48,582 bases of DNA, taken from positions 1 through 48,582 of the forward strand of contig JBCCWF010000003.1 of NCBI GenBank assembly GCA_039194035.1, read 5' to 3'. Below, one piece after another: positions 1 through 48,582 of this stretch (its first letter is position 1; every line of letters starts with the position of its first letter). The notes beneath the pieces were generated by a model, which made no database searches, had not been told where the DNA came from, and saw only the letters and a list, made by a program, of their open reading frames with translations. The position numbers and the translations under genes were made by a program. Source of the stretch: Cyanobacteria bacterium P01_E01_bin.6. GTDB taxonomy: Bacteria > Cyanobacteriota > Cyanobacteriia > CAKZMO01.

Positions 1-941
1 ATGAACAATAACAATGCGTTTACGGCCTATCTTCTTGAGGCGGACAACTTTACTGAAGGCCCAAATCTCCGTCACCTCTCCATTGCGCTGACGAATGTGG
101 TAGTGCCGAAAGGACTGGGGTGACTCGCTGCGAAGCCCCTCTGCCACTGCGTCAATGCGGTTCCATTGATTGTGCCAAAGCAGCGAACGATTACAAGCCA
201 GTTCACTCACCCAATGTTTCCCCAATGCCTCAATGACGGTCGTTAATGCCGCTGAGCACACCCCCGCATCGAACGCATAATCTGCGCTGGGAAATTGTCC
301 CCCCGCTTCAATTTGCTAGACGAGTGCAATAAACATCTCCGTGCGCGTTTGATCGGCATCCCGATTGTGCTGGTAAGCCACCAACTCGCTCAAACGCTCC
401 ATCACGGCAGCAATGCTCTCATACTCTTCTTGAGGGGTCATCGTTAAAGACTCCAGCTCTTCGGCTTCCCATTTGGCGGCTTGCACTGATACCCCGACTC
501 CATCCTGGCGCTCCCGATTGGCAACCACCGCTGTGAGAATCGTCTGATAGCAACTCATTCGATTATCGACATAATCATACTGACGTTTGACTCCAAACAT
601 CTGCTTTCCTCGTTCATGATGCCCTAACGTCCAATCCAAGTTGATGGCCTCTCTCTGTGCGAGTAGTGCTCGGACACGTCTCGGCGATGACATACCATCA
701 GCTCTTCCCACGACCACGCTGATTCAAACACGCCAGCGTGCATCGCTCGACGACCACTCAGTCTATTGGATTGAGTTGAGACGTATTGGCTGTGAATGCC
801 TTGAAGCGTTTTGTTTGCACTTAGCAATAAGCCACTTACATATCGACTCACATGCTCATATCCGGCTTGGCGTGGAAATATATCTCGATAAGCTCTCATC
901 CCTTCTTGAATTGTCCTTGGAATGTCGACAAGGGGAAACAT
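1..941 (-). pseudogene. Degenerate DDE transposase, IS701-like, running off the left edge of the window
   Basis: ORFs 624-941 (MFPLVDIPRTIQ...YVSGLLLSANKTLQGIH) and 316-717 (INLDWTLGHHERG) join through a frameshift near 650. After the in-frame TAG at 316-318 the frame continues (QFPSADYAFDAGV...GKHWVSELACNR) to the window edge. Family assignment is from recalled similarity to cyanobacterial transposases. Confidence 0.7.
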
Positions 942-1099
942 TAGGATCGCTGACTTATCACTCTACTCTGACAAGCATGACGCAACGTTGCCCCCTATTA
1001 ACGATCCGAACTTAAATTTCCAAGGGAAAACTTTGCCAAGTCGTGAATAGTGCTCAGTCGATAGCCTTGAGAAATGGTTATGTAAGCTCTCGTGAACAA

Positions 1100-1677
1100 A
1101 TCTACGGCCAATTGCCAGCGTCGATCCATCAGCAACGCTTCGATGACTTCGTCATCTGAAACATTCGTATAGGCTTGCAATATCCTGGCCAACGCCAGTT
1201 GGATGGGAAACACCGGCTCGTAGCCTACCGTGCTGTCCTTAAAAAATTCAGCCATTTCCTGTTGGAAGGACTCATCAAAGATCTCGTGACGGTGTAAGCG
1301 CACAAAGCTAAAGATCGTGGCGCGTTTAATCTGACCGATTACTTTTTCTATCGGTTCGAGGATTTTATGCAGCCAATATGAAATCGTTCCACCTAAAAAT
1401 TGTCGGCTCTAATGCTCTCGCAAAATAAAATTAATATTCCACGAAGGAATGAACGTTTCGAGTTTTATAACTTTTCGAAAAATTAGTTGCAATTTTTGAG
1501 TCCAAATGATTTTTCTGAATTCAATAAAAATCTCCAGAATTAAAAGTCTCATTTAGTGGTTCTGTGAAATCAAGACACTAGACGTAGCAGTACAAAAGGA
1601 TGAAAAAATCCTCGAACCGACAGTTTTTCTTCCAATGCCGACAAGGCGACTGGGGGAGTCCAGATTGAGGGATGCAT
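1100..1677 (-). pseudogene. 5' fragment of an IS1182-family transposase, interrupted by a MITE
   Basis: Removing 1348-1623 and one TTTTT copy restores MHPSIWTPPVALSALEEK-VIGQIKRATIFSFVRLHRHEIFDESFQQEMAEFFKDSTVG...LQAYTNVSDDEVIEALLMDRRWQL, a DUF772/IS1182-type N-terminus. Similarity is lost near 1100. Confidence 0.75.
1348..1623. mobile_element. 276-bp non-autonomous MITE-like element
   Basis: 19-bp terminal inverted repeats (CTATCGGTTCGAGGATTTT 1348-1366 and AAAATCCTCGAACCGACAG 1605-1623, one mismatch) flanked by TTTTT on both sides (1343-1347, 1624-1628). The interior is AT-rich and has no credible ORF. Confidence 0.85.
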
Positions 1678-1954
1678 GAGGCTTACTCCATAAAGATAAG
1701 TGAAATACTATGCTCTGAACTACTGTGCAACTGTGTTGTATTGTCAACTACTAATTCGGGACCGGCTCTCTAGGTATTAACTCAGAGCAACTAAGGAAAA
1801 GTCAGGCTAGTTCAGAGCAGTCGAGCAAAAAATAAACTAAATTTAGGGTAAGTGAAAAAACACTTATGTTCTGCACCAGTTACTACCCTCTGATTTAGCG
1901 AAGGTATTGCTTGATATGAGAATGTACTGAAAATTCATGGCAACGATGGTCGTT

Positions 1955-4900
1955 TCATAAAAGCGTACTTTCCATATCTTCCAGTATTTCTGATGATGGT
2001 TCTGCTGGCTGCACCGCGGTCGCTAATGGTGCGATCGCAAGCTGCTCTAAAATGCGAGTTGCTAATTGGGCAATGGTAGATGTTCCCAGGAACTGCTCGA
2101 TTGGCAGACAAACCTGCAAATCGCTCTCAATTCGATTGCGCAGTTCAAACGCAATTAGCGAATCAATCATCCCTGCCAGGAATTGCTGTGCATTCAATCT
2201 ACTGGTTGGCAACTGGAGTAGATGAGCAATAATTGTTATCAAATACTGTTCTACCAGTGCAGATTGTTCTGTAACAGGCATCTGCAAAATGCGTGATGGA
2301 TCCAGTAGATTGGTTGGCTCACTGTCGAAGTCGCTAGTGGCAGATTGAGCAGATGAGCGAATCGATGGGGAGGCGGCAGGTTGCCATTGTCGCAATTGTA
2401 AGCGGGTTGCTTTGACCAAGCACTTTCCATCGCAATCGAGTAGCATGACATGCGCAGACAAGGTGGCTGTTTGAGATGGATCAGACCAGTCTACGACTTG
2501 GGTGCTAATTTGAGCGTAAGCCCATACGGGTTGATCGTCTCCACTGAAATCATTAATCTGTAATTCCTCCAAGCTCAAAATAACGTAGGCATTGACACAT
2601 TCTTCGGGTAAGCAGGCAGCAAGCAGTTGAAAGCAGGCATCTAGCCCTTGGAGAGGCAATCTATAAGGCTGAGTACCTGACAATTTTGACGGTGACAGTT
2701 GTCCTAACGCTTCACCATCGCGCCGCCAAATAGTGTCTAGAACTTGACAACTCGATCCTAGCTCTGCTCCATGCGCTTGAAGGTGTTGATAGAAGGTTGA
2801 GGCGTTCAAACTATCGGAGCAAAGATGCTGCAAGGCAGCAATATCTAGATGAGCTGACGCCGAAGGCGATGATACCGACTGAAGTTGTCCTGTTGCATGC
2901 AGGATCCACTGGCAGTCCTGGTGAGACTGTTGGATGCTGAAGATTTGAAATTCAGCCTGCTCTGAATCCTGTGGCATCAAGATCAACTGCACGGTGTGAG
3001 ATTGCTCCGATTCAAATGCTAACGGCTGCGGAACGAGCAGCGATTTCCAGTGAGTCATCGGCTGACCAAACGCTGCGATCGCGCCTGCTTGAACCATTTC
3101 CAGATACACGACCAGGTTCACGATCGCGTGACCATGCAGGCGATGGTCGCGCACCAAAGGCAGAGTATTGAGACACCATTGAGCTTCAAATTGGATTGAC
3201 GACAGCGGAGACGCTAAACGCTGACCCAGCAGGGGATGTGACCCCGGATTTGGCAGAGAAGAACGATGGGATGGCAATGCAGGTGCTGATTCAAGCCAGT
3301 AGCGCTGTCGTTCAAAGGGATAGGTCGGTAATGACACGGGCGATCGCGCCTGACCTTGCTCAACGACTTGCCAGTTGATATCCAATCCGCGCACGTAAAG
3401 CTGGCTCAGGCAATGTAAGAGTGGAGTCCAGTCGTCTTGTTCGGGGTCGAGTGAGGATAAACAGAGCCAAGGACGGGTGGGGGCTTCCAACGGAACGGTA
3501 AAGGGATCGCTACCGATCACAACTACTGCATCACAGGACGCGGCTTGCAATGAGGTTATTTGAGTTGGAGAGAGGATTGCTGGCGGATTGGCCGATTGAC
3601 GGGGTGGCATTTCGGCGGAGTGTGCGATCGCTAAAACATCTGGAGATGGAGCAGGCTCTGCTAAAACTTGCTGGATCAGAGCTTCTATACTCAGCGCTCC
3701 AGATAAACAGTTAGCAACATGTTCGCCCACACCATCTCCCAACATGAGAACAGGTTCAATCCCCCACGAACGCCACAGTTGAGCCAGGGCATATTGCCGT
3801 ACAGCATTGAGCAACCGCTGCCACTGAGTAGAGCTATCGTCGAGGGAATGTATTTCCCGCCAAGTCGCCAAGAAAGAGTCGGAGCGGTGACGATCAATTT
3901 CAGTGATGCAATCATTCAGCGTGGCTTGAAAATTTGGTTCGGTATTATATAATTTCTGCCCTAGTGATAGAGACTGGCTAGATTCATGGGGAAAATAGAA
4001 CGCGAGTTTGAGAGGTGTTGGCTGACTATCGCTTGTGGACTCGTTGCCCTGTTGAGGCAGTAATGGCTGCCTTGCCACTCGTGCTTGCAGCAAAGTCTGT
4101 AGATCTGCAAGGGTCGATGGTTGCAGTGCGAGTCGGTGAGAAAAATGCGATCGCCTGACAGTGGTTGTAAAGCAAACATCTGCCAGCTCGACATCCGGAT
4201 GAGCCTGTAAATAGTTCATGAGTTGCTCAACCTGATAGTCCAACGCCGTTGCCGTTTTAGCGGACAAACAGAGAATTTGGGCAGAGCGAGGTTGGGCAGG
4301 TTGACAAGCTAGCTCTGGCGCAGACTCGACAATCAGGTGAGCATTGGTGCCACTAAAACCAAAAGCACTGACTCCAGCAAAATGGGATTGGCCCGAATCC
4401 ACCTGCCAGGGAGTGCGCTGTGTAGGGATGCTGATTTTGGTATCGGTCAAATTGATGTGAGGATTCACCTGATGCAGATGCAAATGAGCTGGAATTTCCT
4501 GATGCTGGATCGCCAGAACGACCTTAATCAGGCTGGCAATGCCTGCGGCAGCTTCCAAATGTCCAATGTTCGTTTTAACCGATCCGAGCATCAATGGGTG
4601 CGATCGCGATTTCACGTTGCCCAGTACAGCATTCAACGCTCCGACCTCGATTGGATCGCCCAATGGGGTACCGGTGCCATGAGTTTCGACGTAGTGAATT
4701 TGCTCTGGTGCAACGTGAGCATTATGGAGTGCAGCCCGAATCACCGCCTGTTGAGCGGTTCCATTTGGCACTGTTAACCCACTACTGCGTCCATCCTGAT
4801 TAACAGCAGAGCCGCGAATGACTGCCAAAATACGATCGCCATCGGCTTGAGCATCGGTTAAACGCTTCAGTGCGATCACGCCGCATCCCTCTCCCCGACC

Positions 4901-5710
4901 ATAGCCATCGGCGGCAGCGTCAAACGTTTTGCAATAGCCATCGGCAGAAAGCGCATTCAGTTTTGCCATTGCAAGAGTCGTTTGCGGGGCAAGCATCAAA
5001 GACACGCCTCCCGCTAGTGCCAGGTTGCACTCCTGCAATCGTAAGCTTTGACACGCTAGATGCACCGCAACCAGGGAGGAAGAACAGGCCGTATCGATCG
5101 CGATCGCAGGACCTTGTAATCCGAGCCAGTAAGCAATTCGTCCGGCTGCAACACTCAGAGCATTCCCTGTAGCCGTGTAAATATCAATAGTCGCGGCATC
5201 CCGAAACAATGCGGACTGCAAATATTCACTCAAACTAATGCCGATAAAGACTCCTGCCTTGCTTCCCATCAGTCGGGAGGTTGGGATTCCGGCTTGTTCT
5301 AAGGCTTCCCAACTTACTTCCAGCAATAAGCGCTGTTGCGGGTCCATGCTGGTGGCTTCTCGTGGACTCAGCCCAAAAAACTCAGCATCAAACTGATCGA
5401 TCGCCTCCAAGAACCCTCCCCGACTTGTTATATCTGGCGTAACGGGATTGAAGCTGTTGTCGCGTTCGACCCGCCCGCATGTGGCTGGAACATCTCGAAT
5501 CGCATCTACACCCTTTTGCAGTAGTTGCCAGAATGCTTCCGGGTTGTCTGCTCCGCCGGGGAAGCGGCATCCCATACCGACGATCGCGATCGCTTCCGTT
5601 TGCGATCGCTCTAATGCGTCAATCCGGCTTCGCATTTCTTTGAGAGCCAGGGCTGCCCGTTGGAGTGGCGATAACGTTTCAAGAGAGTGCTCAGGTAAGT
5701 CAATCATCAT
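1955..5710 (-). CDS. Type I PKS module 3: KS - degenerate AT - DH-like domain - ACP
   Basis: KS motifs DTACSSS, HGTGT and NIGHLE are intact. The AT active site GHSxG reads GDGVG and the domain is shortened. DH-like region HPLLG...HRLHGHAIVN...LDACFQ; ACP IDSL. The probable start at 5710 overlaps the upstream stop (ATGA). Confidence 0.93.
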   Translation of the reverse strand: MMIDLPEHSLETLSPLQRAALALKEMRSRIDALERSQTEAIAIVGMGCRFPGGADNPEAFWQLLQKGVDAIRDVPATCGRVERDNSFNPVTPDITSRGGFLEAIDQFDAEFFGLSPREATSMDPQQRLLLEVSWEALEQAGIPTSRLMGSKAGVFIGISLSEYLQSALFRDAATIDIYTATGNALSVAAGRIAYWLGLQGPAIAIDTACSSSLVAVHLACQSLRLQECNLALAGGVSLMLAPQTTLAMAKLNALSADGYCKTFDAAADGYGRGEGCGVIALKRLTDAQADGDRILAVIRGSAVNQDGRSSGLTVPNGTAQQAVIRAALHNAHVAPEQIHYVETHGTGTPLGDPIEVGALNAVLGNVKSRSHPLMLGSVKTNIGHLEAAAGIASLIKVVLAIQHQEIPAHLHLHQVNPHINLTDTKISIPTQRTPWQVDSGQSHFAGVSAFGFSGTNAHLIVESAPELACQPAQPRSAQILCLSAKTATALDYQVEQLMNYLQAHPDVELADVCFTTTVRRSHFSHRLALQPSTLADLQTLLQARVARQPLLPQQGNESTSDSQPTPLKLAFYFPHESSQSLSLGQKLYNTEPNFQATLNDCITEIDRHRSDSFLATWREIHSLDDSSTQWQRLLNAVRQYALAQLWRSWGIEPVLMLGDGVGEHVANCLSGALSIEALIQQVLAEPAPSPDVLAIAHSAEMPPRQSANPPAILSPTQITSLQAASCDAVVVIGSDPFTVPLEAPTRPWLCLSSLDPEQDDWTPLLHCLSQLYVRGLDINWQVVEQGQARSPVSLPTYPFERQRYWLESAPALPSHRSSLPNPGSHPLLGQRLASPLSSIQFEAQWCLNTLPLVRDHRLHGHAIVNLVVYLEMVQAGAIAAFGQPMTHWKSLLVPQPLAFESEQSHTVQLILMPQDSEQAEFQIFSIQQSHQDCQWILHATGQLQSVSSPSASAHLDIAALQHLCSDSLNASTFYQHLQAHGAELGSSCQVLDTIWRRDGEALGQLSPSKLSGTQPYRLPLQGLDACFQLLAACLPEECVNAYVILSLEELQINDFSGDDQPVWAYAQISTQVVDWSDPSQTATLSAHVMLLDCDGKCLVKATRLQLRQWQPAASPSIRSSAQSATSDFDSEPTNLLDPSRILQMPVTEQSALVEQYLITIIAHLLQLPTSRLNAQQFLAGMIDSLIAFELRNRIESDLQVCLPIEQFLGTSTIAQLATRILEQLAIAPLATAVQPAEPSSEILEDMESTLL

Positions 5711-8700
5711 GTTGCTCCAGTCACCCATGTGGTAAATTCTTGGTCAATTAATGCGGTGAGTTCGGTTTCGGATAAATGCTGAATCGCTTGCCAGGATTGT
5801 TCGGCTGGTTGATCGGTTGTAACGGGTGTTGGGGGAAATAGCTGCGTCAACAGATAGTCTGCTAGTGCCGAGAGCGTTGGACAGTCGAAGGTTAAGGTGG
5901 ATGGGAGCCGCAGATTAAATCGAGTTTGCAAACGGTTTCTCAATTCCAATGACATCAATGAATCTATTCCGAGTTCAAAAAAACCTGTGTGTGGATCGAA
6001 ACCATGACTGCTGTCACGTCCGACAACATTCAATACATCCTGCTGTAAATTTTCAAGAATGCGAGTGCGACGTTGGCTTGGCGAGAGCCTTTCCCATCCA
6101 TCGCGCCAAGATGCGATCGCTTTAGACGTCAAGGTTGGCAATGGCAAGGCACTCAGCAACTGATACCGATCAGGATTAGGAAGCAGGGAGTGAAACTGAG
6201 TCCAGTCGATTGGCAATACACCGACCTGGGCAGGTGTTTGCGATCGCAACTGGCGCAGGATTGAAAACCCTTGGGCAGGCGTTAATAGCTGCACACCTGC
6301 CGTTTGCCAGCGCTGCTTGCCGCGATCGCTTAATGCTGCTGCCATTCCCACCTCTGCCCAGGGACTCCAGTTAATGCTGAGGGCAGGAAGTTCCTGCGAT
6401 CGCCGAGCGTGAGCTAACCCATCCAAAAAGGCATTCGCCGCCGCATAGTTTCCCTGAGCGGGTGACCCCAATAGAGAGGCTGCTGATGAAAATAATACAA
6501 ACTGATCTAAAGGCAGCGATCGCGTGTGAATATGCAAGTTCCAGGCTCCGACAACTTTTGGTAACAATACAGCTTCAAAGCGTTGCCAACTCTGATGCAG
6601 CAATACACCATCATCCAACACACCCGCCAGATGAAACACGCCTTTCAGCGGGGGCGCGGTTTGCTGCAAGGTTGCGATCGCTTGAGCAACTTGATTCGTC
6701 TCAGCCACGTCTGCTTGAACGCAGTAGATTCGGGCTCCCTGATCTTCTAATTGCTTTAAGACCTCAGTTGCTGATTGAGAGGGAACTCTCCGACCCATGA
6801 GCGCTAGATGCTGAACCCCCTGCTCAACCAGCCATTGGGCTAGCTGTAACCCTAGCCCACCAAATGCCCCAGTAATTAAATAGGTTGCATCAGCCTGGTA
6901 GCGAGACAACTCTGCTTGAGTCGTTGTCACTTCAGGTTGCTGTACCGAAGGTTGCTGTGCCGACTGAGAGATTTGCCAAGGCATTAAGCGTGGAACGTAA
7001 CGCTTCCCGGCTCGAATCGCAATTTGATCGTCTGGGTTGACCTGGCTTATCTCTGCTGCGATCGCTGCCACTGTGCTGTCTTCTACAATGGCTGGCACAT
7101 CGATTAAGCCTCCCCACTGTTCGGGATGCTCAAGTGCAATAACACGCCCTAAGCCCCAGAGCAGAGTTTGGAGGGTAGAACTTGGACATTCTTCTGGTTC
7201 AACGGCTTGAGCCGTTTGAGTGACCACCCAGAGACGGTAGGGAGCAGACAGGGAAACATGAGCGATCGCCTGGGCTAAATAAAATAACCCTGCACAGGTT
7301 GTTGGCCCCCGAGACGCTGGTATTGTGAGATACTCGGCAGTGTCTTCATCTAGCCCCCACAGGTAAATTACGCCAGACCAATTGCTTGATTGCAGCAAGG
7401 TTTGAAAAAACTCTGAGCTATTAGAATGATGCACCTGCGCCTGATCCAGGCTGCTACCCAGAGTTGGGGCAGATGAGTTGGCATAGATGACTCGACAGGT
7501 CGCTCCCTGTTCAGTCAGATGGGCAGCCAGTCGATCCCCTAACCCACTGCGGCGATCGCCTAAAATCAACCATTGTTTTGCAAATGAGGCTGAATCATGA
7601 GCAGATCCATGAGTAGAGTGATTGTCAAAGTTATTAACCTGCTCATTAGCGACTTTATTGCTAGATTCAGCGTCAAGCTGCCATTGCAAGGCATACAGAC
7701 AATTTGGCGGAAATTCCACAGTAGAATCCTGCTCGACTGAATGTGGTTTGACTGTGGCAGATTCCAACCAATAGCGCTGACGCTGAAATGGATAGGTCGG
7801 TAGCGACACTCGGCGACGGAAATAATCGCGATCAAACCCCTGCCAATTGATGGATTTGCCCTGTACATAAAGCGCACTTAAACTGGTCAGCAGCACAGAC
7901 CAATCAGATTGACCCCGACGTAGAGAGGGCAACCACAGAACCGCCTGTGACGAACCACACTGCCGCCCTAAACCCAGTAGGACTGGATGGGGACCAATCT
8001 CTAGCAGTTCACGACAGCCCAATTTGATCAGCGTTTGCATCCCGGTCGCAAACTGGATGGGCTGCCGCAAGTGTTCGCACCAATACTCTGCCTGCAATAG
8101 CTGAGTTGCATTTGCAACCGTGCCAGTGACATTCGAGATTACAGGAATCGTCGGCGAACGAAACTGAATGGTTGCGGCGATCGCCCGAAATTCCTCTAGC
8201 ATCGGCTCCATCATCGCCGAGTGGAAGGCGTGAGATACCTGAAGGCAACGGCTTTCGATCCCTCGCTGAGTGAACACTTGCTGCACGGCAGCGATTGCCG
8301 ATTGTTGCCCTGAAATCACGACATTCTGAGGACTATTGATAGCCGCGATCGACACTTGATCACGGATCGGCTCGATTACCGATTGCACCACGGCTAGATC
8401 TGCAAAAACAGCCGCCATTGCTCCTCCACTTGGCAACGCTTGCATCAGGCGTGCCCGTTGTGCCACCAAGAGTAACCCTTCTTCTAGCGTAAAAATGCCC
8501 GCTACACAGGCTGCAACATATTCGCCCAGACTATGCCCCATCACCATATCCGGCTCAATTCCCCAGGAGCGCCAAAGCTGTGCCAACGCATACTCAATCG
8601 CAAATAGAGCGGGTTGCGTATAAGCCGTCTGGTCAAGCAGGGAAGAGGTCCGGGGTAACTTGGATTGATCTCGCTCCTGCGCTGTCTCCACATCTGCTTT

Positions 8701-10557
8701 AGGGGGATATAACACCTGTAATAATGACTGTTCTAACTGCGATTGCAGCAACTGATCGCATCGATCAAGGATCTGGCGGAACAGCGGGCTGGTATTGTAC
8801 AGTTGCCGTCCCATCTGTAACGCTTGCGCACCCTGACCCGTGAATAGAAATGCAACCTTGGTGGGTTGCCGTTCGGCTTGTCCCCGTATGCCGGTAAATT
8901 CAGAGTTCCCGGCGGCGAACGCGACTAGTTGTTGCTGGATTTCTGCTTTGGACTCTGCCACGATCGCACACCGTTCGCGCCAGTGTGATCGTCCGGTATT
9001 TGCACTGAAACAAATGTCTGCAAGTGCTACATCAGTTTGGCGATCGAGATACTGAATCAATTGATTTGCTTGAGCGTTTAATGCCGCTTCTGATTTTGCT
9101 GAGAACGCCAGTAGATGTACCATGCGTTCTGGATTCGTGGCAGGTGGTTCTACTGGCGCAAATCGAGATTCTTCCAGAACAACATGAGCATTGGTGCCAC
9201 TCATGCCAAACGAACTGATTCCTGCAATCCGCGATTGTCCAGCCGCCAGAGTCCAGGGCGTTAGCTCCGTTGGAATTGTGACACCTAGTTTCGACCAATC
9301 CAGAGCCGGATTTAACTGTTGCAGATGCAGATGGGGCGGAAGTTCCTGATGCTGCATTGCCAGCACGACTTTGATCACTCCAGCTATCCCTGCGGCAGGT
9401 TCTAAGTGACCGATGTTGGTTTTAACAGACCCGATCGCCAACGGATTGGAGAGCGATCGCTCCTGTCCAAAAACGGATGCTAACGCCTCAACCTCGATCG
9501 GATCTCCTAGAGCCGTTCCAGTGCCATGAACTTCGACATAGCTGACCTCGTGAGGAGCGACGTTCGCTTGAGTCAGAGCTGTCTGCAGCAATACTTGTTG
9601 GGCACATCCATTCGGTACGGTCAGTCCACTGCTGCGCCCATCATGATTAACCGCCGACCCTCGCACTACTGCCAGAACGTGATCCTGGTCCGCGATCGCA
9701 TCCGATAACCGTTTGAGAACCACCAGCCCACAGCCCTCACCCCGCCCATAGCCATCGGCTGAGGCATCAAAAGTTTTACAGCGCCCATCGATTGCCAACG
9801 CCCGCATTCGAGACAGAATAACGTGTCCGTGGGGAGCCAAAATTAAATTGACTCCTCCAGCCAGAGCAAGCTGACAGTCCCCAGATCGTAAGCTCTGGCA
9901 GGCCAAATGCAGCGTGACTAGCGATGAGGAACAGGCGGTATCCACGGCGAGAGCAGGTCCCTGAAAGCCAAACCAGTAGGCTAACCGACCCGCCGCCACG
10001 CTAGAGGTATTTCCGGTAAACGCATAAGCATTCAGGCCGGATAAATCATTGGCGACATTCTGCGATCGCGCATAATCTGCATTATTGATGCCAACGAATA
10101 TCCCAGTTCGACTACCATCTAAGTTTGTGGCTGGCATTCCGGCATGTTCTAGTGCTTCCCATGCCACCTCCAGTAAGAGCCGCTGTTGGGGATCCATCGA
10201 TACGACTTCACGCGGTGCCATTTCAAAGAATGCGGAGTCAAACTGATCAACCTGGTCTAGAAAATGCCCCTGCTGAGTGTAGGTTTTGCCCACGCAATCC
10301 GGATCCGGATCATAGTACTGGTTCGCATCCCATCGCTCTACTGGAACAGGTTGAGCGGTATCTAATCCGGCTCGTAGCCGTTGCCAGAAAGTGTGCGGAT
10401 CGTTGCCCCCACCCGGAAAGCGACAGCCGATTCCGACGATCGCAATCGGTTCTGAACGGGCAGATTCCAGCGCTTTCAGTTTTGCCTGCAAATCTTCAAT
10501 AGCAAACAATGCCTGTTTTAGGGGGGAAAGTTGAGCGTGGCGATCAGCAAAAGTCAT
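5707..10557 (-). CDS. Type I PKS module 2: KS-AT(malonyl)-KR(B-type)-ACP
   Basis: KS DTACSSS/HGTGT; AT GHSLG...HAFH; KR TGAFGGLG, LDD motif and YAAAN; ACP GIDSL; N-terminal docking helix LSPLKQAL. Confidence 0.95.
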   Translation of the reverse strand: MTFADRHAQLSPLKQALFAIEDLQAKLKALESARSEPIAIVGIGCRFPGGGNDPHTFWQRLRAGLDTAQPVPVERWDANQYYDPDPDCVGKTYTQQGHFLDQVDQFDSAFFEMAPREVVSMDPQQRLLLEVAWEALEHAGMPATNLDGSRTGIFVGINNADYARSQNVANDLSGLNAYAFTGNTSSVAAGRLAYWFGFQGPALAVDTACSSSLVTLHLACQSLRSGDCQLALAGGVNLILAPHGHVILSRMRALAIDGRCKTFDASADGYGRGEGCGLVVLKRLSDAIADQDHVLAVVRGSAVNHDGRSSGLTVPNGCAQQVLLQTALTQANVAPHEVSYVEVHGTGTALGDPIEVEALASVFGQERSLSNPLAIGSVKTNIGHLEPAAGIAGVIKVVLAMQHQELPPHLHLQQLNPALDWSKLGVTIPTELTPWTLAAGQSRIAGISSFGMSGTNAHVVLEESRFAPVEPPATNPERMVHLLAFSAKSEAALNAQANQLIQYLDRQTDVALADICFSANTGRSHWRERCAIVAESKAEIQQQLVAFAAGNSEFTGIRGQAERQPTKVAFLFTGQGAQALQMGRQLYNTSPLFRQILDRCDQLLQSQLEQSLLQVLYPPKADVETAQERDQSKLPRTSSLLDQTAYTQPALFAIEYALAQLWRSWGIEPDMVMGHSLGEYVAACVAGIFTLEEGLLLVAQRARLMQALPSGGAMAAVFADLAVVQSVIEPIRDQVSIAAINSPQNVVISGQQSAIAAVQQVFTQRGIESRCLQVSHAFHSAMMEPMLEEFRAIAATIQFRSPTIPVISNVTGTVANATQLLQAEYWCEHLRQPIQFATGMQTLIKLGCRELLEIGPHPVLLGLGRQCGSSQAVLWLPSLRRGQSDWSVLLTSLSALYVQGKSINWQGFDRDYFRRRVSLPTYPFQRQRYWLESATVKPHSVEQDSTVEFPPNCLYALQWQLDAESSNKVANEQVNNFDNHSTHGSAHDSASFAKQWLILGDRRSGLGDRLAAHLTEQGATCRVIYANSSAPTLGSSLDQAQVHHSNSSEFFQTLLQSSNWSGVIYLWGLDEDTAEYLTIPASRGPTTCAGLFYLAQAIAHVSLSAPYRLWVVTQTAQAVEPEECPSSTLQTLLWGLGRVIALEHPEQWGGLIDVPAIVEDSTVAAIAAEISQVNPDDQIAIRAGKRYVPRLMPWQISQSAQQPSVQQPEVTTTQAELSRYQADATYLITGAFGGLGLQLAQWLVEQGVQHLALMGRRVPSQSATEVLKQLEDQGARIYCVQADVAETNQVAQAIATLQQTAPPLKGVFHLAGVLDDGVLLHQSWQRFEAVLLPKVVGAWNLHIHTRSLPLDQFVLFSSAASLLGSPAQGNYAAANAFLDGLAHARRSQELPALSINWSPWAEVGMAAALSDRGKQRWQTAGVQLLTPAQGFSILRQLRSQTPAQVGVLPIDWTQFHSLLPNPDRYQLLSALPLPTLTSKAIASWRDGWERLSPSQRRTRILENLQQDVLNVVGRDSSHGFDPHTGFFELGIDSLMSLELRNRLQTRFNLRLPSTLTFDCPTLSALADYLLTQLFPPTPVTTDQPAEQSWQAIQHLSETELTALIDQEFTTWVTGAT

Positions 10558-10597
10558 AAACGTGGGATGAGAAGTGAGCGGTTAGGAACAGGATGAA

Positions 10598-13500
10598 TTA
10601 CTCGAGGGCATTCAGTTTCTCCATCAAAAGCACCTCTGTTTCATCTTCGGATAATTGTTCTAGCGTGTTGAGCAAATCAGTGTTGAGTAAATCAGCAGAC
10701 TCATTCGCAGCCGTGGGTAAAGACGGCTCCAGTTCCCGGTCTGCTTCCAACTGCAAAACGTCGCGCAGTAAATAGCCAGCTAAAGCTGCGATCGTCGGGT
10801 AGTTAAATCCGAGCGTGGGGGATAAAGAATGCCCTAATACTTGCTCTAGTCGGTTTTTCAACTCGACTACCATTAGCGAGTCAAAGCCCATCTTAAAAAA
10901 GCCAAGGGTGGGTTCAATAGACTCAGCAGATGAAACTCCCAAAACTCTGGCAAATTCCTGTTGCAGAAAACTAACCAGCAATGGTAAACGATCGCACGGA
11001 TTAACCTCAGCCAATTGCTGACTCCAATTAGCGTTTGTAACTGGACTGAGATCGCCCGTCTCTGGAGGTAAGGATTTTTGAGGACTGGTTTCGAGCCAGT
11101 ATCGCTGTCGTTGAAATGGATACGTTGGTAATCGGAGGCGGCTGTAGCAATCTGCTTGATACACCCCTGTCCAATCAATTGCTACGCCATGAACAAATAA
11201 ATGGCCCAGACTACTTAGCATCACTTGCCAATCGGATTGCTCCGGATGCAAGCTGGATAACCAGGCCCCTGTCCCTTGTGGAAGGCAGTGCTGCCCCATG
11301 CCGATGAGAGTTGGTTTTGGACCTATTTCCAGAAAAAGGGGATATCCTTGTTGATGCAGCGTTGCCATCCCCTCCACAAATTTGACCGGCTGCAGTAAAT
11401 GATTGACCCAATAGGTTGGCGTGGCGATGTCTGCGGTTCCCAGAGCACCCGTTACGTTGGAGATCAGTGCAATTTTCTGAGGGGAGTAGGCGATCTTGCT
11501 AGCAACTTGCTCGAAGTCATGCCGAATGGGGGCCATGAGGGGAGAATGAAAAGCATGGGAAACAGACAAGCGTACTATTCTGATTCCGCCAGCCGCCAGG
11601 GTAGCAGTTGCATCTGCGATCGCCTCTTGCTGTCCCGAAATGACCACGTTTTCAGGACCATTGTAGGCAGCGATACTAACGGTATCGGTATAGGGACGTA
11701 GTACTGCCATTACCTGGGCTGCCGGAGCTAGCACAGCGGCCATCTCCCCGGTTTTGGGCAAGGCTTGCATTAAGCGTCCCCGGGCCGCAACCAACCGCAA
11801 TCCATCCTTGAGACTAAAGACTCCTGCCACGCAGGCTGCAACATATTCACCGATGCTGTGCCCCATGACAGCGGCTGGTTCAATGCCCCAGGACTGCCAC
11901 AATTTCGCCAGAGCATACTCCACCGCAAATAGGGCTGGCTGGGTGAAAGCTGTTTGATCCAGAAGGGGACTGGTGCCCGTTGGCGGATAGAGCACCTCTA
12001 GCAATGAGGGGGCTAAATCAGCATCAGCGCACAGAATTTCATGGCATTGATCGATCGCCTCGCGAAAGATGGGTTGCGTATGATATAGCTCCTGGCCCAT
12101 GCGAACGTACTGGGAGCCTTGCCCTGTGAACAGAAAAACAACGGGTGGACTCTTGCGGCGGGTGACTTGCCCTGTGACTAGCCCTGGACTCGCCTGTTCG
12201 GCCAAGAATGTTTGCAGTTGCTCACGTAACGCCTCTGTGGAGGTCGCGATCGCAGCCAACCGATGGGGAAACGTCGAGCGTTTCGTGTTGGCATTAAAGC
12301 AAACATCTGCAAGCGAAATGGCGGGATAATCGGTTAAAAATTTAATGTAGCGCTGAGCCAAGGCGTGCAGGGCGCTGACACTCGTGGCGCTCAGGGTCAG
12401 CAGATGACTGGGGCGATCGTCTGCTCGATCTCTGACAGAAGGGGTCGGTGCAGCCTCCAAAACGACATGAGCATTGGTGCCGCCGAACCCGAAGGAACTT
12501 ACCCCAGCGACTGGGTTCCCGCTCCAGGGTGATAAGGTGCGCTGAACTTGCAAGGGTAGGGTGTCAAACGGAATATAGGGATTGGGCTGTTGAAAATGCA
12601 GACTGGGAGGAATTTGCTGATGATCGAGTGAGAGCGCGACTTTAATTAGGCCAGCGATTCCTGCGGCTGCTTCAGCATGACCAATGTTTGTCTTCACAGA
12701 CCCGATCGCACAAATAGATCCGGCAGGGCGATCGTCTGTCAACACCGCTCCCAGTGCCTTCATTTCGATCGGGTCGCCTAATTTGGTTCCTGTTCCGTGA
12801 GCCTCAATGTAGTGCACTTGCCCAGGAGAGATCCCTGCCTGCCGATAGGCTGCTCGCAACAATGCTTCCTGTGATTTGGGTTGGGGAGCAGTGAGTCCGT
12901 TGGTGCGCCCGTCTTGGTTTATCGCACTGCCTTGAATCAAGGCATAAATGGGGTCTCGATCAGCTAGCGCCTGAGATAGACACTTCAAGACTACGACTCC
13001 CGCCCCCTCGCTCCGCACGTACCCATCTGCTCTGGAATCAAATGCCTTGCAGCGACCATCTGGAGCCATAAATCCAGCTTTGTCAAAGCTGCGAGTCACC
13101 TCTGGCAGTCCCATCACCTGCGCCCCTCCGGCTAACGCTAGGGTCGATTCGCCACTGCGTAAACTCTGGCAGGCAAGATGCACAGCGACCAGAGAGGATG
13201 AACAGGCTGTATCGATCGCCAGACTAGGTCCTCTCAAGTCAAGTAAGTAGGAGAGGCGGTTGGCGGCCATGCAATTCACCGTGCCTGTGGTAGCGTAAGG
13301 GTCATCAGAAGGGTTTCTCCAAACCAGCGTTGAATAGTCATGCAGTGAAATGCCAACATAGACTCCCGTTGAGGTACCGGCAAGTTGTTCGGGAATCAGC
13401 CCAGCATCTTCTAGGGCTTCCCAGGCCACTTCCAGCAGCAATCGCTGTTGCGGATCCATACGAGTGACCTCGCGAGTGGCGATACCAAAGAATTGGGGGT

Positions 13501-13687
13501 CAAACTGATCGACCTGGTCGAGAAATCCACCCCAGCGGATGGGGGTCTGCGACTCTGACCAGCGATCCGATGGAACTGGAGTAATCGCATCGACCCCATC
13601 TCGCAACAGCTGCCAAAATGCCTTTGGTCCATCTGCACCAGGGAAGCGGCACCCAATTCCAACGATCGCAATCGGTTCTTTATCCAT
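10598..13687 (-). CDS. Type I PKS module 1: KS-AT(malonyl)-ACP, non-reducing
   Basis: KS DTACSSS/HGTGT; AT GHSIG...HAFH; ACP GFDSL; C-terminal docking segment LEQLSEDETEVLL. The start overlaps the P450 stop. Confidence 0.95.
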   Translation of the reverse strand: MDKEPIAIVGIGCRFPGADGPKAFWQLLRDGVDAITPVPSDRWSESQTPIRWGGFLDQVDQFDPQFFGIATREVTRMDPQQRLLLEVAWEALEDAGLIPEQLAGTSTGVYVGISLHDYSTLVWRNPSDDPYATTGTVNCMAANRLSYLLDLRGPSLAIDTACSSSLVAVHLACQSLRSGESTLALAGGAQVMGLPEVTRSFDKAGFMAPDGRCKAFDSRADGYVRSEGAGVVVLKCLSQALADRDPIYALIQGSAINQDGRTNGLTAPQPKSQEALLRAAYRQAGISPGQVHYIEAHGTGTKLGDPIEMKALGAVLTDDRPAGSICAIGSVKTNIGHAEAAAGIAGLIKVALSLDHQQIPPSLHFQQPNPYIPFDTLPLQVQRTLSPWSGNPVAGVSSFGFGGTNAHVVLEAAPTPSVRDRADDRPSHLLTLSATSVSALHALAQRYIKFLTDYPAISLADVCFNANTKRSTFPHRLAAIATSTEALREQLQTFLAEQASPGLVTGQVTRRKSPPVVFLFTGQGSQYVRMGQELYHTQPIFREAIDQCHEILCADADLAPSLLEVLYPPTGTSPLLDQTAFTQPALFAVEYALAKLWQSWGIEPAAVMGHSIGEYVAACVAGVFSLKDGLRLVAARGRLMQALPKTGEMAAVLAPAAQVMAVLRPYTDTVSIAAYNGPENVVISGQQEAIADATATLAAGGIRIVRLSVSHAFHSPLMAPIRHDFEQVASKIAYSPQKIALISNVTGALGTADIATPTYWVNHLLQPVKFVEGMATLHQQGYPLFLEIGPKPTLIGMGQHCLPQGTGAWLSSLHPEQSDWQVMLSSLGHLFVHGVAIDWTGVYQADCYSRLRLPTYPFQRQRYWLETSPQKSLPPETGDLSPVTNANWSQQLAEVNPCDRLPLLVSFLQQEFARVLGVSSAESIEPTLGFFKMGFDSLMVVELKNRLEQVLGHSLSPTLGFNYPTIAALAGYLLRDVLQLEADRELEPSLPTAANESADLLNTDLLNTLEQLSEDETEVLLMEKLNALE
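10665..10694. repeat. 15-bp tandem duplication (DLLNT x2) in the C-terminal linker of PKS module 1
   Basis: GTGTTGAGCAAATCA followed by GTGTTGAGTAAATCA. Confidence 0.8.
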
Positions 13688-14909
13688 AGCTCAAAGGCGC
13701 GGGTTGCGCAAAGGTAACGTTGAGTGATTTCAGTCCTCGTAGAACCAAATTACCCCGCCATTCCAGTGGTGCGGGAGAGAGCGCTAACTGAGGTAGCGTT
13801 TGGATCAGGGTTGAGATGGCAACCTGTCCTTGAACCCGAGCCAGAGCAGCCCCCAGACAGTAGTGAATGCCAGTACCAAAGGGCAGGGGACGATGGCAGC
13901 GGCTAAAGTCGAGGCGATCCGGATCCGGAAATTGCGCTGGGTCACGATTGGCAGCCCCCAGACAGACAATGACTTTCTCTCCAGCACAGATCCGCTTGCC
14001 TCCAATTTCGACATCGACCTGCACATCTCGACCAATGAGCTGTACTGGGCTGTCGTAGCGCATTAGTTCTTCGACCGCACTGGTGATCAGGCTGGGATCC
14101 TGCTTGATCTGTGTTAATTGCTCCGGGTGGTGCAAGAGTGCTAGCATCCCGTTACCAATCAAGTTTTCGGTGGTTTCCTGACCCACGCTAAACAACATCG
14201 TGCACAGAGATAGCAATTCATCCTGACTCAGGGATATTCCCTGTTGTTGAATCTGAACCAGATCACTCAAGAGATCGTCTTGGGGATGGACCGCCTTGGT
14301 GGCGATCGCGTCACGGAAATAATCTCTCATCTCTTGGGCAACGAGCTCCAGAGACCCATATTCTTCTAAAGACAGGGGTTGATCGAAAACACGAAATAAC
14401 TGTATGGCCCATTCAACGAGTTGTTCCCTGTCATGGGCTGAAATTCCTAAAAGTTGAGCTGTGACTAAAGCGGGTAAAGGTCTGGCAAAATCGGCCATCA
14501 GATCCATCTTGCCGGTTTGATGCACGTTGGCAATTAACTCATTCACGATCGTCTGAATTTGAGGACGCAGGCGCTCGACCATGCTGGGAGAAAACGCTTT
14601 GCTCACTAGCGATCGCAGACGAGTATGATCCGGTGGGTTAAGGAAAAACAACCATTGGCCGATGGTTTGTCGCAGCACATCGAAACTTTGCCAATGCTTG
14701 AACTGTGATCCTTTGTGTTCCAGGCGATCAGGCAAATCATCGACCACAAATCTTCGATCTCCGAGAACTGCGATCGCGTCTGTGTAACGGGTCAACAGCC
14801 ATCCCCTCGTAAACCCCCGAATCTTATGAACCGGATCGTGGGTGCGCAAATAGTGATAGGTAGGGTAAGGGTCGGAGCGGAATGCAGGCAGAAAGGGGTT
14901 AAACTTCAT
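13680..14909 (-). CDS. Cytochrome P450 (CYP107/BioI-like)
   Basis: Heme motif FGTGIHYCLG, ExxR (EELMR), I-helix VGQETT and PPDHTRLR. Confidence 0.95.
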   Translation of the reverse strand: MKFNPFLPAFRSDPYPTYHYLRTHDPVHKIRGFTRGWLLTRYTDAIAVLGDRRFVVDDLPDRLEHKGSQFKHWQSFDVLRQTIGQWLFFLNPPDHTRLRSLVSKAFSPSMVERLRPQIQTIVNELIANVHQTGKMDLMADFARPLPALVTAQLLGISAHDREQLVEWAIQLFRVFDQPLSLEEYGSLELVAQEMRDYFRDAIATKAVHPQDDLLSDLVQIQQQGISLSQDELLSLCTMLFSVGQETTENLIGNGMLALLHHPEQLTQIKQDPSLITSAVEELMRYDSPVQLIGRDVQVDVEIGGKRICAGEKVIVCLGAANRDPAQFPDPDRLDFSRCHRPLPFGTGIHYCLGAALARVQGQVAISTLIQTLPQLALSPAPLEWRGNLVLRGLKSLNVTFAQPAPLSYG

Positions 14910-14945
14910 AAATCTGAGGGGGGGGGGTAGGTGTGCTCGTCTGGA

Positions 14946-15266
14946 TCAGTGAGTCAGCAGAGATGGTGATTCCCCCAGGTGCTCTGCCAGGGCTGCAATG
15001 GTTGAGTAATCGAAGGGTAGGGTAGGGTCTAGCTCTTGTCCCATCCAATCCCCCAAACCCTGGGTCAAACTGACAATGGCAGAAGAATCCAGCCCATAGC
15101 GATCAAAGGAAACGTCCAGATCGACCTCTGCCAAACTAATGTCTAACAGTGTAGAGAGATGGGAAGCCAGCCATTGCTCAATCTCAGCCGTTGTTTTTTT
15201 AACTGGCTGGTTGGCTGTGGGTGTTAGGGGTTGAGCGATTTCAGAATTTTGCCTGTCCATGCACAT
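14946..15266 (-). CDS. Stand-alone acyl carrier protein, likely the FAAL partner (JamC-like)
   Basis: FDRYGLDSS phosphopantetheine motif; lies directly after the FAAL and desaturase genes. Confidence 0.93.
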   Translation of the reverse strand: MCMDRQNSEIAQPLTPTANQPVKKTTAEIEQWLASHLSTLLDISLAEVDLDVSFDRYGLDSSAIVSLTQGLGDWMGQELDPTLPFDYSTIAALAEHLGESPSLLTH

Positions 15267-15296
15267 ATTCCTTAATGAAAGTTTTGGCGATGGTGT

Positions 15297-16249
15297 CTAT
15301 CCAGCTTTTTTAACGACTACTCGGTTGGCCTTGGGAACTTTGACATCCCATGCCATTCTGGTCATTTTCAGCAGCCGAATGACCCAGTAACCCAATTCCA
15401 CTTGCCACTACTCCAGCCCAAATTTGGCTGACTTGGGAAAGCCATGGTAATTGTTATGCCAGCTTTCTCCCAGGGTAAGCAAGGAAAGCCAAGGGTTATT
15501 GGTGCTGCAGTTGTCCACTGCAAAGGGGCGGCCACTCCAGGTATGGGCAATCGAGTTGATGACATAACCGCTATGCTATGACTTGAGAAGAAAAGTCGGG
15601 CTAATCCTCCCCAGACCAGTTCTTGAAACGCACTCAGCCAAGTTTGAATGAGGAGCAAGCCCAAAATTGACGGAATCACGATACCCAGAGAAATCCAAAC
15701 TACATACAACCTATTGATTTGGGCGATCACGGCGTCTTGCTGCAAATCTTTAGCAAACAACATTGAATTGGGTAGTTGACTGTCAAGCAACCATCCAATA
15801 CGAGCGTACCAGAGTTCCCGCAGGTTGCCTTGAAGTCCTGATCCATGCAGGTGAGGTGAGTGAGGATCTCCCAGCTTGTCGCTGTACTGGTGATGACAGC
15901 GGTGAACCGACACCCACGCTGTTACCGATCCCTGCTCTGCCATTGAGCCAAGGATAGCCAAGGCAATCTGAATCGGTCGGGTCGTCTGGAAGGTTTTGTG
16001 GGAGAAATATCGATGAAAGCCTACCGTAATACCAATTGAGGTGAGACAGTACGCTCCAAGCAACAGGCAAACACTCAGTAGGATCACTTGTACTGTCACC
16101 AATTGGTAGGCGGCGATCGCGCATCCCGTCAAGGAGAGCACACTCATGCCCAGAATGAACCGTTGCTTGATCTGCTGTAGGTAACGGCTATAGACGGTAA
16201 TCTTAGACTGGGCAGCGATCGGATTGTGACTCTTGGGTTGATTGGACAT
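15297..16249 (-). pseudogene. Membrane fatty-acyl desaturase/acetylenase (JamB-like), inactivated
   Basis: His boxes HRYFSH and HRCHH are present. A 5-bp duplication (CTATG x2, 15571-15580) shifts the frame. The corrected frame reads SHSGYVINSIAHTW...GESWHNNYHGFP...GLE*WQVELGY...AWDVKVPK, with a TAG at 15408-15410 and the natural stop at 15297-15299. Confidence 0.92.
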
Positions 16250-16273
16250 ACGGATACCCTGTGGAATGTTGGC

Positions 16274-18034
16274 TCAAGGGGCAACGGCTGCTATTTGAAC
16301 CGCTCTGGATCGGTTAGCGAGACAATTCAAGCTATTAGTCAGAAACGCTTGCCGACAAGCATGGCGCTGAATCTTACCGCTCGATGTTTTGGGAATGCTG
16401 CCGGTTTCAATCAAAACAATAGCGTGAATGTGCAACCCATGCTCAGCGGTAGTTGCCTCCTGAATGTCACCTAAAACGGTGTTCACATCTAAACTACGCC
16501 GATGGCTGCGTTCCACTTCTTGAACGACAACCAGATGTTCTTCCCCAGCAATCTCCACCCCAAAGGCTGCGCCACAGCCGGATCTCAGCGCAGGATGACT
16601 CTGTTCAACCGTGCGTTCGATGTCTTGAGGATAGTAATTGCGACCTCGAATCACGATGGTGTCTTTCAATCGCCCTGTGATAAACAGTTCACCTTCTTGC
16701 ATGAATCCCAGATCGCCAGTTCGCAAGAATGGACCTTCTTTAGTGTCTGCCAAGTATGCCTGAAAGGTTTGTTCTGTTGCCTGGGGTTGTTGCCAGTAGC
16801 CCCGAGCAACGCTCGGTCCAGCGATCCAAACTTCGCCAATCTGGTCTGCCGGGCACTGAACCAGTGTTTTGGGATTCACAATCGATACTCTCTCAGCTAA
16901 CCAGGTGCGACCACAACCGACGACCGAACGGGAGGGCACTTGTCCATTAGCCGCAACCGCCCGATTCTGCTCAACATCAGGCGCACTGATTGAGCAGATA
17001 GTTGGAGGGGCGGTTTTTAATCCTCCAGTGACAAACAACGTTGCTTCTGCCATCCCATAACACGGGTAGAATGCAGAATCCTTAAAACCTTTCGGAGCAA
17101 AGGTCTGGGCAAATCTTGCTAATGTTTCAGCCCGAACAGGCTCTGCCCCGTTGAAGGCGACATCCCAACTGCTCAAATCTAGATCGGCACATTGCTCGGA
17201 CGTCGTTTTACGGATACAAGCGTCATAGGCAAAATTTGGTCCGCCACTGGTAGTTGCCCGGTAGCGAGAGATTGCTTGCAGCCACCGGTGTGGTTTTTGC
17301 AAAAAGGCAATCGGTGAGAGCAGAATGCACGGAATTCCCAGGTATAAGGGTTGCAAGACGTTCCCAATCAAACCCATATCGTGGAACAGGGGTAACCAGC
17401 CAACTATGACCGTTGCAGAGCTATGCCCAAAGGACTGTTGAATTGTTCGTTGGTTGTGTAGCAGGTTATGGTGCGTAACCATGACCCCCTTGGGGGAGCC
17501 AGTAGACCCAGATGTGTACTGGAGAAATGCGAGGGCATTCTCAGTCAATCGTGGCTCTTGCCACCCTTGTGCTACACCAGCAGTCATGACATCAGTAGCT
17601 AACCATCGCAAACTCGCCAGATTAGATGCCTGTTTCAGCTTGCCAATCAACGATTGAGTCGAGAGGAGCAGCGTTGCCTGAGTAGCGGTCAACAGGGACT
17701 GTAGGTGGGCAAACTGGCGATCGCGACTAGGTGGATAAGCCGGAACTGCCACAACTCCTGCATAGAGACAGCCGAAGAACGCCGCAATAAAGTCTAATCC
17801 TGGAGGGTAGAGCAACAATGCTCGATCGCCTAATCTGCAATGGCTCTGGAGAAGAGCGGCAATCTCCTGTGCTCTGCGATCCAGGTCTCGATAGGTCCAT
17901 CGCTGCTCTTGTGTTTCGCCATCAATCAAGAAAATAAAAGCGGTCTTATCTGGCTGAAGTTGCGCCCTGTAGCGGAGCAAATCAACCAATGTTGCCAGGG
18001 GATGTAATCCTTTCAACGAATCTTCTGTGAACAC
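16274..18034 (-). CDS. Fatty acyl-AMP ligase (FAAL), starter activation
   Basis: LQYTSGSTGSPKG, GWLPLFHDMGL, YPCYGMAE, LRTGDLG and IPKTSSGK motifs; GTG start preceded by an AAGGGAG RBS. Confidence 0.95.
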   Translation of the reverse strand: MFTEDSLKGLHPLATLVDLLRYRAQLQPDKTAFIFLIDGETQEQRWTYRDLDRRAQEIAALLQSHCRLGDRALLLYPPGLDFIAAFFGCLYAGVVAVPAYPPSRDRQFAHLQSLLTATQATLLLSTQSLIGKLKQASNLASLRWLATDVMTAGVAQGWQEPRLTENALAFLQYTSGSTGSPKGVMVTHHNLLHNQRTIQQSFGHSSATVIVGWLPLFHDMGLIGNVLQPLYLGIPCILLSPIAFLQKPHRWLQAISRYRATTSGGPNFAYDACIRKTTSEQCADLDLSSWDVAFNGAEPVRAETLARFAQTFAPKGFKDSAFYPCYGMAEATLFVTGGLKTAPPTICSISAPDVEQNRAVAANGQVPSRSVVGCGRTWLAERVSIVNPKTLVQCPADQIGEVWIAGPSVARGYWQQPQATEQTFQAYLADTKEGPFLRTGDLGFMQEGELFITGRLKDTIVIRGRNYYPQDIERTVEQSHPALRSGCGAAFGVEIAGEEHLVVVQEVERSHRRSLDVNTVLGDIQEATTAEHGLHIHAIVLIETGSIPKTSSGKIQRHACRQAFLTNSLNCLANRSRAVQIAAVAP

Positions 18035-18074
18035 CTGAGATGCTCCCTTCTACAATTTGAGCTGAAGGTTGACC

Positions 18075-18130
18075 TATTGTAACTAAAGTAAAATATTGTG
18101 GCAAAAGTAAAATATCGTAGCCAGGTAAAA
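18075..18130. promoter_or_regulatory. 19-bp-period direct repeats upstream of the FAAL gene, a possible regulator site
   Basis: AAAGTAAAATATTGTGGCA (18085-18103) and AAAGTAAAATATCGTAGCC (18104-18122), with partial copies on either side. The function is inferred. Confidence 0.4.
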
Positions 18131-18428
18131 CTGTCTTCAAAAAAACGCTCAATGATTGACTTTAGGAATCAGTAAATTGATGCAGAATTACCCGACCTTA
18201 TCTCAATAGAGTCTTACCATTAATGATATAGTTTAGCAATAAGCTTGAGCGATTTACTGATGGAGTATCTACAGATCGCTTACCTGCCTCCTCTCTCCTA
18301 CTTATTCCTACAACTCTTGATAAATAAACTCCCTAGCCTTTCTCGCATCTTTTTTGTTAAGAAATATGCGGCTAATGCATAGCTTCTAGCAAAGTCTAGG
18401 TGCAAGAAAATGTCAGAGGACTATTGTC

Positions 18429-19260
18429 GGTTGTGTCGCAAATTACTTTTTAGCAACAAATAAAATATCTCGTTCGCGTTTCGTTAAGCACTCATTCCAA
18501 ATAGCGCTTCAATGAACTTTACTTGCGACATACTGTCCCCTTGACTAATTCTCGTCCCTTGTCCTTTGCAAATCATACTCATCGCTTCAATTCCTCTCAA
18601 CGTTCGTCTCGCCGTGTTGAATGAGCCGAATCCCATCATCGATCTCACAATCCGTTTGACGTTTCGATGCTCCTGCTCAAGGATGTTGCTCAAGTATTTA
18701 ATCTGCTGGAATTCCATTTCCTCTGCAATTGTTCCATCGGCTTTCAACGTTTCTATTGCCACAGGGTAGGCAGCATTCTTGTCTACCGTAATCACTCGTG
18801 GTGTTTGGGTGTGTTGCGCCTTGAGCACTTTACGCAAAGAAGCGTGCGGCTGCTTTGCTGTCTTGCTTTGCACTCAGTAGAAGTCTAACGTGTTACCCGC
18901 TGAATCCACCGCGAGGTCAAAGATATTTCCACTCCCCTTTGACCTGAATGTAGGTTTCATCCACCTTCCAGGAATCGTTCGTGGGCTTCAGATGCGGGCG
19001 AATGCGTTTGTCTAGTTCTGGAGCATACTTCAACACCTATCGATTAATCGTGGAATGATCCACCTCTACCTCTCGTTGCTGCATCATCTCCTCCAAATTT
19101 CGATAGCTCAAGGCGTAACGGCAGTACCAGCAAACGTTGAGCAGGATGATATCAGGCAAAAGTGCGCCACTTGAATAGAGTTAGGAGTAGACATTGGAGA
19201 GGAGCTAAGCGGGTCTGGGCTTACCTTACCTTGCCACTGACCATTTTTTGCGCCAGCACC
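18429..19260 (-). mobile_element. IS6-family element, 832 bp, degenerate
   Basis: Imperfect IRs GGTTGTGTCGCAAA (18429-18442) and TTTGCGCCAGCACC (19247-19260), 11/14 matching. Flanked by an 8-bp target duplication CTATTGTC (18421-18428) / CTATTGCC (19261-19268). Confidence 0.88.
18484..19194 (-). pseudogene. IS6-family transposase with frameshifts and stops
   Basis: Fragments LFKWR, YCRYALSYRNLEEMM, VDHSTINR*, SWKVDETYI, RVITVDKNAAYP and YLSNILEQEHR. Confidence 0.9.
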
Positions 19261-19431
19261 CTATTGCCAAGAACTCTCAATAGTTATATGATGCATCGTA
19301 TCGATGAAAAACTGTTCTTAGCTGGGGATTGCCCCAAAGTTACAGATACGTAGAATTTGCACTTTGTAAGACTATAGGTTCCATCCAATTCTGGATGGGG
19401 ATTGGTTCTAGCCGTACATTTGGCGAAGAAT

Positions 19432-22400
19432 ATGGATCTACATCTGTTTTTAACCGATCTTTCTAATAAAGGTGTAAGACTGTCTGCCATTGGCAGTTTA
19501 TTGGACGTTCGTGCACCGAAGGGAGTGCTGACTCCAGAATTGCGTCACTCATTGGCTAAGCATAAAACAGAGCTGCTCATGTTGCTGCAAGCGAATGATA
19601 TGAGTGTTAGTTCTACACCTTTATCCACTATTATTGCACCAGCACCCGAGCTGCGCTACGAACCGTTCCCACTCACTGATATGCAGCACGCTTTCTGGGT
19701 GGGTCGCAGTGGAGTATTTGAGTTAGGAACGGTTGCCAATCATGGTTATTACGAAATTGAATGTCGCGATTTAGAGTTGGAGCGATTGAACTGGGCATTG
19801 CAACAATTGATTGAGCGTCACGACATGTTGAGGGCGGTGGTGTTATCCAACGGTCAACAGCAAGTCCTCAAGCAGGTGCCTGCTTATCAAATTCAGGTTT
19901 TAGATCTGAGCGGACAGAATGAGGATGCAGTCAATCAAGCGCTCAATGCAATTCGCGATCAACTCTCCCATCAAGTGCTACCTGCTGATCAGTGGCCGTT
20001 GTTTGAGTTTAGAGTAACTCGCTTGCCCGGAGACCGTTTCCGACTACACATCAGCTACGATTTGCAAATCTTTGATGCCTGGAGCCTGTTTCGTCTATTT
20101 GAAGAATGGTTCCAGCTTTATCAAGATCCGGCTTGCATTTTGTCGCCTCTGGAACTCTCGTTTCGAGATTACGTTATAGCCGAACAATCCCTGCCTGAAA
20201 CTCAACTGTACCAGCGATCGCGGGACTACTGGCTGGGTCGGGTTGATCAGCTGCCCCCCGCACCTGATTTGCCGCTAGCCAAAAGCCCTAAAGAGCTGAA
20301 ACATCACCACTGTCGCAGGTATACGGAGCGGATAGAACCAGAGGAGTGGCAGCAATTGAAGTACAAAGCTGCATATGCGGGATTGACTCCCTCTGGGCTT
20401 TTGCTGGCTGCGTTTGCTGAAGTTTTGACCCTGTGGAGCAGGAGTCCTCAATTTACGCTCAATCTGGCACTATTTAATCGATTGCCAATGCATCCCCAGG
20501 TCAACCAAATCTTGGGAGACTTTACCTCTATTACACTTTTAGCCATCGATAATTCAGCGACTGAATCCTTTCGTGATCGTGCCCTTCGCCTCCAGAAACA
20601 ACTCTGGGAGGATTTAGAATACCGCTACTTTAGTGGGGTGCGCGTCACACGAGAACTCAATCGTCTTAAAGGAACGGCCCCTAATGCCATGCCTGTGATC
20701 TTTACCAGTACGTTGGGGTTTGCGGCGATCGGGCAAGAGACGCACCCCTTCAGCCATTTTGGCGAGTTAGTTTATGGCATCAGTCAAGCCTCACAGGCGT
20801 GGATGGATGTGCAAGTTTGGGAAGAGAAAGAAACTCTAAGTTTCAACTGGGACGTTGTTGAGGAACTGTTTCCTGAAGGCTTGATTGCCGGAATGTTCGC
20901 TGCCTACTGCTGTTTTCTTAAACGGCTTGCAAGCTCAGAGGAAAGCTGGACAGAGACCACTCGTCAGCTCATGCAACCTGCTCAACTGGCGCAACGGCAC
21001 GCAATTAACGCAACTGATGCTCCAATTTCAGATGCGCTTTTGCAAGAACTCTTTGCAGAACAGGTGCGACAACAGCCTGCTCAACCAGCAGTGATTACAT
21101 TAGAAAAAACACTGACTTATCAAGAATTAAGCAATCGCGCCAATCAACTTGGGCATCAATTGCGGCAGTTAGGAGCACGCCCGAACCAATTGATTGGCAT
21201 TGTGATGGAAAAAGGATGGGAACAGGTTGTTGCGGTCATGGGAATTCTCATATCCGGTGCTGCCTACGTTCCCATTGATCCGGGGTTGCCAGCCGAGCGA
21301 TTTCAGCACCTGCTCAACTATAGTGAAGTTGAAATTGTGTTGACGCAATCCTGGCTAAACGAAAAGTTGCCCTGGATGCCTGGTATTCAACGCCTGTGCT
21401 TGGATACTGAGGACGTTGTTAAGGCGAATCAATCACAACTCAAACCAGTGCAAACTCCAGATGATTTAGCCTATGTCATTTATACCTCTGGTTCTACTGG
21501 TTTGCCAAAAGGGGTAATGATTACCCATCGCAGTGTGGTGAATGTGGTGATTTACACAAATCACCGGTTTCAGGTTGATCCCCATGATCGCATTCTGGCG
21601 CTAACAGCACTTAACCACGATTTATCGGTCTATGACATTTTGGGTCTACTAAGTGCTGGTGGCGCGATCGTGATGCCCGATGCCTGTGTTGTAAAGGACC
21701 CCAATCACTGGGCTGACCTGATCCAGCGTGAACAGGTAACGTTGTGGAACTCTGTTCCCGCCATGATGGAGATGCTAATAAATGCGGTGAGCGATCGCTC
21801 ACCGCCACTTTTTGACCATTTGCGATTGGCAATTTTAGGTGGTGATTGGTTGCCCGTTTCGTTGCCCGATCGCCTTAGAACGTTGGTACCCGATGTTCAA
21901 CTGCTCAGCATTGGCGGCCCCACAGAAACAACAATCTGGAATATTAGTTATCTGGTCGAACAGGTTGACCCATCCTGGAAAAGCATTCCCTATGGCAAGC
22001 CCACGGCTAACTCAAAATATTATATTTTGAATGATGCTTTAGAAGATTGCCCCACCTGGGTTCCCGGTCAACTGTATTGTGCTGGGGTGCAGGTGGCAAA
22101 AGGCTATTGGCGGAATGATGAGAAAACCCAGGCTAACTTTATCATTCATCCTCGCACAGGGGAGCGGATCTACCGCACGGGAGACCTGGGCCGCTATTTA
22201 CTTAATGGCACTATTGAGTTTCTAGGGCGAGTTGATTTTCAGCTCAAAATCCGCGGACATCGGATTGAAGCGGGAGAAATCGAGGCGGTCTTGACTCAGC
22301 ATTCGACTATACGAACAGCGGTTGTCAGTGTGATCGGTAATCAGCGTAAAGAACGCTTGATAGCCTACATCGTTCCTGAGCGAGCCTCAGCTCCTACGGT

Positions 22401-22893
22401 TGAGGAATTACGCTGTTTCCTGAGTGATAAGTTGCCAGAGCATATGGTGCCGTCAGCCTTCGTCTTCCTGGATGCTTTACCACTTTCTGCGAACGGGAAA
22501 ATCGATCGCCGTGCCCTTCCGACTCAAGAAAGTTTGCTACAAGAATTTGAGATCGTTTATGTTGCACCAAACACTGAAATTGAACACGCGATCGCCCACG
22601 TGTGGCAAGACGTGTTGGAACTCAAAGTGGTGGGAGTGAATGATAATTTTTTTGATCTAGGTGGGAATTCACTACTGATCACAACGGTCTATACCAAACT
22701 GAGAGAAATTTTACCCAATGAGTTCGGGTTTATATCATTAACAGACTTATATAAGTACCCAACGATCAAATCATTTTCTAGATACTTAGACCTCGGTAAA
22801 CAAGTTTCATCTGTGAAGCAGCAAACGGCTGAGGTGGAGCAAAGAATAAAACGAGGGAATCATCGCCTTCAACAAATGTTGAAAAAGCGTTGA
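19432..22893 (+). CDS. NRPS 1: beta-hairpin docking domain - Cy - A - PCP
   Basis: TubC/EpoB-like N-terminus (MDLHLFLTDLSNKGVRL...VRAPKGVLTPEL, ATG at 19432). Cy motifs FPLTDMQHAF and DLQIFD; A-domain YTSGSTG; PCP GGNSL; basic C-terminal tail. Confidence 0.95.
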   Translation: MDLHLFLTDLSNKGVRLSAIGSLLDVRAPKGVLTPELRHSLAKHKTELLMLLQANDMSVSSTPLSTIIAPAPELRYEPFPLTDMQHAFWVGRSGVFELGTVANHGYYEIECRDLELERLNWALQQLIERHDMLRAVVLSNGQQQVLKQVPAYQIQVLDLSGQNEDAVNQALNAIRDQLSHQVLPADQWPLFEFRVTRLPGDRFRLHISYDLQIFDAWSLFRLFEEWFQLYQDPACILSPLELSFRDYVIAEQSLPETQLYQRSRDYWLGRVDQLPPAPDLPLAKSPKELKHHHCRRYTERIEPEEWQQLKYKAAYAGLTPSGLLLAAFAEVLTLWSRSPQFTLNLALFNRLPMHPQVNQILGDFTSITLLAIDNSATESFRDRALRLQKQLWEDLEYRYFSGVRVTRELNRLKGTAPNAMPVIFTSTLGFAAIGQETHPFSHFGELVYGISQASQAWMDVQVWEEKETLSFNWDVVEELFPEGLIAGMFAAYCCFLKRLASSEESWTETTRQLMQPAQLAQRHAINATDAPISDALLQELFAEQVRQQPAQPAVITLEKTLTYQELSNRANQLGHQLRQLGARPNQLIGIVMEKGWEQVVAVMGILISGAAYVPIDPGLPAERFQHLLNYSEVEIVLTQSWLNEKLPWMPGIQRLCLDTEDVVKANQSQLKPVQTPDDLAYVIYTSGSTGLPKGVMITHRSVVNVVIYTNHRFQVDPHDRILALTALNHDLSVYDILGLLSAGGAIVMPDACVVKDPNHWADLIQREQVTLWNSVPAMMEMLINAVSDRSPPLFDHLRLAILGGDWLPVSLPDRLRTLVPDVQLLSIGGPTETTIWNISYLVEQVDPSWKSIPYGKPTANSKYYILNDALEDCPTWVPGQLYCAGVQVAKGYWRNDEKTQANFIIHPRTGERIYRTGDLGRYLLNGTIEFLGRVDFQLKIRGHRIEAGEIEAVLTQHSTIRTAVVSVIGNQRKERLIAYIVPERASAPTVEELRCFLSDKLPEHMVPSAFVFLDALPLSANGKIDRRALPTQESLLQEFEIVYVAPNTEIEHAIAHVWQDVLELKVVGVNDNFFDLGGNSLLITTVYTKLREILPNEFGFISLTDLYKYPTIKSFSRYLDLGKQVSSVKQQTAEVEQRIKRGNHRLQQMLKKR

Positions 22894-23000
22894 GAGACTG
22901 ATCACCGTAGTTGTATGAGGATTTAGTAAATTCTGACTAATCACTAAACGATAGAGCAATAGTTTTAAAAACCAATATTCGCACCACACTGAGCAATCCT

Positions 23001-26000
23001 ATGAAGTTTGAACGAAATGGTTTAGAAGTAGCTGTAGTCGGTTTGTCTGGACGCTTTCCGGGTAGCGATTGTATTGAGGATTTTTGGGAGGCTCTGATCG
23101 GCGGATCAGAGGCTATTTCCACATTTTCCAGAGATAGTTCTCGCCAGACGGTTCGAGCAGGTGCTGTCTTAGATAAGATTGACATGTTTGACGCTACTTT
23201 TTTTGGCTTTAGCCCCAAAGATGCTGAAATAATAGACCCCCAACATCGCATCTTTTTGGAGTGTTCCTGGGAAGCATTGGAAAATGCTGGTTGTGATTCC
23301 GAGCGTGAAGCAAGACCCATCGGGGTATACACCGGAATTGGCAGCAGTACGTACTCTCTCTACAATCTCTTTCCCAATAATCTCAAAGAGTCTTTAGGAT
23401 ACTTTCCCACGCTGCTGGCCTGCGATCGCGACTACGCCCCCACTCGTGTTTCCTACAAACTGAATCTCACCGGACCCAGTATTAGCGTCGGAACCGCTTG
23501 TTCAAGTTCATTGGTTGCGGTTCATCTGGCGTATAAGGGACTGCTGAGTGGTGAATGCGATATTGCTCTGGCAGCAGGCGTTTCTGTCAAAACTCCGCAG
23601 AATGAAGTCACGTTGTGTCCGGAGGGAATTTCCCCCGATGGACGCTGCTTTGCCTTTGATGCTCGTGCGAATGGCACAATTGGGGGCAATGGCGTTGGTG
23701 TTGTTGTGCTTAAGCGGTTAGACGATGCGATCGCCGATCATGACTTTATCTATGCGGTGATTAAAGGATCAGCCATTAACAATGATGGTGCGTTGAAGGT
23801 GAGCTATACAGCACCCAGCGAAAATGCCCAAGCGCAGGTAATTCAGGCTGCTCAAATTATGGCTGATGTCGAGCCAGAAACGATTACCTATATTGAAACT
23901 CATGGAACTGGAACGCCGATGGGTGATCCGATTGAAATTGCAGCCCTCAAACAAGTGTTTTCAGGCGATCAAAAACATGCTTGCGCGATAGGCTCAGTCA
24001 AAACGAATATCGGGCATTTGGACGCTGCCGCAGGAATTGCTAGTTTGATCAAAACCTTGCTGGCAATGCACCACAAGCTATTGCCAGCCAGCCTCAACTT
24101 TCAGACTCCTAATCCTCAAATTGATTTTGAGAATAGCCCATTTTACGTCAATGACAGCCTATCTGAATGGAACAGCAACGGGATTCCCCGTCGCGCTGGT
24201 GTCAGTTCCTTTGGCTTTGGTGGCACGAATGCCCATGTCGTTTTAGAAGAAGCGCCACCCCCTGAACCGTCTGCACCTTACCGCTCCTGGCAGTTGCTAC
24301 TGTTATCAGCCAAAACGGATTCTGCCCTAGAAACGACAACAGCAAATTTGCTCAACCACTTAACGCAGCATCCGGATCTAAACCTGGCTGATGTTGCTTA
24401 CACGCTGCAAATAGGGCGTCGGGGTTTCAATCATCGCCGCATGGTGGTGTGCCAAAGCGTTGACGATGCAGTCAAGGCCCTGCAAGACTCCAAACGAGTA
24501 TTAAGTAGCCGTCAGGAAACGAGCGATCGCCCGGTTGCCTTTATGTTTACCGGACTGGGAACTCATTACGTCAGCATGGGTTGGGAACTTTATCAAAGCG
24601 AACCCATCTTTCGTGAGTGCGTTGATCGCTGCTGTGAGCTTCTCAAACCGCTTCTGGGGATGGATCTAAAAGACATCCTTTATCCTAGTCAAAGCCAATC
24701 CTCAGACGATTCCCAAACAACTGACGAGAGCGGAAGTTTGCCTCGTTCACAGTTTGATTTGCGCAAGATGCTGGGTCGCGATCGCGACCAACCAGATGCA
24801 GCTAGCCAAGCCCTGAATCAAACTTCTCTCACCCAACCCGCCATGTTTGTCGTCGAGTACGCACTGGCGCAGGTCTGGATGGCGTGGGGCATTCGTCCCA
24901 TTGCGATGATTGGCTACAGCATTGGTGAATATGTGGCTGCGTGTTTATCTGGAGTATTGTCCCTGGAGGATGCACTGACGCTGGTTGCCAAACGAGCGCA
25001 GATGATTCAAGCATTGCCGGATGGAGCAATGCTGGCTGTTCCGCTTTCAGAGGAAACCGTGCGTCCCTTGCTCGGTGAAATGCTGTCCTTGTCGGCAGTG
25101 AATGGATCCAACCTGTGCGTCGTTGCTGGAGCTGTAGAGGCGATCGCAGAATTAGAACAGCAGCTCATCGCCCAAGGACTTGCCTGTCGACGCTTACAGA
25201 CTTCCCACGCCTTTCACTCTTTCATGATGGAGGCGATCGCAGATTCTTTTACGAAACTTGCGAAGACCGTAACCTTGCAACCGCCGAAAATTCCCTATCT
25301 CTCCAATGTCACTGGAACTTGGATCACAGCTGCCCAAGCCACCGATCCAGGCTACTGGACAACCCATCTGTGCCAACCTGTGCGCTTTGCGGACGGAGTA
25401 AAGCATCTGTGGCAACAGCAACACCCGATTCTGTTGGAAGTTGGACCGGGACAAACACTGAGCAGCTTGGTTCTCCAATGTTTAGCAAATGAACAGGGAA
25501 CCGATCAGGTCGTGTTGCCTTCTCTGCGCCACTCCTACGAGAAACAATCTGATGTTGCATTTTTGCTCAACACTCTGGGGCAACTGTGGCTGTCGGGAGG
25601 TCAGATAGACTGGTCGGGATTTTATGCCCATGAAAATCGCTATCGCCTGCCCCTGCCGACCTATCCCTTTGAACGCCAGCGTTACTGGATTGATCCACCC
25701 CACTCCATACCGCTACAGCTAGCAACGTCAGAACTGTGGCGATCTCTCGTCACAGCGGGTCAACGACAAGCCAATCAGGAGATCTCAGGATTTGACGAGC
25801 AGACGTATCGAGAGCAAGTCTTGTGGATGGAGCGCTTATGCGTAGCGTACATTAATCAAGCCGTGAGACGTTTGGGTGCCTTCAACGACCCATCTGAACA
25901 GTATTCGTTTAAGGAGTTGTTTGAGCACTGTCAAATTATTCCGAATTATCAACAGTTGTGGTCTCGTTGGCTGCAAATTTTGGTCGAACAGGGACACTTG

Positions 26001-28871
26001 CAGCAAGATGAGCAGGGAGTGTTTACCAACCTTTTGCCAGTATCCGCAGACTCAATTCACAGTCTGTTAGAAGAGGTTAGAGCTAGATGGGCAGACACTC
26101 CTGAACCCATGGAGATTCTGCAACGCTGCGGCGAAAATCTCCCAACTGTATTGGTTGGGGAAAAGGACGCCTTAGAGTTTCAGGTCGCTAAGTTTGCAGA
26201 AAAAGAGGAAGTTCCGGTTCAAAGTCTTCCATCAGTGGTCTACTACAAAGGCATCCTGCGAACAATTCTGGAGCAACTGGTGCAGTCACTATCACCAGAG
26301 GTCAACTTAAGACTATTGGAAATCGGTGGCGGACAAGGAATTGCTACAGATGACTTGCTGTCTGTGCTACCACCAGAGCGAACCCACTACAGCTTCACCG
26401 ATGTAGGAGGTTGGCTTCTCCGTACGGCTGAGAAAAAGTATAGTCATTTTCCATTTGTTGACTATCGCTTTCTGGACATTGAGCGATCGCCAACCGAACA
26501 AGGGTATTCAACGCACTCGTTTGATGTAGTCATTGCGGTGAATGTCCTGCATGTTGTCCAAAGTGTTGGAGCAACACTCGATCATGTTCGCTCTTTGTTA
26601 GCTCCTGGTGGTTTACTTTTGATCTGGGAAATTACTCAACCCCAATTGCTGTTTGATGTCGCTGACGGATTGCTCATGAATCCTGTAGAGGACGAAGGAC
26701 GCAATCAAGGCAATCCGTTCTTATCAAACGATCAATGGCAAACAGCACTCTGCGCTCATGGATTTGTTGAAGTCGCTGCCTTATCCAAGATTGAATCTTT
26801 CGGACAAGATATTTTCGTGGCTCGAGCTGATTCAAAAGCAGCTCCGTCAATACCGGCTGCATTTACAGTGTTGATGCAGTCGAAGAATGTTGAACAGCAT
26901 TCTCACCATTCATTTGGTAAAAAGCCCGATATTGCCGATTGGTTTTACTTGCCATCCTGGAAGCGCTCAATACTGTCCTCGAAAGCAATGGCTCAAACAG
27001 GCCAGTCGCAGCGCTGGTTAGTGTTTGTGGATGAATGTGGCTTGGGAACTCAATTAGCAAAACGTCTCCAATTGGCGGGTCAGGAGATCATTACCGTCAA
27101 CCTTGGGGAGAACTTTAGCAGCGAATGCACCACTTCTAGTGAGGGGTATAATCAACGTGCCTATACGATTAACCCGCGCCATCCGAACGACTACAATATC
27201 TTGTTCGAAGAACTGCGTGCGTTGAGTTGGATACCAACAGAAATCATGCATTTCTGGAGCGTCACGCCAAACCGTTTTATAGGGCCAGAGGACACCACTC
27301 AATCTTTGGGATTTCACAGCTTGCTGTTCCTAGCGCAGGCGATCGCAGGCCAAAATCTGACCCATTCGCTTGAAATTGGTATTGTGTCAAACAATATGCA
27401 GCCAGTCACGGGTTCAGAGGAACTAGCTCCAGAAAAAGCATTACTTCTCGGCCCCTGTAAAGTGATTCCATTGGAATACCCACATATCACCTGCCGTAGC
27501 GTTGATATTGTGCTTCCAGAACCAAACAGTTGGCAAATGGAAGAACTAGTAGGCCAGCTACTGGCAGAGTTTACCACTCAAACCACTGACCCAATTGTTG
27601 CCTACCGAGGCGTTTATCGCTGGACGCAAACTTTTGAGCCTGCGCGATTGGACGTCGTTGATCAGAAACCCTGTTTAAGGGAAGCAGGCGTTTATCTAAT
27701 CACAGGGGGATTGGGGGGCGTCAGCTTAACGGTAGCAGACTATTTGGCACGGACTGTTAAGGCAAAGCTGATTCTTACTGGGCGATCGCCGTTCCCAGCA
27801 AGGGCGGAGTGGTCGCACTGGTTGTCCACTCACGATCAGCAGGACGAGATCAGCCAGAAGATTCGGAAAATTCAAGACCTGGAGATACTAGGTTCAGAGG
27901 TCTTGGTACTGAGTGTAGATGTAACTGACTACGAACAGATGTCCGCTGCAATCGCTCAGGTAACGGATCACTTTGGTCAGATTCAAGGTGTCATTCATGC
28001 CGCATTCGTGCCGAAAAGATGCATGATTCAATGTAGAACAGAAGACTTTGTTGGTGCTGAGGTTGGTCCTAAAGTTAAAGGAACACAAGTCCTCGATCGC
28101 CTCTTCAAAGACACCAAACTCGATTTCTTTTTACTCTTTTCATCGCTACACGCCTTTGACCCGCTTGCAGGTCAAGTAGATTATGTGGCTGAAAGTGTCT
28201 TTTTGGACGTATTCGCTCACTACGCTAGCTGTAAACGGCCTGGCACAGTGTTTAGAAGCATTAATTGGGATGCATGGAGTGGACTAGGGGCAGACGTTTC
28301 CTTTGCGGCAAAATATCAGGAGATTACAGGAGAACCCACTCGCGATGGCATGTTGCCTGAAGAGGGCATTGAAGCATTGAGATGCATTTTGTCCGCACGT
28401 CCAATGCCTCAGAGAGTTGTGTCAACCCACGATCTGCCGACTTTACTCACGCAGGGTGAGCAGAAACTTTCCCTATCAACCCTGCAGAAGGCGGAATCAA
28501 CCCTGCAGGAGACGGAATCAACCCTGCAAAAGACGGACATCTCTAAACCGGTTCGCCAAAGACCTGAACTGAAGAATAGCTATGTCGCTCCCACTAATGA
28601 ATTAGAGAGCGGGATTGCTGAAAGTTTTCAAAAATTCTTGGGTTTTGAGCAGATTGGTATTCATGACAATTTCTTCGCTTTAGGAGGCGACTCGTTAACT
28701 GGCAGTGTGTTGGTGAAACAGCTTTGCGATCGCTTCCAGATAAATCTACCGCTTCGTTCTCTCTATGAAGCCCCTACGGTGGCAGAATTAGCGGTTGCGA
28801 TCGAAAAAATCCTCATAGAAGAGTTGGAAACCTTAACGGAAGAAGAAGCCATCTTGATTTTGGAACGGTAA
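23001..28871 (+). CDS. PKS: KS - atypical AT (probably hydroxymalonyl-ACP) - MT - KR - ACP
   Basis: KS GTACSSS/HGTGT; AT with GLGTHY and GYSIG variants; MT LEIGGGQG...NVLH; divergent KR (GGLGGVS, DYVAES); ACP GGDSL. Confidence 0.93.
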   Translation: MKFERNGLEVAVVGLSGRFPGSDCIEDFWEALIGGSEAISTFSRDSSRQTVRAGAVLDKIDMFDATFFGFSPKDAEIIDPQHRIFLECSWEALENAGCDSEREARPIGVYTGIGSSTYSLYNLFPNNLKESLGYFPTLLACDRDYAPTRVSYKLNLTGPSISVGTACSSSLVAVHLAYKGLLSGECDIALAAGVSVKTPQNEVTLCPEGISPDGRCFAFDARANGTIGGNGVGVVVLKRLDDAIADHDFIYAVIKGSAINNDGALKVSYTAPSENAQAQVIQAAQIMADVEPETITYIETHGTGTPMGDPIEIAALKQVFSGDQKHACAIGSVKTNIGHLDAAAGIASLIKTLLAMHHKLLPASLNFQTPNPQIDFENSPFYVNDSLSEWNSNGIPRRAGVSSFGFGGTNAHVVLEEAPPPEPSAPYRSWQLLLLSAKTDSALETTTANLLNHLTQHPDLNLADVAYTLQIGRRGFNHRRMVVCQSVDDAVKALQDSKRVLSSRQETSDRPVAFMFTGLGTHYVSMGWELYQSEPIFRECVDRCCELLKPLLGMDLKDILYPSQSQSSDDSQTTDESGSLPRSQFDLRKMLGRDRDQPDAASQALNQTSLTQPAMFVVEYALAQVWMAWGIRPIAMIGYSIGEYVAACLSGVLSLEDALTLVAKRAQMIQALPDGAMLAVPLSEETVRPLLGEMLSLSAVNGSNLCVVAGAVEAIAELEQQLIAQGLACRRLQTSHAFHSFMMEAIADSFTKLAKTVTLQPPKIPYLSNVTGTWITAAQATDPGYWTTHLCQPVRFADGVKHLWQQQHPILLEVGPGQTLSSLVLQCLANEQGTDQVVLPSLRHSYEKQSDVAFLLNTLGQLWLSGGQIDWSGFYAHENRYRLPLPTYPFERQRYWIDPPHSIPLQLATSELWRSLVTAGQRQANQEISGFDEQTYREQVLWMERLCVAYINQAVRRLGAFNDPSEQYSFKELFEHCQIIPNYQQLWSRWLQILVEQGHLQQDEQGVFTNLLPVSADSIHSLLEEVRARWADTPEPMEILQRCGENLPTVLVGEKDALEFQVAKFAEKEEVPVQSLPSVVYYKGILRTILEQLVQSLSPEVNLRLLEIGGGQGIATDDLLSVLPPERTHYSFTDVGGWLLRTAEKKYSHFPFVDYRFLDIERSPTEQGYSTHSFDVVIAVNVLHVVQSVGATLDHVRSLLAPGGLLLIWEITQPQLLFDVADGLLMNPVEDEGRNQGNPFLSNDQWQTALCAHGFVEVAALSKIESFGQDIFVARADSKAAPSIPAAFTVLMQSKNVEQHSHHSFGKKPDIADWFYLPSWKRSILSSKAMAQTGQSQRWLVFVDECGLGTQLAKRLQLAGQEIITVNLGENFSSECTTSSEGYNQRAYTINPRHPNDYNILFEELRALSWIPTEIMHFWSVTPNRFIGPEDTTQSLGFHSLLFLAQAIAGQNLTHSLEIGIVSNNMQPVTGSEELAPEKALLLGPCKVIPLEYPHITCRSVDIVLPEPNSWQMEELVGQLLAEFTTQTTDPIVAYRGVYRWTQTFEPARLDVVDQKPCLREAGVYLITGGLGGVSLTVADYLARTVKAKLILTGRSPFPARAEWSHWLSTHDQQDEISQKIRKIQDLEILGSEVLVLSVDVTDYEQMSAAIAQVTDHFGQIQGVIHAAFVPKRCMIQCRTEDFVGAEVGPKVKGTQVLDRLFKDTKLDFFLLFSSLHAFDPLAGQVDYVAESVFLDVFAHYASCKRPGTVFRSINWDAWSGLGADVSFAAKYQEITGEPTRDGMLPEEGIEALRCILSARPMPQRVVSTHDLPTLLTQGEQKLSLSTLQKAESTLQETESTLQKTDISKPVRQRPELKNSYVAPTNELESGIAESFQKFLGFEQIGIHDNFFALGGDSLTGSVLVKQLCDRFQINLPLRSLYEAPTVAELAVAIEKILIEELETLTEEEAILILER
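28475..28537 (+). repeat. 3 x 21-bp in-frame tandem repeat in the KR-ACP linker
   Basis: ATCAACCCTGCAGAAGGCGGA / ATCAACCCTGCAGGAGACGGA / ATCAACCCTGCAAAAGACGGA, encoding STLQKAE-STLQETE-STLQKTD. Confidence 0.9.
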
Positions 28872-28874
28872 TCC

Positions 28875-29732
28875 ATGATGAACATTCAAGTTGTTGGTGT
28901 TGTCGGAGCAGGTGTAATGGGCAGCGGGGTAGCGCAAAACCTCGCTCAAACTGGACATCAAGTTATTCTGCTGGATGTCTCAGAGTCAATTTTGGAACGT
29001 GCAAACCAAGAAATCCAGAAGAATCTGCGGTTTCAAGGCTTTTTCAAGAAAGATGAGCAATCCACTAGCCCCGAAGCAGTTCTCCAGCGCATTAAGTTCT
29101 CTACAAATTATCAGTTTCTAGAGTCAGCAGAGTTTGTGATTGAAAATACAACTGAAAAATGGGATATCAAGAAGCTAGTTTATGAGGCGATCGACGCTAT
29201 TTGCTCCCCAGAAGTTGTCTTCGCTGCCAATACCTCAGCCATTCCAATTACTCGCATTGCCTCAGTCACCAAGCGTGCTCCTAACGTAGTCGGACTACAT
29301 TTTATGAATCCCGTTCCAATCAAGTCAATGGTCGAAGCCATTCGCGGCTACCACACGTCTGATCAAACGATTGAAACAGCCAAGCAGTTATTAGCTCAGA
29401 TGGGTAAGGAATACATTGTTGTCAATGATTCACCGGGATTTGTCTCTAACCGTGTGTTGATGTTAACGATTAACGAGGCTATCTTTCTACTTGAAGAACA
29501 CGTTGCTTCGGCATCTGAGGTAGACAAAATTTTCAAAGCCTGCTTTGGTCATAAGATGGGACCTCTAGAAACGGCTGATTTGATTGGACTAGATACGATC
29601 CTTTTCTCGATCGAAGTATTGTATGAGAGCTTTAACGATAGCAAATACCGCCCCTGTATCTTACTCAAGAAAATGGTAGATGCGGGATTACACGGTCAAA
29701 AAAGTGGCCAGGGTTTCTATACTTACCATTGA
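28875..29732 (+). CDS. 3-hydroxyacyl-CoA dehydrogenase-like glyceryl-ACP oxidase (FkbK/ZmaG-like)
   Basis: GAGVMG Rossmann motif, NTS, HFMNP, PGFVSNR and MGPLETADLIG; adjacent to the ACP, ACAD and FkbH genes. Confidence 0.92.
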   Translation: MMNIQVVGVVGAGVMGSGVAQNLAQTGHQVILLDVSESILERANQEIQKNLRFQGFFKKDEQSTSPEAVLQRIKFSTNYQFLESAEFVIENTTEKWDIKKLVYEAIDAICSPEVVFAANTSAIPITRIASVTKRAPNVVGLHFMNPVPIKSMVEAIRGYHTSDQTIETAKQLLAQMGKEYIVVNDSPGFVSNRVLMLTINEAIFLLEEHVASASEVDKIFKACFGHKMGPLETADLIGLDTILFSIEVLYESFNDSKYRPCILLKKMVDAGLHGQKSGQGFYTYH

Positions 29733-29776
29733 CCGTCCAGAGTTAGAGCCACCATCATCTATTAGTTCAAACCACC

Positions 29777-30028
29777 ATGAAAGATGCTAAAGCCAAAATC
29801 AAACAATTCCTTTCACAATATTTTGCCAATCATGATTTACAAGATGATGATGATATTTTTGCCCAAGGTTTTATCAATTCAATGTTTGCCATGCAACTAG
29901 TTTTATTTATGGAGCAAGCATTTCAAATCACGGTTGAAAATGAAGATCTTGATATCGAAAATTTTAGGACTATCAATGCAATGACTCAACTACTTGAACA
30001 TAAAGCGGCAGTTCTTCCAGGTAACTGA
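29777..30028 (+). CDS. Dedicated extender-unit ACP (FkbJ/ZmaD-like)
   Basis: DDDIFAQGFINSMFAMQLV...EDLDIENFRTI, typical of methoxy/hydroxymalonyl ACPs. Confidence 0.92.
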   Translation: MKDAKAKIKQFLSQYFANHDLQDDDDIFAQGFINSMFAMQLVLFMEQAFQITVENEDLDIENFRTINAMTQLLEHKAAVLPGN

Positions 30029-30029
30029 G

Positions 30030-31238
30030 ATGAAGATTGAACTAACCCCTCAACAGCAAAATGCTCAAGCCGCATTCAGAGCCTTTGTTGACGCAGCAAT
30101 TGTTCCTCTGGCAAATCACTTCGATCGCGAAGAACACACACCTCCCCAACTGATTGAACAGCTTGCTCAGAGGGGATATTTAGGGGCCTTATTACCACAG
30201 AAAAGCGGCTGCAACGGTATGGATGCAATCACCTACGGTTTGCTGTCAGAAGAAATCGGGCGGGGTTGTTCATCACTGCGGAGTTTGCTCACCGTTCACA
30301 CAATGGTGGGGCAAGCGTTGCTCAAGTGGGGCAGTGCGTTCCAGAAAGAGAATTGGATTCCCAAGTTAGCATCAGGGAGCGCGATCGCTGCCTTTGCACT
30401 AAGTGAACCGAACGTAGGCAGCGATGCCAAACGGGTAGAGACAACTGCAACTCTTTCTGGCGATGCATACATCCTCAATGGGCAAAAGAAATGGATTACC
30501 TACGGACAAATTGCAGATGTTTTTCTGGTGTTTGCTCAGTGCGATCGCGAAGCATCCTCAACGGCAACCGAAAAACCTTCAGCCTTTTTGGTTGAACGAA
30601 ATAGTCCAGGACTTTCCATCAAACCGATTTCTGGGATGTTAGGTGTCAGGGCATCAATGCTAGCGGAGTTGCACTTGAAAGAGTGTCGAATTCCGCAGGA
30701 GAATCTTGTTTGCAGGGAAGGATTTGGGTTCTCTCACGTCGCTTCCACTGCCTTGGATTGCGGTAGATACAGTGTTGCTTGGGGGTGTGTTGGGATTGCT
30801 CAAGCGTGCCTTGAAGCATGTCTTCGTTATACCAGTCAACGCAAGCAATTCGGTGTTTATTTAAAGGATCATCCACTTATTCGACAACTTATTAGTGACG
30901 CGATCGCGAATGTAAAAGCAGCACGATTGTTGTGTTATCAAGCAGGTTATCTAAAAGACATTGGTGATCCTAAATCAATCATGGAAACCTCAATTGCCAA
31001 ATACTTCGCCTCCACGATCGCAGCGAAAGTAGCCAATGATGCGGTCCAAATTCATGGAGCCAATGGTTGCAGTAGTGAATACGATGTTCAACGGTATTTA
31101 CGAGACGCCAAAATCATGGAAATTATCGAGGGCAGTACGCAAATTCAACAACTGACGATCGCTGAGTATGGCTATCAGGAGCAGAGCATTTTAGCTCCTC
31201 CCACCACACTGTCTCAACAATTAGTCGCGAGGGTGTAA
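30030..31238 (+). CDS. Acyl-CoA dehydrogenase-like acyl-ACP oxidase (FkbI/ZmaE-like)
   Basis: FALSEPNVGSD, GQKKWIT, RKQFG, QIHGANG and EIIEGSTQIQ motifs; probable ATG at 30030. Confidence 0.92.
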   Translation: MKIELTPQQQNAQAAFRAFVDAAIVPLANHFDREEHTPPQLIEQLAQRGYLGALLPQKSGCNGMDAITYGLLSEEIGRGCSSLRSLLTVHTMVGQALLKWGSAFQKENWIPKLASGSAIAAFALSEPNVGSDAKRVETTATLSGDAYILNGQKKWITYGQIADVFLVFAQCDREASSTATEKPSAFLVERNSPGLSIKPISGMLGVRASMLAELHLKECRIPQENLVCREGFGFSHVASTALDCGRYSVAWGCVGIAQACLEACLRYTSQRKQFGVYLKDHPLIRQLISDAIANVKAARLLCYQAGYLKDIGDPKSIMETSIAKYFASTIAAKVANDAVQIHGANGCSSEYDVQRYLRDAKIMEIIEGSTQIQQLTIAEYGYQEQSILAPPTTLSQQLVARV

Positions 31239-31240
31239 GT

Positions 31241-32311
31241 ATGCTTGGACTCAAGCCTGAGAGGGTAGAACACCAGCCAGATGAACAAACAACGATCAAG
31301 TGTGTCGTTTGGGATTTGGATAACACGCTCTGGAACGGGGTGTTGTTGGAAGATGAGCAGGTTTCCTTACAAGACAATGTCGTTGATATTATTAAAACTC
31401 TTGATGGTCGCGGAATCTTGCAGTCTTTGGCTAGTAGAAATGAACATGCCCAAGCCATTGCAAAGCTGCAAGCGCTTGGCTTAAATGAGTATTTTCTATA
31501 TCCCCAAATCAATTGGAACTCCAAAGCTCACTCGATTCAGGAGATTGCCAAATTAATCAATATCAGTACAGATGCGATCGCCTTTATCGATGACCAGTTG
31601 TTTGAGCTAGAAGAGGTTCACTTTTCTCTGTCTAATGTTCTCTGTATCAATGTAGCTGATCTCAATCAACTGCTAGACCTGCCAGAAATGAATCCTCGCT
31701 TCATTACCGAGGATTCAAAAAAGCGAAGGCTAATGTATCTCAGTGATATAGAGCGGAAACAGGCAGAGGAGACATTTGTCGGCTCGCAAGCGGAATTTTT
31801 GGCAACGCTCAATATGCACTTCACGATCGCTCCTGCGCAAGAAGCAGATTTGCAGCGAGCTGAAGAATTAACGATGCGAACGCATCAATTAAACACAACA
31901 GGCTATACCTATTCCTACGATGAGCTCAATCAATTTCGGCAGTCCAAAAACCACAAATTGCTGATCGCTAGTTTGGAAGACAAGTATGGCAGCTACGGAA
32001 AAATCGGGTTAGCACTTGTGGAATGCCAAGACAGCGAATGGATAATCAAGCTCTTGCTCATGTCTTGCCGCGTGATGTCGAGAGGAGTCGGCACCGTCAT
32101 GCTGAATTACCTGATTAAGCTAGCAACAGTAAATAATGTTGGGTTGCAAGCCGACTTTGTTTCAACGGATCGAAATCGAATGATGTATGTTGCCTATAAG
32201 TTTGCAGGCTTTAAAGAAATTGAAAGGAAGGATAAATTAACGATTCTGCAACACAATCCTAATCAGATTCAAACGTTTCCCGACTATATCAAAGTAGACA
32301 TTTTTGAGTGA
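31241..32311 (+). CDS. fkbH: FkbH-like glyceryl transferase/phosphatase (HAD family)
   Basis: IKCVVWDLDNTLW, AFIDD, RTHQLN and LLMSCRV motifs. Confidence 0.95.
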   Translation: MLGLKPERVEHQPDEQTTIKCVVWDLDNTLWNGVLLEDEQVSLQDNVVDIIKTLDGRGILQSLASRNEHAQAIAKLQALGLNEYFLYPQINWNSKAHSIQEIAKLINISTDAIAFIDDQLFELEEVHFSLSNVLCINVADLNQLLDLPEMNPRFITEDSKKRRLMYLSDIERKQAEETFVGSQAEFLATLNMHFTIAPAQEADLQRAEELTMRTHQLNTTGYTYSYDELNQFRQSKNHKLLIASLEDKYGSYGKIGLALVECQDSEWIIKLLLMSCRVMSRGVGTVMLNYLIKLATVNNVGLQADFVSTDRNRMMYVAYKFAGFKEIERKDKLTILQHNPNQIQTFPDYIKVDIFE

Positions 32312-32326
32312 TGGAGATGACGAAGA

Positions 32327-35300
32327 ATGTCAAATGAAGAGATCCTCACCCTAAAGTCTAAGCTCTCACCGGCAAAACAGGCACTTCTCGAAAAACGATT
32401 GCGAGGTGAAATCGAGTCCAATTCTCGTAACCAGCCATCACAAGAGAAGCTCCCTACGGTAATCCCCAATCCAGATCAACGGTATCAGCCATTTCCACTC
32501 ACCGATGTGCAACAGGCTTACTGGGTTGGTCGCAGTGGTGCGTTTGAGTTGAGCAATATTTCAACCCACGTTTATTTTGAGGTTGAAACCGCCAATTTAA
32601 ACCTGGAGCGATTTGAACAAGCGTGGCAGAACCTGATCGATCGCCATGATATGTTGAGAGCGATTGTGCGACCAGATGGGCAGCAACAGATTCTAAAGCA
32701 GGTGCCTGCATATAAGATTCGGGTTTTAGACTTACATGGAAAAGACCCAGAAATTGTTGCGTCCCAATTAAGCCAACTGCGCGAACACTTATCCCATCAA
32801 GTTTTGCCTACTGACCAGTGGCCACTCTTTGAAATTCAAGTCGCTCAACTGGATGAGAAAAAAATTAGGCTTTGTCTCAGTTTAGACATCCTGATTGGTG
32901 ATGCCTGGAGTTTCGATATTGTTTTCGGAGAACTCGCTGAATTAATTCAAAATCCTGCTACATTCTTTTCTCCGTTAGAGTTTTCATTTCGGGATTATGT
33001 TTTAGCGGAGCTTGCTCTGCAAGATTCAACAGTCTATCAACGCTCAAAGGACTATTGGCTGAGTCGGATTCCCACCTTGCCATCCGCTCCTGAACTGCCC
33101 CTGGCTAAAAATCTAGCGGCTGTCAAGAATCCTCGGTTTGTACACCGAACCAGAAGATTAAATCCAGAGGCATGGGTTCGTCTCAAGCAACAGACTAGGG
33201 AATACAACTTGACACCTTCTGTACTGCTGCTAGCCGCCTTTGCCGAAGTTCTCAGCGGTTGGAGCAAAAGCCCAAGATTTACGCTCAATTTGACGCTATT
33301 TAACCGCTTGCCACTGCATCCTCAAGTGAACCAGATTATGGGGGACTTCACTTCATTAACGTTACTGGCAGTGGATCATTCAGAACAAGACTCCTTTGCG
33401 GCGCGATCGCAGCGCATTCAAAAGCAACTATGGGATGATTTTGACCATCGGTATTTCAGTGGTGTGCAGGTGTTGCGAGAATTAGCCCGCTTGCAAAAGA
33501 ATCCTTCAGGGGTGCTAATGCCAGTCGTTTTCACTAGCACGTTGATTAATGATGGACTCAGCCGCAGCACCCCAACCGAAAAATTATCATCCATCGGCCG
33601 ATTGGGAGACGTGACTTACAACATCAGCCAAACTCCCCAGGTGTATCTAGATCTGCAAGTGAATGAAATGGGGGGAACGCTGTTTGTTGAGATGGATGCT
33701 GTAGAAGAACTGTTTCCAGCCGGATTGCTGGATGATATGTTCGCTGCCTATTGTCGTTTCCTCGAACGGTTGGCCGATCAGGATGAACTCTGGCACACCC
33801 CTACCCGGTCATTGCTGCCACCGGCACAACTCGAACAACTCGTTGCCTTCAACGCTACGGACACACCAATTCCAGAAACAACTCTCCTCCACAGTCTGTT
33901 CTTTGAGCACGCTCAACAGCACCCGCAAAAGGTTGCTGTGATTACCTCTCAGCAACGTCTTACCTATCAAGAGTTGAGCGATCGCGCTCTGTCTCTCGCA
34001 CGCCATCTGCGCCAACTTGGTGCTTGTCCCAACCAACTGGTCGCGATCGTCATGGACAAAGGTTGGGAGCAAGTAGTTGCGGTCTTAGCTATTCTCGCCT
34101 CTGGTGCCGCCTATGTTCCCATTGATCCCGACCTGCCAACCGAACGGCGATCGCACCTGCTAAAACAAACCCAGGTTCAGTGCGTTCTCACCCAATCCCA
34201 TCTCGACTCTTCTCTAGACTGGACAGACACTATCACTCGCCTATGTGTTGATACGTTGGAACTGGCTAGTCCTGATTCCCCTCTGGAGTGGGTTCAGCGA
34301 TCGCATGATTTAGCCTACGTTATCTACACCTCTGGCTCTACGGGCAAACCCAAGGGTGTCATGATTGACCATCGCGGAGCAGTGAATACCATCCTGGATA
34401 TCAATCAGCGGTTTCAGGTCAGTGCAAAAGATAGTGTGTTAGCCCTCTCGTCCCTGAGTTTTGACCTGTCAGTGTATGACATCTTTGGCACCTTAGCCGC
34501 AGTTGGAACGATTGTCATCCCAGATGCTTCGTGTACCAAAGACCCTACTCATTGGGTGCAAATGATTGAGCAGCATCAGATCACACTTTGGAACTCTGTG
34601 CCTGCTCTGATGCAGATGCTTGTAGAGTCTGTCACAGGTCGTCATCAACGCTTGCCGGAGTCCTTGCGATTAGTGTTATTGAGTGGGGATTGGTTACCTA
34701 TCTCGTTACCCGACCAGATTCGAGCATTGTCTGAATCGGTGCAGGTCGTCAGTTTAGGCGGTGCCACAGAAGCCTCCATTTGGTCAATTCTCTATCCAAT
34801 TAAGCAGGTTGAGCCAGGCTGGAAAAGCATCCCCTATGGTCACCCTATGGCAAATCAGCGTTTTTATGTGCTCAGTGATGCGCTGCAACCCTGCCCACTC
34901 TGGGTTCCAGGGCACCTCTATATCAGTGGACTAGGATTGGCAAAAGGGTATTGGCATGATGAAGAGAAAACTGATGCTAGCTTTATCATTCATCCTCAAA
35001 CTCAAGAGCGATTGTACAAAACGGGCGATTTAGGACGGGTGTTGCCACAAGGCGTGATTGAGTTTTTGGGACGTGAGGATTTTCAGGTCAAGGTGAATGG
35101 CTATCGGATTGAGTTGGGTGAGATTGAGGTGGTGTTAGAGCAGCATTCGGCAGTCAAAGAGACGGTTGTAGTGGCGGCTGGCAAGCCACAGGGGAGCCAG
35201 CGTCTGATTGCCTATGTAGTTCCTCATATGGAGCATCCATCCATTCTGGTTGGTCCGGAAGGAGCAGATTTGTATCATGACGAGTGGCGTGGTTTTCTTC

Positions 35301-35764
35301 GGCAGAAGTTGCCCGATTATATGGTGCCGTCTGACTTCATGATTCTGGATGCTCTGCCGCTGACCCCAAACGGTAAGGTGAATCGCCGCGCCCTACCGAT
35401 GCCAAGTAGTACTCGCTCCCGTGAGAAGGTGTCCCATGTCAAGCCGCAAACTGAAGTTGAACAAATGATTGCAGCGATTTGGCAAGATATCCTGCAAATC
35501 GAGAACATCGGAATTCACGATAACTTCTTTGATTTGGGAGGTAATTCAGTTCTGTTGGTTCAAGCGCACAACAAACTGCAAGAGTCCTTACAGCAATCTC
35601 TTTCTCTGGTGGATCTGTTTCAATATCCAACTATCGATACGTTGGTGAAGCACTTAGTAGAAAAGAAATCTGAAGTTACTGACATACAGGAAGGTCAAAG
35701 ACGCGCTCAAACTCGTCGCCTTGCCTCAAAAAAACGGCGTAAGCGATTTCAGCAAAGCCAATGA
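32327..35764 (+). CDS. NRPS 2: Cy - A(Cys) - PCP, thiazoline-forming
   Basis: Cy FPLTDVQQAY and DILIGD; hand-read A code DLYNLSLIWK (cysteine type); PCP GGNSV; N-terminal LSPAKQALL docking segment; basic C-terminal tail. Confidence 0.95.
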   Translation: MSNEEILTLKSKLSPAKQALLEKRLRGEIESNSRNQPSQEKLPTVIPNPDQRYQPFPLTDVQQAYWVGRSGAFELSNISTHVYFEVETANLNLERFEQAWQNLIDRHDMLRAIVRPDGQQQILKQVPAYKIRVLDLHGKDPEIVASQLSQLREHLSHQVLPTDQWPLFEIQVAQLDEKKIRLCLSLDILIGDAWSFDIVFGELAELIQNPATFFSPLEFSFRDYVLAELALQDSTVYQRSKDYWLSRIPTLPSAPELPLAKNLAAVKNPRFVHRTRRLNPEAWVRLKQQTREYNLTPSVLLLAAFAEVLSGWSKSPRFTLNLTLFNRLPLHPQVNQIMGDFTSLTLLAVDHSEQDSFAARSQRIQKQLWDDFDHRYFSGVQVLRELARLQKNPSGVLMPVVFTSTLINDGLSRSTPTEKLSSIGRLGDVTYNISQTPQVYLDLQVNEMGGTLFVEMDAVEELFPAGLLDDMFAAYCRFLERLADQDELWHTPTRSLLPPAQLEQLVAFNATDTPIPETTLLHSLFFEHAQQHPQKVAVITSQQRLTYQELSDRALSLARHLRQLGACPNQLVAIVMDKGWEQVVAVLAILASGAAYVPIDPDLPTERRSHLLKQTQVQCVLTQSHLDSSLDWTDTITRLCVDTLELASPDSPLEWVQRSHDLAYVIYTSGSTGKPKGVMIDHRGAVNTILDINQRFQVSAKDSVLALSSLSFDLSVYDIFGTLAAVGTIVIPDASCTKDPTHWVQMIEQHQITLWNSVPALMQMLVESVTGRHQRLPESLRLVLLSGDWLPISLPDQIRALSESVQVVSLGGATEASIWSILYPIKQVEPGWKSIPYGHPMANQRFYVLSDALQPCPLWVPGHLYISGLGLAKGYWHDEEKTDASFIIHPQTQERLYKTGDLGRVLPQGVIEFLGREDFQVKVNGYRIELGEIEVVLEQHSAVKETVVVAAGKPQGSQRLIAYVVPHMEHPSILVGPEGADLYHDEWRGFLRQKLPDYMVPSDFMILDALPLTPNGKVNRRALPMPSSTRSREKVSHVKPQTEVEQMIAAIWQDILQIENIGIHDNFFDLGGNSVLLVQAHNKLQESLQQSLSLVDLFQYPTIDTLVKHLVEKKSEVTDIQEGQRRAQTRRLASKKRRKRFQQSQ

Positions 35765-35826
35765 GCTAATTCAAAATTATCGAGTTATTCAACTCAAATG
35801 GCATTAAGAAGAAAAGGTAAACAATC

Positions 35827-37095
35827 ATGGATGCAAATAGACATTCCTGGGAGGCGATTGTTGATGCTGGACACAAACAGTCTCAGCAAGCTCCTGAAAA
35901 TGTAGATCTTCAGACTCTATCAAGCTTATTGCAGTGTCTCGAGTCCTTAAGCACTGCCTATATTTGCCAAACACTGATTCAGTTAGGGGTTTTTATTCAT
36001 CCTCATGAACGGCATACGCTGGATAGTTTGATGGAGCACTGTCAAATTCAGCCTCATTACCGGAAACTACTAGCACAGTGGCTAAGGGCTTTAGAAGAAG
36101 AGGGATTAGTCGAGCTAGAAAAGAATATTTATACGAATCCATTGCCATTACCAACCGATTCGATGAACTCGCTTTGGTTAGAAGCCAGAGATTATGCTAG
36201 CTCAATTCCACAAGTCAATAATTTTCTGGAGTACCTTCGGCAGCATGGAGAAAATCACTCACGACTCCTTAAGGGGGAGCTTGATCCATTAGCACTACTC
36301 TTTGTCGAAGGATCTCAAGACACAGCGGAAAAGTTATACGAATTTAATCCTGCCGCTCTTTACTTCAACAAAATTATTCGAGAAATACTCAGAGCGATGA
36401 CTGCATCGCAATCAACTGGAAAGTGTCTAAAAATCCTGGAGATAGGAGCAGGAGTTGGTGCAACTACGGCATCAATATTACCTGTGTTAATGTCAAATAA
36501 AGTACTTTATACCTATACTGATGTATCTAGCTTTTTCATAAACCAAGCCAAGCGGAAATTCCAAAATTATTCCTTTGTTGAGTATAGAAAATTCGATATT
36601 AATCTTGAACCTGAGCCACAAAATTATCAGTTGGGTAGCTTTGATATTGTGATAGCTGCTAACGTTTTACATATTGCCCGTGACTTAAACAAAGCAATAT
36701 CTTATCTTTATTCCTTATTAGTGCCTCAAGGTTTACTCTTATTATTAGAATTAACTCACTATCGTCGTTCCGTTATGACTACAACGGGATTTGTTAAGGG
36801 TTTTAGTGAATATAGCGATGAAAGGCTACAAGACAATACTCCACTACTTTCAGTAGAGCAGTGGAGTGAGAAATTAGGTACTTGTGGATTTGAAAAATTC
36901 ATTGCCTTTCCAGAATCTGGCTCTTCTACAGATTTTTTACAGCAACATGTGATGATTGCTCAGTTACCTGACTTTCTAACGCTACAAATTGCCCAAGAAG
37001 AAACTTTGAATGCTTTGTCTATAGGTGAAGGAGAGAATCGAGGTAAGCGACGGAAAGAAATGGCAACGTTAAGACAGCGTCGAAAAAAAAGATAA
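35827..37095 (+). CDS. Stand-alone SAM-dependent methyltransferase of the PKS/NRPS C-MT type
   Basis: LEIGAGVG, YTYTDVS and ANVLH...LLE motifs. Paralogous to the MT domains embedded in the 23001 PKS and the 42075 NRPS. Confidence 0.9.
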   Translation: MDANRHSWEAIVDAGHKQSQQAPENVDLQTLSSLLQCLESLSTAYICQTLIQLGVFIHPHERHTLDSLMEHCQIQPHYRKLLAQWLRALEEEGLVELEKNIYTNPLPLPTDSMNSLWLEARDYASSIPQVNNFLEYLRQHGENHSRLLKGELDPLALLFVEGSQDTAEKLYEFNPAALYFNKIIREILRAMTASQSTGKCLKILEIGAGVGATTASILPVLMSNKVLYTYTDVSSFFINQAKRKFQNYSFVEYRKFDINLEPEPQNYQLGSFDIVIAANVLHIARDLNKAISYLYSLLVPQGLLLLLELTHYRRSVMTTTGFVKGFSEYSDERLQDNTPLLSVEQWSEKLGTCGFEKFIAFPESGSSTDFLQQHVMIAQLPDFLTLQIAQEETLNALSIGEGENRGKRRKEMATLRQRRKKR

Positions 37096-37187
37096 AGACT
37101 AAATACTAAGCAGACAGTTGTCGATCATTCATGGATTCTATTTAGAGCATCTCTTTCAAAGAGTGCGTGAATCAGGAGAAAATTTGT

Positions 37188-40100
37188 ATGAACCACTCAG
37201 AAGTTTTTTCAGGGAACGAAATAGCAGTTATTGGAATATCCGGTCGCTTTCCCGGAGCTAAAAATCTGGAGAAATTCTGGCAAAACCTGAAGGATGGGCG
37301 ATCATCAATCTCGTTCTTTACGGATGAGGAATTGAAAGCTGCCGGTGTAACCCCTGCGGCGCTAGATAATTCCAATTATGTCAAAGCTGGCTCAACTCTA
37401 GAAGAAATTGAGTTGTTTGATGCTTCATTCTTCAACATCAGTCCTCGAGAAGCAGAAATTATTGATCCTCAGCATCGTCTATTTTTGGAGTGTGCTTGGG
37501 AAGCGCTTGAAGACGCTGGCTACAATCCCGAAAACTATTCAGGTCGGATTGGAGTATACGCCGGGGTTAGCCGTAGCTATTACTTTATGTACAATCTATC
37601 CAAAAATAGAAATGCTTTAGATTCATTAGATCCACTTGAACTCGTTCTCGCTACAGAAAAAGATTATTTGGTAACCCGCGTATCTTATAAGTTGAATCTT
37701 AAAGGTCCTGGGATTGTGGTTCAAGGTGCTTGCGCTACCTCGTTAATAGCCATTCATTTAGCTTGCCAAAGTTTACTGAATGGTGAAAGTGATATCAACC
37801 TGGCTGGTGGTGTCACCATCGCATCAGAACGAACCGGGTACTACTATCAAGATGGAGGAATTTTATCTCCTGATGGGCACTGTCGTGTCTTTGATGCGAA
37901 AGCCCAAGGAACGATCCCAGGGAATGGGTTGGGCATTGTTGTGTTAAAGCGATTAGAAGATGCTTTGGCAGAGGGTGACTCGATTCACGCAGTGATCAAA
38001 GGCTCTGCTGTTAACAATGATGGCTCTGTTAAAGTTGGCTATACTGCTCCTAGCGTGAATGGGCAAGCATCGGTTATTGCAGAAGCTTTAGCAGTATCTG
38101 AGGTTGATGCAGACACTGTCACCTATGTGGAGACTCACGGGACAGGTACTCCGTTGGGCGATCCCATTGAAATCGCGGCGCTAACTCAGGCTTTTCGAGC
38201 TTACTCTAATCGGAAAGGTTACTGTGCTGTTGGCTCTTTAAAGAGCAATGTTGGGCATATGGATTCTGCTGCGGGAGTCGGAAGTTTAATCAAAACGGTC
38301 CTGGCACTCAAGCACAGATTGATTCCATCCAGCCTAAACTTTGACCAACCCAACCCCAACATTGACTTCACCAATAGTCCGTTTTACGTCAATACCACTC
38401 TCACTGATTGGGAGACAAACGGTATGCCTCGCCGTGCTGGGGTGAGTTCATTTGGCTTCGGTGGAACTAACGCTCACGCTATTTTGCAGGAAGCTCCGAT
38501 CGCCGAGGAGTCGGGTGCATCTCGCCCCTGGCAGTTGTTCGTTGTCTCAGCTAAGACCAATTCAGCTCTGGAGACTGCGACAGCAAATTTGGCTGATCAT
38601 TTCAAGCGGCATCCAAACTTAAATTGTGCAGATGTTGCCTACACTCTACAGATCGGTCGAAAAGCGTTTAAACATCGGCGAATTTTAGTGTGTCAGAATG
38701 CTGAGGATGCCATTCAAGCGCTAGAAACCCCTCAGCAGAGGGTTACTAGCTGTTGTCAGTCTAGTGGACAGTCGCTTGTGTTTATGTTTCCTGGACAGGG
38801 CGCTCAGTATGTCAATATGGCGAAGGATCTGTATGAAACCGAGCCAAACTTTACTGCGCAAGTTGATCAGTGCTGTTCACTGTTGACCTCCCATCTGGGA
38901 CTCGACCTGCGATCGATCCTCTACCCTGATGAGGCTCAAGCAGAAGCCGCGCAACACCAACTCAAACAAACTCAAATTACCCAGTCAGCCCTGTTTGTCA
39001 TTAGCTATGCGTTAGCCAAACTGTGGATGTCATGGGGCATACATCCGACCGCCATGATTGGGCACAGCATTGGGGAATATGTAGCGGCGTGTTTGGCAGG
39101 TGTTTTCTCCTTAGAAGATGCCCTACGTTTAGTTGCAGTGCGGGGACGCATGATGCAGGAACAGCCGAGTGGCTCCATGCTTTCTGTGAATCTCCCAGCC
39201 TCAAAAGTAGACGCTCTATTGGCTGAGGGGCTTTCTCTCGCTTCTAGTAACAGTCCATCGCGCTGTGTTGTTTCTGGTTCAGTGGAAGCCATTGAAGCGT
39301 TCAGACAACAATTAGCCACGACAGGAATAGACGCTCGCTGTCTGCAAACGTCCCATGCTTTTCATTCCCAAAGTATGGATTCCATTTTGGAACCTTTTGC
39401 TGAACACATTAAAACAATCAATCTGAATGCTCCCAAAATCCCCTTTATTTCCAATGTGACGGGTACCTGGATTAAAGCAGAGGACGCAACTGACCCCAGC
39501 TACTGGGCAACCCATCTGCGCCAGCCAGTGCTATTTTCGGAGGGAATCCAGGAGTTATTAAAAGAACCAGACCATCTCCTGCTAGAGGTGGGACCTGGAC
39601 GTACATTATGTACTCTGGTGAAGCAGCAATCTCACTTGATCGCAGAACGGGTTGTGTTATCTTCACTGCGCCATCCCCAGGAGCATCAGTCAGATGTAGC
39701 ATTTCTACTCCTCAGCCTGGGTCGTCTCTGGCTTGCAGGTGTCAACGTAGACTGGTCAGGTTTTTCAGCGCAGGAGCAACGTCATCGTGTTCCTCTACCC
39801 ACTTATCCATTTGAGCGCCAGCGGCATTGGATCTCGCCTGATGTGCCTGATTCGACGCATGCTCCTACGATTTTAAACAAGAACCCTGATATTGGTGACT
39901 GGTTCTATCTCCCCTCATGGCAGCGCTCCATTCCCCCTGGAAGTCTTCAACCCATTGATTTAAATGGCGATCGCCGCTGTTGGTTAGTGTTTACAGATGA
40001 ATGCGGCATTGCGGCTAACCTGGTGAAACGGCTCAAACTTCAGAATCAAGCGGTTGTTCAGGTAATGGTGGGCGAAACGTTTGCCCAGGTCAGTGCGGAT

Positions 40101-41837
40101 ATTTATACCCTCAATCCGCGATCGCCTGAGAATTATGCTGCCTTAATTGCTGCTCTTGTCGCATCCAGTCAAACGCCCCAGATCATCGCTCACCTCTGGA
40201 GTGTCACCAATCGCGATCAAGTCTACGCTTCTCCGCCAGTGTTTGAACAAGCTCAGCATCTAGGCTACTATAGCCTGCTTTACTTAGCACAGGCTTTAGG
40301 GAACCACCATCTCAAACAACCTATACAGATTGGGGCAATCTCTAGCAATATGCAGGAAGTCATCGGTGAGAAGATGATCTGCCCAGAAAAAGCGTCCATT
40401 CTAGGTCCCTGCACAGTGATTCCCCAGGAATATTCTCATATTGCCTGCCGCAGTATTGATATTGCCCTACCTCTGGCAGAGCCTGAAACTGAGCAATTGA
40501 TCGATTTAATCATTGCAGAACTGTTAACCTCCTGCACAGACGCTGTTGTTGCTTATCGTGGTCAGCACCGATGGAGCCAAACGTTTGAGTCCATTCGCTT
40601 AGAAGCGACCCCGCCTGTGAAAACTCGACTGAGATCGGGTGGCGTTTATGTGATTACAGGTGGTTTAGGGGGCGTCGGCTTAGCGGTAGCAACCCATTTA
40701 GCACGTACCGTGAAAGCGAAGTTAGTGTTGCTCAGTCGTTCCGACTTCCCTCACCGTCATCAATGGCAACAGTGGATAGACACTCACGACTCTAGCAATC
40801 AGGTGAGTGACAAAATTCGTCAACTGCAAGCGATCGAAGCACTGGGTGCAGAAGTGCTGATAGTCAATGCCGATGTGACTGATCTAGCCCAGATGCAGGC
40901 AGTTGTGGAGCAAGCCTCTCAGCGGTTTGGTCAAATTCATGGTGTGTTTCATACCGCAGGGATTCCAGGGGGAGGATTAATTCAACTCAAAACTCCAGAA
41001 ACAGTAACCGGAAACTTAGCTCCTAAAGGCATGGGAACCCTGGTGCTGGATGCGGTTTTCAAAGACATTCCCCTGGATTTTCTGGTTCTGTTTTCATCAC
41101 ACGGCTCGTTTCGCAGTGCGTTTGGTCAGGTAGACTATTGTGCTGCCAATGCTTTTCTTGATGCTTTTGCACACTACAAGCGCTTTAACCGAGAAGGGTC
41201 AACCGTCTCTGTTAACTGGGATAGATGGCAAAGTTTGGGAATGGCTGTGGATGTTGAAGCGCGGCATAAAGCGCTGACTGGAGAGGATTTGCCTGCTGGA
41301 ATGAATCCAGAGGAGGGGGTTGAAGCCTTGAGTCGAATTTTGGCAATCAATATCCCTCAAATTGTGGTATCAACCTATGATTTCCTAGAGCGGATTACAC
41401 AGCAAAATGCAGTCAAAACCCAAGCTGATGCAGAGTCTCTAGAAAACGCGAACCTACCGAAGTCACTTCATTCAAGACCCGAATTGAATAACACGTATGT
41501 CGCTCCTCGAGATGCTATTGAACAAGCTGTTACTGAGATTTGGCAAGAGTGCCTTGGCATTGAGCAGATTGGTATTTATGACGATTTCTTTGAATTAGGT
41601 GGAGACTCTTTGTTAGCACTGTCATTAGTTGCATCGCTAAGAAAGTCATTCAAGTTAGACCTGCCTTTGAATGAACTATTCAATGCTTCTAACCCTGCTG
41701 CGCTATCTCAGGTCATCGTTGCGAATGAAGCAAAACCTGGACAAACTGAAAAGATTGCTCAAGTTCTTCACAAAATCAGGGGAATGTCTGACGAGGCAAT
41801 CAAGCAGGCACTTGAGTTAAAGAAAAAAGGTGAATAG
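37188..41837 (+). CDS. PKS: KS-AT(malonyl)-KR-ACP
   Basis: KS QGACATS/HGTGT; AT GQGAQY, GHSIG, HAFH; KR GGLGGVG and DYCAAN without LDD; ACP GGDSL. ATG at 37188 follows an AGGAG RBS. Confidence 0.95.
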   Translation: MNHSEVFSGNEIAVIGISGRFPGAKNLEKFWQNLKDGRSSISFFTDEELKAAGVTPAALDNSNYVKAGSTLEEIELFDASFFNISPREAEIIDPQHRLFLECAWEALEDAGYNPENYSGRIGVYAGVSRSYYFMYNLSKNRNALDSLDPLELVLATEKDYLVTRVSYKLNLKGPGIVVQGACATSLIAIHLACQSLLNGESDINLAGGVTIASERTGYYYQDGGILSPDGHCRVFDAKAQGTIPGNGLGIVVLKRLEDALAEGDSIHAVIKGSAVNNDGSVKVGYTAPSVNGQASVIAEALAVSEVDADTVTYVETHGTGTPLGDPIEIAALTQAFRAYSNRKGYCAVGSLKSNVGHMDSAAGVGSLIKTVLALKHRLIPSSLNFDQPNPNIDFTNSPFYVNTTLTDWETNGMPRRAGVSSFGFGGTNAHAILQEAPIAEESGASRPWQLFVVSAKTNSALETATANLADHFKRHPNLNCADVAYTLQIGRKAFKHRRILVCQNAEDAIQALETPQQRVTSCCQSSGQSLVFMFPGQGAQYVNMAKDLYETEPNFTAQVDQCCSLLTSHLGLDLRSILYPDEAQAEAAQHQLKQTQITQSALFVISYALAKLWMSWGIHPTAMIGHSIGEYVAACLAGVFSLEDALRLVAVRGRMMQEQPSGSMLSVNLPASKVDALLAEGLSLASSNSPSRCVVSGSVEAIEAFRQQLATTGIDARCLQTSHAFHSQSMDSILEPFAEHIKTINLNAPKIPFISNVTGTWIKAEDATDPSYWATHLRQPVLFSEGIQELLKEPDHLLLEVGPGRTLCTLVKQQSHLIAERVVLSSLRHPQEHQSDVAFLLLSLGRLWLAGVNVDWSGFSAQEQRHRVPLPTYPFERQRHWISPDVPDSTHAPTILNKNPDIGDWFYLPSWQRSIPPGSLQPIDLNGDRRCWLVFTDECGIAANLVKRLKLQNQAVVQVMVGETFAQVSADIYTLNPRSPENYAALIAALVASSQTPQIIAHLWSVTNRDQVYASPPVFEQAQHLGYYSLLYLAQALGNHHLKQPIQIGAISSNMQEVIGEKMICPEKASILGPCTVIPQEYSHIACRSIDIALPLAEPETEQLIDLIIAELLTSCTDAVVAYRGQHRWSQTFESIRLEATPPVKTRLRSGGVYVITGGLGGVGLAVATHLARTVKAKLVLLSRSDFPHRHQWQQWIDTHDSSNQVSDKIRQLQAIEALGAEVLIVNADVTDLAQMQAVVEQASQRFGQIHGVFHTAGIPGGGLIQLKTPETVTGNLAPKGMGTLVLDAVFKDIPLDFLVLFSSHGSFRSAFGQVDYCAANAFLDAFAHYKRFNREGSTVSVNWDRWQSLGMAVDVEARHKALTGEDLPAGMNPEEGVEALSRILAINIPQIVVSTYDFLERITQQNAVKTQADAESLENANLPKSLHSRPELNNTYVAPRDAIEQAVTEIWQECLGIEQIGIYDDFFELGGDSLLALSLVASLRKSFKLDLPLNELFNASNPAALSQVIVANEAKPGQTEKIAQVLHKIRGMSDEAIKQALELKKKGE

Positions 41838-41855
41838 TTATTCAGAACAAAGTCT

Positions 41856-41986
41856 ATAAGTAACATTACCAATCCAATTGCTAACTTTTCTACGGAAAAG
41901 ATTGCTCACCTGGAAAAAAAATTAAGAAAGCTCAGGCACCACCGATTTTGCCGATTTCAAGAAACCGAAACTTGCCGCTGTCTTTC
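41856..41986 (+). pseudogene. Vestigial 5' end of a deleted NRPS gene
   Basis: Reads (ATA)SNITNPIANFSTEKIAHLEKKLR, then after a 1-nt shift KAQAPPILPISRNRNLPLSF. This matches a docking helix plus the linker and start of a condensation-domain C1 motif (LPLSFAQ). Confidence 0.7.
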
Positions 41987-42074
41987 CGTGTTACAAAGCC
42001 TAGTTTTAATTGCAAACTTTTCTAGACTATTTCAACCACAAAGCTACCAATAGAATTACCCAAAGGGAGCTAAC

Positions 42075-45000
42075 ATGAGTTTTAAGAATCATGCAACCCA
42101 AGTTGAACATTCCAATGAACAGCAGGAGTTACTGTCTCAGTTATTAAAAGAAGAAGGAGTTGAACTTGAATCAGTGTCTCAACTCCCACCATTAATACCT
42201 GATTTGAATAATCGGTATCAGTCTTTTCCGCTCACTGATATGCAGCAAGCCTACTGGATCGGTAGAGACAGTTTTTATGACATGGGCAATGTGGCGATTC
42301 ACAGCTACACAGAAATTGAAAGCGCTGATTTAGATCTGGAGCGGTTCAAGCTAGCATGGCATCGGCTCATTGAGCGGCATGACATGTTGCGGGCAGTTGT
42401 GTTGCCCGATGGTCAACAGCAGATTTTCAAAGAAATCCCACCCTATGAAATTTCAGTGCAGGATCTGCGAGGGCTTGATCCCAGTACTGTAGAGGCAGAA
42501 CTGATCGGACTACGCGATCGCCTCTCTCATCAGGTGATGTCGCTTGAACAGTGGCCTCAGTTTGAGGTTAGAGCATCTCTATTAGGGACAGGACGCACCA
42601 GACTGCATATTAGTATCGATGGTTGGTGTATCGACGGTTGGAGTTATCAAATTCTATTTCAGGATTTAGCCGAGTTTTATCAAAACCCAACGACTTCCCG
42701 CCCTGACTTTGAAATCTCATTCCGAGATTATGTGATTGCGGAGGTTGCCCGGCAAGAGACTGAAATTTATCAGCGATCGATCGCTTACTGGCGAGATCGA
42801 CTACAGACTCTACCGCCCGCACCAGAGCTGCCTCTGGCTCAAAACCCGGCTTCTCTTACCCAGCCCCACTTTCTCCGTCGATCTGACCGCTTGCAACCAG
42901 AAACCTGGCAGCAGCTAAAAACTAGAGCCTCCAAAGCCGGACTGACTCCGACCGGGGTTTTACTGGCTGCCTATGCTCAAGTGCTATCACTCTGGAGCAG
43001 AAGTCAAAAGTTTACCATCAATGTTCCTCGGTTCAACCGTTTGCCCTTACACGATCAGGTCAACCATTTGGTGGGAGAGTTTGCCTCCTTTACGCTGCTT
43101 GAAGTCGATTATTCTGAACAAGCATCCTTTGAGTCCAGAGCAAAGCGCATTCAGGAACAACTGTGGCAAGACCTGGAACACCAATATGTTAGCGGTGTGC
43201 GAGTACTGCGCGAGCTAACACAGGCTCAGAGACGGGGAGCTGGAACCACAATGCCGATCGTATTCACAAACCTCCCTCAAAACGTAGATGGTCAGAACTC
43301 CTCTCCAGACGTCCATCTCAGGGCAATAGGAGATGTGGTTTACAGCATCGCCCAAACTCCTCAAGTCTGGCTTGATTTTCACTACATTGTGGAAACAGGT
43401 GGTGCGTTACTGTTCAGCTGGGATTCGGTAGAGGAACTGTTTCCCACTGGGATGCTAGACGAAATGTTTGCCACCTACTGCCAACTGCTGAACGCCCTCG
43501 CCACTGAAGAAAGCACCTGGAGTACGCCTCAGCTATGCCTCCTGCCGCCTAACCAGCAGCAGCAACGCGCCACTATCAACGCCACCACTGCTGATATTCC
43601 CCACACCTGCCTCTCCCGCCTGCTTGCCCCGCAATTCCAGCAGCACCCCCACCAACCCGCTGTCATCACCCCCACTCATACCCTCACTTACCAGCACCTC
43701 AACCATCAGGTAGAGCACCTCGCTCACCAGTTGCATACTCTGGGCGTGCGTCCCAACACCCTAGTAGCCGTGGTCATGGACAAAGGCTGGGAGCAGGTCG
43801 TCGCTGTGTTGGGCATTCTCAGATCTGGTGCCGCTTACCTGCCGATTGACCCACAGGTGCCCCCTGAGCGCTTGCACTATCTGCTTGGCAATGCTCAGGT
43901 GCAAGTCGTGCTCACCCAAACCTGGCTCAACCTGAGCTTCCCTAAGTCGTTGATGATCGAGCGACTGTTCCTCGACACGGCGGTCTACCCTAGCGAGAGT
44001 GCCCCACCGTTACCCTGGGTCAACCAACCGGAGGACTTAGCCTATGTCATCTACACCTCCGGTTCGACTGGCAAGCCCAAAGGAGTGATGATTACCCATC
44101 GCAGTGTGGTCAATCTGGTGACTACTACCAATCAGCGCTTTGACATCGGCAGCAGTGACCGAGTGTTGGCACTGACCGCCCTGCATCACGACCTGTCGGT
44201 TTATGACCTCTTTGGTCTCTTAGCCGCCGGAGGCACCCTTGTCATGCCTGCAGCTAGTGGGGTGAAAGACCCGGCTCACTGGTTGGATGTGATGATGCAG
44301 CAGCAGATTACTCTGTGGAACTCGGTGCCTGCCATGATGGAGATGCTGGTCGAACACGTGGCTGACCGTTCGGTTGAGCAATTGGAGCATTTGCGGCTGA
44401 CGATTTTGGGCGGTGACTGGTTGCCAGTGACTTTGCCAGAGCGTCTCCGACGTTTGGCTCCCGCCACTCGAGTTCTCAGTATTGGGGGTCCGACTGAGAC
44501 AACGGTGTGGAACATTAGTTATTTGGTAGAAACTGTTGAGCCCGATTGGCAGAGTATTCCCTACGGCAACCCCATGGCTAATGCCCAGTACTTCATTTTC
44601 AACGAAGTATTAGAGGACTGCCCCACATGGGTAGCGGGGGAGATGTATTGTGCGGGAGCTGGTCTGGCTCAGGGGTACTGGCGAGACCCAGATAAGACGC
44701 AGTCTAAATTTATAGAGCATCCGCGCACTAGGGAGCGACTCTATCGTACAGGTGATCTAGGTCGCTACTTACCTAACGGCAATATTGAGTTTTTAGGGCG
44801 TGTGGACTTTCAACTAAAGTTACGGGGACATCGGATTGAGCCGGGAGAAATTGAAGCTGTACTGCGACAGCATCCAGACATTAAAGAAGCCATTGTGACG
44901 ATGGCAGGCGAAGATGAGAGGCATCAGCAACTGATGGCATATGTTATTGCTAACCAAGACTCATCATCCGATCTATTTGACGTTGAAGAGACCTCTATAA

Positions 45001-47306
45001 ATGATATTACTCGATGTTGGAATGCCTTTGTTTATGCGGGTCAACAACAAGCTCAAAAGGGTCAAGAAGAAGTTGATCTGAAAGCTTTGTCAACGGTTCG
45101 GCAGCACTTAGAAGACTTGAGCGTCGCCTATATGTGTCGTACTTTGACTCGGTTGGGTGTCTATCTTCAGCCTGGAGAGAAGCATTCTTTAGATGATTTG
45201 ATTCATGAGTATAAAATCCAACCGCGCTACCGAAATCTAATTAAACAATGGCTCAGTACCCTTACTAAAGAAGGCTTATTACAGCAGCAAGGAGACGATC
45301 TTACAAATCCCTCTCCTTTATCAGCAACCTCAGTAGATGATATCTGGGAGCGCCTCAAACCCTACGCGAGTATGGATGATGCTACAGAAAAACTGTTTCT
45401 GTATACCCAACGCAGCGGTGATAATCATGTGGCACTGCTAAAGGGTGAGATAGATCCGCTAGAGTTATTTTTCTTCGAGGGGACTACTGAAACGACAGAA
45501 AGTTTGTATCAAAACCATCCTGCTGCAAACTACTTCAACAAAATTGCGGGCGAAGTATTGAGGGCGATAGTCAACAATTGGGATTCAGAAAAACCCTTAC
45601 GGATTTTAGAAATAGGGGCAGGTACAGGCGGGACAACGACTTCGCTACTCCCGGTCTTACCTCCCCATCAGGTTACCTATCTTTACACGGACGTAACCAC
45701 GTTTTTCATCAATAAGGCGCGTGAAAAGTTCAAGGAATACTCTTTTGTCGAATATGGCATCTTAGATATCGATGAAAACCCTCAACGTCAAGGGTATCAG
45801 CTGCATGACTTTGATATCATCATTTCCTCTAATGTGTTGCACGATGCCCACAATCTGTATAAGACATTACCCTACATGCGATCGCTATTAACCCCTAGTG
45901 GGTTGTTCTTAATTATTGAGGCGACTCGATATGATCGCCAGAGCATGACCACGATTGGGTTTATCGAGGGCTTAAGCCATCTCGAAGATATACGGGCAGA
46001 ATCGGAGCTGCCATTTCTATCGTTGGAACAATGGCAGAGAAGCTTAGAGGATAGTGGGTTTGAAAAGTCTGTCTTTTTCCCCGCTATCGATTCTCCCACT
46101 CAGATTTTGGGCGAACATGTGATTGTGGCTCAGGCTCCTGCCACCATACAAAAATTTAATTCCAATCAGTTGCATCATTTCCTACAGGGCATATTGCCTG
46201 AATATATGTTGCCCTCTACCTATATTCCATTGGAGACCTTTCCCCTGACAGCGAACGGTAAAGTAGATCGACAGGCGCTCTCTGCCCTTAAACAAAGCAA
46301 ACTTGACTCAGGCAAACCTTTTGTTGCTCCCCGAAATCCATTAGAGGAGACACTAGCAGAAATTTGGAAGCAGGTCTTAAAGGTTGAACGTGTTGGTATT
46401 TACGATGGTTTCTTTGAGTTGGGAGGTGATTCCTTATTAGGAATTCAGGTAATTTCTAAAGCCAATCAGCAGGAAATTGACTTGAAGCCGCGACAAATTC
46501 TTCAGTATCCCACCATTGCTGAATTAGCTTCACTGGTTGTGAGAGAGAGCACATCTCAATCCGCAAAGCATGATGCTTCTTCTGATTCACTTGTAGCAAT
46601 CAAGCCTAATGGTTCTAAAAAACCCCTGTTCTGCATTCATTCATCGAGTGGAAGTGCTGATTCTTTCATACAACTATCTCGATTGATCGATTCAGAGCAA
46701 CCTTTATATGGATTGCAGTCGAGGGGATTTGATCGTGTATATGGATTGCAGTCAAGGGAATTTGATCGTGAACTCGCGCCCATTCTCACAATTGAAGAAA
46801 TGGCAGCTCATTACATTAAAGCTATTCAGACTATTCAGCCTACAGGACCTTATTACTTATGTGGTTGGTCTATGGGAGGAATTGTTGCTTATGAAATGGC
46901 TCAACAATTGCAAAGGGATAAACAGAAAGTTGGGTTTCTTGCTCTATTAGATATCATGGCGGACAATTGTGAGCAGCAGTTAGCAGCTCTCAGTAGCCAA
47001 ACGAAAACAAATGAATCGATCGCTGAGGTGCTGTCAACCTCTCAAGCAAATGCAGCGTTTAGTGTAAGCCAGGGTAACATCCAAGCCATGCTGAACTACA
47101 CACTACAAATTTATCCAGGCAAAATCACACTGATCAAAGCAACTGAACAACCTTCAGGTATTTCCTCAAACCCCGATTTCGGCTGGCATAAATATGCTCA
47201 GAGCGGCGTAGAAGTTCACGAAGTACCAGGCGATCATTTTTCCATCATGACCACTCCATATGTGAAAGATTTGGCGAAGAGGCTTAACTTTTGTCTAACA
47301 AAGTAA
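42075..47306 (+). CDS. Terminal NRPS 3: Cy - A (interrupted by MT) - PCP - TE
   Basis: Cy FPLTDMQQAY and DGWCID; A core motifs; MT LEIGAGTGG...NVLH inserted late in the A domain; PCP GGDSL; TE GWSMGG...LLD...GDH. Confidence 0.95.
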   Translation: MSFKNHATQVEHSNEQQELLSQLLKEEGVELESVSQLPPLIPDLNNRYQSFPLTDMQQAYWIGRDSFYDMGNVAIHSYTEIESADLDLERFKLAWHRLIERHDMLRAVVLPDGQQQIFKEIPPYEISVQDLRGLDPSTVEAELIGLRDRLSHQVMSLEQWPQFEVRASLLGTGRTRLHISIDGWCIDGWSYQILFQDLAEFYQNPTTSRPDFEISFRDYVIAEVARQETEIYQRSIAYWRDRLQTLPPAPELPLAQNPASLTQPHFLRRSDRLQPETWQQLKTRASKAGLTPTGVLLAAYAQVLSLWSRSQKFTINVPRFNRLPLHDQVNHLVGEFASFTLLEVDYSEQASFESRAKRIQEQLWQDLEHQYVSGVRVLRELTQAQRRGAGTTMPIVFTNLPQNVDGQNSSPDVHLRAIGDVVYSIAQTPQVWLDFHYIVETGGALLFSWDSVEELFPTGMLDEMFATYCQLLNALATEESTWSTPQLCLLPPNQQQQRATINATTADIPHTCLSRLLAPQFQQHPHQPAVITPTHTLTYQHLNHQVEHLAHQLHTLGVRPNTLVAVVMDKGWEQVVAVLGILRSGAAYLPIDPQVPPERLHYLLGNAQVQVVLTQTWLNLSFPKSLMIERLFLDTAVYPSESAPPLPWVNQPEDLAYVIYTSGSTGKPKGVMITHRSVVNLVTTTNQRFDIGSSDRVLALTALHHDLSVYDLFGLLAAGGTLVMPAASGVKDPAHWLDVMMQQQITLWNSVPAMMEMLVEHVADRSVEQLEHLRLTILGGDWLPVTLPERLRRLAPATRVLSIGGPTETTVWNISYLVETVEPDWQSIPYGNPMANAQYFIFNEVLEDCPTWVAGEMYCAGAGLAQGYWRDPDKTQSKFIEHPRTRERLYRTGDLGRYLPNGNIEFLGRVDFQLKLRGHRIEPGEIEAVLRQHPDIKEAIVTMAGEDERHQQLMAYVIANQDSSSDLFDVEETSINDITRCWNAFVYAGQQQAQKGQEEVDLKALSTVRQHLEDLSVAYMCRTLTRLGVYLQPGEKHSLDDLIHEYKIQPRYRNLIKQWLSTLTKEGLLQQQGDDLTNPSPLSATSVDDIWERLKPYASMDDATEKLFLYTQRSGDNHVALLKGEIDPLELFFFEGTTETTESLYQNHPAANYFNKIAGEVLRAIVNNWDSEKPLRILEIGAGTGGTTTSLLPVLPPHQVTYLYTDVTTFFINKAREKFKEYSFVEYGILDIDENPQRQGYQLHDFDIIISSNVLHDAHNLYKTLPYMRSLLTPSGLFLIIEATRYDRQSMTTIGFIEGLSHLEDIRAESELPFLSLEQWQRSLEDSGFEKSVFFPAIDSPTQILGEHVIVAQAPATIQKFNSNQLHHFLQGILPEYMLPSTYIPLETFPLTANGKVDRQALSALKQSKLDSGKPFVAPRNPLEETLAEIWKQVLKVERVGIYDGFFELGGDSLLGIQVISKANQQEIDLKPRQILQYPTIAELASLVVRESTSQSAKHDASSDSLVAIKPNGSKKPLFCIHSSSGSADSFIQLSRLIDSEQPLYGLQSRGFDRVYGLQSREFDRELAPILTIEEMAAHYIKAIQTIQPTGPYYLCGWSMGGIVAYEMAQQLQRDKQKVGFLALLDIMADNCEQQLAALSSQTKTNESIAEVLSTSQANAAFSVSQGNIQAMLNYTLQIYPGKITLIKATEQPSGISSNPDFGWHKYAQSGVEVHEVPGDHFSIMTTPYVKDLAKRLNFCLTK
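46705..46770 (+). repeat. 33-bp in-frame tandem duplication in the TE domain
   Basis: TATATGGATTGCAGTCGAGGGGATTTGATCGTG followed by TATATGGATTGCAGTCAAGGGAATTTGATCGTG (2 mismatches), giving YGLQSRGFDRV-YGLQSREFDRE. Confidence 0.92.
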
Positions 47307-47418
47307 CTCGCTTTGAGTCATTCATACTAACTAGCCCGCTTCGCTTCAAAAAACGTTTGGTGCTTTTAAAGTGATAAATAGCCATTGCTGAAAGATCTCA
47401 GACTTTGATACTAATAAG

Positions 47419-47648
47419 ATGGAGATTACTGCCATTCTGCGTCGCCGTCTGCAAGCAGTGGATGATGCTTTCTACATCACTATCACTCGCACCCAAACGG
47501 TGGAGAAATTAGTCATACGACTCCTCACGATCTGGCTCGAATGTTGTGTACGACGCAAGGAATGGCATTGATTGGTCGAGTTCTAGATAGTGAAACGTTG
47601 TTGAAAAGCATTGTGGAATCGACGATCGCCCTGCACAAGTCAGTCTAA
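47419..47648 (+). pseudogene. C-terminal remnant of a TetR/AcrR-family regulator
   Basis: MEITAILRRRLQAVDDAFYITITRTQT, then a frameshift, then GEISHTTPHDLARMLCTTQGMALIGRVLDSETLLKSIVESTIAL. No HTH domain is visible. TetR followed by an SDR is a common gene pair. Confidence 0.6.
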
Positions 47649-47713
47649 AATTTTTATCTTATTTTATTTAGACCGATCGGCTTAGTTTTTTTCATCGACA
47701 AGGAGATACAGCA

Positions 47714-48463
47714 ATGGCACGTTTGAATGGTAAGACGGCTGTGATTACTGGAGGTACGACCGGAATTGGGTTTGAAACGGCTAAACGGTTTGTCGCGGAA
47801 GGGGCAAGGGTCATCATTACTGGACAGAATGCAGAGCGTTTGCAAGCGGCTGCCAAAAAGCTGGGTTCCAATGTGATTCCAGTTCAAGCAGATGTGCGAT
47901 CGCTTGCAGATCTAGGCGTTCTGGCGGAACGAGTCAAATCAGAATTCGATCGACTAGATATTTTGTTTGCCAATGCTGGAATTGGCTACTTTGCCCCACT
48001 GGAACAAGTCGATGAGGCTTTTTACGACAATCAGTTTGACATTAATGTGAAGGGGGTATTCTTCACAGTGCAAAAGCTAGTCGGCTTGTTGAATGAGGGA
48101 GCCAGCGTTATTTTGAATGCTTCCGCCGGCAATGAGAAAGGAGTGGCAAGGGGGAGTATTCATTTTGCGACAAAAGCAGCCGTGCGGTCTCTGGCACGAT
48201 CGCTTGCGGCAGAACTTGGCTCTAGAAGAATACGGGTCAATGCCCTGAGTCCTGGTATTGTCCGGACTAACTTTCAAGACAAATTGGGCCTGCCACAAGT
48301 AGCAGTCGATGTATTGATCGACTCCGTTACGCAAATAGCCCCTCTGAGGCGAGAAGGACAGCCACAAGAGATTGCAAATGCTGCTCTCTTTTTGGCGAGT
48401 GCCGAGTCTTCTTACATCACTGCCGCTGATCTTGCTGTCGATGGTGGCTATATGAATGTATAA
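47714..48463 (+). CDS. Short-chain dehydrogenase/reductase (SDR); the catalytic Tyr position reads His
   Basis: TGGTTGIG, FANAG, RVNALSPG and VDGG motifs; YxxxK reads HFATK; AAGGAG RBS. Confidence 0.9.
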   Translation: MARLNGKTAVITGGTTGIGFETAKRFVAEGARVIITGQNAERLQAAAKKLGSNVIPVQADVRSLADLGVLAERVKSEFDRLDILFANAGIGYFAPLEQVDEAFYDNQFDINVKGVFFTVQKLVGLLNEGASVILNASAGNEKGVARGSIHFATKAAVRSLARSLAAELGSRRIRVNALSPGIVRTNFQDKLGLPQVAVDVLIDSVTQIAPLRREGQPQEIANAALFLASAESSYITAADLAVDGGYMNV

Positions 48464-48582
48464 CCACCTATTTAGACGTATATAGAAATTAAACAAGGTG
48501 CGAATCGCAAGGGCAGGTTGTCATTTCTACCGACGATTTTTTGTAGAGCCTTGAGGTTTTTCGGATTGGACTAGCGAGGGCA

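What the first reader, a model, noticed from the sequence alone, without database searches (positions are those of the whole stretch)
1955..47306. Candidate undescribed cyanobacterial pathway for a lipo-aryl tri-azoline with a glycolate extender
Seen: FAAL/ACP, three PKS modules, Cy-A-PCP, PKS with MT, Cy-A(Cys)-PCP plus a free MT, PKS, and Cy-A-MT-PCP-TE, together with a hydroxymalonyl cassette and a P450. No oxidase domain is present, so the rings should stay as azolines. Known: azoline-PKS-methylazoline-COOH lines capped by salicylate make yersiniabactin and micacocidin-type metallophores. Inferred: the product is acyl/aryl-azoline-(hydroxylated, methylated C2)-thiazoline-CH(OH)CH2-4-methylazoline-COOH. 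I do not recognise a characterised cluster that combines strictly alternating Cy-NRPS/PKS modules with hydroxymalonyl supply.
Basis: partly seen in the sequence, partly recalled or inferred. Interest (0 to 1): 0.92.

Follow-up and report, generated by a model that had tools for sequence, protein, structure and literature searches.

The report
Orphan cyanobacterial azoline metallophore gene cluster
A marine cyanobacterial contig carries an intact, uncharacterised assembly line that most likely builds a yersiniabactin-like metal-binding molecule whose aromatic cap is made by polyketide modules from a fatty acid, which makes it a new variant of a known kind, not a new kind.

Summary
The window is a whole 48.6-kb contig of a marine cyanobacterial MAG. 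It carries FAAL, ACP, P450 and three PKS proteins on the minus strand. The plus strand has Cy-A-PCP, KS-AT-cMT-KR-ACP, FkbK/J/I/H, Cy-A-PCP, a free C-methyltransferase, KS-AT-KR-ACP and Cy-A-MT-PCP-TE. No oxidase domain was found.

- A JamB-like desaturase between FAAL and ACP is a pseudogene with three lesions.
- The third PKS has only an acyltransferase remnant, and that remnant is conserved in its family.
- A decayed IS6-type transposase lies between the operons.
- The two operons are divergent.

A metagenome contig with the same blocks in one direction (FAAL, PKS1, PKS2, PKS3, Cy-NRPS) shows the two operons are one line. The closest relatives of the plus operon are cyanobacterial clusters primed by salicylate that also carry the Fkb cassette, so "Cy-NRPS/PKS plus hydroxymalonyl supply" recurs widely. 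I found no paper that characterises one.

The none/KR/DH pattern of the three PKS modules follows 6-methylsalicylate logic. The predicted cap is 6-alkylsalicylate, as in micacocidin. A GYSxG acyltransferase variant marks the module that takes the Fkb extender (59 of 61 loci).

Verdict: a new variant of a known kind, of moderate interest. MIBiG could not be queried.

The parts
16274..18034 (-). Fatty acyl-AMP ligase (FAAL), which loads the starter fatty acid
   Evidence: Pfam AMP-binding 241.7 bits plus the DIP2-like C-domain. NCBIfam FAAL models score 400-470 bits, below their equivalog cut-offs. 55-58% identical to the FAALs of L120 and G250.
15303..16249 (-). JamB-like membrane fatty-acid desaturase, a pseudogene
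   Evidence: Pfam FA_desaturase matches only the N-terminal two thirds. Homologues align in two frames. Lesions: a 5-nt tandem duplication at 15571-15580, an in-frame TAG at 15408-15410 in place of a conserved Trp, and a third His box reading HNNYH where 7 of 7 homologues have HNNHH. Logan's contig of run X1 shows the same letters.
14946..15266 (-). Free-standing acyl carrier protein for the starter
   Evidence: Pfam PP-binding 45.8 bits. 50% identical to the ACP of the G250 FAAL-desaturase-ACP trio.
13680..14909 (-). Cytochrome P450, a tailoring enzyme of unknown target
   Evidence: Pfam p450 103 bits. The heme motif FGTGIHYCLG is intact. No NCBIfam model reaches its cut-off.
10598..13687 (-). 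PKS1: KS-AT-ACP (extension, no reduction)
   Evidence: Pfam. KS Cys/His/His present. AT GHSIG and HAFH. 52% identical to the second gene of L120.
5707..10557 (-). PKS2: KS-AT-KR-ACP (extension, ketoreduction)
   Evidence: Pfam. KR has YAAAN and LDD. 50% identical to the third gene of L120.
1955..5728 (-). PKS3: KS-AT remnant-DH-ACP with a C-terminal docking tail
   Evidence: Pfam finds no Acyl_transf_1. The AT region reads GDGVG and has a large deletion. GDG[IV]G, KS C215/H350/H390 and DH H862/D1030 are invariant in 8 of 8 family members. The L120 homologue lies directly before a Cy-A-PCP gene.
18484..19180 (-). IS6/IS240-family transposase remnant between the divergent operons
   Evidence: Pfam DDE_Tnp_IS240 68.9 bits on the 129-aa ORF. 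Further transposase-like pieces lie in other frames at 18917-19036 and 19037-19180; their likeness is my reading of the translations.
19402..22893 (+). NRPS1: docking domain-Cy-A-PCP, first azoline
   Evidence: Pfam TubC_N, Condensation, AMP-binding and PP-binding. Cy motif DLQIFDAWS. 60-67% identical to the first Cy modules of G401-G405 and L120. Pocket DLYNIGIIWK. The likely start is the invariant Met at 19432.
23001..28871 (+). PKS4: KS-AT(GYSIG)-cMT-KR-ACP, the proposed hydroxymalonyl-ACP module
   Evidence: Pfam. AT reads GYSIG with a longer N-part, a signature found in 59 of 61 ATs next to an FkbK gene. In the KR, Tyr is kept and the Asn of YxxxN is Ser.
28875..29732 (+). FkbK-like 3-hydroxyacyl-CoA dehydrogenase
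   Evidence: Pfam 3HCDH_N and 3HCDH. 74-83% identical in related loci.
29777..30028 (+). FkbJ-like carrier protein for the extender unit
   Evidence: Pfam PP-binding 26.6 bits. 60-75% identical in related loci.
29994..31238 (+). FkbI-like acyl-CoA dehydrogenase
   Evidence: Pfam Acyl-CoA_dh N, M and C domains.
31241..32311 (+). FkbH: loads a glycolytic C3 unit on the carrier protein
   Evidence: NCBIfam TIGR01686 FkbH domain, 278.3 bits against a cut-off of 146.65. 481 tblastn-confirmed relatives in genome contigs, the best 75% identical.
32327..35764 (+). NRPS2: Cy-A(Cys)-PCP, thiazoline
   Evidence: Pfam. Cy motif DILIGDAWS. Pocket DLYNLSLIWK, with the same nine residues as BmdB (PDB 7ly7) in the printed alignment.
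35827..37095 (+). Free-standing PKS/NRPS-type C-methyltransferase
   Evidence: Pfam Methyltransf_12. 49% identical to the MT inside NRPS3 and 34% to the cMT of PKS4. Best PDB match is the CurJ C-MT, 192 bits. SAM motif ILEIGAGVG.
37167..41837 (+). PKS5: KS-AT-KR-ACP (malonyl, beta-hydroxy)
   Evidence: Pfam. AT GHSIG and HAFH with the short N-part. KR YCAAN.
42075..47306 (+). NRPS3: Cy-A-MT-PCP-TE, terminal methyl-azoline and hydrolytic release
   Evidence: Pfam. Cy motif at residue 182. SAM motif and TE GWSMG. 45% identical over the full length to a 1735-aa Lusitaniella coriacea protein of the same build. No full-length relative of the same build exceeds 51% over residues 900-1743.

Best explanation
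The two divergent operons encode one hybrid PKS-NRPS assembly line.

Proposed steps:
1. The FAAL loads a fatty acid on the free ACP. The neighbouring desaturase is dead, so the chain stays saturated. The P450 may hydroxylate it.
2. Three PKS modules add three malonyl units with no reduction, one ketoreduction, and a dehydratase-type step. This is the pattern that gives 6-methylsalicylate, so the most likely product is a 6-alkylsalicyl thioester on the ACP of PKS3.
3. The acidic tail of PKS3 docks on the N-terminal docking domain of NRPS1, whose Cy domain makes the first azoline.
4. PKS4 adds a hydroxymalonyl unit made on FkbJ by FkbH, FkbK and FkbI, C-methylates it and possibly reduces the ketone.
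5. NRPS2 adds cysteine as a thiazoline, which the free C-methyltransferase may methylate.
6. PKS5 adds CH(OH)CH2.
7. NRPS3 adds a C-methylated azoline, and its thioesterase releases a linear acid.

The product would be a phenolate/azoline/carboxylate chelator of the yersiniabactin, micacocidin and leptochelin type.

Shown by the sequence: the domains, their order, the pseudogene, the conserved blocks and the relatives. Inferred: ring formation, which AT takes the Fkb unit, the amino acids of NRPS1 and NRPS3, the methylation by the free MT, and metal binding.
For: One line, not two clusters:
- Metagenome locus L120 has FAAL, KS-AT-ACP (52%), KS-AT-KR-ACP (50%), KS-partial AT-DH-ACP (45%) and Cy-A-PCP (60%) head to tail on one strand.
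- L130 has ...AT-KR-ACP, KS-AT-DH-ACP and Cy-A-PCP in the same order.
- The minus operon has no TE, and the plus operon has no starter.
- The ACP-plus-tail of PKS3 is 36-43% identical to the C-terminus of the KASIII-ACP protein that precedes the NRPS1 homologue in 5 of 5 relatives.
- A docking model of the PKS3 tail with the NRPS1 N-terminus gave weak support. The score was 0.37 against a best control of 0.00, partner pLDDT at least 68, and at least 85% of contacts shared between runs. The mark was reached by 58 of 80 solved complexes and 2 of 110 mismatches, but at 0.60 or under by only 7 of those 80 solved complexes and by both mismatches that passed.

Aryl cap:
- The reduction pattern is none/KR/DH.
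- KS3 keeps Cys, His and His, and the DH keeps His and Asp, in 8 of 8 family members.
- The L130 homologue has a full AT, so the third module does extend.
- NRPS1 homologues at 61-67% identity follow an AMP ligase, a chorismate-binding enzyme and a KASIII-ACP. This was seen by BLAST in 5 of 5 relatives and confirmed by Pfam in one, G403.

Hydroxymalonyl at PKS4:
- FkbH scores above its curated cut-off.
- The cassette lies directly after PKS4.
- The AT has GYSIG and a longer N-part, as do 59 of the 61 ATs that end within 800 nt upstream of an FkbK gene. Among 33 other ATs in those loci, 19 are GHSxG.
- In 5 of 5 relatives the upstream PKS is GYSIG and the downstream one GHSIG.
- No Methyltransf_3-type O-MT is present.

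Cys at NRPS2: the same nine pocket residues as BmdB.

Metallophore role: relatives are flanked by AMIN-TonB receptors (G401, G404) and by an ABC pair and an MFS gene (G405). The terminal module has the build described for LusV and for the last leptochelin module (PMC12210259 section 7 and PMC11240249 section 7, both read).

Intactness: about 40 kb of megasynthase reading frames are open.
Against: - No product, transcript or culture exists. The genome is a metagenome bin.
- Ring formation is inferred from domain logic only. The DH's best PDB matches are ordinary curacin dehydratases (CurJ 93.5 bits), not a cyclase.
- PKS3 has no working AT, so its ACP must be loaded in trans, and this was not shown.
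- Relatedness of the PKS4 AT to the hydroxymalonyl-specific ZmaA AT is not specific. The control AT of PKS5 also has ZmaA as its top hit (276 against 294 bits).
- All four working ATs read HAFH, which by the classical rule (recalled) means malonyl.
- The loci in the AT count are related to each other, so 59 of 61 overstates independence.
- The KR of PKS4 lacks the Asn of YxxxN.
- The pockets of NRPS1 and NRPS3 (DLYNIGI[IV]W) differ from the Cys pocket at three places and match no code I could find.
- No transporter, regulator or PPTase gene lies in the window.
- The desaturase pseudogene and the IS remnant show some decay.
- The docking score is a weak pass only.
Confidence: 0.6

Rival explanations
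1. The assembly line is the same, but the three PKS modules deliver a linear chain. A beta-keto or enoyl lipid cap passes to NRPS1, giving a lipo-azoline like curacin-type lipids, not a phenolate chelator. In this reading PKS3 is a non-elongating dehydrating module that removes the hydroxyl set by PKS2.
For: - The AT of PKS3 is a remnant, invariant GDG[IV]G in 8 of 8.
- Split KR/DH bimodules are known from trans-AT PKSs (recalled).
- The DH is most like ordinary curacin dehydratases.
- No cyclase or aromatase family was found.
Against: - KS3 keeps the Cys-His-His triad needed for decarboxylative condensation in 8 of 8 members.
- The L130 homologue has a complete AT.
- NRPS1's closest homologues accept salicylate.
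- A 3,7-diketo-4-ene thioester would cyclise readily (chemical reasoning, not tested).
Confidence: 0.25
2. The locus is a decaying, silent cluster. It would be a mosaic put together by an IS-mediated rearrangement that no longer makes a product.
For: - The desaturase has three lesions.
- An IS6-type transposase remnant lies in the shared promoter region.
- The minus operon has 50-55% GC against 41-51% for the plus operon.
- The starter block is inverted relative to L120.
- Dispersed repeats lie on the left flank.
- No PKS3 match at E <= 1e-40 in 3 of 3 same-genus genomes, which are 83-96% complete.
Against: - Eight megasynthase genes, about 40 kb in all, have no frameshift or stop.
- Catalytic motifs are kept in KS, AT, Cy, PCP, MT, TE and P450.
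- The AT remnant is a conserved family trait, not decay.
- A 93%-identical PKS3 exists on another public contig.
Confidence: 0.1
3. The two operons are two unrelated clusters that happen to be neighbours. One would be a FAAL-PKS lipid pathway, and the other an NRPS-PKS line whose salicylate starter genes lie on another contig.
For: - The operons are divergent, differ in GC and are separated by an IS remnant.
- The genome is in 727 contigs, so starter genes could be elsewhere.
- All five fetched relatives of the plus operon use salicylate genes.
Against: - L120 and L130 join the same PKS block to the same type of Cy module on one strand.
- PKS3 ends in an ACP and a tail like those of the relatives' KASIII-ACP proteins and has no TE.
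- The docking model gives a weak pass.
Confidence: 0.05

Closest known systems
Micacocidin (and massiliachelin) pathway of Ralstonia/Massilia
   Same: A FAAL activates a short fatty acid (C6:0 for micacocidin, table of PMC11837247, passages seen). PKS chemistry is proposed to turn it into a 6-alkylsalicylate cap, followed by a yersiniabactin-like thiazoline/PKS/methylthiazoline line (pathway details recalled).
   Different: - Micacocidin uses one iterative FAAL-ACP-KS-AT-KR-ACP module fused to the line (recalled; the review notes the FAAL-PKS fusion). Here there are three separate non-iterative modules, the last with an AT remnant and a DH.
- Here there is an Fkb cassette.
- No thiazolidine-forming reductase gene was seen.
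- No sequence comparison was possible, because no micacocidin sequence was at hand.
Lusichelins (lus cluster, Lusitaniella coriacea LEGE 07167; PMC12210259, section 7 read)
   Same: A cyanobacterial line that alternates Cy(Cys) NRPS and PKS modules and ends in Cy-A-cMT-T-TE. NRPS3 is 45% identical over its full length to a 1735-aa L. coriacea protein of that build. That this protein is LusV is my inference.
   Different: - lus starts from a salicylate synthase and ligase.
- lus has an Ox domain, which gives a thiazole.
- lus has KR-DH and KR-DH-ER modules and four Cys modules.
- The paper's main text has no occurrence of FkbH, hydroxymalonyl, FAAL or P450. Its supplementary gene table could not be seen.
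Leptochelins (lec cluster, Leptothoe spp.; PMC11240249, section 7 read)
   Same: - A marine cyanobacterial metallophore with an aryl cap and a first azoline.
- KS-AT-cMT-KR modules whose alpha carbon ends up bearing both a methyl group and oxygen.
- Cys thiazoline.
- A terminal alpha-methyl-thiazoline carboxylate released by a hydrolytic TE.
- A P450 in the cluster.
   Different: - lec uses an isochorismate/salicylate cassette, Phe and Ala modules and halogenases.
- The paper ascribes the alpha oxygen to P450 epoxidation. Its main text has no occurrence of FkbH or hydroxymalonyl.
Yersiniabactin (HMWP1/HMWP2)
   Same: The logic is phenolate cap, azolines, PKS with C-methylation and ketoreduction, then a terminal C-methylated thiazoline carboxylate (recalled). 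Sources name several relatives of NRPS3 'yersiniabactin nonribosomal peptide synthetase'.
   Different: - Here there is no salicylate synthase and no YbtU/Irp3-type reductase in the window.
- The three Cy modules each have their own A domain.
- Here there is a hydroxymalonyl extender.
JamA-JamB-JamC starter cassette of jamaicamide
   Same: The gene order is FAAL, membrane desaturase, ACP (pathway outline from passages of PMC11837247 seen, which labels the ACP differently).
   Different: The desaturase here is a pseudogene, so no alkyne or alkene is expected. No JamB sequence was compared.
FkbH-FkbI-FkbJ-FkbK route to hydroxymalonyl-ACP (FK520, zwittermicin; in cyanobacteria proposed for aetokthonostatin, PMC10556625)
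   Same: All four functions are present and adjacent. OH-malonyl is drawn as an extender in the aetokthonostatin pathway figure legend.
   Different: - There is no FkbG-type O-methyltransferase.
- The cognate AT carries GYSxG in place of GHSxG.
- The cassette sits inside a Cy-NRPS/PKS line.

Membership tests
Aryl-capped azoline NRPS-PKS metallophores (yersiniabactin / pyochelin / leptochelin / lusichelin type) | Heterocyclisation (Cy) domains in place of ordinary C domains | tested here: met
   DxxxxDxxS is present and HHxxxDG absent in all three NRPS proteins.
Aryl-capped azoline NRPS-PKS metallophores (yersiniabactin / pyochelin / leptochelin / lusichelin type) | Salicylate (or DHB) synthase and aryl-AMP ligase supplying the cap | tested here: not met
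   No Chorismate_bind family scored in any window ORF scanned. Relatives G401-G405 have these genes. The window is a whole contig, so genes elsewhere in the genome are not excluded.
Aryl-capped azoline NRPS-PKS metallophores (yersiniabactin / pyochelin / leptochelin / lusichelin type) | Terminal Cy-A-cMT-PCP-TE module giving a methyl-azoline carboxylate | tested here: met
   Pfam domain order. 45% identical over the full length to a Lusitaniella coriacea protein of the same build.
Aryl-capped azoline NRPS-PKS metallophores (yersiniabactin / pyochelin / leptochelin / lusichelin type) | TonB-dependent receptor, exporters and metal-responsive regulator in the cluster | tested here: inconclusive
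   None is in the window, but the contig ends 1.9 kb and 1.3 kb beyond the core genes. Relatives have AMIN-TonB receptors, an ABC pair and an MFS gene.
Aryl-capped azoline NRPS-PKS metallophores (yersiniabactin / pyochelin / leptochelin / lusichelin type) | The product binds metal ions | not testable with these tools
   Needs the compound.
Micacocidin-type alkylsalicylate priming | A FAAL activates a fatty acid for the PKS | tested here: met
   FAAL-type AMP-binding protein next to an ACP.
Micacocidin-type alkylsalicylate priming | A single iterative KS-AT-KR-ACP module makes the ring | tested here: not met
   There are three separate modules, KS-AT-ACP, KS-AT-KR-ACP and KS-AT remnant-DH-ACP.
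Micacocidin-type alkylsalicylate priming | The product is a 6-alkylsalicyl thioester | not testable with these tools
   Inferred from the reduction pattern only.
JamABC-type alkyne/alkene starter cassette | Gene order FAAL, membrane desaturase, ACP | tested here: met
   16274-18034, 15303-16249 and 14946-15266, all on the minus strand.
JamABC-type alkyne/alkene starter cassette | Intact desaturase with three His boxes | tested here: not met
   Frameshift, in-frame stop, and a third box reading HNNYH against HNNHH in 7 of 7 homologues. No second copy at E <= 1e-20 in the genome, which is 90.7% complete.
FkbH/I/J/K hydroxymalonyl-ACP cassette | FkbH-domain protein | tested here: met
   TIGR01686, 278.3 bits against a cut-off of 146.65.
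FkbH/I/J/K hydroxymalonyl-ACP cassette | Dedicated ACP, 3-hydroxyacyl-CoA dehydrogenase type and acyl-CoA dehydrogenase type enzymes adjacent | tested here: met
   Pfam PP-binding, 3HCDH_N/3HCDH and Acyl-CoA_dh N/M/C at 28875-31238. The order K-J-I-H is kept in relatives.
FkbH/I/J/K hydroxymalonyl-ACP cassette | FkbG-type O-methyltransferase (would give methoxymalonyl) | tested here: not met
   The only free MT is a CurJ-like C-MT. The expected extender is therefore hydroxymalonyl.
FkbH/I/J/K hydroxymalonyl-ACP cassette | An AT that takes the ACP-bound extender | tested here: inconclusive
   The GYSxG signature goes with the cassette in 59 of 61 loci, but the ZmaA likeness is shared by the control AT. 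No assay was done.

The most novel reading that the evidence does not exclude
The FAAL plus three-protein PKS block (KS-AT-ACP, KS-AT-KR-ACP, KS-AT remnant-DH-ACP) is a modular, non-iterative 6-alkylsalicylate synthase. Its last module, with an invariantly dead AT, takes malonate in trans, and its DH-fold domain sets up ring closure. This would be an undescribed way to make the aryl cap of a siderophore, swapped in for the salicylate-synthase cassette of a widespread cyanobacterial metallophore family. In addition, the GYSxG acyltransferases would define a cyanobacterial clade specific for hydroxymalonyl-ACP.
Probability: 0.4. Interest if true: 0.65.

Novelty: new variant of a known kind. Interest (0 to 1): 0.5.

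Why it matters
- Few cyanobacterial metallophores are known. Leptochelins, lusichelins and fatuamide all appeared in 2024-2025.
- This locus links that salicylate-capped family to a second way of making the cap, from a fatty acid by PKS modules.
- It also shows that a large, uncharacterised branch of the family carries a hydroxymalonyl cassette.
- The GYSxG signature gives a simple sequence mark for predicting which module takes the glycolate unit in hundreds of cyanobacterial clusters.
- The conserved KS-AT remnant-DH-ACP family is a testable case of ring formation on a modular PKS.
- None of this changes what kinds of systems are known. It refines structure prediction and points to cultured strains in which the chemistry could be found.

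Tried and rejected
- **ZmaA likeness of the PKS4 AT.** The top PDB hit of the PKS4 AT is ZmaA (276 bits). I rejected it as evidence for hydroxymalonyl use, because the control AT of PKS5 also has ZmaA on top (294 bits).
- **Metagenome scans.** A single-protein scan for the AT remnant-DH-ACP part found 93 pattern matches but no relative. The alignment-based scan used generic KS patterns, so most of its 80 loci are unrelated PKSs. Only L120 and L130 were informative.
- **Identity with published clusters.** I rejected leptochelin, lusichelin and fatuamide as the same cluster. All three start from salicylate synthase genes, and their main texts hold no FAAL, FkbH or hydroxymalonyl.
- **Literature searches.**
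  - FkbH with cyanobacteria and thiazoline gave 1 paper, a review.
  - Hydroxymalonyl with cyanobacteria and heterocyclization gave 1 unrelated paper.
  - Hydroxymalonyl with cyanobacteria gave 11 papers, and only the aetokthonostatin paper was relevant.
  - Micacocidin with cyanobacteria gave 9 papers, and none describes such a cluster by listing.
  - The pocket strings of NRPS1 and NRPS3 gave 0 papers.
- **Substrate of NRPS1 and NRPS3.** The best PDB match is the Gly module of LgrA (596 bits). The alpha-methylserine enzyme FmoA3 (6lta) has a different pocket in the printed alignment. Neither settles it.
- **RNA.** No RNA holder was listed among the public runs, so expression could not be looked at.
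- **Neighbouring SDR.** I considered the SDR at 47714-48463 as a thiazoline reductase. It is a FabG-type SDR, and its homologue in G404 lies far from the cluster, so I left it out.
- **Earlier notes of this scan.** They hold no finding on this contig.

Full report
**What is there.** The window is the whole of contig C3 of a 6.76-Mb, 727-contig genome with 47.8% GC. The only public run that holds the stretch is a marine metagenome, so the genome is a metagenome bin.

- The minus strand, read from 18034 down to 1955, carries a FAAL, a fatty-acid desaturase, an ACP, a P450, KS-AT-ACP (PKS1), KS-AT-KR-ACP (PKS2) and KS-?-DH-ACP (PKS3).
- The plus strand, 19402-47306, carries dock-Cy-A-PCP (NRPS1), KS-AT-cMT-KR-ACP (PKS4), FkbK-, FkbJ-, FkbI- and FkbH-like genes, Cy-A-PCP (NRPS2), a free methyltransferase, KS-AT-KR-ACP (PKS5) and Cy-A-MT-PCP-TE (NRPS3).
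- FkbH scores 278 bits against a curated cut-off of 146.65.
- All three condensation-type domains have the Cy motif.
- All five KS domains keep Cys, His and His.
- No oxidase family was found.

1. The desaturase between FAAL and ACP is broken. Homologues align to it in two frames. The shift is a 5-nt tandem duplication at 15571-15580. A TAG at 15408-15410 replaces a Trp conserved in 7 of 7 homologues. The third His box reads HNNYH where 7 of 7 homologues have HNNHH. Logan's contig of the same run shows identical letters at about 9x word depth, which is not independent of the assembly's reads. No other copy scores E <= 1e-20 in the genome. The FAAL-desaturase-ACP trio is a portable unit.
2. The AT of PKS3 is a remnant, with GDGVG in place of GHSxG and a large deletion. 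This is not decay. Seven database relatives (93% to 55% identical over the whole protein) share it, with GDG[IV]G invariant. All also keep the KS triad, the DH His and Asp, an N-terminal coiled-coil and an acidic C-terminal tail.
3. An IS6/IS240-type transposase, split over at least three frames, lies at 18484-19180 between the two operons.
4. The left flank holds dispersed repeats that end many contigs of this genome.

**One line or two.** Metagenome locus L120 carries the same blocks head to tail on one strand. These are FAAL, KS-AT-ACP (52%), KS-AT-KR-ACP (50%), KS-partial AT-DH-ACP (45%), Cy-A-PCP (60%), then KS-AT-KR-ACP and a further NRPS. L130 shows ...AT-KR-ACP, KS-AT-DH-ACP (here with a complete AT) and Cy-A-PCP. 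The hand-off from PKS3 to a Cy module is therefore a conserved arrangement. In the window the starter block appears inverted, with the IS remnant at the junction. The link to the IS is an inference. A model of the PKS3 ACP-tail with the NRPS1 docking domain passed weakly, as follows.

- The score was 0.37 against a best control of 0.00.
- Partner pLDDT was at least 68, and the runs shared at least 85% of contacts.
- The mark was reached by 58 of 80 solved complexes and 2 of 110 mismatched pairs.
- At 0.60 or under, only 7 of those 80 solved complexes and both passing mismatches reached it.
- My own alignments were used.

**Relatives of the plus operon.** FkbH has 481 tblastn-confirmed relatives in the genome collection, and all named records among the best 80 are cyanobacteria. 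The best is 75% identical. In 9 of those 80 loci an NRPS1 homologue at 52-66% identity lies nearby. I fetched five contigs more widely: an uncultured Microcoleus MAG, a Cyanobacteria bacterium MAG, Desmonostoc geniculatum, [Phormidium] sp. LEGE 05292 and a Nodularia MAG. All five show this order:

1. An AMP ligase of about 520 aa.
2. A protein of about 450 aa.
3. A protein of 519-558 aa whose C-terminus resembles the ACP-tail of PKS3.
4. An NRPS1 homologue (61-67%).
5. A PKS with or without cMT.
6. FkbK-J-I-H.
7. An NRPS2 homologue, then further modules.

In G403, Pfam names the three starter proteins AMP-binding, chorismate-binding and KASIII-ACP. These are salicylate-primed clusters like those of fatuamide, lusichelin and leptochelin (sections 7 of PMC11877528, PMC12210259 and PMC11240249, all read). 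AMIN-TonB receptors (G401, G404) and an ABC pair with an MFS gene (G405) flank them. The window's plus operon therefore belongs to a recurrent, apparently uncharacterised Fkb-bearing branch of the cyanobacterial aryl-azoline metallophore family. Its salicylate starter has been replaced by the FAAL-PKS block.

**The cap.** The three modules reduce nothing, then reduce one keto group, then offer only a DH. With three malonyl units on an acyl starter, this is the sequence of events accepted for 6-methylsalicylate (established chemistry, recalled). Closure of C2 on C7 would give a 6-alkylsalicyl thioester, the cap of micacocidin. Four observations support this:

- The downstream Cy module's nearest homologues take salicylate.
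- KS3 looks able to condense.
- The L130 homologue has a full AT.
- The carrier-tail is homologous to that of the salicylate carrier.

Three points count against it. The DH looks like an ordinary curacin DH in PDB (CurJ 93.5 bits). Nobody has shown trans-loading of the PKS3 ACP. Nothing was measured. I put the aryl cap at about 0.55 and a linear cap at about 0.25.

**The glycolate unit.** All four working ATs read HAFH, so the classical motif does not single one out. PKS4, which directly precedes the cassette, has GYSIG and a spacing of 122 residues between two AT motifs, where PKS5 has 91. The same holds in 5 of 5 relatives, while their downstream PKS and the PKS of L120 and L130 read GHSIG. 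The count over the 80 FkbH loci is as follows.

- 73 of the 80 loci had an FkbK ORF.
- 61 of those had a PKS AT ending within 800 nt upstream. 59 of these are GY-type and 2 are GH-type.
- 12 had no such AT in the DNA held.
- Of 33 other ATs in those loci, 19 are GH-type and 14 GY-type.

These loci are related to each other, so the count is not a statistical test. Likeness to the hydroxymalonyl-specific ZmaA AT is not informative, because the PKS5 control shows it too. There is no FkbG-type O-MT, so the unit should stay a free hydroxyl. With the cMT, the alpha carbon would bear both OH and CH3. The KR of PKS4 keeps Tyr but has Ser for the Asn of YxxxN, as does its G403 orthologue, so reduction there is uncertain.

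**Amino acids and methylation.** I read the pocket residues at positions recalled from the GrsA numbering.

- NRPS2 has DLYNLSLIWK, the same nine residues as BmdB of bacillamide synthesis in the printed PDB alignment. That BmdB loads Cys is recalled.
- NRPS1 has DLYNIGIIWK and NRPS3 has DLYNIGIVW. This variant recurs in the first Cy modules of G402, G404, L120 and L130. G401 and G405 have the Cys pocket.
- The variant goes with DLQ[IV]FDAWS in the Cy motif (window, G402, G404 and L120). The Cys pocket goes with DLL[IV]FDAWS (G401 and G405).
- No paper holds these pocket strings. Cys, Ser and Thr all remain open, so "tri-azoline" stands but the ring heteroatoms of rings 1 and 3 do not.
- The free MT is 49% identical to the MT inside NRPS3, and its best PDB match is the CurJ C-MT. 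In G402 and G405 the NRPS2 homologue has an MT built in. The free MT is therefore most likely a trans-acting C-methyltransferase for the NRPS2 thiazoline. This is an inference.

**Distribution and novelty.**

- No match to the AT remnant-DH-ACP part at E <= 1e-40 was found in 3 of 3 same-genus genomes (83-96% complete). Only generic matches at 33-40% identity were found in 7 of the 57 other relatives.
- None of 400 other sampled cyanobacterial genomes scored E <= 1e-90, though only two candidates per genome were scored.
- A 93%-identical PKS3 exists on one other public contig.
- For NRPS3, apart from the window's own protein, no full-length relative of the same build exceeds 51% identity over residues 900-1743.
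- Hydroxymalonyl use in a cyanobacterial line has been proposed for aetokthonostatin (figure legend of PMC10556625).
- I found no paper describing a FAAL-trimodular PKS-Cy block or an Fkb-bearing azoline metallophore cluster. I could not query MIBiG, and supplementary gene tables were closed.

**Verdict.** This is a real, largely intact orphan cluster. It works like micacocidin and yersiniabactin and is related to the leptochelin/lusichelin family. It differs in how the cap is made and in the glycolate extender, so it is a new variant of a known kind. Interest is moderate (0.5). The two results that reach beyond this locus are the conserved KS-AT remnant-DH-ACP family placed before salicylate-type Cy modules, and the GYSxG mark of Fkb-coupled acyltransferases.

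Noticed in passing
window 1348-1624 (also 54-554 and 775-942): Dispersed repeats. Pieces of about 50-250 nt match at least 19 other contigs of the genome at 82-93% identity, often at contig ends. They may belong to the hairpin repeat family noted earlier in this genome.
   Followed up: partly
window 18484-19180 (-): A decayed IS6/IS240-family transposase lies in the 1.4-kb gap between the divergent operons. The starter block is inverted relative to the colinear relative L120, which suggests an IS-mediated inversion.
   Followed up: partly
L001-L080 (FkbH loci of many cyanobacteria): ATs next to the FkbKJIH cassette carry GYSxG in place of GHSxG, plus an insertion of about 25-30 aa (59 of 61). 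14 further GY-type ATs elsewhere in these loci suggest clusters that use several glycolate units.
   Followed up: yes
window 1-18034 against 19402-48582: The minus operon runs at 50-55% GC and the plus operon at 41-51%, against a genome mean of 47.8%. This is consistent with the two halves having different origins.
   Followed up: no
G250:C166:113084-116564: An intact FAAL-desaturase-ACP trio (58/53/50% identical) lies next to genes with no likeness to the window's PKSs, so the cassette moves between pathways.
   Followed up: partly
G104:C4:564641-568335, G240:C40:1512-5052 and G378:C120:46848-52071: Tandem arrays of three or four paralogous JamB-like desaturase genes occur in three other cyanobacterial genomes.
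   Followed up: no
window 36970-37095 and 35680-35764: The free MT and NRPS2 both end in very basic Arg/Lys-rich tails, as does NRPS1. PKS1, PKS3 and PKS4 end in acidic tails. These are possibly matched docking elements.
   Followed up: no
window 47714-48463 (+): A FabG-type SDR lies at the right contig end. Its link to the cluster is unclear. A 51%-identical gene in G404 lies about 26 kb from that cluster.
   Followed up: partly

What the first reader, a model, noticed from the sequence alone, without database searches (positions are those of the whole stretch)
1955..13687. Three single-module PKSs may spell out a non-iterative 6-alkylsalicylate synthase
Seen: module 1 does not reduce, module 2 has KR only, and module 3 has an intact KS plus a DH-fold domain but no KR. 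Known: 6-alkylsalicylates arise from an acyl starter and three malonyl units, with a single reduction after the second extension, then aldol cyclisation and dehydration. Iterative enzymes normally do this (6-MSAS; the FAAL-primed micacocidin PKS). Inferred: the same keto/hydroxy/keto program is laid out colinearly over three proteins, supplying an aryl cap for the first Cy domain. No salicylate synthase or aryl-adenylating enzyme is in the window.
Basis: inference. Interest (0 to 1): 0.85.

Follow-up and report, generated by a model that had tools for sequence, protein, structure and literature searches.

The report
Three-module PKS possibly building alkylsalicylate
Three cyanobacterial polyketide synthase genes carry the domain pattern expected for building a fatty-tailed salicylate step by step as a cap for a thiazoline peptide, but the third module has lost its own loading domain, so the idea is plausible and unproven.

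Summary
The domain layout is real. On the minus strand, FAAL, desaturase, ACP and P450 are followed by PKS1 (KS-AT-ACP), PKS2 (KS-AT-KR-ACP) and PKS3 (KS-AT remnant-DH-ACP). PKS3 docks onto a divergent Cy-A-PCP NRPS.

PKS3 belongs to a conserved family. All 16 members checked keep the KS Cys-His-His, and none keeps the AT serine. The DH carries a clade-specific HxxxGxxxxN motif. The trio recurs in other cyanobacteria and one planctomycete, usually beside the same Cy-NRPS.

Relatives have an intact AT in module 3. One near-complete genome (G228) has it in the same trio-plus-Cy arrangement, so there module 3 should elongate without a KR. Two relatives lack the AT in module 2 as well, which implies shared ATs.

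The features of a non-elongating dehydrating bimodule (KS0, A-type KR) are not met. No salicylate synthase was found in six cassette-bearing genomes.

My odds:
- about 0.5 that the trio makes a 6-alkylsalicyl thioester colinearly
- about 0.22 that it makes a linear keto-enoyl chain
- about 0.18 that it elongates without forming an aromatic ring

No chemistry has been shown.

The parts
16274..18034 (-). FAAL (fatty acyl-AMP ligase), 586 aa
   Evidence: AMP-binding 241.7 bits plus AMP-dom_DIP2-like 49.5 bits. Homologues are fused to PKS1 in other genomes, as open frames of 1755-1800 aa.
15368..16249 (-). Membrane fatty-acid desaturase, 293 aa; an accessory gene not conserved in related loci
   Evidence: FA_desaturase 46.1 bits. 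Nearest named relatives are acyl-CoA / delta-9 desaturases at up to 58% identity.
14946..15266 (-). Stand-alone ACP, 106 aa
   Evidence: PP-binding 45.8 bits.
13680..14909 (-). Cytochrome P450, 409 aa; overlaps the PKS1 start by 8 nt
   Evidence: p450 103 bits; coordinates.
10598..13687 (-). PKS1 (module 1): KS-AT-ACP, no reductive domain
   Evidence: Pfam. Motifs DTACSSS, HGTGT, KTNIGH, GQG, GHSIG and HAFHS are present.
5707..10557 (-). PKS2 (module 2): KS-AT-KR-ACP
   Evidence: Pfam. GHSLG, HAFHS and the KR LDD motif at residue 1314 are present.
6352..6888 (-). KR domain of PKS2 (aa 1224-1402), the only ketoreductase in the trio
   Evidence: PF08659 223.7 bits. TGAFGGLG, LDD and SSAAS...NYAAAN are seen in the translation.
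1955..5728 (-). PKS3 (module 3): KS, AT remnant, DH, ACP, C-terminal docking tail
   Evidence: Pfam; translation; family alignment.
4475..5596 (-). KS of PKS3 (aa 45-418) with intact Cys212 / His350 (HGTGT) / His390 (NIGH)
   Evidence: These residues are invariant in the family.
3389..4000 (-). Degenerate AT remnant of PKS3 (about aa 577-780): FYFPHESSQ in place of FTGQG, GDGVG in place of GHSxG, core deleted
   Evidence: Acyl_transf_1 scores only 23.3 bits, below the cut-off. See also the alignment. This is the least conserved and most gapped of the folded domains (0.46 identity).
2375..3238 (-). DH-fold domain of PKS3 (aa 831-1118): His862 in HRLHGHAIVN (HxxxGxxxxN), Asp1030 in DACFQ
   Evidence: Pfam; motifs. 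The HMM is closest to the CurJ DH, 1.1e-38. The AF2 model has mean pLDDT 76.1, and the top Foldseek hits are the CurJ/CurF/CurK DH domains.
2051..2248 (-). ACP of PKS3 (aa 1161-1226), IDSL
   Evidence: PP-binding 32 bits; DSLIAFE at residue 1189.
1958..1996 (-). Conserved C-terminal tail ...EDMESTLL, a presumed docking motif for the NRPS TubC_N-type domain
   Evidence: The tail is conserved in orthologues (MESLIL, IETLTI, MEEILL). TubC_N scores 51.5 bits at the NRPS N-terminus. That the two pair is recalled knowledge, not tested here.
19402..22893 (+). Acceptor NRPS: TubC_N docking domain, Cy, A, PCP
   Evidence: Pfam. Cy motifs FPLTDMQHAFWVGR and DLQIFDAWS. Best PDB sequence matches are the EpoB and HMWP2 Cy domains.

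Best explanation
The FAAL loads a fatty acid onto the stand-alone ACP. The desaturase and P450 may modify it there. PKS1 extends the chain once and leaves the beta-keto group. PKS2 extends it again and reduces the new keto group to a hydroxyl.

PKS3 is still a condensing module. Its ACP would be malonylated in trans by a neighbouring AT (PKS1 or PKS2, or FabD). KS3 would then add a third malonyl unit, giving a 3,7-dioxo-5-hydroxyacyl thioester.

The specialised DH-fold domain (HxxxGxxxxN) would act at this tetraketide stage, by dehydration and/or a C2-C7 aldol ring closure. The product would be a 6-alkylsalicyl-S-ACP3. It would pass through the C-terminal docking tail to the Cy-A-PCP module, forming a 2-(2-hydroxy-6-alkylphenyl)thiazoline cap for a tris-heterocycle NRPS-PKS line.

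Shown: domain content, active-site residues, the dead AT, family conservation, synteny, and relatives with an intact AT.

Inferred: trans-loading of ACP3, elongation by module 3 in this window, cyclisation and aromatisation, and the role of DH3.
For: 1. Domain pattern none / KR / DH-only, with both intact ATs carrying the malonyl-type HAFHS motif.

2. KS3 keeps Cys, HGTGT and KTNIGH in 16 of 16 distinct module-3-like proteins: the window, P0004-P0015, L026, L027 and L028. Two other cyanobacterial KS-AT-DH-ACP proteins from the same hit list (P0017, P0048) read QGTGT, so the histidine can be lost in this kind of protein.

3. There is no relaxed constraint on KS3. Of 135 columns invariant in AT-active module 3 plus module 2 KSs, 101 stay invariant in 17 AT-dead module 3 KSs, and most exceptions are singletons. 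Mean pairwise identity is 0.67, against 0.69 for module 2 KSs. KS is the best conserved part of PKS3 (0.77) and the AT remnant the worst of the folded domains (0.46).

4. Relatives with the same DH hallmark have complete ATs (GQG, GHSVG, catalytic His): P0254, P0262, P0269 and the fragment P0291. In genome G228 (99% complete, 4 contigs) such a module lies in the colinear order KS-AT-ACP / KS-AT-KR(LDD)-ACP / KS-AT-DH-ACP / Cy-A-PCP. Its AT scores 217 bits, and the Cy-NRPS is 59% identical to the window's.

5. AT sharing already has to occur in relatives. The L028 module 2 is KS-KR-ACP with intact Cys-His-His and no AT.

6. The trio is complete in 6 of 6 loci with enough upstream sequence: the window, L022, L023, L024/L030, L025/L031 and L041. 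The Cy-NRPS is adjacent or divergent in 7 of 11 loci.

7. The programme matches 6-MSAS: no dehydration at the triketide stage, water lost at the tetraketide stage, a DH-like THID also present in orsellinic acid synthase, and an R-alcohol (passages of PMC4950124).

8. The rest of the line is Cy-A-PCP three times, KS-AT-cMT-KR-ACP, KS-AT-KR-ACP and a terminal MT-PCP-TE. This resembles the salicylate-capped lusichelin, leptochelin and fatuamide lines. Yet no salicylate synthase scores above the cut-off in 0 of 6 cassette-bearing genomes.

9. L028 has a Methyltransf_2 O-methyltransferase (151 bits) between module 3 and the Cy-NRPS.
Against: - The window's module 3 AT is catalytically dead and truncated. 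The own genome holds no dedicated trans-AT: only the cis ATs, one other PKS and a 312-aa FabD-like frame. Malonylation of ACP3 is therefore assumed.
- AT loss could mark a switch to a non-elongating role in this subclade.
- DH3 is closest by sequence and fold to ordinary curacin dehydratases (CurJ/F/K). No product-template domain appears among the listed fold hits.
- His and Asp of the dehydratase dyad are intact, and the upstream KR has the LDD motif that usually pairs with a DH. That also fits a plain cross-module dehydration.
- MicC makes 6-pentylsalicylate without any DH/THID (PMC4950124), so a DH is not required for this chemistry.
- The Baaleninema-type clusters show no transport genes typical of metallophores in the 40 kb examined.
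- No product is known, and no paper describing this cassette was found.
Confidence: 0.5

Rival explanations
1. Module 3 does not elongate. KS3 only passes the 3-hydroxy-5-oxoacyl chain from ACP2 to the empty ACP3. DH3 dehydrates it, and a linear 5-oxo-2-enoyl chain (or its dienol tautomer) goes to the Cy domain. This would be a cis-AT-derived counterpart of a trans-AT type A dehydrating bimodule.
For: - Dead or absent AT in 16 of 16 close family members.
- The architecture KS-AT-KR-ACP followed by KS-x-DH-ACP mirrors KS-KR-ACP-KS0//DH-ACP (passages of PMC8456789).
- DH3 has the His/Asp dyad and is most like canonical dehydratases.
- The LDD-type KR upstream has no DH of its own.
- Vinyl-linked thiazolines exist in lusichelins.
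Against: - The defining KS0 change (Cys-Asn-His in HtmA1 KS3) is absent. HGTGT is kept in 16 of 16 members with no relaxation of constraint, while unrelated cyanobacterial KSs in the same hit list did lose it (P0017, P0048).
- Type A bimodules usually carry A-type KRs. Here the KR has LDD.
- Orthologous cassettes have a fully intact AT in module 3 (G228, P0254, P0262, P0269).
- L028 needs an AT in trans for module 2 anyway. With Cys-His-His intact, KS3 would then condense.
Confidence: 0.22
2. Module 3 elongates but no benzene ring forms. DH3 removes the 5-hydroxyl (beta to the new 3-keto group, a vinylogous-type dehydration). A linear 3,7-dioxo-4-enoyl chain or another non-aromatic form is condensed with cysteine.
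For: - The same evidence for elongation as the best explanation.
- The nearest solved relative is the CurJ DH. [quoted passage not shown] I saw only its title in a reference list; its content is recalled.
- Type B bimodules have two elongating KSs and a DH that acts on an upstream hydroxyl.
Against: - A 3,7-dioxo-5-hydroxy or 4-ene thioester is the 6-MSA-type precursor and is expected to cyclise readily. This is general chemistry and an inference.
- Strict conservation of the unreduced module 1 with the KR-only module 2 in 6 of 6 loci is best explained if the distal ketone is needed.
- Type B bimodules have a KR after DH-ACP, which is absent here.
Confidence: 0.18
3. The cluster, or at least module 3, is decaying and non-functional. 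The dead AT and the flanking transposase fragments would mark a relic.
For: - Dead AT.
- IS fragments at 18484-18873 and 998-1303.
- The genome is a fragmented assembly of 727 contigs.
Against: - All long ORFs are intact.
- The same AT-dead architecture is conserved with high KS, DH and ACP identity across many genera.
- The AT remnant keeps the flanking linkers.
Confidence: 0.05

Closest known systems
Micacocidin MicC, a FAAL-primed, partially reducing iterative type I PKS that makes 6-pentylsalicylate as the cap for a Cy domain
   Same: A FAAL-activated fatty acid starter. Three malonyl extensions proposed, with one ketoreduction after the second. The product is handed to a heterocyclisation NRPS in a thiazoline line without a salicylate synthase. 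This is the only PKS-derived alkylsalicylate chelator named in PMC12971057 (passages).
   Different: MicC is one module used three times and has no DH/THID domain (PMC4950124 passage). Here there are three separate proteins, one per extension, a DH-fold domain in the last, and a dead AT in the last. The MicC domain order is recalled, not checked by a call.
6-Methylsalicylic acid synthase / ATX (fungal and bacterial iterative PKS, KS-AT-DH(THID)-KR-ACP)
   Same: The same keto / hydroxy / keto programme. The DH-like domain acts at the tetraketide stage. The KR gives the alcohol that is lost only after the last extension.
   Different: 6-MSAS is iterative, a single polypeptide with an acetyl starter, and its THID releases free acid. 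Here the thioester must stay bound for transfer to the NRPS. No sequence comparison with a THID domain could be made.
Trans-AT 'dehydrating bimodules', type A (KS-KR-ACP-KS0//DH-ACP) and type B (KS-KR-ACP-KS//DH-ACP-KR)
   Same: A KR-only module followed by a KS-DH-ACP module on the next protein. The L026 and L028 relatives even lack AT domains in both modules.
   Different: KS3 has Cys-His-His, not Cys-Asn-His. The KR carries LDD and is not the usual A type. There is no KR after DH-ACP. The domains are of cis-AT (CurL-like) descent with an AT remnant.
Curacin CurJ, CurF and CurK dehydratase domains
   Same: The best sequence match (CurJ 1.1e-38, 136.7 bits) and the best fold matches (TM about 0.8 normalised to the target). 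A double hotdog with the His/Asp dyad. CurJ also lacks the usual YGP motif (alignment).
   Different: The Pro of HxxxGxxxxP is Asn throughout the module 3 clade. The domain sits in a module without a KR.
Salicylate-capped cyanobacterial metallophore lines (lusichelins, leptochelins, fatuamide A)
   Same: A first Cy-A(Cys)-PCP module followed by PKS modules with cMT/KR, further Cy modules, and a terminal cMT plus TE (BGC sections read, compared).
   Different: Those clusters encode a salicylate synthase and an aryl ligase. This window has FAAL plus three PKS modules in their place, and no TonB or ABC transport genes lie on the contig.

Membership tests
Partially reducing iterative alkyl-/methylsalicylate synthase (6-MSAS, MicC) | One KS-AT-(DH/THID)-KR-ACP module is used iteratively for three extensions | tested here: not met
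   There are three separate modules on three proteins, each with its own KS and ACP.
Partially reducing iterative alkyl-/methylsalicylate synthase (6-MSAS, MicC) | A single ketoreduction after the second extension, with none after the first or third | tested here: met
   The KR is present only in module 2. This is met at the level of domain content; enzyme activity is not shown.
Partially reducing iterative alkyl-/methylsalicylate synthase (6-MSAS, MicC) | The product is a 6-substituted salicylate | not testable with these tools
   No chemistry is available. No matching compound was found in the literature searches.
Trans-AT type A dehydrating bimodule | The second KS is a non-elongating KS0 lacking the HGTGT histidine (Cys-Asn-His) | tested here: not met
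   ETHGTGT at residue 348 in the window, and HGTGT in 16 of 16 family members. The definition comes from a passage of PMC8456789.
Trans-AT type A dehydrating bimodule | A-type KR in the first module | tested here: not met
   The LDD motif is at PKS2 residue 1314. Reading LDD as B-type is recalled from the literature.
Trans-AT type B dehydrating bimodule | Both KSs elongate, and DH-ACP is followed by a KR | tested here: not met
   KS3 looks condensation-competent, but no KR follows DH-ACP in PKS3.
Canonical cis-AT PKS extension module | A functional cis AT with GQG, the GHSxG serine and the (H/Y)A(F/S)H motif | tested here: not met
   In PKS3 the motifs read FYFPHESSQ and GDGVG, there is no HAFH, and the Pfam score is 23.3 bits, below the cut-off of 32.7. 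PKS1 and PKS2 meet this feature.
PKS dehydratase (double hotdog, His/Asp dyad) | Double-hotdog fold with a catalytic His in HxxxGxxxxP and an Asp in DxxxQ/H | tested here: inconclusive
   The fold and both dyad residues are present. The motif Pro is Asn in the whole clade, with unknown consequence.
Aryl-capped thiazoline NRPS-PKS (yersiniabactin, pyochelin or lusichelin type) | Heterocyclisation domains, an A domain and a carrier protein; a PKS with cMT/KR; a terminal MT-PCP-TE | tested here: met
   Three modules have Cy motifs, plus KS-AT-cMT-KR-ACP and C-A-MT-PCP-TE.
Aryl-capped thiazoline NRPS-PKS (yersiniabactin, pyochelin or lusichelin type) | Salicylate synthase and an aryl-acid adenylating enzyme | tested here: not met
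   Neither is in the window. The TIGR03494 best hit scores 169.7 bits against a cut-off of 325 in the own genome. No hit exceeds the cut-off in 0 of 5 other cassette genomes.
FAAL-primed PKS loading | A FAAL-type adenylation enzyme with a cognate ACP | tested here: met
   AMP-binding plus the DIP2-like C-terminal domain, and a stand-alone PP-binding protein. Fused FAAL-ACP-KS-AT-ACP forms occur in relatives.

The most novel reading that the evidence does not exclude
A conserved three-protein cassette (in cyanobacteria and at least one planctomycete) is an 'unrolled' partially reducing PKS. It would build 6-alkylsalicyl thioesters colinearly, one module per extension. A specialised DH-fold domain (HxxxGxxxxN) would serve as the tetraketide cyclase/aromatase. 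One AT would increasingly serve all three ACPs, since AT decay is seen in module 3 and, in some lineages, in module 2. The cassette would then be a natural intermediate between modular cis-AT, trans-AT and iterative logic. It would feed either a Cy-NRPS (an alkyl-hydroxyphenyl-thiazoline cap) or a terminal reductase (an alkylsalicylaldehyde).
Probability: 0.4. Interest if true: 0.8.

Novelty: new variant of a known kind. Interest (0 to 1): 0.66.

Why it matters
If the reading is right, the salicylate programme known only from iterative enzymes (6-MSAS, MicC) also exists in a colinear, three-module form. Each step could then be isolated, mutated and swapped. The question of how partially reducing PKSs time their one reduction and close the ring would become testable module by module.

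It would also give a second, independent route to PKS-made aryl caps for thiazoline metallophore-like products. Current genome-mining rules cannot detect such caps; PMC12971057 says the alkylsalicylate PKS is undetectable by its rules.

The graded loss of AT domains within one orthologous cassette runs from intact, through Ser-to-Gly, truncated and absent in module 3, to absent in module 2 as well. That is a rare natural series showing how a cis-AT line may drift towards shared or trans loading.

If the reading is wrong, the cassette is still an undescribed cis-AT-derived dehydrating pair with a catalytically complete KS.

Tried and rejected
1. Known cyanobacterial thiazoline metallophore clusters. 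I read the BGC sections of the leptochelin, fatuamide and lusichelin papers. All start from a salicylate synthase, and none has this PKS trio, so the window is none of these clusters.

2. Literature searches found no description of this cassette or of a modular alkylsalicylate route. They covered alkylsalicylate, anacardic acid and thiazoline in cyanobacteria, inactive-AT or non-elongating cis-AT modules, and FAAL plus heterocyclisation. A FAAL review was searched for terms only. The library lacks most subscription journals and supplements were closed, so this is not proof that nothing is in print.

3. Donor preference of the first Cy domain. Cy1 and Cy2 of the window both score best against the EpoB Cy, then HMWP2 and BmdB. 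This does not discriminate an aryl from an alkyl donor.

4. Fold of DH3. An AF2 model (mean pLDDT 76.1) and a Foldseek PDB search returned ordinary PKS dehydratases and no product-template domain among the rows listed. This does not separate dehydratase from cyclase roles.

5. A sample of 400 cyanobacterial genomes searched with the PKS3 C-terminal part gave only distant matches, apart from G228. The close loci came from the pattern scan.

6. Trans-AT hunt. The own genome has no extra AT beyond the cis ATs, one other PKS and a FabD-like gene. In the fragmented L026 and L028 genomes, linkage of ATs to the cassette could not be established. The exception is an M1-like KS-AT-ACP gene at a contig end.

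7. Metallophore transport genes were looked for around the Baaleninema cluster. None was seen in about 40 kb.

8. The desaturase search returned generic acyl-CoA desaturase names only, with no link to alkyne-forming enzymes.

9. A-domain specificity codes were not extracted. 'Cys-like' rests on motif resemblance only.

Full report
**What is in the window.**
The window is a whole contig of a fragmented cyanobacterial genome (727 contigs, 90.7% complete). The PKS3 relatives are almost all cyanobacterial.

The minus strand holds one operon-like run:
- FAAL (18034-16274)
- a fatty-acid desaturase (16249-15368)
- a stand-alone ACP (15266-14946)
- a P450 (14909-13680)
- PKS1 (13687-10598): KS-AT-ACP
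- PKS2 (10557-5707): KS-AT-KR-ACP
- PKS3 (5728-1955): KS, AT fragment, DH, ACP

A line on the plus strand runs divergently from it:
- TubC_N-Cy-A-PCP
- KS-AT-cMT-KR-ACP
- a hydroxy-/methoxymalonyl-ACP-type cassette (3-hydroxyacyl-CoA dehydrogenase, a small ACP, acyl-CoA dehydrogenase, an FkbH-like HAD protein)
- a second Cy-A-PCP
- a methyltransferase
- KS-AT-KR-ACP
- Cy-A-MT-PCP-TE

All three NRPS modules carry the heterocyclisation motifs FPLTD.Q.A.W.GR and DxxxxD.

**Check of the observation.**
So is the statement that KS3 is intact: DTACSSS, ETHGTGT and KTNIGH are present. Both AT1 and AT2 have GQG, GHSxG and HAFHS. KR2 has the nucleotide-binding and catalytic motifs and LDD.

- Pfam finds only profile positions 2-109 of 319, at 23.3 bits, below the cut-off.
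- FTGQG reads FYFPHESSQ.
- The GHSxG nucleophile motif reads GDGVG.
- The middle of the domain, including the HAFH region, is deleted. The KS-AT and post-AT linkers remain.

**The PKS3 family.**
A search with the AT-DH-ACP part found a set of cyanobacterial proteins of 1165-1368 aa with the same architecture.

I checked 16 distinct module-3-like proteins: the window, P0004-P0015, and the L026, L027 and L028 genes.
- All 16 keep the KS Cys, HGTGT and KTNIGH.
- None has the AT serine. The motif reads GDG in 9, GHG in 2, GYG in 1 and GCD in 1, and is absent in 3.

The AT shows a graded decay: full length with Ser replaced by Gly (P0013), then partly deleted, then completely gone.

Conservation by domain among eight close orthologues:

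| Region | Mean pairwise identity |
|---|---|
| KS | 0.77 |
| ACP | 0.66 |
| DH | 0.58 |
| AT remnant | 0.46, with many gaps |

The DH keeps its His and, where the pattern matched, its DxxxQ Asp. The Pro of HxxxGxxxxP is Asn in every member.

Two other cyanobacterial KS-AT-DH-ACP proteins from the same hit list, P0017 and P0048, read QGTGT. The decarboxylation histidine can therefore be lost in this kind of protein.

**Synteny.**
A pattern scan of species-representative genomes gave nine loci.

The order PKS1-like, PKS2-like, PKS3-like is complete in 6 of 6 loci with enough upstream sequence:
- the window
- L022
- L023
- Baaleninema simplex PCC 7105 (L024/L030)
- Geitlerinema sp. BBD (L025/L031)
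- G228 (L041)

In four of these (L022, L023, L024/L030 and L025/L031) the FAAL-ACP is fused to PKS1.

A close homologue of the window's Cy-A-PCP gene (57-65% identical) lies divergent from, or directly after, the trio in 7 of 11 loci. In L021, L022 and L023 it is not seen within the available sequence. In the planctomycete locus L029 a terminal reductase follows module 3 instead. Fusions of the module 3 type to a reductase domain also exist (P0016, P0251, P0262).

The PKS3 C-terminal tail (...MESTLL) is conserved, and the NRPS starts with a TubC_N docking domain. This fits direct hand-over. The pairing itself is recalled knowledge, not tested.

**The key comparative result.**
A profile search of 1.84 billion representatives gave hits, of which I examined 24. 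Fifteen carry the Asn-type DH motif. Their AT status is:
- 4 intact, with GQG and GHSVG: P0254, P0262, P0269 and the fragment P0291 (HAFHS matched in the last three; P0254 reads HPFH)
- 4 with substituted motifs
- 7 with no AT motif in what is often a partial sequence

In the near-complete genome G228, four colinear genes encode:
- KS-AT-ACP
- KS-AT-KR(LDD)-ACP
- KS-AT-DH-ACP, with an AT of 217 bits (FTGQGSQ, GHSVGEY, catalytic His kept), DH motif DHCINGMPLMN, and tail DDMEEILL
- Cy-A-PCP, 59% identical to the window's

In that cassette, module 3 has everything needed to condense and no KR. Its DH therefore cannot be acting on a hydroxyl made in its own module. The keto / hydroxy / keto programme is explicit there.

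Conversely, the L028 cassette has lost the AT in module 2 as well. That module is KS-KR-ACP with Cys-His-His intact, so it must receive its extender from another AT. An M1-like KS-AT-ACP gene sits at a contig end in that genome. AT sharing inside this cassette is thus not special pleading for the window.

**Is KS3 still under the constraint of a condensing enzyme?**
Of 135 alignment columns invariant in four AT-active module 3 KSs plus seven module 2 KSs, 101 stay invariant in all 17 AT-dead module 3 KSs. The exceptions are mostly single sequences. Mean pairwise identity is 0.67 for the AT-dead KS3 group, 0.69 for module 2 and 0.62 for AT-active module 3.

In a KS tree, the module 2 and module 3 clades group together (99/98 support) with comparable branch lengths. 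KS1 falls outside. Only the rows listed in that call were included.

**Comparison with dehydrating bimodules.**
Passages of PMC8456789 define two types:
- Type A is KS-KR-ACP-KS0//DH-ACP, with a Cys-Asn-His KS0 and usually an A-type KR.
- Type B is KS-KR-ACP-KS//DH-ACP-KR, with both KSs elongating.

The window meets neither definition. KS3 has Cys-His-His, KR2 carries LDD, and no KR follows DH-ACP.

The 6-MSAS probe study (PMC4950124, passages) concludes:
- The 3-hydroxytriketide is not dehydrated but extended.
- Water is lost at the tetraketide stage.
- The DH-like THID also occurs in orsellinic acid synthase and is linked to cyclisation and release.
- MicC lacks a THID.

A DH-fold domain placed in the third, KR-less module is therefore where a colinear copy of 6-MSAS would put it. 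MicC shows that such a domain is not indispensable.

**What DH3 looks like.**
The profile of the DH-ACP part is closest to the CurJ DH (1.1e-38), followed by CurF and CurK. The AF2 model (mean pLDDT 76.1) finds the same domains first, at TM about 0.8 normalised to the target. No product-template domain is among the listed rows.

So DH3 is a dehydratase by descent. Whether it only dehydrates or also guides ring closure cannot be read from these data.

**Context.**
The plus-strand line resembles the salicylate-capped cyanobacterial lines of lusichelins, leptochelins and fatuamide. However, no salicylate synthase passes the curated cut-off in the own genome or in five other cassette genomes, 0 of 6 in all.

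L028 carries a Methyltransf_2 O-methyltransferase between module 3 and the Cy-NRPS. That suits a phenol but does not prove one.

The Baaleninema cluster differs. It ends in C-A-PCP-R and shows no siderophore transport genes nearby. The cassette is therefore not tied to metallophores.

**Verdict.**

| Reading | Odds |
|---|---|
| Colinear 6-alkylsalicyl-ACP3 synthesis, with ACP3 loaded in trans | about 0.5 |
| Non-elongating dehydrating module giving a 5-oxo-2-enoyl chain | about 0.22 |
| Elongation without aromatisation | about 0.18 |
| Relic | about 0.05 |

I found no description of this cassette in the searchable literature. That library is incomplete and supplements were closed.

The finding is a new variant of a known kind: a PKS-made alkylsalicylate cap, laid out modularly and with AT decay. 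It is well suited to a direct biochemical test.

Noticed in passing
window 13680-18034 (minus strand): The gene order FAAL, membrane desaturase, ACP matches the jamaicamide JamA/B/C arrangement as I recall it (a starter with a terminal alkene or alkyne), here with an added P450. Neither the desaturase nor the P450 is present in the related loci examined. The desaturase aligns to named acyl-CoA desaturases over only about 74% of its length.
   Followed up: partly
window 28875-32311 (plus strand), small ORF at about 29770-29990: A cassette for a hydroxy-/methoxymalonyl-ACP-type extender: 3-hydroxyacyl-CoA dehydrogenase, acyl-CoA dehydrogenase and an FkbH-like HAD protein. An unlisted ACP-like ORF of about 80 aa lies in the gap between the first two. 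Which AT uses the extender was not examined.
   Followed up: partly
window 18484-18873 and 998-1303 (also 316-1015): Transposase fragments (DDE_Tnp_IS240 at 68.9 bits; DUF772, weak) sit in the divergent promoter region between the FAAL and the NRPS, and just beyond the PKS3 stop. The cluster may be mobile or recently rearranged.
   Followed up: no
L028 7163-8197: An O-methyltransferase (Methyltransf_2 at 151 bits, plus its dimerisation domain) is inserted between the module-3-like gene and the Cy-NRPS in an uncultured bacterium. In that bacterium, modules 2 and 3 both lack AT domains.
   Followed up: partly
L029 about 7600-12450; proteins P0016, P0251, P0262: Module-3-type proteins fused to, or followed by, a terminal reductase domain (NAD_binding_4). 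In a Gemmataceae contig this occurs with no NRPS in the 10 kb downstream. The trio can therefore work as a stand-alone unit with reductive release. The L029 genes look frameshifted.
   Followed up: partly
L024 11324-12100; L025 11359-12150: A stand-alone thioesterase gene (158 and 150 bits) directly follows PKS3 in Baaleninema and Geitlerinema, although the chain is expected to pass to the divergent NRPS. It is probably an editing type II TE; this was not tested.
   Followed up: no
proteins P0017 and P0048: Other cyanobacterial KS-AT-DH-ACP(-TE) proteins have QGTGT in the KS. P0048 also has GHNVG in a truncated AT and Tyr where the DH catalytic His is expected. This looks like a separate family of non-elongating or otherwise unusual modules.
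   Followed up: no
L040 (G228 region 25233-28223 of the joined 40 kb): The PKS that follows the Cy-NRPS in G228 also shows GHGIG at the AT nucleophile position. Replacement of the AT serine by glycine recurs in this cluster family.
   Followed up: no
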